Source: Gaiellaceae bacterium (lineage in GTDB: Bacteria; Actinomycetota; Thermoleophilia; Gaiellales; Gaiellaceae). Taken from it: a stretch of DNA of 28,806 nucleotides. How positions within the stretch are numbered: the stretch's first letter is position 1; every line of letters starts with the position of its first letter. The stretch covers positions 1-28,806 of the forward strand of contig DASVEU010000117.1 in NCBI GenBank assembly GCA_036380395.1. The letters are read 5' to 3'. This document shows, piece after piece, positions 1-28,806 of this stretch. Under the pieces are notes generated by a model, which saw nothing but the letters and a program-made list of their open reading frames with translations, was not told the origin of the DNA and searched no databases. Made by a program: the position numbers and the translations under genes.

Positions 1-758
1 CGCGCGAGCAGGGTCTTGCCGGTTCCGGGAGGCCCGCTGAGGAGCACGCCCCGCGGGATCCGCCCACCGAGTCGTCCGTAGCGGTCGGGGTTCTTCAGAA
101 AGTCGACGATCTCCGTCAGCTCGTCCTTCGCTTCTTCGATCCCTGCGACGTCGTCGAAGGTCACGCGCTCCGCAGAGGCCTCGTAGCGTTTCGCTCGCGA
201 ACGGCCGAAAGAGCCGAGCGCCGAGCGACCGCCACGCCTCATCAGAAGCACCAGGAGGCCGATGAGCAGGAGGGTCGGGCCGAAGCCGTACAGCAAGGTC
301 TCCCACCAGGCGGCTGAGCTTTCCAGCGGCTCGGCGTTGATGACGACATTGTTCTCTTCGAGGAGTTTGGAAAGTGCGGCTGTGTCCGCGAACGAGGGAA
401 TCAGCGTCGAGAATCGTTCGGAGCTCCGAGAGCCGCTGCCGGTTGGCGGATAGCGCACGGGACTTTTGAACAGCCCCTGAACTGATGTCCCCTTGGAGAT
501 GATGCGGTCGACGTTGCCCTGGCGAACCTCGTTCAGGAAGAGCGGGCTGTACGGGATCTGAACGCGTGGCGGCTCCGAGAGCGAACGGGACGCAAGCCAA
601 TAGTTCAGGACGAACGCGGCCAGAATCGCTATGACAACCCACCTGCCGACAGGCCCCAACGGTCGTCGTGGGAGTCTCCAGCTCGGCTTGGGAACTTCGG
701 GAGCGACCGGCAGAGGAGCCTTTCTGCCGGCACTGCTACTCGGGGGGGCCTCGCGCAT
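1..758 (-). CDS. ftsH: ATP-dependent zinc metalloprotease FtsH, N-terminal part (runs off the left edge)
   Basis: I translated the minus strand by hand; the frame is open from ATG 758 to the edge. It shows two hydrophobic TM segments, then [10 protein letters not shown]...[53 protein letters not shown] (FtsH AAA Walker A). It is absent from the ORF track because there is no stop in the window. The exact start is uncertain (TTG 659 is an alternative). Confidence 0.95.
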
Positions 759-765
759 CCACTAC

Positions 766-771
766 TAGGCT
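766..771 (+). promoter_or_regulatory. Candidate -10 hexamer TAGGCT for a leaderless moaD-moaE transcript
   Basis: TANNNT hexamer 7 nt upstream of ATG 779, with no Shine-Dalgarno sequence. Confidence 0.55.
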
Positions 772-778
772 GCTCATC

Positions 779-1411
779 ATGGGCGTCTCCGTCAAGCTTT
801 TCGCGGGTCTCAGGGAGCGCGCCGGCTGGAGCGAACGCGAGCTCGACGGCGTCGACCGAGTCGCCGATGTCTGGCCCGCGCTCGATCTCGGCGACGAGCC
901 GGAAGGCCTGCTCTACGCGGTGAACAAGGAGTACGCCGACCGAGATCGCCCGCTCGCCGACGGCGACGAGGTCGCGCTGATCCCACCCGTTTCGGGCGGT
1001 GCTTTCCGCCTCACCGCGGAACCGCTGTCAGTGGATGCAGTCGTCGACGAGGTGCGCACGGACCAGGCGGGGGCGATCGCGACCTTCATCGGGACCACCC
1101 GTCTGCAGTCACGCGGGCGCACTGTCCTTCACCTCGACTACGAGGCTTACGAAGAAATGGCCGAACGGGTGATGGCCCAGATCGCGGCAGAACTGAAAGA
1201 ACGCTATGACCTCTGTCAGATCGCGATCCACCATCGCACGGGGCGACTCGAGATCGGCGAGGCGAGCGTGGTCATCGCCGTGTCGGCGCCGCACCGACAG
1301 GATGCGCTTGCTGCGTGCAAGGACGCGATCGACACCCTCAAAGAGCAGGTGCCGCTCTGGAAGAAGGAGTTCTACGAGGGCGGCGAGGAATGGATCGGCC
1401 GCGGTTCGTAG
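779..1411 (+). CDS. moaD-moaE: Fused molybdopterin synthase: MoaD sulfur carrier plus MoaE catalytic subunit (MoaX-like)
   Basis: The N-terminal VKLFAGLRE...AVNKEY...GDEVALIPPVSGG is ThiS/MoaD-like with an internal GG. It continues in frame into MoaE motifs (GAIATFIGTTR, LDYEAYEEMA, HRTGRLEIGEASVVIAVSAPHRQDA, LKEQVPLWKKE). I moved the start from 668 to ATG 779. Confidence 0.93.
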   Translation: MGVSVKLFAGLRERAGWSERELDGVDRVADVWPALDLGDEPEGLLYAVNKEYADRDRPLADGDEVALIPPVSGGAFRLTAEPLSVDAVVDEVRTDQAGAIATFIGTTRLQSRGRTVLHLDYEAYEEMAERVMAQIAAELKERYDLCQIAIHHRTGRLEIGEASVVIAVSAPHRQDALAACKDAIDTLKEQVPLWKKEFYEGGEEWIGRGS

Positions 1412-1513
1412 CTTCCGTTGGGACAGATCAGCGCCCTGTGGGCCGCCCGGCCTATTCCGAACCGGGGCAAACACTGCGAGGTTTAGGTCGCCTCTCGCCG
1501 TCGGGAGGCGGGC

Positions 1514-1744
1514 ATGGAAGACATCGACCAGAGCCGATTCGCGCTGATGACAGCGCTAGGCGAGGCCCACAAGGCGCGCCCCGACGAGTACCCCAACCCG
1601 GGCACCCTGGTCGCCATGAGCGATGAGGGCGTCCGCGCGTACGCAGTCGGGCTGCTCCGGCTGCTCGAGGCGGCGCCGGGTGGCGACGGTCTCGAGACTG
1701 AGCTGCAGAAGGAGCTGCGACTGATCCTGGGCGACACTCCCTAG
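1514..1744 (+). CDS. Small hypothetical protein (76 aa)
   Basis: GGGAGG Shine-Dalgarno sequence just upstream of ATG 1514, GC3-rich codons and a balanced composition, filling an intergenic gap. No family recognised. Confidence 0.65.
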   Translation: MEDIDQSRFALMTALGEAHKARPDEYPNPGTLVAMSDEGVRAYAVGLLRLLEAAPGGDGLETELQKELRLILGDTP

Positions 1745-1845
1745 CCCAGCGTTCCGTCTCGCTGCCCTGAGCCGGCGAGCAGTGGATCGGCCGGGGGTCA
1801 TGCGCTGCCGCGGTGCGACCGATACCGGTTGGCACAATGGCAGGG

Positions 1846-2646
1846 ATGGAGCAATACCCACAGGAGTGGCGCCAGTACGAGCCGATCCAGCCGAAAGGCT
1901 TCGACTGGCGCGGCCTTTTCCGCAGGATCTGGGCGCCGATCGCCGCTATCGGCGCATTTCTGGCCAAGTTCGGCGTCGTCCTGCTCAAGTTCAAGTTCCT
2001 CTTCTCGATGTTCGTCTCGGCCGCTGTATACGTCTGGATCGGCGGCTGGTGGTTCGGGATCGGGCTCGTCGTCTTGCTGTTCGTGCACGAGATGGGACAC
2101 GTCCTCGAGGCGAAGCGGCAGGGGCTCCCGGTGTCGGCGCCGCTCTTCATCCCGTTCATGGGCGCGCTGATCACGCTCAAGGAGATGCCGCACAACGCCT
2201 GGCGCGAGGCAAAGCTTGCGATCGGAGGCCCGCTGCTGGGCTCGGCCGGGGCGCTTGCCATCTATATCGCCGGCGTCGCCTATGACTCGAACTCCCTCAA
2301 GGCTCTCGCCTTTCTCGGCTTCTTCATCAACCTCTTCAACCTGCTTCCGGTCGTCCCGCTCGACGGCGGGCGGATCACGGCCGCCTTGCACCCGGCGCTC
2401 TGGTTGGTCGGCTTCCTAGGACTGCTGGGCCTCGTGATCTGGAAGCCCAACCCGATCCTGATCATCATCCTGCTCTTCTCGGCGTCTGAGCTCTGGCGCC
2501 GCTGGAAGATGCGCCATCACCCCGAGATGCAGGAGTACTACCGCGTCAAACCGCACCAACGGCTGATCATCGGTGTGCTGTACTTCGGCCTCGCGATCGC
2601 ACTGGTGCTCGGTATGCACGCGACGCACGTGCCGCGAAACTTCTGA
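1846..2646 (+). CDS. Site-2 protease family (peptidase M50) intramembrane metalloprotease
   Basis: HEMGH zinc motif, AIGGP, NLLPVVPLDGG (NxxPxxxxDG) and several TM helices. ATG 1846 is preferred (ATG 1837 is an alternative) because CACAAT lies 7 nt upstream. Confidence 0.92.
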   Translation: MEQYPQEWRQYEPIQPKGFDWRGLFRRIWAPIAAIGAFLAKFGVVLLKFKFLFSMFVSAAVYVWIGGWWFGIGLVVLLFVHEMGHVLEAKRQGLPVSAPLFIPFMGALITLKEMPHNAWREAKLAIGGPLLGSAGALAIYIAGVAYDSNSLKALAFLGFFINLFNLLPVVPLDGGRITAALHPALWLVGFLGLLGLVIWKPNPILIIILLFSASELWRRWKMRHHPEMQEYYRVKPHQRLIIGVLYFGLAIALVLGMHATHVPRNF

Positions 2647-3350
2647 TGGAAGACAGACGGATCCTCTCCGCCGAGGAGAAGACCGAAGATCTCGAACAGG
2701 ACATCGCCCTCATCGCGCACGAGTTCCGCGAGGGCTTCGAGGCGGTCGACATGATCGTCCAGCCGGCGGTAACCATCTTCGGTTCCGCGCGCATCACCGA
2801 AGACAACCCGGTCTACGCGGAGGCGCGCACGGCAGGCCGCCGCTTCGCCGAGCTGGGCTGGGCGGTCGTGACCGGCGGCGGGCCTGGCGTGATGGAGGCC
2901 GCCAATCGCGGCGCGAAGGAAGGAGGCGGGCTCTCCGTCGGCTTCAACATCGAACTGGCGCACGAGCAGGCGCCGAACCCCTACCTCGACATCTCGCTGA
3001 CGTTCCGGCACTTCTACGCACGCAAGACGATGTTTGTGAAGGCCGCCGAAGGCTTCGTCGTCTTCCCAGGTGGATTCGGGACGGTGGACGAGCTGTTCGA
3101 GGCGCTGACGCTGATCCAGACGGGAAAGGTGTTCCACTTCCCGGTCGTCCTGTACGGCAGCGACTACTGGGGCGAGCTGATCGACTGGATCAAGGGCGAA
3201 CTGCTCGCCGACGGGATGATCTCGCCGGAGGATCTCGACCTCCTGTTCGTCACCGATGATCTCGACGAGGTGGTCGAACGAGTGCGGGCGGGCTACGAGT
3301 CGCGCTCCTCGGCGACACCTGCTGCCCCGGTCAAGGCCGACGCGCAGTGA
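2646..3350 (+). CDS. LOG family (TIGR00730-type Rossmann fold) nucleotide phosphoribohydrolase
   Basis: VTIFGSAR, VTGGGPGVMEAANRGA, FYARKTMFVK, PGGFGTVDELFE (PGGxGTxxE). TGATG overlap with the M50 gene. Confidence 0.92.
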   Translation: MEDRRILSAEEKTEDLEQDIALIAHEFREGFEAVDMIVQPAVTIFGSARITEDNPVYAEARTAGRRFAELGWAVVTGGGPGVMEAANRGAKEGGGLSVGFNIELAHEQAPNPYLDISLTFRHFYARKTMFVKAAEGFVVFPGGFGTVDELFEALTLIQTGKVFHFPVVLYGSDYWGELIDWIKGELLADGMISPEDLDLLFVTDDLDEVVERVRAGYESRSSATPAAPVKADAQ

Positions 3351-3369
3351 TCGCGCCTTAGTTACGAAG

Positions 3370-3375
3370 TAGCCT
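3370..3375 (+). promoter_or_regulatory. Candidate -10 hexamer TAGCCT for a leaderless selA transcript
   Basis: TANNNT 6 nt upstream of ATG 3382, with no SD. Confidence 0.5.
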
Positions 3376-3381
3376 CTCGCC

Positions 3382-4656
3382 ATGAGGTTGCGTGACCTTC
3401 CGTCCGTTGACGAGCTGGCGCGGCAGAGCGCCGATCCGCTCGCTGTCGAGGCTGCGCGCAAAGTCGTCGCGCGCGCGCGTGAACAGATCCAGCGGGGTGA
3501 CGATCCAGGCGATCTGGCGGCGCTGCTGCAGAACGAACTCGACGCTGCGCATACGTCGCACCTGCGGCGGGTGATCAACGCCACGGGCGTGATCGTGCAC
3601 ACGAACCTCGGCCGTGCTCCGCTCGCCGAGGCCGCGCTCGACCGTGTGCGCGAGATCGCGCGAGGCTACTCGAACCTCGAGTACGAGCTGGCGGCCGGCG
3701 CGCGCGGCTCCCGGCAGGAACACGTCGCCGACAGCCTCCGCCGCCTGACCGGGGCCGAGGCCGCGCTCGTGGTCAACAACAACGCGGCGGCGGTAATGCT
3801 CGCGCTCGCCGCGCTCGCCGAAGGTCGTGAGGTGTTGGTGTCGCGCGGAGAGTTGATCGAGATCGGCGACGGGTTTCGCATTCCCGACGTACTCGAACGA
3901 TCGGGTGCGCGCCTGCGCGAGGTCGGAACGACGAACCGCACGCGCGCATCCGACTACGAAGCCGCGATCGGCACGGAGACAGCGGTGCTGTTGCGCGTGC
4001 ACCAGTCGAACTTCCGTGTCGTCGGCTTTACTGCCCAGCCTTCGCTGGGCGAACTGGCGGACATCGCTCGCCGTCACGATCTGCCGCTCGTCGACGATCT
4101 CGGATCAGGTGCGCTCATCGACATCGGTGACGAGCCGACGGCCCGCGCAAGCCTGGCTGCCGGCGCGGACCTCGTGTGCTTCTCCGGCGACAAGCTGTTG
4201 GGTGGCCCCCAGGCCGGGATCGTCCTGGGGCGCGCCGAGCTCGTGGAGAAACTGCGCCGCCATCCGCTGCAACGAGCATTGCGCGCAGACAAGCTGACTC
4301 TTGCTGCGCTCGAAGGAACTCTTGCGCTCGCCGTCGACGCGCCGGATGAGATCCCGGTGTTGCGCATGTTGCGCGAGCCGGTGGAAGCCGTGAGAGTGCG
4401 CGCCGCGCGTCTGGCGGAGCTCGTTCACGGTGAGGTCGAAGAGACCGTTGCACGGGCCGGCGGTGGATCGCTGCCGTTGACGGAGCTCCCAAGTTTTGCC
4501 TGCGCCGTAGAGGAAGAGCTGGCCGTGAAGCTGCGGGCGGGCGATCCACCCGTGATCGCGGTCGTGCGCGACGGCCGAACGCTCCTGGATTGCCGGACGC
4601 TCACGGATGCGGAGGCGGACGAGGTTGCGGTGGCTGTCGAGGCCGCGCGCGCATGA
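3382..4656 (+). CDS. selA: L-seryl-tRNA(Sec) selenium transferase (selenocysteine synthase)
   Basis: VINATGVIVHTNLGRAPL, YSNLEYEL..G.RGSR, VVNNNAAAV, VSRGELIEIGDGFRIPD, EVGTTNRT, VHQSNF, DDLGSG, FSGDKLLGGPQAG (PLP lysine), HPLQRALRADK. Confidence 0.97.
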   Translation: MRLRDLPSVDELARQSADPLAVEAARKVVARAREQIQRGDDPGDLAALLQNELDAAHTSHLRRVINATGVIVHTNLGRAPLAEAALDRVREIARGYSNLEYELAAGARGSRQEHVADSLRRLTGAEAALVVNNNAAAVMLALAALAEGREVLVSRGELIEIGDGFRIPDVLERSGARLREVGTTNRTRASDYEAAIGTETAVLLRVHQSNFRVVGFTAQPSLGELADIARRHDLPLVDDLGSGALIDIGDEPTARASLAAGADLVCFSGDKLLGGPQAGIVLGRAELVEKLRRHPLQRALRADKLTLAALEGTLALAVDAPDEIPVLRMLREPVEAVRVRAARLAELVHGEVEETVARAGGGSLPLTELPSFACAVEEELAVKLRAGDPPVIAVVRDGRTLLDCRTLTDAEADEVAVAVEAARA

Positions 4657-5615
4657 ACGACGTGCCGCCGGAAGCACGGCTTTGGAACCTCATCCGCGGT
4701 GCGTTGGGCACCAAGGCCCTCGGCATCGCCGCGGACCTCGGCGTGGCCGATGCGCTCGCCACCGGTCCGCGCTCGGTTGCCGAGCTTGCAGAGGAAAACG
4801 GTGCGGATACCGACACCCTCCATCGCATCCTGCGGGCGCTGGCGAGCGACGGAGTCTTCGCAGAGGACGAGCCCGGTGCTTTCCGCAACACCGAGGCCTC
4901 GGAGCTGCTCCGCAGTGACAACGACGACCGCTGGCGCGAGTTCGCGCACCTCTTCGGTGAGGTCTGCTACCCCGCAATCGGTGCACTCGACGTGCGCCTC
5001 ACCGACGTGCCCTTTGCGCGCGCGTACGGGACGGACATCTGGTCCTGGTTTGCCACCCAGCCGGAGGAGCGCTCGAATTTCGACCGGGCCATGGAGGGCG
5101 GCCAGGCCGAACGTGCCGACAAGCTCGCTGCGCTCGAGTGGCGCGAGGGCGAGGCCGTCGTGGACGTCGGCGGCGGCACCGGCAGGCTCCTTCGTGACCT
5201 CCTCGAGCGCCGGCCGGAGCTGCGCGGGATCGTCTTCGACCTGCCCGAGGCTGATCGAGAGGAGACCGCCGTCGGTGATCGCATCACCTTCGTTTCCGGG
5301 AGCTTCTTCGAGCAGGTGCCCGAAGGCGATGCCTACGTGCTGTCCAAGATCCTCCATGACTGGGACGACGAGCGTGCGGCAGCCGTCTTGCGTACCGTCC
5401 GCGCAGCGGCACCGGATGAGGCGCGGTTGCTCGTCCTCGATTCGGTCGTCCCGCCGGGCAACGACCAGGCCGGCGTGAAGTGGCTGGACCTCTTGATGCT
5501 CGTCCTCCAGCGCGGGCGAGAGCGAACCGAGTCTGATTGGCGTGCGCTCCTCGACGGCGCAGGCTTCCGCGTGGAGCAGATCGAGGACGGTCTGATTCAA
5601 GCCAGATGCCGCTGA
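4653..5615 (+). CDS. SAM-dependent methyltransferase, O-methyltransferase family 2 (dimerisation plus Rossmann domains)
   Basis: N-terminal winged helix (LGIAADLGVADAL, LHRILRALASDGVF), motif I VVDVGGGTG, FDLP, GSFF, catalytic ILHDWDDE, LDLLML...GRERT. ATGA overlap with selA; I moved the start from 4590 to 4653. Confidence 0.9.
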   Translation: MNDVPPEARLWNLIRGALGTKALGIAADLGVADALATGPRSVAELAEENGADTDTLHRILRALASDGVFAEDEPGAFRNTEASELLRSDNDDRWREFAHLFGEVCYPAIGALDVRLTDVPFARAYGTDIWSWFATQPEERSNFDRAMEGGQAERADKLAALEWREGEAVVDVGGGTGRLLRDLLERRPELRGIVFDLPEADREETAVGDRITFVSGSFFEQVPEGDAYVLSKILHDWDDERAAAVLRTVRAAAPDEARLLVLDSVVPPGNDQAGVKWLDLLMLVLQRGRERTESDWRALLDGAGFRVEQIEDGLIQARCR

Positions 5616-7213
5616 CTGTCGGGACAGCAGGACACATCGACCACGGCAAGACATGGCTCGTGCGCGCGCTGACCGGCAAGGACACCGATCGACTTCCCGA
5701 GGAACAGGCCCGCGGGATCTCGATCGATCTGGGCTACGCGCCGCTCGAGTTGCCGGACGGCCGCCGGCTCTCGCTCGTGGACGTGCCGGGACACGAGCGC
5801 TTCGTCCGCACGATGGTCGCGGGAGCGACCGGGATCGACCTGTTCCTGCTCGTCATCGACGCTGGCGAGGGCGCGCGTCCGCAGACGCGCGAGCACCTGG
5901 CGATCCTCAGGTTGCTCAGCGTCGATCGAGGTGTGGTCGCAGTCACAAAGGCGGATGCCGTCGAGCCCGATGCGCTCGAGCTCGCACTCGACGAAGCACG
6001 CGAGCTCGTGCCGGGCTCGGAGGTCGTCGCCGTCAGCGCGAAGACAGGCAGCGGCCTGGACGAGCTGCGTGCTGCTCTGGCTCGCGCCTCCGTCGACACC
6101 GAACGCGCGGACGCACCGACGAGGCTCTATGTCGATCGCGTCTTCAGCCTGCACGGCATCGGAACGGTCGCGACCGGGACTCTCTGGTCGGGAAGGATCG
6201 GCCCGGGAGCCATCCTCCGTGCAGAGCCGGGCGCGCGCGAGGTACGAGTTCGCAGCGTGCAGGTCCACGACCGGGAAGTCGACGTCGCCGAGGCTGGACA
6301 GCGAGTCGCGGTTGCTCTTCCCGGCGTGGAGCGGAGCGACCTCGGCCGTGGCGACGCTCTAGTCGAACGTGACGCGTACGACGTCAGCTTTCGGCTCGAT
6401 GTCGAGGTCGAGGAGCTCGCGCCGATCCCGCCGCGTGTACTCGTTCACCACGGGACGGCAACCGTGCTCGCGCGCGTGGTGCGCGTCGACCGCTTCGCCC
6501 AGCTTCGGCTCGACGCGCCGATCGTGGCTGCGCGGGGTGACCGTGTCGTGCTGCGCGCGGGAACGACGGTCGGAGGCGGGCTCGTCATCGACGCCGCCCC
6601 GCCGCGTCATGCTGACGCGACGCGATTCGAGCGCAGCGCGCGCGGCGAGGTGCTGCTCCACGCGCCGGTTCTCGATGCCGACGGCGGCTGGTCTTTCTCC
6701 GATGAATGGCTCGAAGAGCTTCGCGTTGAGCTCGAGCGGCGCCTCGACGCGGCTGACCCGCTCGATCCGGGCGTGCCGGCTCCGACGCAGGCCTGGGCGC
6801 CGGCCGTCCTGCCGCGGCTCGGACTGGAGCGACGCGGCGCGAAGCTCTACCGCCCGGGCAGGGCGGGCTCACTCGGCGAGCGCGAACGAGAGGCGGCCGA
6901 ACTGGAAGCACGGCTCGGGCTCGAGCCCGTCAAGGTCGAAGACGCGGGCCTCGCGCGCTTCCTCGAGCAACAGGGTCGACTGGTGCGCACCGGCGATGGA
7001 TACGCCGTCTCCGCCGCTGCTTACGAGCGCGCCCGGGATGTCCTATTCGAAGAACTCGGGGCGTCCGGACGGATCACGCTCGCCCGCTTTCGGGACCTGC
7101 TCGGAGTGTCGCGCAAGACCGCACAGCTGCTCCTGGAGCGTTTCGATGCAGACAGAGTCACGCGCCGCGACGGCGATGCGCGCGTCTTGAGGCGCAGCGC
7201 GCCGCGCCCGTAG
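5606..7213 (+). CDS. selB: Selenocysteine-specific translation elongation factor SelB (535 aa)
   Basis: GTAGHIDHGKT, EEQARGISIDLGYA, DVPGHERFVRTMVAGATG, PQTREHL, TKAD, VSAKTG, VDRVFSLHGIGTVATGT, GQRVA, and a C-terminal SECIS-binding winged helix LARFRDLLGVSRKTAQLLLERFD...TRRDGDAR. I moved the start to ATG 5606. Confidence 0.96.
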   Translation: MPLTVGTAGHIDHGKTWLVRALTGKDTDRLPEEQARGISIDLGYAPLELPDGRRLSLVDVPGHERFVRTMVAGATGIDLFLLVIDAGEGARPQTREHLAILRLLSVDRGVVAVTKADAVEPDALELALDEARELVPGSEVVAVSAKTGSGLDELRAALARASVDTERADAPTRLYVDRVFSLHGIGTVATGTLWSGRIGPGAILRAEPGAREVRVRSVQVHDREVDVAEAGQRVAVALPGVERSDLGRGDALVERDAYDVSFRLDVEVEELAPIPPRVLVHHGTATVLARVVRVDRFAQLRLDAPIVAARGDRVVLRAGTTVGGGLVIDAAPPRHADATRFERSARGEVLLHAPVLDADGGWSFSDEWLEELRVELERRLDAADPLDPGVPAPTQAWAPAVLPRLGLERRGAKLYRPGRAGSLGEREREAAELEARLGLEPVKVEDAGLARFLEQQGRLVRTGDGYAVSAAAYERARDVLFEELGASGRITLARFRDLLGVSRKTAQLLLERFDADRVTRRDGDARVLRRSAPRP

Positions 7214-7234
7214 GACCCGTCGGACGAGGGATAA

Positions 7235-7254
7235 GGCCGTCCGGATTGACGGCC
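7235..7254 (+). terminator. GC-rich hairpin downstream of selB (possible U-less intrinsic terminator)
   Basis: Perfect 7-bp stem GGCCGTC-cggatt-GACGGCC, 21 nt after the selB stop. There is no U-tract. Confidence 0.35.
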
Positions 7255-7301
7255 GATGCTGATCGTGGCGTAAGTCCTCAACTGCGGAAAGGCGGCATCC
7301 G

Positions 7302-7373
7302 ATGCTCGAACTGCTGAAGAGCAAGCTTCGTGGTTTTCCGACCGGAAACCTCGGCCTGCGGATCGGCTCCTAG
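7302..7373 (+). CDS. Candidate 23-aa small protein MLELLKSKLRGFPTGNLGLRIGS
   Basis: GAAAGG SD-like motif about 10 nt upstream of ATG 7302. 16 of 22 internal codons end in G/C. Its TAG interlocks with the nitrilase TAG in a CTAG palindrome. Confidence 0.4.
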   Translation: MLELLKSKLRGFPTGNLGLRIGS

Positions 7374-8269
7374 CGGATCTGAAGGCGCAACACGTCCGGC
7401 CGGTTGTAATGCCCGGCCGGGTCGAAACGCTGACGTGCCTCGTAGAGCCGTTGTGGATCGAGATCGGCGTAGAGAATGCCTTCCTCGTTCCACAGCGGCC
7501 CGGCGAGGTAGGTCCCGTCCGGCGCAAGAATGGCTGAGCCCCCGGCGCCCACCAGCTCGTCACCATCGGCAAGCGGCACGTCGTCCGGGTACGCGGAAGC
7601 GCGCTGGAAGACACAGCAGCTGAGGACGAATGCGCGCGACTCTCGCGCGATGTGCTTCATCGAGTCGTGCCAGTCCTCCGAATCGTCGGCCGTCGGGGCC
7701 AGATACACCTCGACTCCACCCTGGTAGAGGGCGAAGCGCGCGAGCGGCATCAGGTTCTCCCAGCAGATCAGGCCGCCGACCTTGCCGAGGTCGGTCGGGA
7801 TCGTCTCCAGCCCACGCCCATCGCCCAGTCCCCAGACCAGGCGCTCGTGATTCGTGGGCATCAGCTTGCGGTGGTGGAGCGCCAGCCCTCCGTCAGGTGA
7901 GTAGACGAGCAGCGAGTTGTAGATCGTCCCGCCGTCGAGCTCGTTCACGCCGACCGCGAGCCAGAGGTCGTTCGCACGCGCGATCTCGGCGAGGCGATCC
8001 GAGTCGGCGCCGGGAACCGTCACCGACTGCTGCATCAGTCGCGCGAAGACTTCGCGTGCTGCTCCCGCCTCCGGACCGCCCCAGCCCGCGAGGTAGCGAA
8101 CCCAGCGGTTGGACGGGTAGACGGGGATGAAGGTCTCCGGAAAGAGGGCGAGTCGCGCACCCGCTCCTGCGACTTCGCCTGCGAGCCCTGCGACCTTGTC
8201 GATCGTGGCCGCGCGATCGAACGCGACCGGCTCGGCCTGGACGCATGCGACCTTGACGACGCCGTCCAC
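7370..8269 (-). CDS. Carbon-nitrogen hydrolase family protein, nitrilase-like (branch 1)
   Basis: Glu-Lys-Cys triad motifs LFPETFIPVYP, HRKLMPTNHERLVWGLGDG and LICWENLMPLAR; also GGSAILAPDG and FDPAGHYNRPDVL. Confidence 0.93.
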   Translation of the reverse strand: MDGVVKVACVQAEPVAFDRAATIDKVAGLAGEVAGAGARLALFPETFIPVYPSNRWVRYLAGWGGPEAGAAREVFARLMQQSVTVPGADSDRLAEIARANDLWLAVGVNELDGGTIYNSLLVYSPDGGLALHHRKLMPTNHERLVWGLGDGRGLETIPTDLGKVGGLICWENLMPLARFALYQGGVEVYLAPTADDSEDWHDSMKHIARESRAFVLSCCVFQRASAYPDDVPLADGDELVGAGGSAILAPDGTYLAGPLWNEEGILYADLDPQRLYEARQRFDPAGHYNRPDVLRLQIR

Positions 8270-8278
8270 GGGCTGAGC

Positions 8279-9289
8279 CTATGCCTTCGGGAGATCTGCG
8301 ACGAGCTCGTCCTCGTCCTCGTAGTCGAACTTGAGGTAATCCGCGCCGCGCGTGAGCACCTCGCGCCAGTCTCGATCCCGCGTGGCCCCGATCAACCAGC
8401 GGACCTGCCGGGGAAGCGCCTCCGCCCAGGTGGTCGCAGCGTGGTAACCGAGCTCCTGCTCGGCCTTCGCCATGTCAACGAGCATAGGCTTGGCAGCCGA
8501 CCAGGGCGTCTGACCGACCTCGCCGCGAGCGGCCGGCTCTTCGAGCAGAACCTCCTCGAAGCGATGGCCTGCGGCTTCGCCGATCGCGCGGGCAATCTCC
8601 AGCACGGTCGGCGGATCGGGATCGCCGCAGTTGAAGACACCCGTCCGCGGCCGGGCCGCGATCAACCGCACGAGCTCGCCGATGTTCTCCGACGCGGTGG
8701 TGTGGAACTGTCCGGCACCGCGGTTCGTCAGCACGACGAAGGGCCGGCGATCGAGCGCGCGCTTGACGAAGTGCCACTCGCGCCCCATCCGGTCGCCAGG
8801 CCCGTAGATCGCACACGGCCGCACGATCGCGGCCGGCACGTGGCCGTTCTCGAGCAGGATCCGTTCGAGCTTCACCTTCTTCGTCGAGTACGTGTCGTCG
8901 CCGGGCGCGACTGTTGGCTGCGTCTCTGGGATCGGGAGCGGGAACTCGGGGAAGTCGTCGACGCCCTGCGCCTCGTCGAGCGTGCGGCCTTGCTCGTCGG
9001 CGTAGACGGACGCGGAGGAGATCGCGACGAGCGCGCCGGTCTCGAGCGCGAGCAGCTGTTCGGCGTGCGCCGCCTCGAACGGGATGACGTCGACGACGAC
9101 GTCGAAGCCGTCCGCGACGGAGAGTGCGCCTTGCTCGTCTCGGTCGAGTGCGACCTGTTCGATACCCACGGGCGCGGCCCGCTCGGTTCTGCCCGCAACG
9201 GTGACCTGCCAGCCGTCAGCTGCGAGCGAATGCGCGATCGCCGTGCCGACGTTGCCCGTGCCGCCGAGGATGAAGGCGCGGCCGACTAT
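8279..9289 (-). CDS. NAD-dependent epimerase/dehydratase (extended/atypical SDR)
   Basis: The frame extends upstream of GTG 9169 through RAFILGGTGNVG (nucleotide-binding motif); it also has ISSASVY, YSTKK (YxxxK) and VRPCAIYGPGD. There is no ATG/GTG/TTG upstream of the GGTG motif, so ATA 9289 is used as a provisional start. Confidence 0.85.
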   Translation of the reverse strand: MVGRAFILGGTGNVGTAIAHSLAADGWQVTVAGRTERAAPVGIEQVALDRDEQGALSVADGFDVVVDVIPFEAAHAEQLLALETGALVAISSASVYADEQGRTLDEAQGVDDFPEFPLPIPETQPTVAPGDDTYSTKKVKLERILLENGHVPAAIVRPCAIYGPGDRMGREWHFVKRALDRRPFVVLTNRGAGQFHTTASENIGELVRLIAARPRTGVFNCGDPDPPTVLEIARAIGEAAGHRFEEVLLEEPAARGEVGQTPWSAAKPMLVDMAKAEQELGYHAATTWAEALPRQVRWLIGATRDRDWREVLTRGADYLKFDYEDEDELVADLPKA

Positions 9290-9295
9290 GGGTGT

Positions 9296-9745
9296 CTAGA
9301 CCGCGACGACCGGATCGCCGATGCTGATCTCGCCGTCGCTGAGAATGTCGGCGTTGAGACCGCCGCGATGCACGAGCGCCTTGATCAGGCCCGGCTGCGT
9401 CATCGACTCGAGATGCGCGCAGGGCTCACAGAGCTCGACGCCTTCGCATTCGACGTCGCCGATGCGGAAGCGCTTGCCGACGAGCTCGTTGACGTCGATC
9501 CCGCGCGTAAGTACGTTGCGCCGCGTTGCGGCGGGCTCGATCGAGACGTTGCCCTCGAGCGCGACCGCATCCATCGCCTCGGCCGCGATCAGCGTCACGC
9601 CTCGCCCCGGGGGCGCGTCGCCGTCTTCCCAGAAGTAACGGTTGCCCTGGAGACCGCGTCCTGCGTAAGCACGAACGCGCTCGACGGGAGCCGGGAGCTC
9701 GCCCCGCTCGGACGCGACGAAGATCGCTTCGACATGGCCGCTCAC
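9296..9745 (-). CDS. MOSC domain-containing protein (Moco sulfurase C-terminal-like)
   Basis: [52 protein letters not shown] (conserved Cys), [18 protein letters not shown]. Confidence 0.9.
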
Positions 9746-9752
9746 AGGCTAG

Positions 9753-9758
9753 ACCCTA
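9753..9758 (-). promoter_or_regulatory. Candidate internal -10 hexamer TAGGGT for a leaderless MOSC transcript
   Basis: TANNNT 7 nt upstream of GTG 9745; it overlaps the hydantoinase B stop codon. Confidence 0.4.
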
Positions 9759-11225
9759 CCCACCATGCCCGCCGCCGCCCGGGGTCTCGATCGTGACGAC
9801 GTCCCCTGCGGTGAGATCGCGCGTCACCTTCGCCGGTAGGGGCTCTCCGTTGAGCGAGTTTCGCCCGGCGGCTCCCGGGTCGCCCCCGCGCTCGCCCTGC
9901 GGCCGGTGCACGCGGCGCTCGCTGATGATCGAGAGCCTGCAGGCCTCGAGGACACGCAGCTCGCGCAGGACGCCGTCGCCGCCTCGGTGCCGTCCCGCTC
10001 CGCCGGAGCCGAGCCGGAGCCCATAGCGCTCGACGCGCAGCGGGTACTGCAGCTCAAGGGCTTCGACCGGCGTCGAGAGCGTGTTCGACATCGCGACATG
10101 CACGCCGCTCGGCCCATCTGCATCCGGACATGCGCCCTGACCGCCGCCGATCGTCTCGTAGTACGTGAAGCGTTCGTTGCCGAGCGTGACGTTGTTCATC
10201 GTTCCCTGTCCCTGCGCCGGAACCTCGATCGCCTCGCCGAAGGCGCGCATCACGACGTCGACGATTCGGGAGGAGGTCTCCACGTTGCCCGCGGCCACGG
10301 CCGCCGGCGGGCGCGCGTTGACGAGGCAGCCTGCGGGAGCGGTGACGTTGACGGGGGCGAACGCGCCGCCCGACCCCGGGAGAGCGGGATCGACGAGAAG
10401 GCGGACGACGTAGAAGCACGCGGAGCGCGCAACCGACAGCGGGCAGTTGAGATTCCCGGCATGCTGCGGGGAGGTTCCGGTGAAGTCGATTGCGACCGTT
10501 TCGCCCTCGACCGTCACGGTCGCGTGCACCTCGAGGTCGCCTGCGATCGCCTCCAGCACGTCGTGCGCTGCAAACCGACCGTCCGGGAGAGCGGCAATGC
10601 CTGCGCGCATCCTGCGCTCGGAGTAGGCGAAGAGCTCGTCCATCGCCGCGATGACCGTGTCGCGTCCGCGCCGCTCACAGAGCTCCGCGACCCGCTGCTC
10701 CGCTAGGCGGTGCGCCGCGAGCTGCGCGCGCAGATCTCCCTGCCGCTCCTCGGGGTTGCGCATGCGCGCGACCAGACCCGCGATCACGTCGTCGTCGAGC
10801 CGCGTCGGAGGAATCACGACGCCTTCTTCGTCCAGGGTGCGCGAATCGGCGGGCATCGAGCCCGGCTCCCGGCCGCCCACGTCTGCGTGGTGCGCGCGCG
10901 TGACCGCGAAGCCCGTTTCGGTTCGCGACACGAGCGTGATGTCCGGAAGGTGCGTGCCCCCTGCGTAGGGATCGTTGAGCGCCCACACCTCGCCGAAGGC
11001 CGGGTCCTGCCGCATCACCGCGGCGACCGCATCGGGCATCGCGCCGAGATGCACGGGGATGTGCTCGGCCTGCGCGACCATCCGGCCGCGCTCGTCGAAC
11101 AGCGCCGTGGAGCAATCCCGGCGCTCCTTGATGTTCGCCGAGAACGCCGAACGGACGAGCACGGCGCCCATCTCTTCCGCCACCGCGCGCAGGAGGCTGC
11201 CGATGATCTGGAGCTCGATCGTCAC
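9756..11225 (-). CDS. hyuB: Hydantoinase B / 5-oxoprolinase family subunit
   Basis: [110 protein letters not shown] overlap with subunit A. Confidence 0.93.
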
Positions 11226-12958
11226 TGTCGCGTGAGCCTCAGCATGCGACCATCCCTAGCCCCCACCCACCCAGGGGGAATCCAGCACGTGGAGCCGGCG
11301 AGCTCGACGACGGCGGGGCCGTAGATCGTCGTTTCCTTGCCGCGCGGCAGCTCGAGCTCGGGTCCCCGACGGATGTCGGCGGTCCGCACAGCCACCAGCT
11401 GGACTTCGCGGTCCCGCTCCGCGAACCCGTACTGCTCTTCGTGTGCGCGGTGAAATGCGTCGGCCAAATCTTCCTGCAGCGGCACGGTCAGTTCGAAGGA
11501 CTGTCCCGCGTAGCGGAGATCGGCTTCGCCTTCCCGCGGCAGCTCGCCGGCGTCCCGAAGGGGGACGAGATACGAGCGCACCGCGTCTCGCCGCTCCTCC
11601 GACGCGACCAGTCCGAGTGCCGACAGCACGCCCGCGGCCTCCGGGACGAGCGCGGTGCGAATGCCAAGCTCGTCCGCCAGCTCGCACGCGTGCAGTGGGC
11701 CGGCTCCGCCGAACGCCACGAGCGCGAAGTCCGCCGGGTCGTGCCCGCGCTCCACGGAGACGACGCGCAGCGCACGCAGCATCTCCGCGTTGACGACATC
11801 GACGACCGCCGCCGGATCGATTCCCGCGAGTGCGCGCTCGGCCGCCGCGCGGTCGAGCTCGACGCCGCCGGCGAGCTGGTGAGGCAGTCGGCCGAGCAGG
11901 AGGTTCGCATCGGTGACCGTGCCCTGCGTTCCGCCGCGTCCGTAACACGCCGGGCCCGGATCTGCGCCGGCGCTCTGCGGACCGACATGCAGTGCACCGC
12001 CGGCGTCCGTCCAGACGAGCGAGCCCCCGCCCGCACCGACGGTGTGCAGGTCGACCGTCGAGAGGCGGATCGGCAGGCCTGCGACAGTTCGTTCGCTTGC
12101 GCGCTGGGCGCGACCGCCCGCGATCAGGCACACGTCCGTCGACGTGCCACCCATGTCGAACGCGATCGCGTTCTCGATGCCGTCCAGTGCCGCGAGTCGT
12201 GCAGCGCCGACCACACCGGCGGCGGGGCCGGAGACGAGAATCGTCGCCGGATGATCGGCCGCTTCGTCGGGGGTCGCAACCCCTCCCGAGGAACGCATGA
12301 CGAGCGGCTCCGGTAAGCCTGCTGCCGCGGCAGCGTCTGCCAGCGCGTGCAGGTAGCGCGCCACGACCGGCCCGAGGTAGGCATCGGCCGCGGTGGTCGA
12401 CGCCCGCTCGTACTCCCGGAACTCCGGCGCCACCTCGTGCGAGGCGACGACGTGCGCATCCGGCAGCCTGCGCCGGAGCTCCTCGACAACGACGCGCTCG
12501 TGCGACGGATCGCGGTACGCGTGTAAGAGGCACACCGCGACCGCGTCGGCGTCGATGTCCGGCAGCGTGCCGAGCTCGAGCGGCTCGAGCTCTCCCTCGG
12601 GACCCATGCGCCCGCGAATGCCGTATGAGCGGTCGAGCGGAACGAGCGGCTCGGGCCACGCCGCACACGGGCGGTAGAGCTGCGCGCGTGTCTGACGGCG
12701 CAGATGCAGGAGATGCTCGAAGCCGGCGGTGGTGACGAACGCTGTCCGCGCTCCCTTGCGCTCGAGCAGCGCGTTGGTCGCAACCGTCGTCCCGTGCGCG
12801 AAACGCTCGACGCGGTCGGCGCCCGCCGCTCGCGCTGCCGCGAGGACCGACTCCTCCTGGTGAGGGGCGGTGAGCACCTTGGCGGTGGTCACGCGACCGC
12901 CGTCCAGGACGACCGCATCGGTGAAGGTCCCGCCCACGTCGACGCCGAGCACAGCCAT
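11222..12958 (-). CDS. hyuA: Hydantoinase A / 5-oxoprolinase family ATPase subunit
   Basis: GVDVGGTFTD, HGTTVATNALLERKGA, EFREYERASTT, MRSSGG, SGPAAGVVGA, DMGGTSTDV, IHTV-like LHTVGAGGGS, GPQSAGADPGPACYGRGG, TVTDANLLLG, AFGGAGPLHA. Confidence 0.93.
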   Translation of the reverse strand: MAVLGVDVGGTFTDAVVLDGGRVTTAKVLTAPHQEESVLAAARAAGADRVERFAHGTTVATNALLERKGARTAFVTTAGFEHLLHLRRQTRAQLYRPCAAWPEPLVPLDRSYGIRGRMGPEGELEPLELGTLPDIDADAVAVCLLHAYRDPSHERVVVEELRRRLPDAHVVASHEVAPEFREYERASTTAADAYLGPVVARYLHALADAAAAAGLPEPLVMRSSGGVATPDEAADHPATILVSGPAAGVVGAARLAALDGIENAIAFDMGGTSTDVCLIAGGRAQRASERTVAGLPIRLSTVDLHTVGAGGGSLVWTDAGGALHVGPQSAGADPGPACYGRGGTQGTVTDANLLLGRLPHQLAGGVELDRAAAERALAGIDPAAVVDVVNAEMLRALRVVSVERGHDPADFALVAFGGAGPLHACELADELGIRTALVPEAAGVLSALGLVASEERRDAVRSYLVPLRDAGELPREGEADLRYAGQSFELTVPLQEDLADAFHRAHEEQYGFAERDREVQLVAVRTADIRRGPELELPRGKETTIYGPAVVELAGSTCWIPPGWVGARDGRMLRLTRQ

Positions 12959-12975
12959 TCAGGAAGACTGACAGC
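12959..12975. promoter_or_regulatory. 17-bp divergent intergenic region with overlapping candidate -10 hexamers (AAGACT on +, CAGTCT on -)
   Basis: Each hexamer lies exactly 6 nt from its start codon (GTG 12976 on +, ATG 12958 on -). Confidence 0.45.
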
Positions 12976-13647
12976 GTGGCAATCCGTGGGCTCCTCTTCG
13001 ACTTCGACGGCCTGCTGGTCGACACCGAGACTCCCTCCCGGCTCGTCTGGGAGGAGCTCTACCGCGAGCACGGTCACGAGTTGCCGCAGGATCGGTGGGC
13101 CACCCTCATCGGAACGATCGGCGCGCCTTTCGATCCGCTCGGACATCTCGAGGAGCTCGTCGGCAGGCGCCTCGACGAGCAGGCGCTGACCACACGTCGC
13201 CGCGCCCGCGAGTACGAGCTCACGGATCTCGAAGAGCTCAGACCTGGCGTGGAAGAGTATTTCGCCGAAGCCGAGCGGCTCGGCCTGCGCACCGCGGTGG
13301 TGAGCAGCAGCGACGACGACTGGATCGCGCGTCATCTCGGCCGGCTCGGTCACCTCGAAGGCCTCGACACGATCGTGGCCGCAAACGGCGACACGGCGCG
13401 GGCGAAACCTCGACCCGATCTCTACCTCGAGGCGCTCGACCGTCTCGAGCTCGAGCCGCACGAGGCTATCGCCTTCGAGGACTCACCGAATGGCGTCACC
13501 GCCGCGAAAGCAGCCGGGCTCGTCTGCGTGGCTGTGCCGAACCCGATGACGGCGACGCTCGCGCTCGACGACGCCGACCTCGTGCTCGAATCGCTTGCAG
13601 ACGTCCCCCTGCGCGGGTTGCTCGAACGGTTCCGATCGGCGCGATGA
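12976..13647 (+). CDS. HAD superfamily hydrolase, subfamily IA (phosphatase)
   Basis: Motif I FDFDGLLVDTE, motif II VVSSS, motif III KPRPDLY, motif IV AFEDSPNGVTAAKAAG. Confidence 0.93.
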   Translation: MAIRGLLFDFDGLLVDTETPSRLVWEELYREHGHELPQDRWATLIGTIGAPFDPLGHLEELVGRRLDEQALTTRRRAREYELTDLEELRPGVEEYFAEAERLGLRTAVVSSSDDDWIARHLGRLGHLEGLDTIVAANGDTARAKPRPDLYLEALDRLELEPHEAIAFEDSPNGVTAAKAAGLVCVAVPNPMTATLALDDADLVLESLADVPLRGLLERFRSAR

Positions 13648-13988
13648 AGGCATTGACGCAGATGAAGTGCGTCGCCTGTCGCAAGGACGCCCCGACCTTG
13701 GCCGATGCCGAGATCGCAGAACTGCATCCCCAGATTCCTGACTGGGAAATCGTCGAGCTCGACGGGATCAAACGTCTGAGACGCGTCTTTGCGGTCGATG
13801 ATTTTGCGCAGGCACTGGAACTCACGAACGAAGTCGCCGAGCTTGCGGAGCAGGAGCAACATCACCCGGCGCTGCTGACCGAGTGGGGCAGGACGACGGT
13901 CACGTGGTGGACGCACAAGATCAAAGGCCTGCATCGCAACGACTTCATCATGGCGGCGAAGACGGACCAGCTGTACCTGCGCTACTAG
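13644..13988 (+). CDS. phhB: Pterin-4-alpha-carbinolamine dehydratase (4a-hydroxytetrahydrobiopterin dehydratase)
   Basis: MKALTQMKCVAC (PhhB-like N-terminus), catalytic EQEQHHP, EWGRTTVTWWTHKIKGLHRNDFIMAAKTD. ATGA overlap with the HAD gene; I moved the start to 13644. Confidence 0.93.
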   Translation: MKALTQMKCVACRKDAPTLADAEIAELHPQIPDWEIVELDGIKRLRRVFAVDDFAQALELTNEVAELAEQEQHHPALLTEWGRTTVTWWTHKIKGLHRNDFIMAAKTDQLYLRY

Positions 13989-14890
13989 ACCCCGTTCTTG
14001 CGGAGCTCCGCGACGATCGCGGGCACGATCTCGTGGAGGTCGCCGATCACGGCCCAGTCTGCGCGCGCGACGATCGGTGCGCTCTGGTCCTTGTTGATCA
14101 CGAGGATCCGCTTGGCGGCCTTGCACCCGACGATGTGCTGGATTGCGCCGCTGATGCCGCAGGCGATGTAGAGGTCGGGCGCGATCCGCGCACCCGTCTG
14201 TCCGACCTGATCGGAGTGCGGTCTCCAGCCGAGGTTGGTGACGACGCGCGAGCCGCCGACGGCACCCCCGAGGAGGTTCGCGAGCTCCTCGAGCAGTTCG
14301 AACCCCTCTTTGCTGCCGACGCCGCGGCCGCCGCCGACAACGACGCGCGCGGTGTCGAGCCGAACGGTGCCGGCGGTCGGTTGCTCGCGGCCTGACACCC
14401 GCACGACGAAGTGTTCGTCGGCGAGGGACGGGGTGAACTCCTCCGTCGTCGTAGTGACGCCGGCGGGCTGCGCCACGACGGCATGCGCGGCGACCGTGAG
14501 CAGCTTCGGCGTTCCGGTGAGCCGGGCCTCTTCCAGCAGGCTGCCGCCCCAGCGCTGGCGCGTGAGCTGCAAGGCGTCGCCGTCGGTTGCAGCCGCGACG
14601 ACATTCGCGGCCAGTGGGACGCCCAGCCGCGCCGCGACGTGGGCCAGCACCTCGTGCCCGCGGTCGGTGCCCGGGGCGACCACGACCTCCGGCTCGAGCT
14701 CGACGATCGCCTGCGCCCACGCCTCGGGCGCGTAGTCCCCAAGTCGCGGGTGCACAACGCGGCGCGCGCGTGCGGTGTAGCCGTCGACGTCCGTCTCCTC
14801 GAAGATCAGCGCCTCGACGTCACCGAGTTCGCGTGCGAATGTCAGCGCTTCGAGCGAGACCGGGTCGCCGTCGACGAGGCAGAGGATCAT
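13985..14890 (-). CDS. etfA: Electron transfer flavoprotein alpha subunit
   Basis: ARVVVGGGRGVG, LGGAVGGSRVV, QVGQTG..IAPDLYIACGISGAIQH, INKD..API, GDLHEIVP. Start ATG 14890 overlaps the etfB stop (ATGA). Confidence 0.93.
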   Translation of the reverse strand: MILCLVDGDPVSLEALTFARELGDVEALIFEETDVDGYTARARRVVHPRLGDYAPEAWAQAIVELEPEVVVAPGTDRGHEVLAHVAARLGVPLAANVVAAATDGDALQLTRQRWGGSLLEEARLTGTPKLLTVAAHAVVAQPAGVTTTTEEFTPSLADEHFVVRVSGREQPTAGTVRLDTARVVVGGGRGVGSKEGFELLEELANLLGGAVGGSRVVTNLGWRPHSDQVGQTGARIAPDLYIACGISGAIQHIVGCKAAKRILVINKDQSAPIVARADWAVIGDLHEIVPAIVAELRKNGV

Positions 14891-15648
14891 GACGTCACCA
14901 CTAGCCCGAGCTCGCGCAGCACCTCCACGACGCGCGGCGCCGCGGCGGCGCCGGCGAGGATCTCGGCGTGCGTCTCCTGCTCCGGCGGGACGACGAGCCT
15001 GATCGTCTCCAGCGCGCTCGCGCGCGGCTGTGGCTCGATCCGCGCGATCGGCGTCTTCTTCGCACGCAGCCGCCCGGGCAGCGACGCGTAGCGCGGCAGA
15101 TTGATTCCTTCCTTCACCGTGACGACCGCCGGCAGCGGCAGCTCGAAGATCTCCCAGCCGCCGCCTGCCTCGCGCCGCGCTGTCAGCTTCCTGTCCTCGA
15201 TCGCGATGCCCTTGATGCCGGTGACGCACGGGAGCCCCAGCGCATGAGCGACGCGAACGCCCACCTGGTAGTCGCCGGTGTCCGCCGCCTCGTTGCCGAA
15301 CAGCAGCACGTCGAACAGTTCGGGTTGCGCGCTAATCGCGTCTGCGAGTGCAGCGGCCGTCGCCTCAGCGTTCCAGTCACTCCCGTCGGTCTCGAGCAGC
15401 ACGGCGTTGTCCACGCCCATCGCCATGGCGTTCTGTAGCTGTTCGGCGGCGTCGGGCGGTCCCAGGGTCAGCACCGTCGTCGACCCCCCGTGCTTCCCGA
15501 CGATGCGCAGCGCTTCCTCGACGGCGCACTCCTCGTGCGGCGAGATCGTGAAGCCGAGCAGGCTCGTGTCGATCGCCTGCGCGTCGCCCGTGAGCGTGAT
15601 GCGTGCCCCCGTCTCGGGAACGCGCTTCACGCACACGATGACGTTCAA
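14887..15648 (-). CDS. etfB: Electron transfer flavoprotein beta subunit
   Basis: NVIVCVKRVP, ISPHEECAVEEALRI, VLTLGP, AMAMGVDNAVL, LPLPAVVTVKEGINLPRYASLPGRLRAKK. TTG start 15648 overlaps the upstream TGA (TTGA). Confidence 0.92.
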   Translation of the reverse strand: MNVIVCVKRVPETGARITLTGDAQAIDTSLLGFTISPHEECAVEEALRIVGKHGGSTTVLTLGPPDAAEQLQNAMAMGVDNAVLLETDGSDWNAEATAAALADAISAQPELFDVLLFGNEAADTGDYQVGVRVAHALGLPCVTGIKGIAIEDRKLTARREAGGGWEIFELPLPAVVTVKEGINLPRYASLPGRLRAKKTPIARIEPQPRASALETIRLVVPPEQETHAEILAGAAAAPRVVEVLRELGLVVTS

Positions 15649-18167
15649 CTCCGAACCCGAGTGTTCTCTGGATCGAAGAGCGGGCGGCTGCCCTTGACCG
15701 CGACGCTGACGGGATAGCGGTCGCCCATGTATTGGACCAGGAGCTTGTTGCCCTCCTCCGCATGCTCGGGCGGCAGGTATGCGAGCAGCACGTGCTTGCC
15801 CACGGAGGGCCCCGAGCCCGCGCTGGTCACGTAAGAGCCTCGTCCTTTGCTGTCGGCGATCCGCGCGCCGTCCGCCGTGAGGATCGGCTCGCGCCCGAGC
15901 ATGTAGCGCTTCTTTCCGTTCGAGGGCGAGGTGTTGTCGTCGACGGTGAGCGTCGAGAGAATCGCCGCGGGCTCCTCGTTCCGGTGGCGGACGTGCGCGT
16001 CCTTGCCGATGAAGTCGGCATCCTTCACCTTCGGCCGCTGCATGTCGGCCTCGACGACGTTGTATTCCGTCTCCAGTTCCGCGCCGTACAACCGGTAGCC
16101 CTTTTCGATCCGGCCGGTCGTGCCGTAGACGCCGATCCCTGACGGGACGACGCCGAACGGCTGTCCCGCCTCTCGGATCGTGTCCCACAGCGCGGCGCCT
16201 TGCTCCATCGGGGCGTACAGCTCCCAGCCGAGCTCGCCGACGTACGAGATGCGCGACGCGAGGGTACGTACTGGCCCGATGTCGATCCAGCGGCAGCGCA
16301 AGAACGGAAAGCCCTCGTGTGAGACGTCGGCGCTCGTGGTTGCTTCCAGGATGTCGCGCGCGCGCGGCCCCCAGAGGCCGAGCGTGCACCATGCGGAGGT
16401 CACGTCGTCGAGCGCGGCGGAGCCGTCCGCGGGCAGCTGGTCCTCGAACCACTTGCGGTCGCGCGGACCGTCCAGGCCGCCGGTGACGACCCGGAAGAAG
16501 TTGTCGCCGAGACGCATGATCGTGAGGTCGGCCTTGAAGCCACCGTGCTGGTCGAGAATCGACGTGTAGACGACTCGGCCGACCGCGACGTCCATCTCCG
16601 CAAGCGCCAGGCGCTGCAAGTGTTCAAGCGCTCCGGAGCCGACGATGTCGAAGACGGCGAAGGCCGAGATGTCGATCATCGCCGCACGGTCGCGCATCGC
16701 AAGATGCTCGGCGTTGATGATCGGCGACCACCAGCGCGATTCCCACTCCGCCTCGCGAGGCATCACGCGGTCGCCGTACTCCTCGAGCAGCGGCTCGTTC
16801 GACGCGTACCACCACGGACGCTCCCAGCCGGCGGTCTCGTAGAACACCGCGCTCAGCTCGCGCTCGCGCGCGTAGAACGGGCTCAACCGCACCTCGCGGT
16901 TCGACAGCCACTGCTCCATCGGATGAACGATCCCGTAGGTGCGGTTGTAGCCCTCCGAGGAGCGTGCGTCGACGTGGCGCTTCGTGCGCTGATGCGGGTA
17001 GAAGCGCGCCACGTCCGCGGTATGCAGATCTGTCTCCGGCGCGCCTTCCACGGCCCATTCGGCGACGGCCTTCGCGATCCCGGGTGCCTCCTTGATCCAG
17101 ATCGCGGCGACGGACCACAGGTTCTTGACCTCCGTCTCTCCCAGCAGGGGCATGCCGTCGGGAGTGAGCGACAGCAGCCCGTTGATCGCGTGCCGGATGC
17201 CCGCTCCCTCGACGGTGAGGATCTCCGGGAAGAGCTCGAGTGCCTGCTCGAGCTGCGGATCGAAGTCCTCGGACGTGAACGGCAGCTCGGTCGGCGACAG
17301 CGCGGACTCCTCGATCGATGGGATCTGGTCGGGCTCCAGCAGAATCGCGCGGTGCGCGTACGAGCCGACCTCCATGTCGCTTCCGTTCTGGCGCTCGTAC
17401 ATGTTCGTGTCCACGTCGCGCACGATCGGGAAGGAGATCTCGCCGGGCGTCTCTTCGAAGAGCGGGATCGGTCCCACGCTGATCATCTGGTGCACAGCCG
17501 GCGTCAGCGGGATCGTCGCGCCCGCCATGCGCGCGATGCGCGGGCTCCAGATCCCGCACGCGACGAACACGTACTCGGCGTCGATCGAGCCTTTGTCGGT
17601 GTGGACGCGCCGCACACGGTTGTTCTCGACGTCGATACCGGTGACCTCGGTGCTGGCGAACACGCTCGCACCGCGTTCCTGCGCGTACTCGCGCATCAGC
17701 GTGCCGGCGCGCAACGGGTCGACGACGGAAACGCCCGGCGTGTAGAAGCCGCCGAGAATGACGTCCGTGTTGAGGAACGGCACCTTCTTGAGCACCTGCG
17801 CCGGCGTCAGCAGCTCGCACCCCTCCTCGCCCCAGGAGAGCGCCGACGACATCCGCCGGTTCAGCTCCTCCATCCGCTCCTTCGTCCGGGCGACCTCGAC
17901 GCCGCCGCTGATCGTGGCGAGCCCGAGCTCGATGTACTGGCGGGCGCTCTCTTTCGTGAGCGTCGTCATCTCCTTCGAGTGGTCGACAGGGAAGATGAAG
18001 TTCGACGCGTGACCCGTCGAGCCGCCTGGGTTGGGCAGGGGACCCTGCTCGAGCAAGACCAGATCCGTCCAGCCGAGCCGCGAGAGGTGGTACGCGATGC
18101 TGTTGCCGACGATGCCGGCGCCGACCACTACGGCCTGCGCGGATGACGGTAGAGGGATAGTGCTCAC
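15645..18167 (-). CDS. Dimethylglycine/sarcosine dehydrogenase-like flavoprotein (FAD oxidase domain plus GcvT-like THF-binding domain)
   Basis: VVVGAGIVG (FAD), GPLPNPGGSTGHASNF (covalent-FAD His position as in dimethylglycine oxidase), AVHQM, INGLLSLTPDGMPLLG, FYETAGWERPWWY, C-terminal RISYVGELGWELY and RIEKGYRLYG. 840 aa, coupled to etfBA. Confidence 0.88.
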   Translation of the reverse strand: MSTIPLPSSAQAVVVGAGIVGNSIAYHLSRLGWTDLVLLEQGPLPNPGGSTGHASNFIFPVDHSKEMTTLTKESARQYIELGLATISGGVEVARTKERMEELNRRMSSALSWGEEGCELLTPAQVLKKVPFLNTDVILGGFYTPGVSVVDPLRAGTLMREYAQERGASVFASTEVTGIDVENNRVRRVHTDKGSIDAEYVFVACGIWSPRIARMAGATIPLTPAVHQMISVGPIPLFEETPGEISFPIVRDVDTNMYERQNGSDMEVGSYAHRAILLEPDQIPSIEESALSPTELPFTSEDFDPQLEQALELFPEILTVEGAGIRHAINGLLSLTPDGMPLLGETEVKNLWSVAAIWIKEAPGIAKAVAEWAVEGAPETDLHTADVARFYPHQRTKRHVDARSSEGYNRTYGIVHPMEQWLSNREVRLSPFYARERELSAVFYETAGWERPWWYASNEPLLEEYGDRVMPREAEWESRWWSPIINAEHLAMRDRAAMIDISAFAVFDIVGSGALEHLQRLALAEMDVAVGRVVYTSILDQHGGFKADLTIMRLGDNFFRVVTGGLDGPRDRKWFEDQLPADGSAALDDVTSAWCTLGLWGPRARDILEATTSADVSHEGFPFLRCRWIDIGPVRTLASRISYVGELGWELYAPMEQGAALWDTIREAGQPFGVVPSGIGVYGTTGRIEKGYRLYGAELETEYNVVEADMQRPKVKDADFIGKDAHVRHRNEEPAAILSTLTVDDNTSPSNGKKRYMLGREPILTADGARIADSKGRGSYVTSAGSGPSVGKHVLLAYLPPEHAEEGNKLLVQYMGDRYPVSVAVKGSRPLFDPENTRVRS

Positions 18168-18850
18168 GCGCTCGTCAGCACTCGCCGCATGACCTCTTCG
18201 AAGTCGAGCACGTGCCGGCGCATCGTCGCCTCGGCGCGGTCGGCGTCTCCGTCACGAATTGCCTCCAAGAGCTCGCGATGGCCCAACACCGCCTCCTCCA
18301 GCTCCGGGGCGCGATCGAGCGCGAGGTACCAGATCCGCAGCGCCAGGACGTAGTACTCCTCGAGTGTGGCCTCGAGGAAGGGGTTGTGGGCACAGCTGTA
18401 CACCTGACGGTGGATCCGCTCGTCCAGGGCCATCAGCTCGCGCGCGTCCAGCTCGCTCTGGCCTCCCAACTCGCCGAGGAGGGTCTCCAACGCGTTGCGG
18501 TCTTCGTCGGTCGCCCGCTCGGCGGCGAGGCGCGCTACGTGGCTTTCCAGAGCCGATCGCACCTCAGCGAGACTGGCCAGATCGCGGATCTCCACGCTCG
18601 TGACGAACATGCCCCGGCGGGGGTAGACCTCGACCAATCGCTCCTGCGAGAGGCGACGTAGGGCCTCGCGGGTCGGCGTGCGCCCGATCCCGAGTCGGTC
18701 CATCAACCCGCGCTCGTCGATCACCGCCCCGGGCCGCAGCTCGACCGAAACGATCATCTCCCGGATCGCGTGGTACGCCCGGTCGGCGAGCGAGGCCGTC
18801 GCCCCGCTCGAGGCCTGGAGGACGCTGACCTGCCCCTTCGCCTCTGCCAC
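18164..18850 (-). CDS. GntR family transcriptional regulator (FCD domain)
   Basis: HTH LADRAYHAIREMI...LRPG...LGIGRTPTREALRRL..E.LVEVYPRRGMFV; FCD motifs LDERIH and HRELLEAIRDGDADRAEATMRRHV. Confidence 0.94.
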   Translation of the reverse strand: MAEAKGQVSVLQASSGATASLADRAYHAIREMIVSVELRPGAVIDERGLMDRLGIGRTPTREALRRLSQERLVEVYPRRGMFVTSVEIRDLASLAEVRSALESHVARLAAERATDEDRNALETLLGELGGQSELDARELMALDERIHRQVYSCAHNPFLEATLEEYYVLALRIWYLALDRAPELEEAVLGHRELLEAIRDGDADRAEATMRRHVLDFEEVMRRVLTSA

Positions 18851-18851
18851 G

Positions 18852-18872
18852 GAGATACATTACTCATATCTC
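18852..18872. promoter_or_regulatory. Inverted repeat GAGATA-N9-TATCTC; candidate GntR operator overlapping divergent -10 boxes
   Basis: AT-rich dyad directly upstream of the gntR GTG. It contains TAATGT (minus strand, 6 nt from the start) and TACATT (plus strand). Confidence 0.5.
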
Positions 18873-18914
18873 AGTTCGTTCCCATCCGCACCAGAACGGG
18901 ACGTAGAGGACGCC

Positions 18915-19664
18915 GTGACGGGCTCTTCTGAAATCGAGGACGACGTCGTAGCCGAGGGCGTCCGGGTCCTCTCGGCCGCGCGCGACCAGGCTCTGCCGCT
19001 TCGTCTGCTTGGCGGCGTCGCTGTCCGCCTCAGGAGTCGGAACGAATTGCCTGCGGCGCTGCAACGGACGTACGGCGACCTCGACTTCGTTACCGCCCGG
19101 CGTGCCTCGGGTCCTGCGCAGAAGTTCTTCCGCGACCTCGGTTACTCGCCGCAGGTTTCATTCAACGCACTCAACTCGCGGGAACGCCTGCTCTTCTTCG
19201 ACGAGGATCACGGCCGCCAGGTCGACGTCTTCGTGGGCTCGTTCCGCATGTGCCACGAGATTCCGCTCGAAGGACGCATGGAGCTGGACGAGACGTCGAT
19301 CCCACTCGCCGAGCTCCTGCTGACGAAGCTGCAGGTAATTCAGCTGAACGAGAAGGACGTGCGCGATGCGATCGCGGTCCTGCATGACCGTGAGCTCGGA
19401 GACGAGGACGGCGACACGGTCAACGCGGGACGGATTGCGCAACTCTGCTGTGAGGACTGGGGCCTCTGGCGGACAATCACCCGCAACCTCGAAGCGTGCC
19501 GTAAGCAGGCGGGTGCCTACGGCGAGGATCTCGCCGACGTTGCCACCCGCTTCTCGGAGCTCGAGGAGCGGATCGAGGCCGAGCCGAAGTCACGCGCCTG
19601 GCGCCTGCGCGCGAAGATCGGCGAACGCAAGCGCTGGTACGACCTTCCGGAGGAACGCGCATGA
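18915..19664 (+). CDS. Uncharacterised nucleotidyltransferase-fold protein (Pol-beta superfamily)
   Basis: LLGGVAV (GG.A), RTYGDLDFV (DxD), a third Asp in VDVF and helical LAELLLTKL. GAGG SD before GTG 18915; I moved the start from 18678. Confidence 0.7.
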   Translation: MTGSSEIEDDVVAEGVRVLSAARDQALPLRLLGGVAVRLRSRNELPAALQRTYGDLDFVTARRASGPAQKFFRDLGYSPQVSFNALNSRERLLFFDEDHGRQVDVFVGSFRMCHEIPLEGRMELDETSIPLAELLLTKLQVIQLNEKDVRDAIAVLHDRELGDEDGDTVNAGRIAQLCCEDWGLWRTITRNLEACRKQAGAYGEDLADVATRFSELEERIEAEPKSRAWRLRAKIGERKRWYDLPEERA

Positions 19665-20602
19665 GGCTCTTCTTCGCCACTGACATCCACGGGTCCGAGA
19701 CGTGCTGGCGGAAGTTCCTGAACAGCGGGCTGCATTACGAGGCGGACGTAATCGTCCTCGGAGGCGACATGACCGGGAAGGCGCTCGTTCCCGTCGTCGA
19801 CGAAGGCGACGGCCGCTGGCACGCCACCCTGCTCGAAAACCGCGAAGAGCTCGTCGGCGAAGACGAGGTCGTGGCCTTCGAGGAAGCCGTGATTCGGCGC
19901 GGTTACTACCCGTTCAGGACCACATCCGAAGAGGTGCGCGAGCTGCAAGACGACGAGGCGCGTTGGCACGGGCTGTTCGAGGACGAGATGCTGAAGACCG
20001 TGGAGCGGTGGATGCAGGTGGCGGATGAGAAGCTTGCCGGCAAAGGCATCCGCTGCTTCGTCTGTCCCGGCAACGATGATCAGCTCAACGTCGACGATGT
20101 CATCCGCGGCGCGAAGAGCGTCGAGCTCGCCGAGGGAGAGGTGGTCGAGATCGGCGGGTACCAGATGGTCTCGAGCGGCTGGGCGAACCGAACACCGTGG
20201 GATACCTATCGAGAGGAGGATGAGGAGGACCTCGAGATCCGGATCCGGAAGATCACGGATCAGGTGACGGCCCCTCCCGAGCGGACGATCTTCAGTTTGC
20301 ACTGTCCTCCGTACAAGTCCGGGCTCGACGACGCTCCACAACTGACGAAGGACATGCATCTGAAGGAGGCGGGACGCTCCACTGTCCCGGTCGGCTCGAC
20401 CGCGGTGCGCGCAGCGATCGAAGAGCATCAGCCCTGCCTCGGCCTCCACGGTCACATCCACGAGGCGAAGGGCACCACGCGCATCGGCCGAACTCTCTGC
20501 ATCAACCCGGGGAGCTCGTACGAGCAAGGCCAGCTGCTCGGTGCCGTCGTCGATCTCGACGGCAAGAAGAAGGTCAAGCGGTTCATCCTCACGAGCGGAT
20601 AG
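19661..20602 (+). CDS. Calcineurin-like metallophosphoesterase (Icc-related)
   Basis: ATDIHGS (DxH), GGDMTGK (GD), PGNDD (GNxx variant), HCPP, HGHIHE (GHxH), INPGS. ATGA overlap with the nucleotidyltransferase. Confidence 0.9.
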   Translation: MRLFFATDIHGSETCWRKFLNSGLHYEADVIVLGGDMTGKALVPVVDEGDGRWHATLLENREELVGEDEVVAFEEAVIRRGYYPFRTTSEEVRELQDDEARWHGLFEDEMLKTVERWMQVADEKLAGKGIRCFVCPGNDDQLNVDDVIRGAKSVELAEGEVVEIGGYQMVSSGWANRTPWDTYREEDEEDLEIRIRKITDQVTAPPERTIFSLHCPPYKSGLDDAPQLTKDMHLKEAGRSTVPVGSTAVRAAIEEHQPCLGLHGHIHEAKGTTRIGRTLCINPGSSYEQGQLLGAVVDLDGKKKVKRFILTSG

Positions 20603-20613
20603 GAGGAACACGA

Positions 20614-22230
20614 ATGGCAACGATGTCCGGGCCAGCTCAAGCAGGAGAGCAAGCCCTTTTCGTCCGCAAGGCGACCGGCCTCGTCAAAGGCTGGTCGGTC
20701 CGCGACGCGTTCATCTACTCGGCGATCTCGATCAACTTCGTCACGCTGGGCCTGTACGCGTTCTCCTTCGCGAACTTCATTCCCAGGGGCAGCCTGTTCT
20801 GGGCGGCGATCCTCTCGGGTGCGTACCTGATCTTCCAGGCGATCACCTACGCCTCGCTGATTGCGGCGATGCCGCGCGCCGGCGGCGACTACGTCTGGAT
20901 CAGCCGGACGCTCGGCGGCGGGATCGGGTTCGTGCTGGCCGCTTGCGGATGGTGGTTCATCCTCTGGCACTGGGTCCCGATCTACGCGAACATCCTCAAC
21001 ATCATGGTGCTGGGCCCGCTCTCGGCCATCGTCGGCTGGGATCGCGGAGTCACGTTCTGGTCGAGCCACAACGGCGTTTTCACCTCGTCGATGATCGTCG
21101 CGCTGATGGCGTCGGTGCTGGTTGCGGCCGGGGTCCGGGCGTACGCACGCTTCCAGAAGATCTGCTTCTACGGCGGCTGCGTGGGCCTCCTGATCATGTT
21201 CATCCTCCTTGTCGTACATTCGAAGAGCGACTTCATCTCCGCGTTCAACGCGCAGGCGCACGACGTCTACCACACCTCCGGGGACGCGTACGCGGCGACG
21301 GCGAAGGCGGGCAGCGCGGGGACCTACGCATCACTCGGGTCATTCCACTTCGGCCAGATCGTGCTGTTGATTCCGATCCTCTTCTTCTTCAATCTCTGGT
21401 CGAACTGGGGTGCGACTCTGTACGGCGAGGTCCGGGGAGCGTCGGACTTCCGCAAGAACATCTACGCGATGGGCGGGGCTCTGCTCGCGACGACCGCGGT
21501 CGCGGCGATCTTCTTCGGCCTGTTTGCACACACGTTCGGCTGGCAGTGGTATCACGCGTCGAACGCCGCCTACTGGGCCGGTACCGGGCCGCTCGGCGTC
21601 TTTCCCTACCCAGGAACGCTGGTTGCCTTCTTCACCGGGAGCGCTGCGCTCCAGTTCATCATCGTCGGCATCCTGAGCCTCTGGTTCTTCGGCTGGGTCG
21701 GGACGGTCTTCCTGTCGTCGACCCGCGTCGTCTTCGCTGCGGCGTTCGACCGCGTCCTGCCCGAGGCCGCGGCGAAGGTCAGTGCCAAGGGCGTCCCGTA
21801 CGGTGCGCTGGCGTTGATGCTGATCCCGTCGATTCCGATCAGCTACTTCTACGCGTACAACACGAAGTTCAGCAGTTGGACGTTCGACGCAACGTTGGTG
21901 ATCGCGATCACGTTCCTCGGCTCGGCGGTCTCGGCGGCGATCTTCCCGTGGCGCCGGCCGGACATCTACAACGCCTCGCCGATCGCGAAGTACAAGGTGG
22001 CCGGCATTCCGCTGATCACCGCGGCGGCGACGGCCTTCACGGCGATCCTCGTGTTCGCCCTCTACCACTGGTTCAAGGACTCCGTCTACGGCGTCAACTT
22101 CCGGAACTCGGAGTACTACATGGCGGTGCTCTATGGCGTTGCGATCGCGGTCTACGTCGTGTCGTGGCTCTACCGACGCTCGCAAGGGTTGAGTCTGAAG
22201 ATGGTCTATGGAGAGATACCGGCTGAGTAG
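20614..22230 (+). CDS. APC superfamily amino acid/amine permease
   Basis: Strong SD AGGAGG; about 12 hydrophobic segments; LFVRKATGLVK, AMPRAGGDYVWISRTLG, YGEV, SSTRVVFAAAFDRVLP. Confidence 0.9.
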   Translation: MATMSGPAQAGEQALFVRKATGLVKGWSVRDAFIYSAISINFVTLGLYAFSFANFIPRGSLFWAAILSGAYLIFQAITYASLIAAMPRAGGDYVWISRTLGGGIGFVLAACGWWFILWHWVPIYANILNIMVLGPLSAIVGWDRGVTFWSSHNGVFTSSMIVALMASVLVAAGVRAYARFQKICFYGGCVGLLIMFILLVVHSKSDFISAFNAQAHDVYHTSGDAYAATAKAGSAGTYASLGSFHFGQIVLLIPILFFFNLWSNWGATLYGEVRGASDFRKNIYAMGGALLATTAVAAIFFGLFAHTFGWQWYHASNAAYWAGTGPLGVFPYPGTLVAFFTGSAALQFIIVGILSLWFFGWVGTVFLSSTRVVFAAAFDRVLPEAAAKVSAKGVPYGALALMLIPSIPISYFYAYNTKFSSWTFDATLVIAITFLGSAVSAAIFPWRRPDIYNASPIAKYKVAGIPLITAAATAFTAILVFALYHWFKDSVYGVNFRNSEYYMAVLYGVAIAVYVVSWLYRRSQGLSLKMVYGEIPAE

Positions 22231-22243
22231 CCGGCGAAACCTG

Positions 22244-22279
22244 GGGAGCGCCTCGGGCGAACAGCTGCGAGGCGCTTCC
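22244..22279 (+). terminator. 12-bp GC-rich hairpin after the permease (terminator/attenuator-like)
   Basis: GGGAGCGCCTCG-N12-CGAGGCGCTTCC with one G-U pair. There is no U-tract. Confidence 0.4.
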
Positions 22280-22353
22280 TCGTCTGTCAGAGCTCGAGGC
22301 CGAACGACGACGAGCGATGGCGCCCCACGACCGTGCGATAGGCTCGCCGCCCC

Positions 22354-23526
22354 GTGAGCGTAGAAGTCGAGACAGTCCGAACGGTCGAAGTGCCGACTCG
22401 GATCGTCCATGGTGCCGGCGCGATCGCGCGCGTGGGCGAGCTCGTCGCGGAGCTGGGAGTCAGTCGGCCGCTTCTGGTCACGGACAAAGGAGTCGTCGCG
22501 GCCGGTCTCGCCGATGCGACGCTTGCGCACCTCGAGAACGCGGTCCTCTTCGACGAGGTCCGCGCAAACCCGGACATCGAGCTCGTCGGGCGCGCCCGGA
22601 CCGCGTACGTCGAAGCCGGCTGCGACGGCCTCATCGCCCTCGGCGGCGGGAGCTCGATGGACACGGCGAAGTCGGTTGGCGTCGAGGTCGTCCACGGCGG
22701 CTCGATTGTCGAGTACGAGTACGGCGGGACGCCGATCACGACGCGCATCCCGCCGCTTGTCGCGGTGCCCACGACAGCGGGAACCGGGAGCGAGGCCACG
22801 CTCTGGGCCGTGATCACGGATCCGGAGCGAAAGATCAAGTTCAACGTCGGCGGCACGCCGTTGATCGGCGCGCACGTCGCGCTCGTCGACCCCGAGCTGA
22901 TGCTCGGCCTTCCGCCGGCGATCACCGCGGCGACCGGGATGGATGCACTCTCGCACGCGATCGAGTGCTACACGTGTGACTACCACCAACCCTTCAACGA
23001 CGCCGTTGCGCTCCTGGCGACCGAGCTCGTCGCACGCTCGCTGCGCGTCGCCTACGAAGACGGCGGCGATCTCGAGGCGCGCACGGACATGGCGCACGCC
23101 GCGACACTCGGCGGACTTGCCTACGGGACCGAGAGCGCGGGCGCAGCCCATGCCATGAGCCAGTCGGCAGGCGGCGTGCACGAGTGTCCGCACGGCGCGC
23201 TCACGGCACGAGTGCTCGGACCTGTGTGCGAGTACAACGCGCCCGCGGACCCGGAGCGCTACGCCCGCATCGCGCAGGGTCTCGGGGTCGACGTCCACGG
23301 ACTGTCTCCACTCGAAGCCGCGCTTGCCGGGGTCGATGAGGTCTACCGGCTCACTGACGACGTCGGCATTCCGAGCATGGCAGAGCTCGGCTTCTCGGAG
23401 GAAGAGATTCCGATGCTTGCCAGAATCGCCTACGAGGATCCGCAGACGATCGGAAACCCACGCGAGGTCGACGCCACCGCCTACGAAGAGATCTATCGCA
23501 ACTCCTTCGCGAGAGGGAAACGCTGA
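22354..23526 (+). CDS. gbsB: Iron-containing (type III) alcohol dehydrogenase, GbsB-type choline dehydrogenase
   Basis: General Fe-ADH motifs (GGGSSMDTAK, PTTAGTGSE, GMDALSHAIECY). It also has segments I recognise from B. subtilis GbsB: RIPPL, KFN.GG.PLI.AH, YG[ST]ESAGAAHAMSQ and DPQT.GNPR. Confidence 0.85.
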   Translation: MSVEVETVRTVEVPTRIVHGAGAIARVGELVAELGVSRPLLVTDKGVVAAGLADATLAHLENAVLFDEVRANPDIELVGRARTAYVEAGCDGLIALGGGSSMDTAKSVGVEVVHGGSIVEYEYGGTPITTRIPPLVAVPTTAGTGSEATLWAVITDPERKIKFNVGGTPLIGAHVALVDPELMLGLPPAITAATGMDALSHAIECYTCDYHQPFNDAVALLATELVARSLRVAYEDGGDLEARTDMAHAATLGGLAYGTESAGAAHAMSQSAGGVHECPHGALTARVLGPVCEYNAPADPERYARIAQGLGVDVHGLSPLEAALAGVDEVYRLTDDVGIPSMAELGFSEEEIPMLARIAYEDPQTIGNPREVDATAYEEIYRNSFARGKR

Positions 23527-24980
23527 GCACGCGCACGAGCGACTACTCGATGTACGTCGGCGGCTCGTGGGTCGAAAGCGAGTCCGGTGAACGGATGGAG
23601 GCGACCAGTCCGGCAACAGGTGAGACGATCGGGTCCGTCCCCGAGGCGACGCGCGACGACGCTCGGCGGGCGATCGCGGCGGCCAACGCGGCCGCGCGCG
23701 AGTGGGCGGCCCGCTCGGCTTTCGAGCGCGCGGCGGCAATGGAGCGAGTAGCCGAGATCATCGAGGAGCGCCGTGATGACCTTGCGCGCACGCTCACGCT
23801 CGACCAGGGCAAGCCCCTGCGCGCCGAGTCCTACGGCGAGGTGGATGAGCTCATCGAGTACTGGCGAATGGCCGCAGGCGATGCGCGACGGCTCGAAGGT
23901 CTCATGCCGCCGTCGGTGGACGCGTCGAAGCGGGTGCTCGCCTACCGCGTTCCGCGCGGGGTCGTCGGCGTGATCACGCCGTGGAACTGGCCGTACACGA
24001 TGGCTGCGGAGGTAGTCGCTCCGGCGCTCGCCTCGGGAAACACCGTCGTCTGGGGGCCGGCGACTTCGACGTCGGTGTGCTCGGTCAAGCTGGCCGAGTG
24101 CGTCGTGGACGCCGAGCTTCCCGCCGGGGTCTTCAACCTGGTGACCGGCCCCGGCTCGGTCGTCGGAGACGAGATTGCAACAAACGCTGGCACGCACGCA
24201 ATCGGCTTCGTCGGCTCGGTCGCCACGGGGTACCGCGTCGCCGAGCGCGCCGCGGGCAAGGCGCTTCTGCTCGAGATGGGAGGGAACGGTCCCCTGGTCG
24301 TCCTCGAGGACGCGGACCTGGACGGCGCCGTCGAGGCGACGCTCGCGGCTGCGTTCCTGTGCGCCGGACAGAGCTGCACCGCCGGCGAGCGCTTCCTCGT
24401 GCACGAGGACGTCCACGACGAGTACCTCGACAAGCTGACGGCAGCGGTCGCGAAAACGATCCGACTGGGCGACCCCTTTGCGGACGAGACGACGATGGGC
24501 CCGCTCAACAACGAGCGCACCGCCGCGAAGATGGACAACCACGTCGGCGACGCGGTCGAGCGCGGCGCGGTGCTCGTCGCCGGCGGCGCGCGCGCGCGCG
24601 AGTTTCCCACGGACCTGTACTACGAGGCGACCGTCCTCGACCGTGTGAACGACGAGATGGATGTCGCCAAAGACGAGACGTTCGGGCCGGTCGTTCCCAT
24701 TTCGACGATCCGGAGCGAGGACGAGGCACTCGCGATCATCGACTCGTCCCCGTACGGGCTGCTGGCCGCCGTCTTCACGAACGACCTTCGCCGCGGCCTG
24801 CGGTTCGCCGAGGCTGCGCGGACCGGCTGGGTGAACATCAACGAGTCGACGAACTACTGGGAGAGCCATCTCCCGTTCGGAGGGCGGGCCGGGTCGCAAA
24901 GCGGGATCGGCCGGGTCGGCGGACGCTTCTCGATGGAGACGTTCACGGAGCTCAAGACCGTAGTCGTGAATCTGGGCTAA
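23523..24980 (+). CDS. NAD(P)-dependent aldehyde dehydrogenase; betaine aldehyde dehydrogenase by context
   Basis: ITPWNWP, GFVGSVATG, LEMGGNG (general-base Glu), AGQSCTA (catalytic Cys), ETFGP, PFGG. The first ATG is 23550; an in-frame CTG at 23523 overlaps the gbsB TGA and has a GAGGG SD. Confidence 0.9.
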   Translation: MSTRTSDYSMYVGGSWVESESGERMEATSPATGETIGSVPEATRDDARRAIAAANAAAREWAARSAFERAAAMERVAEIIEERRDDLARTLTLDQGKPLRAESYGEVDELIEYWRMAAGDARRLEGLMPPSVDASKRVLAYRVPRGVVGVITPWNWPYTMAAEVVAPALASGNTVVWGPATSTSVCSVKLAECVVDAELPAGVFNLVTGPGSVVGDEIATNAGTHAIGFVGSVATGYRVAERAAGKALLLEMGGNGPLVVLEDADLDGAVEATLAAAFLCAGQSCTAGERFLVHEDVHDEYLDKLTAAVAKTIRLGDPFADETTMGPLNNERTAAKMDNHVGDAVERGAVLVAGGARAREFPTDLYYEATVLDRVNDEMDVAKDETFGPVVPISTIRSEDEALAIIDSSPYGLLAAVFTNDLRRGLRFAEAARTGWVNINESTNYWESHLPFGGRAGSQSGIGRVGGRFSMETFTELKTVVVNLG

Positions 24981-24999
24981 GGAAGAGGAGGCAGCTGCA

Positions 25000-26211
25000 G
25001 TGACGAAGATCGTCGAGCACCCCGAGGTCTTGCTGTACACGCGGGTCCGGAAGTCGCCGTACTTTTACGCGTCGCGCCGTCACGGCGTGCACATGTACAG
25101 CTTCTACAACCACATGTACCACCCTCGTCACTACGGCGACCCGGTGGCGGAGTACTGGGAACTTCTGAACGGTGTCACGCTCTGGGACGTCGGGGTCGAG
25201 CGGCAGGTGGAGATCACGGGGCCCGACGCGTTCACGCTGGCGAACATGCTCGTCCCGCGCGACCTGAACAAGTGTGCGGTCGGGCAGTGCAAGTACGTTT
25301 TCATCACTGCTCCCGACGGCGGCATCATCAACGACCCGATCCTGCTGCGGCTGGAAGAGAACCACTTCTGGATCTCCGTCGCGGACAGCGATGTGCTCCT
25401 GTGGGCGATGGGGGTCGCCTACAATTCGGGGCTCGACGTCAAGATCGGCGAGCCGGATGTCGGCCCGATGCAGATCCAGGGCCCGAAGTCGAGGGACGTG
25501 CTCGTCGACCTCCTTGGCGACAGCGTGCTCGAGATTCCGTACTACTTCCTGAAGGATTACGAGCTCGAGGGCATGCACTTGACGGTCTCGCGCACGGGCT
25601 ACACCTCCGAGATCGGGTTCGAGATCTACTGCCGCGATGCGGCCAACAACGGCATCAAGCTCTGGGACCTGGTGCTCGAGGCGGGCAAGCCGCACGGCCT
25701 CGCCGTTATCGGGCCCTGCCACATCCGCCGCATCGAGGGCGGCATCCTGGCGTACGGCGCGGACATGTGGCTGGATACGAACCCCTACGAGGTCGACCTG
25801 GGCTACGAGTGGATGGTCGACCTCGAGCAGGAGGCGGACTTCGTGGGGAAGGACGCGCTGCGGAAGATCAAGGAGAAAGGAATCTCGCGAAAGCTCGTGG
25901 GCGTTGAGATCGGCGGCGCCAAGCTCGGCTCCTACAACGACGGCTCGATGATGGACTTCTTCCCTGTGTCCGCCGATGGGAAGAACATCGGCAAGGTGAC
26001 GTCGGCATGCTTCTCGCCGCGCCTCGAGAAGAACATCGGCTACGCGATGGTTCCGATCGAGTACGCCGAGCTGGGGACGGAGCTCGAGGTCGAGAGGCCG
26101 GAAGAGAAGACCTCGGCCGTTGTCGTCCGCAGGCCGTTCATCGATCCTGAGAAGGAGATTCCGAAGCAGGACCTCGCGGCCGCGGGGGCCAGGGACGAAT
26201 CGAGCAGCTAA
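25000..26211 (+). CDS. GcvT-family THF-dependent methyltransferase/demethylase, DmdA-like
   Basis: AGGAGG SD. RVRKSPY, YNHMYHP, LWDVGVERQVEITGPDA, NDPILLRL, ISVADSD, IQGPKS, SRTGY..EIGFEIY, RRIEGG...YGAD and SACFSPRL follow the DmdA pattern as I recall it (YNHM..P, WDV..ERQVEI.G.D, ADSD, YEVY). Confidence 0.8.
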   Translation: MTKIVEHPEVLLYTRVRKSPYFYASRRHGVHMYSFYNHMYHPRHYGDPVAEYWELLNGVTLWDVGVERQVEITGPDAFTLANMLVPRDLNKCAVGQCKYVFITAPDGGIINDPILLRLEENHFWISVADSDVLLWAMGVAYNSGLDVKIGEPDVGPMQIQGPKSRDVLVDLLGDSVLEIPYYFLKDYELEGMHLTVSRTGYTSEIGFEIYCRDAANNGIKLWDLVLEAGKPHGLAVIGPCHIRRIEGGILAYGADMWLDTNPYEVDLGYEWMVDLEQEADFVGKDALRKIKEKGISRKLVGVEIGGAKLGSYNDGSMMDFFPVSADGKNIGKVTSACFSPRLEKNIGYAMVPIEYAELGTELEVERPEEKTSAVVVRRPFIDPEKEIPKQDLAAAGARDESSS

Positions 26212-27058
26212 CGGAACCAATGCCGGTCGGGACGCGCTCGCCGCGCTACTGAGGCGTCCTCGCTACGAGGTGTTCCCCGTCGAGGGGATCGCCGACGACG
26301 TGGTCACGCACGTCCCGACCGAGATCAAGGTGGCGGTCACCTCGTCGCCGGCACGGGGGATCGAAGCGACGCTGCGACTGTGCGAGGAGCTCACGTCGGC
26401 CCAGTTCCAGGTTGCGCCGCACCTCGCAGCTCGCCTCGTCAGGGACGAGGAGCATCTGCAAGACATCCTTCAGCGGCTCTTCGCGATCGGCGTCCGCGAC
26501 GTCTTCGCGATCGCCGGCGACGCGGACCTGCCTGCAGGGAAGTTCGACGGCGCGACGGCGCTGCTCGTGGCGATGGCCGAGCTCGGGCACGGCCTGGAAC
26601 AGGTTGGGATCTCCGGCTACCCGGAGAGCCATCCCTTCATCAGCGACGAGACCACGATTCAGGTGATGTTCGACAAGGAGCCCTTCGCGACGTACATCGT
26701 CAGCCAGCTCTGCCTCGACGCCGGTGTGATCGCGTGGTGGATCGGAGCCGTCAGAGCCCGCGGCGTCCGGCTCCCCATCCACATCGGGATTCCCGGGCCG
26801 ATTGCGAGCACGAAGCTCCTTCGCATCGCGACGAGGATCGGAGTCGGTGAGTCGACGCGATTTCTGCGCCGGCACGGCGGGCTGCTCGCACGCCTGTTCC
26901 TGCGCGGCCGCTACGGCCCCGGCTCGCTGATCGAGCAGTTGGCGCCGCAGCTCGCCGACCCAGCGTCCGCAATCGGCGGCTTCCATGTCTACACGTTCAA
27001 TGAACTGGCGACGACGGAACGCTGGCGGCGCGAGGCGCTTCGCCGCCTCGAGTCCTGA
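26120..27058 (+). CDS. metF: Methylenetetrahydrofolate reductase-like flavoprotein (MetF family)
   Basis: YEVFP (catalytic Glu), PHLAAR, AIAGD (Asp), GYPESHP, IVSQL, IGIPGP, FHVYTFN. The start is ambiguous (TTG 26120, ACG 26195, CTG 26249 or GTG 26270). Confidence 0.8.
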   Translation: MSSAGRSSILRRRFRSRTSRPRGPGTNRAANGTNAGRDALAALLRRPRYEVFPVEGIADDVVTHVPTEIKVAVTSSPARGIEATLRLCEELTSAQFQVAPHLAARLVRDEEHLQDILQRLFAIGVRDVFAIAGDADLPAGKFDGATALLVAMAELGHGLEQVGISGYPESHPFISDETTIQVMFDKEPFATYIVSQLCLDAGVIAWWIGAVRARGVRLPIHIGIPGPIASTKLLRIATRIGVGESTRFLRRHGGLLARLFLRGRYGPGSLIEQLAPQLADPASAIGGFHVYTFNELATTERWRREALRRLES

Positions 27059-28556
27059 AGAGCTCATCGACACGCCGGACGACGTTTTCGCCGGCGAGAC
27101 CGCGAAGGGCAAGCGTCGTCCGGCGCCGGAGCACGTCCTCCGGCCCGTACGCCCACTCGAACTCGCGCGCGTACAAGGCCTGCGCGCCGATGTCGGGCCC
27201 TTTTGGGTGAATCGGTTGGAGCAGGTCAGGATCCGCGACGGCCGGAGCAAGTACCTCGTCGGCCAGGCTCCCGTACAGATGGACGAGGTGCGTGCAGACC
27301 GCCACGTCGAGGTCAGGCAAGCGACGGGCAAGCCGGCGCACGCCCTCGACCGGGTCGATCGCGCCCGGTAGGGGGAAAGGCCCCCGATCGAGACGGTGCA
27401 AGCCGAACTCGGCGCGAAGCGTCGTGAGCGCTGCGTGCGCGATCCGGCGGTAGGTCGTGAGCTTGCCGCCCGCCACGCTCAGCATCCCGGTCGGGCCGGT
27501 GAGGAAGACGGTCTCGCGGCGGGCGCTCGTCGTGGCGCCGTCGCCCATCGGGAGGACGCGCAGGCCGGCGAAGGTGGAGCAGATCGCTTCCGGCCGGAGC
27601 AGGTCCGCCTCGATCCCGACGGCCGCCTCGCCGAGTATCTGCGCGACATCGGCTTCGGTCGCCTGGACTTCCTCGGGCCCTCGGTCGAAGAGCGTGTCCG
27701 TCGTCCCGAGCAGGAGCATGCCCTGCCAGGGGACGGCGAAGGAGACGCGCACCTTGTCGTGGGGGATCGTGAGCGCGGCCGCCCACGGCTCGTCGAGGGG
27801 CAGCAGCACGTGCGCGCCCTTGCTGAGCCGGACCGATGGGGTCGCCGCGGGGTCCTCGAGCCGGCGTACCTCGTCAACCCACGGGCCGGTCGCGTTGACG
27901 ACCACGCGTGCGGAAACCGAGACTTCGGTTCCGTCGACGAGTACCTCGGCCCCGGCGACGCGACCGCGAACGTTTCGCAGCCCGCGAACCTCGGCGTAGT
28001 TGAGCACCGTCGCACCTGCCTCAGCCGCAGCCCGGACGTTTGCGAGGCAGAGGCGCCCATCGTGCGTGGCTGCGTCGGCGTAGAGGCCGCACGAGCGCAG
28101 CCCGTCGAGGCGCAGGCTCGGGATGTGCTCCCGTGCGCGCTCGGGGGGCACGAGCCGGTTCAATCGTGCGCGGGCGAGCCCGCTGTAGAGGACGAGACCG
28201 GTTTGAATCGTCAGGCGCCCGTAAGGGCCATTGCGGTACAGGGGGAGCAGGAAGGGCAGACGGCGGACGAGATGCGGCGCGACGACCTGCATCAGTAGCC
28301 GCCGCTCGTGGTGGGCCTCGCGAACGAGGCGGATGTCGCCGAGCCGGAGGTAGCGGAGGCCGCCGTGGATGAGTTTCGAGGAAGCGCTCGAGGTGCCCGC
28401 GCCAAAGTCGCGGCGGTCGACGAGCGCGACGGCGAGGCCTGCGCGCGCGGCCTCAGCCGCGATTCCAGCCCCGACGATCCCGCCCCCGATCACAAGCAGG
28501 TCGAACGTCCGTTGCCCGAGCCGCTCGCGCGCTTCCTCGCGGGAAACTAGGTCCAC
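26997..28556 (-). CDS. glpD: FAD-dependent glycerol-3-phosphate dehydrogenase/oxidase
   Basis: FDLLVIGGGIVGAG, DFGAGTSSASSKLIHGGLRYL, VVNATGPWVD, SKGAHV, LLGTTDT, FAGLRVL, GGKLTTYR, EDVLRRRT. I moved the start to GTG 28556, which overlaps the upstream gene's stop. Confidence 0.92.
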   Translation of the reverse strand: MDLVSREEARERLGQRTFDLLVIGGGIVGAGIAAEAARAGLAVALVDRRDFGAGTSSASSKLIHGGLRYLRLGDIRLVREAHHERRLLMQVVAPHLVRRLPFLLPLYRNGPYGRLTIQTGLVLYSGLARARLNRLVPPERAREHIPSLRLDGLRSCGLYADAATHDGRLCLANVRAAAEAGATVLNYAEVRGLRNVRGRVAGAEVLVDGTEVSVSARVVVNATGPWVDEVRRLEDPAATPSVRLSKGAHVLLPLDEPWAAALTIPHDKVRVSFAVPWQGMLLLGTTDTLFDRGPEEVQATEADVAQILGEAAVGIEADLLRPEAICSTFAGLRVLPMGDGATTSARRETVFLTGPTGMLSVAGGKLTTYRRIAHAALTTLRAEFGLHRLDRGPFPLPGAIDPVEGVRRLARRLPDLDVAVCTHLVHLYGSLADEVLAPAVADPDLLQPIHPKGPDIGAQALYAREFEWAYGPEDVLRRRTTLALRGLAGENVVRRVDELFRTRGGEAPRAASVPSSPVH

Positions 28557-28806
28557 AACGGGTTCGTCCAGGCCTTCCGGCCGTAGGAGTCGACAAGCTC
28601 GAGCCGTCCGTAGAGGCTGCCGGCCGGCCATTCGAGGCGTGCGCACGTGATCTCTTCGTCGTCTGCCTCGGACAGGATCTCGCCGGCGTACCGGTAGCCG
28701 AAACGGCCGGCGCTGACGGAGGAGCCCCGGCGGGGGCTGGTGCACAGCGTGACTCTCTGACAGGGACTGCACAGCACCTCGACGCTCCCCTTCTCGAGGT
28801 GGAGCT
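28547..28806 (-). CDS. C-terminus of a probable PHP-domain / CehA-McbA family metallohydrolase (runs off the right edge)
   Basis: The frame is open to the window edge and ends in YGRLELVDSYGRKAWTNPLWT, matching the Y.R.E..D..G..AW[ST]NP.W tail of that family. The catalytic domain lies outside the window. Confidence 0.5.
   Translation of the reverse strand, partial: LHLEKGSVEVLCSPCQRVTLCTSPRRGSSVSAGRFGYRYAGEILSEADDEEITCARLEWPAGSLYGRLELVDSYGRKAWTNPLWT

Follow-up and report, generated by a model that had tools for sequence, protein, structure and literature searches.

Contig C117 of a 57% complete soil MAG of the Gaiellaceae type, which is the window analyzed here over its full length of 28,806 nucleotides, carries a region for which a role in the catabolism of choline, betaine and dimethylglycine is supported. 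Taken as a whole, the region is, on balance, probably a modular, GntR/FCD-regulated choline and glycine betaine catabolic locus of a soil Gaiellaceae-type actinobacterium. The most likely candidate for the conversion of betaine to dimethylglycine is a predicted folate-dependent betaine demethylase that would consist of a DmdA-like protein and its MetF-like partner. We favor this reading because the two genes are paired in conserved neighborhoods and the DmdA-like protein belongs to a clade separate from DmdA, because the MetF-like protein is closest to a methyl-tetrahydrofolate (methyl-THF) oxidase, and because GbcA, BHMT and MttB were not found in five carriers. Gene families were assigned with Pfam and NCBIfam profiles, and the gene set and order match the preliminary description, with the left arm on the minus strand and the right arm on the plus strand:

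13985..14890, minus strand: EtfA, electron transfer flavoprotein alpha subunit (PF00766, 1.7e-33; PF01012)
14887..15648, minus strand: EtfB, electron transfer flavoprotein beta subunit (PF01012, 1.6e-34)
15645..18167, minus strand: flavoprotein of the dimethylglycine oxidase/dehydrogenase family, 840 aa (Pfam domains DAO-FAO_M-GCV_T-GCV_T_C)
18164..18850, minus strand: GntR regulator with FCD effector domain, FadR subfamily (PF00392, 5.6e-18; PF07729, 1.3e-27)
18852..18872, no strand: AT-rich dyad GAGATA-N9-TATCTC in the 64-nt divergent intergenic region, candidate operator
18915..19664, plus strand: Pol-beta-superfamily nucleotidyltransferase (NTase) of an uncharacterized family, 249 aa (PF14907, 19.3 bits, under the cut-off)
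19661..20602, plus strand: calcineurin-like metallophosphoesterase, 313 aa, GNDD motif variant (weak Pfam Metallophos matches)
20614..22230, plus strand: APC-superfamily permease, 538 aa, third gene of the trio (PF13520, 1.4e-13)
22243..22279, plus strand: GC-rich hairpin 3' of the permease stop, 13-pair stem in the fold
22354..23526, plus strand: GbsB-type iron-containing alcohol dehydrogenase, NAD-dependent choline dehydrogenase (NF053866 equivalog; Fe-ADH Pfam domains)
23550..24980, plus strand: aldehyde dehydrogenase, ALDH (PF00171, 8.4e-151)
25000..26211, plus strand: DmdA-like GcvT-family protein, 403 aa (GCV_T and GCV_T_C domains)
26120..27058, plus strand: MetF-like MTHFR-family protein, start uncertain (PF02219, 40 bits)

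All eleven genes, the intergenic dyad and the GTGA, TTGA and ATGA overlaps of the left arm were confirmed at the coordinates given previously; TTGA joins the etfB start to the flavoprotein stop, and ATGA joins the etfA start to the etfB stop. The genes and order of the right arm likewise stand, but the NTase start was corrected to GTG 18915 from the first start of the open reading frame, 18678, and that of the MetF-like gene is uncertain: TTG 26120 is the sole canonical start 5' of the conserved N-terminal block and would make the gene overlap the preceding DmdA-like one by 92 nt. The NTase and phosphoesterase genes overlap by ATGA. The permease and gbsB genes are separated by a 124-nt gap that contains the GC-rich hairpin, and therefore the right arm may comprise two transcription units. 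The hairpin, which has no T-tract and was not flagged by the terminator scan, is a possible terminator or attenuator between these units; the fold z-score of the whole region, -0.96, is not significant.

The choline-oxidation genes include a GbsB that scores 610.1 bits against the NF053866 model (cut-off 550). The adjacent ALDH falls under the cut-offs of the betaine aldehyde dehydrogenase (BADH) models (388 and 362 bits against 668 and 593) and is assigned this activity by context, ALDH being encoded after GbsB in all 20 GbsB-bearing loci. In the left arm, the 840-aa flavoprotein shares its four-domain architecture with the Arthrobacter globiformis dimethylglycine oxidase (1PJ5, E = 4.6e-160), its top solved relative, and is 67% identical to a paralogue found with EtfBA next to the DmdA-like gene in some 39 related loci. 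As with mitochondrial DMGDH and SARDH, a link to ETF is present, here in the form of linked etf genes. Compared with 1PJ5 and mammalian DMGDH, the flavoprotein could be either an oxidase or an ETF-linked dehydrogenase, with dimethylglycine or sarcosine as the substrate; it is probably an ETF-linked dimethylglycine (or sarcosine) dehydrogenase yielding methylene-THF. The six-base arms of the dyad are by themselves near chance expectation (an estimated ~0.2 per such region), and the AT-rich dyad block is retained in four loci (L007, L008, L009 and L011) that are close relatives.

The DmdA-like protein shares with DmdA (EC 2.1.1.269; NF009133) the GcvT fold and its GCV_T and GCV_T_C domains, the blocks YNHM and WDV..ERQVEI.GPDA near the N terminus and the expected chemistry, in which THF receives an intact methyl at N5 from an onium compound. 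The Pelagibacter ubique DmdA (PDB 3TFH, E = 6.1e-71) is the closest characterized relative, at 243 bits compared with 165 bits for GcvT. The score against the DmdA model is 344.6 bits, under the cut-off of 410, and the window protein and its orthologues from Rubrobacter marinus, Steroidobacteraceae and an alphaproteobacterial MAG all fall in the range of 335 to 347 bits. In the phylogenetic tree, 18 proteins with at least 457 bits on this model form one clade (SH-aLRT 100), and the window protein, which is 34-40% identical to the true DmdAs, belongs to a separate clade of 19 members (SH-aLRT 99). Near the substrate pocket, this clade has the motifs RTGYT.E.G.EIY and CHI[RK]RIE, whereas true DmdAs have ARSG[WY]SKQGGFE and NLIERIE; the window protein further differs from DmdA by a two-residue insertion and by the lack of a dmdBCD context, the adjoining genes being those of choline, betaine and dimethylglycine metabolism. 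On these grounds, the protein is a candidate glycine betaine:THF methyltransferase.

Among 82 related loci, a MetF-like gene accompanies the DmdA-like gene in 65; among the loci of at least 15 kb, it is present in 52 of 53. The other frequent neighbors are DAO-GCV_T flavoproteins (39+12 of the 82 loci), GntR relatives (37), ALDH (36), EtfB (35), GMC oxidoreductase (34), EtfA (32), GbsB adjoining the DmdA-like gene (20) and OpuAC (18), and no DmdB-, DmdC- or DmdD-type genes were detected among the conserved neighbors. The pair of DmdA-like and MetF-like genes travels with GbsB or GMC plus ALDH, with OpuA and with a dimethylglycine-oxidase-like flavoprotein with ETF. The family includes many paralogues in Alphaproteobacteria and one actinobacterial family, with as many as four in a genome. 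In SAR11, DmdA-like aminomethyltransferases without an assigned substrate adjoin betaine transporters (Sun et al. 2011, PMC3160333); two of these non-DmdA GcvT-family proteins, SAR11_1265 and SAR11_1303, are linked to opuA betaine transport and sarcosine oxidase genes and belong to a clade other than that of the window protein. A likely SAR11 paralogue (L109), 52% identical, also groups elsewhere in the tree, and no MetF-like neighbor was seen with the queries used. Soil metatranscriptome contigs at least 93% identical to the window cover the DmdA-like gene and the trio, with gbsB, ALDH, the MetF-like gene and the left arm barely covered, in runs that were picked with this stretch as the query and in which DNA carry-over is possible.

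The MetF-like protein scores 45 bits on TIGR00676 (cut-off 294), and its best PDB match is S6MTHFR (7XG9, E = 1.8e-36), with the catalytic Glu, Asp and Gln aligned; five of the six type-4 MTHFR signature residues differ (L48, R78, F215, C219 and P268 are replaced by S, L, I, I and T, respectively). In Sphingobium lignivorans SYK-6, a GcvT-family demethylase produces 5-methyl-THF, which an adjoining MetF homologue oxidizes to methylene-THF, S6MTHFR being the enzyme that oxidizes the CH3-THF made by THF-dependent demethylases (PMC11868366). By analogy, the MetF-like protein is a candidate 5-methyl-THF oxidase. The design principle would be the same as that of LigM/DesA with S6MTHFR (7XG9/7XLF; PMC11868366), but the demethylase in the window is DmdA-like rather than LigM-like and would take its methyl from an N-methyl onium compound, not an aryl methyl ether. 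The survey in the same study took in the partners of LigM, DesA, CmuAB and Dmt only, and we found no description of such a folate-dependent betaine demethylase in the searchable literature.

The canonical enzymes for this step were sought as well. A contig-wide search found no BetA/GMC, Rieske, S-methyltransferase or MttB genes, as the preliminary description had stated for the window. No protein in the MAG itself scored above the cut-offs for GbcA (NF058607), BHMT (NF005718) or MttB (PF06253), an absence that carries little weight because the genome is incomplete; GbcA, BHMT and MttB/MtgB were also absent above the cut-offs from four to five carriers, three complete chromosomes included. In six sampled genomes, a DmdA-like gene coexists with a Rieske oxygenase that is GbcA-like but scores under the cut-off, and thus neither precludes the other.

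The DmdA-like protein could instead be a THF-dependent methyltransferase for another onium compound (choline, betaine aldehyde, proline betaine, carnitine, gamma-butyrobetaine or DMSP), with the betaine genes nearby as related-osmolyte neighbors, which we consider fairly unlikely; in the choline version, choline would be converted to dimethylethanolamine and then, by GbsB and ALDH, to dimethylglycine. Characterized DmdA reportedly does not use betaine, and a quaternary ammonium donates methyl less readily than a sulfonium, both of which count against betaine. DmdA-type chemistry fits onium donors only, among which choline and betaine aldehyde are also in the pathway, OpuA-type transporters carry several such solutes, proline-racemase-family genes are present in 10 related loci, and the numerous paralogues have no assigned substrate. 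However, many loci combine the DmdA-like and MetF-like genes with a DAO-GCV_T flavoprotein and ETF in the absence of GbsB, and therefore betaine fits as the donor rather than choline. Furthermore, the product has to be a substrate for a dimethylglycine-oxidase-like enzyme, dmdBCD-type genes are not conserved nearby, and DMSP is unlikely to be the main substrate in soil Thermoleophilia. Very unlikely, in our view, is an ordinary GcvT-type partner forming aminomethyl- or methylene-THF, for example with a flavoprotein devoid of a folate domain, in which case MetF would work reductively, providing methyl-THF for the synthesis of methionine in cells growing on methylated amines, and there would be no new betaine demethylase, the betaine enzyme being missing from the incomplete MAG. 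The lack of most type-4-specific residues in the MetF-like protein, the RTGYT.E.G.E motif, which is closer to classical GcvT than to DmdA, and the incompleteness of the genome speak for this scenario. Against it, DmdA is by far the nearest characterized relative, the flavoproteins in these loci have their own GCV_T domains, GbcA, BHMT and MttB are missing above the cut-offs from complete carrier chromosomes as well, and the biosynthetic direction is covered in the MAG by a distinct bifunctional homocysteine methyltransferase/MTHFR.

An alternative also has to be weighed for the trio. The NTase model (pLDDT 88.9), with invariant GG and DxD residues, matches MenT1, LnuA and ANT(2'')-Ia in Foldseek (probability 1.0, TM 0.4-0.6), and the phosphoesterase model (pLDDT 93.2), with invariant metal-ligand-type residues D8, H10, D36, N138, H214, H263 and H265, matches aq_1956 (2YVT), TT1561, MPPED2, SbcD/Mre11 and LpxH. 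Thus, the likeness to ANT(2'')-Ia, LnuA and MenT/AbiEii toxins, and to the uncharacterized metallophosphoesterases aq_1956 and TT1561, is at the level of the fold, with catalytic-type residues conserved, but neither protein is a member of these families at the sequence level, and none of the comparators occurs in such a fixed set of three genes that includes an APC permease. It is unlikely that the pair is a toxin-antitoxin or defense-like module (a MenT/AbiEii-type NTase with a neutralizing phosphoesterase) or a regulatory writer and eraser acting on the permease or some other protein by nucleotidylylation. In favor of such a role, the NTase is structurally most similar to MenT1 toxins and next to antibiotic nucleotidyltransferases, and the two genes are translationally coupled; however, the TM-scores to MenT are just 0.4-0.5. 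The phosphoesterase adjoins the NTase in all 20 loci sampled across the phylum, the permease accompanies the pair in 19, and half of these loci also contain GbsB/ALDH, DAO-GCV_T, choline-kinase-like or OpuAC genes, company that is unlike that of mobile toxin-antitoxin modules. The trio often adjoins methylamine genes and is a candidate for a separate, widely conserved uptake-type module, apparently recruited to this locus; it is real and conserved, but no result shows it to act on choline, phosphocholine or any named substrate. Of the new steps proposed originally, the entry step is accordingly unsupported, but the DmdA-like/MetF-like pair stands as the best candidate for converting betaine to dimethylglycine with neither an oxygenase nor a corrinoid.

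The idea that the island is conserved as a unit did not survive the synteny comparison, in which modules recombine freely between genomes: the nearest relatives carry an OpuA betaine/choline ABC transporter in place of the trio, locus L139 shares the left arm and the trio but lacks gbsB-ALDH-DmdA-MetF, and the demethylase is present in only 3 of 24 same-genus genomes. Nor is the system self-contained, given that the island holds just one of the two oxidative demethylases required after betaine; other contigs of the same MAG encode a further DAO-GCV_T paralogue and a pair resembling SoxA/SoxB.

In the proposed folate-dependent route, GbsB and, by context, ALDH would use NAD(P) to oxidize choline to glycine betaine, and the DmdA-like enzyme would then take an intact methyl off the quaternary nitrogen of betaine and place it on N5 of THF, yielding dimethylglycine and 5-methyl-THF. 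The MetF-like protein, by analogy with LigM/DesA and S6MTHFR, would oxidize 5-methyl-THF to 5,10-methylene-THF, making the carbon available to C1 oxidation or assimilation. The 840-aa flavoprotein would put the next methyl, from dimethylglycine or possibly sarcosine, onto THF and pass electrons to EtfAB, and the last demethylation would be left to paralogues encoded outside the island. Both arms are probably repressed by the GntR/FCD protein, acting at the AT-rich dyad, until it binds an intermediate of the pathway. The route would occupy the same position, from betaine to dimethylglycine and upstream of the dimethylglycine and sarcosine dehydrogenases, as the GbcAB/BmoAB Rieske monooxygenase, BHMT and the corrinoid-dependent MtgB; unlike these, it would require neither O2 as a substrate nor a corrinoid at any step and may thus provide for betaine demethylation without O2, homocysteine or cobalamin.

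The locus at 13985-27058 proves to be a genuine gene cluster for choline/betaine catabolism, modular in build and carried on contig C117 of a metagenome-assembled genome (MAG) of 1.98 Mb in 264 contigs (57% complete, 1.35% contaminated); the G+C content is 64-72%, and the proteins of the window have their close relatives in soil MAGs of Gaiellaceae/Gaiellales. Pfam and NCBIfam scans recovered all the genes named in the preliminary description, listed here together with the gene that converges on the right arm:

13985-14890, minus strand: EtfA (Pfam/NCBIfam)
14887-15648, minus strand: EtfB (Pfam/NCBIfam)
15645-18167, minus strand: 840-aa flavoprotein with the Pfam domains DAO, FAO_M, GCV_T and GCV_T_C
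18164-18850, minus strand: GntR-family regulator of the FadR/FCD subfamily (Pfam GntR HTH, N-terminal, 64.8 bits; FCD, C-terminal, 97.2 bits)
18915-19664, plus strand: weakly recognisable nucleotidyltransferase (NTase), start GTG 18915
19661-20602, plus strand: metallophosphoesterase (Pfam/NCBIfam)
20614-22230, plus strand: APC permease (Pfam/NCBIfam)
22354-23526, plus strand: GbsB-type choline dehydrogenase (equivalog NF053866, 610.1 bits over the full length, cut-off 550)
23550-24980, plus strand: aldehyde dehydrogenase (ALDH), below the BADH cut-offs
25000-26211, plus strand: DmdA-like GcvT-family protein (PF01571, 143.2 bits; PF08669, 67.9 bits; both above the gathering score)
26120(?)-27058, plus strand: MetF-like protein, candidate start TTG 26120
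26997-28805, converging on the right arm: GlpD-like FAD glycerol-3-phosphate dehydrogenase (DAO + DAO_C)

The gene overlaps and the dyad were borne out as well: the left-arm junctions are GTGA, TTGA and ATGA, the NTase and phosphoesterase genes join at ATGA, and the dyad (GAGATA-N9-TATCTC, 18852-18872) lies inside the 64-nt divergent intergenic region. Three corrections apply. The true start of the NTase gene is the GTG at 18915; the sole canonical start 5' of the conserved N-terminal block of the MetF-like protein is the TTG at 26120, the start of this gene being uncertain; and the gap between the permease gene and gbsB is 124 nt and contains a strong GC hairpin. With this gap, the right arm may comprise two transcription units; the hairpin was not flagged by the terminator scan, the promoter and terminator consensus scan returned no more sites than expected by chance, and Rfam identified no riboswitch or other RNA family within the island. 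The ALDH is generic by sequence (388.3 bits with TIGR01804, cut-off 668.6, and 362.3 bits with NF009725, cut-off 593), and its adjacency to GbsB suggests a BADH role. Elsewhere in the window, genes for SelA (3382-4656) and SelB (5537-7213) flank a 341-aa ORF (4590-5615), so that selenocysteine machinery is encoded about 7 kb from the island. A pterin-4a-carbinolamine dehydratase ORF, in which the domain occupies the last ~95 of 297 codons, and an adjacent HAD hydrolase gene (13095-13988 and 12976-13647, respectively, plus strand) converge on etfA and are probably unrelated to the island.

Comparison of synteny indicates that the island is a mosaic, and the expectation that it is conserved as a unit fails. 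Locus L011 has the same right arm as the window, with a formate-THF ligase gene inserted after the regulator; in loci L007-L009, an OpuA transporter takes the place of the trio of NTase, phosphoesterase and permease; and in Solirubrobacterales and Thermoleophilaceae loci, a GMC oxidoreductase substitutes for GbsB. L139, on a 1.6-Mb metagenome contig, combines the same EtfA-EtfB-flavoprotein-GntR arm with the trio and a GlpD-like gene, and has a class I/II aminotransferase gene where the window has those for GbsB, ALDH, the DmdA-like protein and the MetF-like protein, which suggests that the trio and the flavoprotein arm are an older unit with a different substrate. The DmdA-like gene itself is present in just 3 of 24 genomes of the same genus. 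What is conserved are the modules and their co-occurrence. The GlpD-like gene, also found 3' of the trio in L139 (13579-15117, 63% identical) and in L003, is kept as a partner in close relatives only; more distant loci do not conserve it.

The 840-aa flavoprotein has the complete domain set of the dimethylglycine oxidase/dehydrogenase family and aligns over residues 8-839 with the Arthrobacter dimethylglycine oxidase (1PJ5, E 4.6e-160), a better match than mammalian DMGDH. Given that its gene is chained to etfBA, the protein is likely an ETF-linked dimethylglycine (or sarcosine) dehydrogenase. A second DAO-GCV_T paralogue (36% identical) is encoded on another contig of the same MAG, C142 (L135:3891-8829), followed by genes for a choline/ethanolamine-kinase-like APH protein and an APC permease; this threesome recurs in L002, L131, L132, L140, L154 and L156. 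A third contig, C263 (L136), encodes a SoxA-like protein (Fer2_4, SO_alpha_A3, GCV_T) and a SoxB-like protein beside a formate-THF ligase and a glutamate-synthase-domain protein, genes that could represent a heterotetrameric sarcosine oxidase or an N-methylglutamate pathway for methylamine. With these later-step paralogues on C142 and C263, the pathway is plausible for the genome and, contrary to the proposal, is not self-contained in the island. Beyond the ETF arm, the window also encodes a carbon-nitrogen hydrolase (7370-8269), an unannotated 296-aa ORF and, on the minus strand at 9756-12958, both subunits (A and B) of a hydantoinase/oxoprolinase; an N-methylhydantoin/creatinine-type route ending in sarcosine, beside a sarcosine/dimethylglycine dehydrogenase, would fit this arrangement.

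To characterize the neighbourhood of the DmdA-like gene, 82 loci (two taken from metagenome assemblies, the other 80 from contigs of one genome per species) were searched with the window proteins and a few extra queries, and neighbours were counted within 10 kb; many of the loci without a partner gene are short contigs. A MetF-like gene, which adjoins the DmdA-like gene in the window, is found in 65 of the 82 loci, and the MetF-like cluster is represented in 52 of the 53 loci of at least 15 kb, coupling this protein to the candidate THF-dependent demethylase. The DAO-GCV_T flavoprotein was detected under two labels, L002-type (39 loci) and window-type (12 loci), that denote one orthologous group (67% identical). 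Other neighbours include EtfB (35 loci), EtfA (32), an Fe-S/CCG protein that is probably an ETF-oxidising enzyme (30), ALDH (36), GbsB (20), the OpuAC betaine/choline-binding protein (18), the GntR/FCD regulator (37) and a GMC oxidoreductase (34), the latter sharing at least ~70% identity with the BetA-like query in some nine loci and 30-39% in the others. In loci of at least 15 kb, we clustered all ORFs and then filtered them by codon-position G+C, rather than calling the longest ORFs, because antisense ORFs win in DNA of 68% G+C; further neighbours identified in this way include an OpuA ATPase, a second APC permease, an IclR regulator and a proline-racemase-family protein, among others. Around the paralogues of other clades (Alphaproteobacteria and genomes of the same order), the queries used detected no MetF-like or choline genes and none of the other neighbours counted above: either the association is specific to the clade of the window protein or the actinobacterial queries are too distant. 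The neighbourhood of the DmdA-like gene points to betaine.

The closest characterised relative of the DmdA-like protein is the DMSP demethylase DmdA (PDB 3TFH, E 6.1e-71, compared to 2.1e-47 for a GcvT). The window protein is 34-40% identical to true DmdAs and scores 344.6 bits with the DmdA equivalog model NF009133, below the cut-off of 410; the range for its orthologues is 335-347 bits (Rubrobacter marinus, one Steroidobacteraceae MAG and one alphaproteobacterial MAG). In a sample of 301 genomes, all of one class and chosen around the alphaproteobacterial carrier, the scores on this model form a continuum from 677 to ~270 bits, and 21 of the genomes have a match above the cut-off. A maximum likelihood tree (71 sequences) unites all 18 proteins with at least 457 bits in a single clade (SH-aLRT 100) and places the window protein in a different, 19-member clade (SH-aLRT 99) with Thermoleophilia and Rubrobacter sequences and a small number from Proteobacteria; these support values come from a quick IQ-TREE search and are somewhat optimistic. 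In blocks close to the active site, the window clade reads RTGYT.E.G.EIY and CHI[RK]RIE, where DmdA has ARSG[WY]SKQGGFE and NLIERIE, and it carries a two-residue insertion ahead of a YEWMVD block. Among the neighbours kept in at least 6 of the 53 longer loci, there is no acyl-CoA ligase/dehydrogenase cluster of DMSP demethylation (dmdB, dmdC, dmdD/acuH), and an enoyl-CoA hydratase is encoded near the DmdA-like gene in just 6 of the 53. Judged by its sequence, the window protein is not a DmdA. The tryptophan proposed to be DMSP-specific in DmdA ("W171", PMC7487153; Trp197 in the 3TFH numbering) does not discriminate: Tyr occupies this position in the window clade and also in many of the proteins accepted by the DmdA model. 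In one actinobacterial family (f26), DmdA-like paralogues number three, four or more per genome, are 45-54% identical to the window protein and often form tandem pairs, many of the matches being flagged with one in-frame stop.

The MetF-like protein is far removed from canonical MetF (45.5 bits with TIGR00676, cut-off 293.7), and a separate bifunctional homocysteine methyltransferase/MTHFR serves biosynthesis in the same genome. Among solved structures, the one most closely related to it is S6MTHFR (Sphingobium lignivorans SYK-6; 7XG9, E 1.8e-36), which oxidises the 5-methyl-THF produced by the GcvT-family O-demethylases LigM and DesA (Yu et al. 2025, PMC11868366). The same study defined a "type 4" MTHFR group whose members pair with THF-dependent demethylases; the partners in its survey are LigM, DesA, CmuAB and Dmt, and DmdA and betaine are unmentioned in the paper (PMC11868366). 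In a pairwise HMMER alignment to 7XG9, the catalytic residues Glu21, Asp107 and Gln175 (as listed in PMC11868366) are conserved in the MetF-like protein, whereas of the type-4 signature, located in loop b2-a3, helix a8 and loop b8-a11, the same pairwise alignment shows only Phe269 kept, with Leu48, Arg78, Phe215, Cys219 and Pro268 replaced by S, L, I, I and T, respectively. The window protein therefore stands in the same genomic design but is at best a putative member of type 4, and we infer that its reaction proceeds in the direction of 5-methyl-THF oxidation.

Canonical betaine demethylases were sought elsewhere in the genome and in other carriers. The MAG of the window has no MttB-family gene, its sole S-methyltransferase is a bifunctional YitJ-type enzyme, and its best Rieske protein reaches 150 bits with the GbcA model (cut-off 670). 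Neither in this MAG nor in four to five other genomes with the DmdA-like gene, among them the completely sequenced Rubrobacter marinus SCSIO 52915 and two MAGs with complete chromosomes, does GbcA, BHMT or MttB/MtgB exceed the cut-off, the best scores being 150 against 670 for GbcA and 197 against 338 for BHMT, with no match for MttB. A gene of the glycine/sarcosine/betaine-reductase B type is present in one of five carriers and was not found in the 57%-complete MAG of the window. Across 401 sampled Actinomycetota genomes, none has GbcA above the cut-off, so in these bacteria the first betaine demethylation is not explained by GbcA. Mutual exclusion of GbcA and the DmdA-like protein was considered and rejected: of the nine genomes in this sample with GbcA-like oxygenases at 380-417 bits, below the cut-off, six encode the DmdA-like protein too, and the two do not complement each other cleanly. 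Tallies over this sample include one genome flagged as unpublished (G463), on which none of the claims rests.

Taken together, the gene neighbourhood, the separate clade and the lack of GbcA, BHMT and MttB above the cut-offs in the genomes searched argue that the DmdA-like and MetF-like pair probably provides a folate-dependent route of betaine demethylation. Of the non-canonical demethylation system originally proposed, the core stands in this qualified form, and the self-contained unit and the defined entry step are unsupported.

The proposed entry step concerns the trio and is purely hypothetical. The NTase has thousands of unnamed relatives, matches no PDB sequence and scores 19.3 bits with PF14907 (gathering score 31.2). 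Its structural model (pLDDT 88.9) retrieves MenT1 toxins, LnuA and ANT(2'')-Ia in Foldseek (probability 1.0, TM 0.4-0.6), and G33, G34, D55 and D57 (GG + DxD) are invariant in 30 homologues; the predicted fold and the G[GS]/DxD motif place the protein in the Pol-beta nucleotidyltransferase superfamily. The phosphoesterase model (pLDDT 93.2) is most similar to the uncharacterised aq_1956 (2YVT, E 2e-11) and TT1561, followed by MPPED2, SbcD/Mre11 and LpxH. Compared with the calcineurin-like motif set (DxH, GD, GNH[DE], H, GH, GHxH), motif III reads GNDD instead of GNH[DE], and the metal-ligand-type residues D8, H10, D36, N138, H214, H263 and H265 are invariant; by its predicted fold and motifs, the protein is a calcineurin-like metallophosphoesterase. 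We also considered a GpdQ-type glycerophosphocholine diesterase tied to the convergent GlpD-like gene and rejected it, given that neither the sequence matches nor the fold matches include a GpdQ and that the GlpD-like gene is confined to close relatives.

The NTase is present in 51 of the 401 Actinomycetota genomes, and in 20 loci across this sample, down to 32% NTase identity, it is adjoined by the phosphoesterase in all 20 and by the APC permease in 19; about half of these loci have GbsB/ALDH, DmdA-like/MetF-like, DAO-GCV_T, choline-kinase-like or OpuAC genes within 9 kb, and three further metagenome loci show the same trio association. The trio is therefore a real, old module that has repeatedly joined methylated-amine catabolism. 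In other loci, a choline-kinase-like phosphotransferase with an APC permease occupies the equivalent position, and one may speculate that the two are alternative solutions to the same task. Contigs at least 93% identical are present in four soil metatranscriptome runs, mixed-community assemblies that attest presence in RNA libraries rather than induction or operon structure and may include DNA carry-over; their word depth is 5-104 over the trio (not a selection effect, because the trio was absent from the search query), 4-94 over the DmdA-like gene, and mostly 0-10, with bins up to 24, over gbsB, the ALDH and MetF-like genes and the left arm.

A far-reaching joint reading, to which we give little credence, would have a DmdA-like betaine:THF methyltransferase and a divergent methyl-THF oxidase form a fourth betaine demethylation route, free of O2 and cobalamin, and the trio serve as a new module that takes up and activates an amino alcohol (or its ester), in which nucleotidylylation followed by phosphodiester cleavage would replace the choline-kinase-like enzyme of other loci. 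We found no GcvT-type, THF-dependent betaine demethylase described in the open-access full texts searched. In SAR11, DmdA-like aminomethyltransferases of unknown substrate are encoded beside betaine transporter genes (Sun et al. 2011, PMC3160333).

The trio is a very common three-gene module without an assigned function, and the DmdA-like/MetF-like pair is widespread among the Thermoleophilia and Rubrobacteria of soils and also occurs in some Proteobacteria. In soils and oceans, few osmolytes and methyl carriers are as abundant as glycine betaine and choline, and three routes from betaine to dimethylglycine are established, via a Rieske oxygenase, BHMT or the corrinoid-dependent MtgB. The cultured Rubrobacter marinus SCSIO 52915 carries an orthologous cluster (L052), which makes the idea of a folate-dependent route directly testable. 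If it is correct, a folate-dependent methyltransferase would close the gap in the first demethylation with neither O2 nor vitamin B12, the methyl group would be delivered as 5-methyl-THF, linking the use of betaine directly with C1 oxidation and with the synthesis of methionine, and the "dmdA-like" genes of terrestrial metagenomes would have to be read differently.

Follow-up and report, generated by a model that had tools for sequence, protein, structure and literature searches.

We identify in the window, the whole 28,806-nucleotide stretch analysed, a 403-residue GcvT-fold, DmdA-like protein (25000–26211, + strand) as a candidate glycine betaine:tetrahydrofolate (THF) methyltransferase. Its gene is placed between choline-to-betaine genes and a gene for a dimethylglycine-oxidase-like protein, and from this context we infer, with a probability of roughly 0.6, that it converts glycine betaine and THF to dimethylglycine and 5-methyl-THF, the latter being reoxidized by the methylene-THF reductase (MTHFR) homologue encoded downstream. 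This function, first proposed in a sequence-only reading of the window, draws support from gene context, from family placement and from searches that returned none of the known betaine demethylases. The cluster may therefore encode an undescribed route from betaine to dimethylglycine that needs neither oxygen nor vitamin B12.

Few osmolytes and methyl sources in soil and sea are as abundant as glycine betaine and choline. To our knowledge there are three known solutions to the betaine-to-dimethylglycine step, BHMT, the GbcAB oxygenase and the corrinoid Mtg system, with BHMT and GbcAB/BmoAB as the two aerobic routes. Many aerobic actinobacteria possess the rest of the pathway and none of the three enzymes, a gap that a betaine:THF methyltransferase would close. 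If the assignment is correct, the chemistry of DmdA- and LigM-type enzymes extends to quaternary amines, methyl carbon enters the folate pool rather than being released as formaldehyde, and the annotation of betaine catabolism in soil metagenomes changes, the genes concerned now being named 'glycine cleavage T protein'. The enzyme is directly testable since Rubrobacter marinus SCSIO 52915, which is in culture, has the cluster.

Genomic context of the candidate gene

The candidate open reading frame starts at a GTG codon with AGGAAGAGGAGG just 5' of it and ends in a TAA codon at 26209–26211. Directly upstream, as the sequence-only reading had it, are a gbsB gene and an aldehyde dehydrogenase gene. 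The first (22354–23526, + strand) encodes a GbsB-type iron alcohol dehydrogenase with Fe-ADH domains, which scores 610 bits against the choline dehydrogenase model NF053866 (cut-off 550). The second (23550–24980, + strand; Aldedh 503 bits), whose stop codon is separated from the GcvT-like start by 19 nt, encodes a presumed betaine aldehyde dehydrogenase; it scores 388 and 362 bits against the models for that enzyme, below their cut-offs, and travels with GbsB or with a GMC-type enzyme in orthologous loci. Further upstream, an APC-family permease (20614–22230, + strand; AA_permease_2, 51 bits), presumably for choline/betaine uptake, has orthologues at loci L035, L077, L090 and L105. The head of this right arm (18678–20602, + strand) is formed by a nucleotidyltransferase-like and a metallophosphoesterase-like frame with weak Pfam matches, which accompany the permease at the same four loci and partly at L062 and represent an accessory module of some loci.

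Between this arm and a divergent one lies a gene for a GntR/FCD regulator (18164–18850, − strand; GntR and FCD domains). The divergent arm encodes an 840-residue FAD- and GcvT-domain flavoprotein (15645–18167, − strand; DAO, FAO_M, GCV_T and GCV_T_C domains) resembling dimethylglycine oxidase/dehydrogenase, followed by ETF beta (about 14887–15650) and alpha (about 13985–14890), which together span 13985–15650 on the − strand with approximate boundaries and carry ETF and ETF_alpha domains. In the PDB the flavoprotein comes closest to the dimethylglycine oxidase from Arthrobacter (1pj5, E = 4.7e-160), to which it aligns over its full length.

The candidate occurs in this soil actinobacterium and in about 80 related genomes. 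We compared 46 orthologue loci (70–98% identity) whose flanks extend for 8 kb or more in both directions and found an MTHFR gene at 44, the dimethylglycine-oxidase-like flavoprotein at 44, a choline dehydrogenase, of either the GbsB type or the non-homologous GMC type, at 40, and all three at 37, counts that are not independent since most of the loci come from related Thermoleophilia. The regulator and the ETF genes are each present at 30 of the 46. The function predicted for the flavoprotein is in keeping with the earlier suggestion that the divergent arm consumes dimethylglycine. At least seven gene orders exist among the orthologue loci, and in 49 of 63 the MTHFR gene lies no more than 300 nt away in the same orientation. 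GlpD and hydantoinase/CN-hydrolase genes, considered as pathway parts on the ideas of glycerophosphocholine and creatinine degradation, are present at none of the 46 loci and were rejected.

A sample of 151 genomes from one order gave the same picture: 14 have an orthologue and all 14 also have an orthologous dimethylglycine-oxidase-like gene, mostly adjacent or a few kilobases away (slightly more than 8 kb in G599 and G205), which was found in only 5 of the 137 genomes without the candidate. The orthologues thus co-occur with choline and dimethylglycine genes, a lack of such co-occurrence being one of the outcomes that the original proposal had named as refuting it.

Taken by itself, the context ties the substrate to choline/betaine catabolism and no more closely than that. 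A similar THF-dependent methyltransferase might accept another onium donor from this pathway or its surroundings, namely choline, betaine aldehyde, proline betaine or carnitine; with choline the product would be dimethylethanolamine, which the alcohol and aldehyde dehydrogenases would then convert to dimethylglycine. Specificity does vary within the family, since paralogues of about 50% identity sit in other gene contexts, and direct demethylation of choline by a corrinoid route is known. We nevertheless regard a different donor as unlikely. The alcohol dehydrogenase passes the choline dehydrogenase equivalog cut-off, and in other lineages a GMC enzyme replaces GbsB while the rest of the cluster is kept, both of which fit an oxidation of choline first; moreover, the substrate bound by DmdA-type enzymes is a carboxylate, and among the onium compounds of the pathway it is betaine that fits this description.

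The downstream MTHFR homologue

The gene that follows the candidate (26120–27058, + strand) encodes a divergent S6MTHFR-like methylene-THF reductase homologue, a presumed 5-methyl-THF oxidase, which scores 40 bits against Pfam MTHFR and 45.5 bits against TIGR00676 (cut-off 293.7). Its start is uncertain, the possibilities being TTG at 26120, CTG at 26249 or reinitiation past the stop codon at 26211. The sequence-only reading was therefore right to place a MetF-like gene beside the GcvT-like gene, whereas the overlap that it described is real only with the TTG start and remains uncertain, since conserved MTHFR coding begins at about 26225, 3' of the GcvT-like stop.

Across loci, a canonical start codon is often missing from the downstream MTHFR gene. 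A programmed frameshift that fuses the two proteins was rejected as a general answer to this, as +1 and +2 frames both occur and the MTHFR frame of L031 is closed upstream. A Rosetta stone search detected no MTHFR fusions among long representatives of the family; these did include one fusion of a DmdA-like protein with an AMP-binding domain and one with ornithine cyclodeaminase.

The only strong solved relative of the window MTHFR is S6MTHFR from Sphingobium (PDB 7xg9, E = 1.5e-36; next PDB match E = 2e-6), a type 4 MTHFR that acts as the methyl-THF-oxidizing partner of the THF-dependent demethylase LigM (PMC11868366). It conforms to type 4 in having S6MTHFR as its nearest solved relative and in sharing a locus with a putative THF-dependent demethylase, but not in the full signature (Leu48-Pro49, Arg78, Cys219, Pro268-Phe269): in a single pairwise HMMER alignment with 7xg9, P49 and F269 are kept while L48, R78, C219 and P268 are replaced by S, L, I and T, respectively. 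E21, T46, Q175, Y267 and an IAGD motif are also shared with S6MTHFR. The likeness to LigM–metF pairs noted earlier accordingly holds for the closest solved relative and fails for several signature residues. Their absence counts against the proposal, in which oxidation of methyl-THF is the presumed direction of the reaction. With a methyl-THF-handling protein as its neighbour, the candidate would be expected to yield methyl-THF rather than methylene-THF.

Family placement and structure of the candidate

The 403-residue protein contains GCV_T (143 bits) and GCV_T_C (68 bits) domains as well as the conserved aspartate and folate-binding residues, and is a member of the GcvT-fold THF-binding superfamily (PF01571 and PF08669). 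Among protein families it matches DmdA best, scoring 344.6 bits against NCBIfam NF009133, under the cut-off of 410, with orthologues elsewhere at 335–346 bits. The top match among solved structures is likewise a DmdA, that of Pelagibacter (PDB 3tfh, E = 6e-71). The motifs picked out in the initial reading (YNHM..P, WDV..ERQVEI.GPD, ADSD and FEIY) are all visible in the alignment with 3tfh. The LigM/DesA models NF047885 and NF047633 gave partial alignments scoring 52 of 580 and 73 of 800 bits, so that the protein is not a member of either.

The fold would also suit an aminomethyltransferase paralogue that forms methylene-THF, either capturing formaldehyde or aminomethyl groups during sarcosine/dimethylglycine oxidation or serving as a spare GcvT, in which case the MTHFR would run reductively. 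A GcvT-like GYT motif at positions 200–202 and the presence in the MetF-like protein of a threonine that type 1 and 2 reductases also have at that position are in keeping with such a role. It is nonetheless quite improbable: the protein lies nearest DmdA, not GcvT, and misses the cut-offs of the glycine cleavage T models (166 of 236 bits for TIGR00528, 195.6 of 300 for NF001567), while a separate gene for canonical GcvT (283–321 bits) is present in all five genomes checked. Furthermore, the dimethylglycine-oxidase-like protein has a folate domain of its own, and a separate housekeeping MTHFR is encoded, as a fusion protein, elsewhere in the window's genome.

A quick IQ-TREE phylogeny of 115 rows separates the window orthologues, as a clade with a support of 99, from the DmdA clade (support 100), the two lying on opposite sides of a 90/90 split. 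Identity to DmdAs above the cut-off is 34–39%. Its sub-cut-off score and separate clade place the protein outside the DmdA family; the original description of it as a DmdA-type GcvT-fold protein is thus correct for the reading frame, the fold and the best match, but not for family membership.

All orthologues keep the catalytic Asp112 and, for folate, Glu208 and Tyr210; equally invariant among them are the remodelled residues Y13, R26, H28, Y40, H41, R43, H44, H241 and Y269. DMSP-contact residues were taken from PMC7487153 only, in which the contact tryptophan is W171 of DmdA (W197 in 3tfh chain numbering). This position is Tyr201 in 25 of 25 orthologues and W in seven, Y in four and F in one of the sampled above-cut-off DmdAs, so a tryptophan here is not diagnostic of DmdA. 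An AlphaFold2 model resting on a shallow set of 29 aligned sequences, none less than 72% identical, has a mean pLDDT of 68.6, with N-terminal pocket segments below 50; searched with Foldseek, this modest-confidence model matched DmdA and GcvT structures at TM scores of 0.64–0.73, DmdA ranking first (0.67/0.73) and barely above GcvT. That the protein is a true DMSP demethylase located by chance in a choline operon would agree with its top family and structure matches but is very improbable, given its score, identity and clade, the many invariant pocket-region residues that differ, the lack of any choline/dimethylglycine context at true DmdA loci and the occurrence of the candidate in soil Thermoleophilia beside such genes.

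Search for known betaine demethylases

Profile searches detected no homology to BHMT (PF02574), GbcA (NF058607) or MttB (PF06253) in the candidate and no homologue of the three within the window. MttB was likewise not found in five cluster-bearing genomes, nor BHMT over its cut-off in the genomes checked, nor GbcA over its cut-off in the 5–6 genomes checked or in the 151 genomes of one order. In the genomes checked, S-methyltransferase domains are confined to frames that either have the size of MetH or encode about 620–730 residues; the one of these that was inspected, from the genome of the window, proved to be a YitJ-like fusion. Counting against the proposal, the window's genome is only 57% complete, and every genome examined does encode, away from the cluster, an uncharacterised Rieske oxygenase that partly resembles GbcA (about 150 of 670 bits). 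Within this scope, the searches agree with the earlier statement that a known betaine demethylase is lacking. The literature collection searched was equally in line with the view that a direct enzyme from betaine to dimethylglycine and methyl-THF is new, containing papers on corrinoid, BHMT and Rieske routes and none describing a THF-dependent betaine demethylase.

Proposed pathway

Choline taken up by the permease would be converted to betaine by GbsB and the aldehyde dehydrogenase. The GcvT-fold protein, free of cofactors, would then pass one N-methyl group of betaine directly to N5 of THF, as DmdA does with the sulfonium DMSP, and the S6MTHFR-like flavoprotein would oxidize 5-methyl-THF to 5,10-methylene-THF. 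The divergent dimethylglycine-oxidase-like flavoprotein, together with ETF, would remove the next methyl group, with the GntR regulator controlling both arms. Two points count against betaine as the donor: quaternary ammonium compounds donate methyl groups less readily than sulfonium compounds do, and characterised DmdA reportedly lacks activity on betaine. On balance we lean slightly towards the broader proposal that the clade constitutes a fourth, mechanistically new betaine-to-dimethylglycine enzyme, in which a single GcvT-fold protein would deliver the N-methyl group straight to THF without corrinoid, zinc-thiolate or oxygen, coupled, possibly also in translation, to a new branch of methyl-THF-oxidizing MTHFRs and widespread in abundant soil Thermoleophilia and Rubrobacter.

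Comparison with known systems

DmdA (DMSP:THF methyltransferase, EC 2.1.1.269; Pelagibacter ubique, 3tfh) has the stand-alone GcvT fold of about 370–400 residues in common with the candidate, which keeps its YNHM, WDV, ERQ, NDP and FEIY motifs; the proposed chemistry, in which an onium donor passes its methyl group intact to N5 of THF, is also alike. About 30 positions are however fixed differently in the candidate (among them Y40 and H41, where DmdA has two leucines, and also R26, R43, H44 and H241), the gene context is choline/dimethylglycine rather than DMSP, and the proposed donor is an ammonium instead of a sulfonium. BHMT and GbcAB/BmoAB act at the same pathway step, between BetB/GbsA-type and dimethylglycine dehydrogenase genes, but are not homologous to the candidate. 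BHMT needs homocysteine and zinc, whereas GbcAB needs O2 and NADH and releases formaldehyde.

The LigM–MetF–LigH module (S6MTHFR, 7xg9/7xlf; Yu et al. 2025, PMC11868366) likewise places the gene for a GcvT-fold demethylase beside that for an MTHFR homologue that reoxidizes methyl-THF. There the substrate is an aryl methyl ether, whereas that proposed for the window is a quaternary amine; the window demethylase is DmdA-like and not LigM-like, and no LigH-like gene was seen at its cluster. The DmdA paralogue SAR11_1265 is encoded beside metF (SAR11_1264), whose product was proposed to oxidize methyl-THF, the authors guessing at demethylation of MMPA (Sun et al. 2011, PMC3160333), and we liken this pair to that of the window by its published description only. 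In the one SAR11-like genome sampled (G238), a 52%-identical paralogue lies beside an ammonium transporter gene without a MetF neighbour. The corrinoid-dependent MtgB/MtgC/MtgA system of Desulfitobacterium and acetogens has the same net reaction as that proposed here, betaine and THF to dimethylglycine and methyl-THF; the window route would accomplish it without an MttB-superfamily or corrinoid protein, using one polypeptide of unrelated fold in aerobic-type actinobacteria.

Gene context of the GcvT-like protein and a proposed route from choline

Contig C117, which makes up the window, belongs to a metagenome-assembled genome (1.98 Mb, 57% complete). At 25000–26211 on the forward strand it encodes a GcvT-like protein of 403 amino acids, whose ORF runs from a GTG start preceded by AGGAAGAGGAGG to a TAA stop. 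In Pfam the protein scores 143 bits for GCV_T and 68 bits for GCV_T_C, and MAGs of Gaiellaceae and other Thermoleophilia encode its close homologues. The gene's start codon lies 19 nt beyond an aldehyde dehydrogenase (ALDH) gene (23550–24980), which is preceded by a GbsB-type choline dehydrogenase gene (22354–23526) scoring over its equivalog cut-off (610 versus 550). A divergent GntR/FCD regulator gene (18164–18850) adjoins that of an 840-aa FAD and GcvT flavoprotein, similar over its whole length to Arthrobacter dimethylglycine (DMG) oxidase (1pj5, E=4.7e-160) and followed by genes for the beta and alpha subunits of ETF. Downstream of the GcvT-like gene lies an MTHFR-like ORF (26120–27058), with 40 bits in Pfam and 45.5 on the canonical MetF model (cut-off 293.7). 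ORF and profile matches confirmed the gene order described in the sequence-only reading, from GbsB and ALDH through the GcvT-like gene to the MTHFR-like ORF; the overlap claimed for the last two would require translation to begin at the TTG at 26120, which is uncertain.

Further upstream of the GbsB-type gene are an APC permease gene and two weakly assigned ORFs. Nucleotidyltransferase-like (weak) and metallophosphoesterase-like ORFs with an APC permease (18678–22230) accompany the cluster in several lineages (loci L035, L077, L090 and L105), and may serve the release or import of choline from a phosphorylated precursor.

We propose, with a probability of about 0.6, that the GcvT-like protein is a putative betaine:THF methyltransferase in a choline pathway, the methyl-THF being reoxidised by the MTHFR homologue. 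GbsB and aldehyde dehydrogenase would oxidise choline to betaine, from which the GcvT-like enzyme would move one methyl to N5 of THF by SN2 chemistry, as in DmdA, giving DMG and 5-methyl-THF; the MTHFR homologue would return methyl-THF to methylene-THF, and the DMG-oxidase-like flavoprotein with ETF would carry demethylation further. The net reaction of betaine and THF to DMG and methyl-THF already takes place in cells by way of the corrinoid Mtg system, so that thermodynamics are no bar to such a route, and LigM is a GcvT fold able to use poor leaving groups.

A conserved gene neighbourhood

Orthologues sharing 70–98% identity were found at 80 loci in a scan of species-representative genomes, from Gaiellales, Solirubrobacterales, Thermoleophilaceae and Acidimicrobiales, the cultured Rubrobacter marinus SCSIO 52915, two Steroidobacteraceae MAGs and one Alphaproteobacteria MAG. 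Flanks were annotated by tblastn with few queries (the window's proteins and three from a second locus), and neighbours were counted in the 46 loci whose flanks extend 8 kb or more in both directions. MetF-like and DMG-oxidase-like genes were each present in 44 of these and a choline dehydrogenase in 40 (GbsB in 14, the unrelated GMC type in 26), all three occurring together in 37; ETF and GntR were each found in 30 and ALDH in 27. On the same strand and within 300 nt of the GcvT-like gene, the MetF-like gene was present in 49 of 63 loci. There are at least seven gene orders, with the MetF-like gene before or after, the DMG-oxidase arm upstream, downstream or divergent, and either GbsB or GMC, which shows that the association is not a single inherited operon layout. 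Action on another onium substrate, for example choline, would also suit this choline-related setting; we regard it as a possible but considerably weaker reading than betaine demethylation.

Among 151 genomes of one order, 12 carry an intact orthologue and two more a frameshift-split one. A DMG-oxidase-like orthologue (65–68% identical) accompanies it in all 14 and occurs in just five of the other 137, counts that are descriptive rather than statistical because the genomes are related to each other. The two genes are mostly adjacent or a few kb apart, slightly over 8 kb in genomes G599 and G205. Single frameshifts split cluster genes in some long-read MAGs (the DMG-oxidase-like gene at L019/G468; G563:C21:13924–15124; G578:C8:353074–354244); they are probably assembly errors, and orthologues split in this way escape strict searches.

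The 73%-identical orthologues on Proteobacteria-binned contigs (L049 and L051, Steroidobacteraceae; L083, Alphaproteobacteria), each adjoined by a MetF-like gene, nest within actinobacterial sequences in the tree, reflecting either horizontal transfer or mis-binning. Elsewhere in the window, a family-2 O-methyltransferase gene (4590–5615) lies between selA (3382–4656) and selB (5537–7213), and 7370–13988, beside the ETF arm, holds genes for CN-hydrolase, hydantoinase/oxoprolinase A and B and a pterin-4a-carbinolamine dehydratase domain. The genes of this stretch, from CN-hydrolase to pterin dehydratase, are conserved with the betaine cluster in 0/46 loci, as is the window's GlpD gene (0/46).

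Known betaine demethylases

The sequence-only reading held that no known betaine demethylase is present, and none was recognised in the genomes checked. MttB-family proteins were not found in the window's genome or in five genomes that carry the cluster, three or more of which are complete or assembled to chromosome level, and no protein exceeded the GbcA cut-off (NF058607, 670) in these six genomes or in the 151 of one order; the best matches (∼150 bits) cover the Rieske half only and are unlinked to the cluster. S-methyltransferase domains occur solely in MetH-size frames (>1200 aa) or frames of ∼620–730 aa, and the one inspected, from the window's own genome, joins the domain to an MTHFR domain as in YitJ; ∼620-aa frames with the domain are present in three of the five other genomes. 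Literature searches within one library returned no GcvT-fold or direct-THF betaine demethylase. A methylene-THF-forming paralogue would fit the fold, and the protein reaches 196 and 166 bits on GcvT models with cut-offs of 300 and 236; a separate canonical GcvT is encoded in five of five genomes, and we consider this reading improbable.

Relationship to DmdA

The top NCBIfam model is DmdA (NF009133), at 344.6 bits against a cut-off of 410; the protein also falls below cut-off for trimethylamine N-oxide demethylase, DesA (73/800) and LigM (52/580). Among solved structures its sequence matches Pelagibacter DmdA best (3tfh, E=6e-71), and the DmdA-type motifs noted earlier were seen in that alignment; its own predicted structure is a modest-confidence model. 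The DmdA model, run on 251 sampled alphaproteobacterial genomes, gave matches over cut-off in 14 and many more slightly below. A quick-search IQ-TREE of 115 rows (25 orthologues, nine class-level paralogues, 30 alphaproteobacterial sequences, full-length 50%-cluster representatives and, as root, five canonical GcvT proteins) separates the orthologues from DmdA: together with one representative they form a clade (SH-aLRT 99), and the twelve sequences with DmdA-model scores of 456 bits or more fall into a clade of their own (100). A deeper split, supported at 90 on each side, sets the window clade apart from DmdA and groups it with ∼50%-identical paralogues of unknown context.

True DmdAs share 34–39% identity with the GcvT-like protein, and no betaine gene context was found at their loci. 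The catalytic Asp112 and folate residues Glu208 and Tyr210 are kept, about 30 positions are fixed differently between the two clades, and Y13, S25, R26, Y40, H41, R43, H44, K98, F101, H241 and Y269 are invariant in orthologues. The DMSP-contact Trp of DmdA (PMC7487153) is Tyr in all orthologues, but also in 4 of 12 true DmdAs, and so does not discriminate between the two groups. Judged by sequence, the protein follows the DmdA plan yet is not a DmdA, and the reading as a true DmdA, for all its top model and structure matches, is very improbable. In one 44%-identical representative of 694 aa (P0143), a predicted protein that likely belongs to a DMSP pathway, a DmdA-like domain leads into the beginning of an AMP-binding (DmdB-like acyl-CoA ligase) domain, through either gene fusion or a run-on gene call.

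The MTHFR-like gene and its known relatives

In 36 loci, among them the window, the GcvT-like gene is followed by the MetF-like gene, and 20 of these have no in-frame ATG, GTG or TTG from 60 nt before the upstream stop codon to RPRYEV, the conserved N-terminal motif at which the search ended. The missing-start region is at 26120–26275 in the window and recurs in loci L031, L033, L035, L036, L047, L049, L051, L052, L056, L059, L060, L071 and L082. Third-position variation shows that the stretch preceding RPRYEV is translated; where the gene is first in its operon, a normal ATG lies ∼24–26 codons upstream of the motif. The start is missing in Illumina and Nanopore assemblies alike. A non-canonical start or termination–reinitiation coupling with the upstream gene seems likelier than a frameshift fusion.

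A second MTHFR domain in the window's genome scores far better (118 bits) and shares a 629-aa YitJ-like protein (G000:C214, L005:1378–3267) with a homocysteine S-methyltransferase domain; this fusion is presumed to be the housekeeping enzyme. We infer from context alone that the MTHFR-like protein works in the direction of methyl-THF oxidation. A DmdA paralogue likewise adjoins metF in SAR11, where a different substrate was guessed (Sun et al. 2011, PMC3160333). Among solved structures the MTHFR-like protein has a single strong relative, S6MTHFR of Sphingobium lignivorans SYK-6 (7xg9, E=1.5e-36; next match 2e-6), which oxidises 5-methyl-THF, barely reacts with NADH and belongs to the 'type 4' MTHFRs, whose genes accompany those of the THF-dependent demethylases LigM, DesA, CmuAB and Dmt (Yu et al. 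2025, PMC11868366). The window protein shares E21, T46, P49, Q175, Y267, F269 and the IAGD motif with S6MTHFR, whereas Ser, Leu, Ile and Thr replace L48, R78, C219 and P268, which makes it a related but distinct branch.
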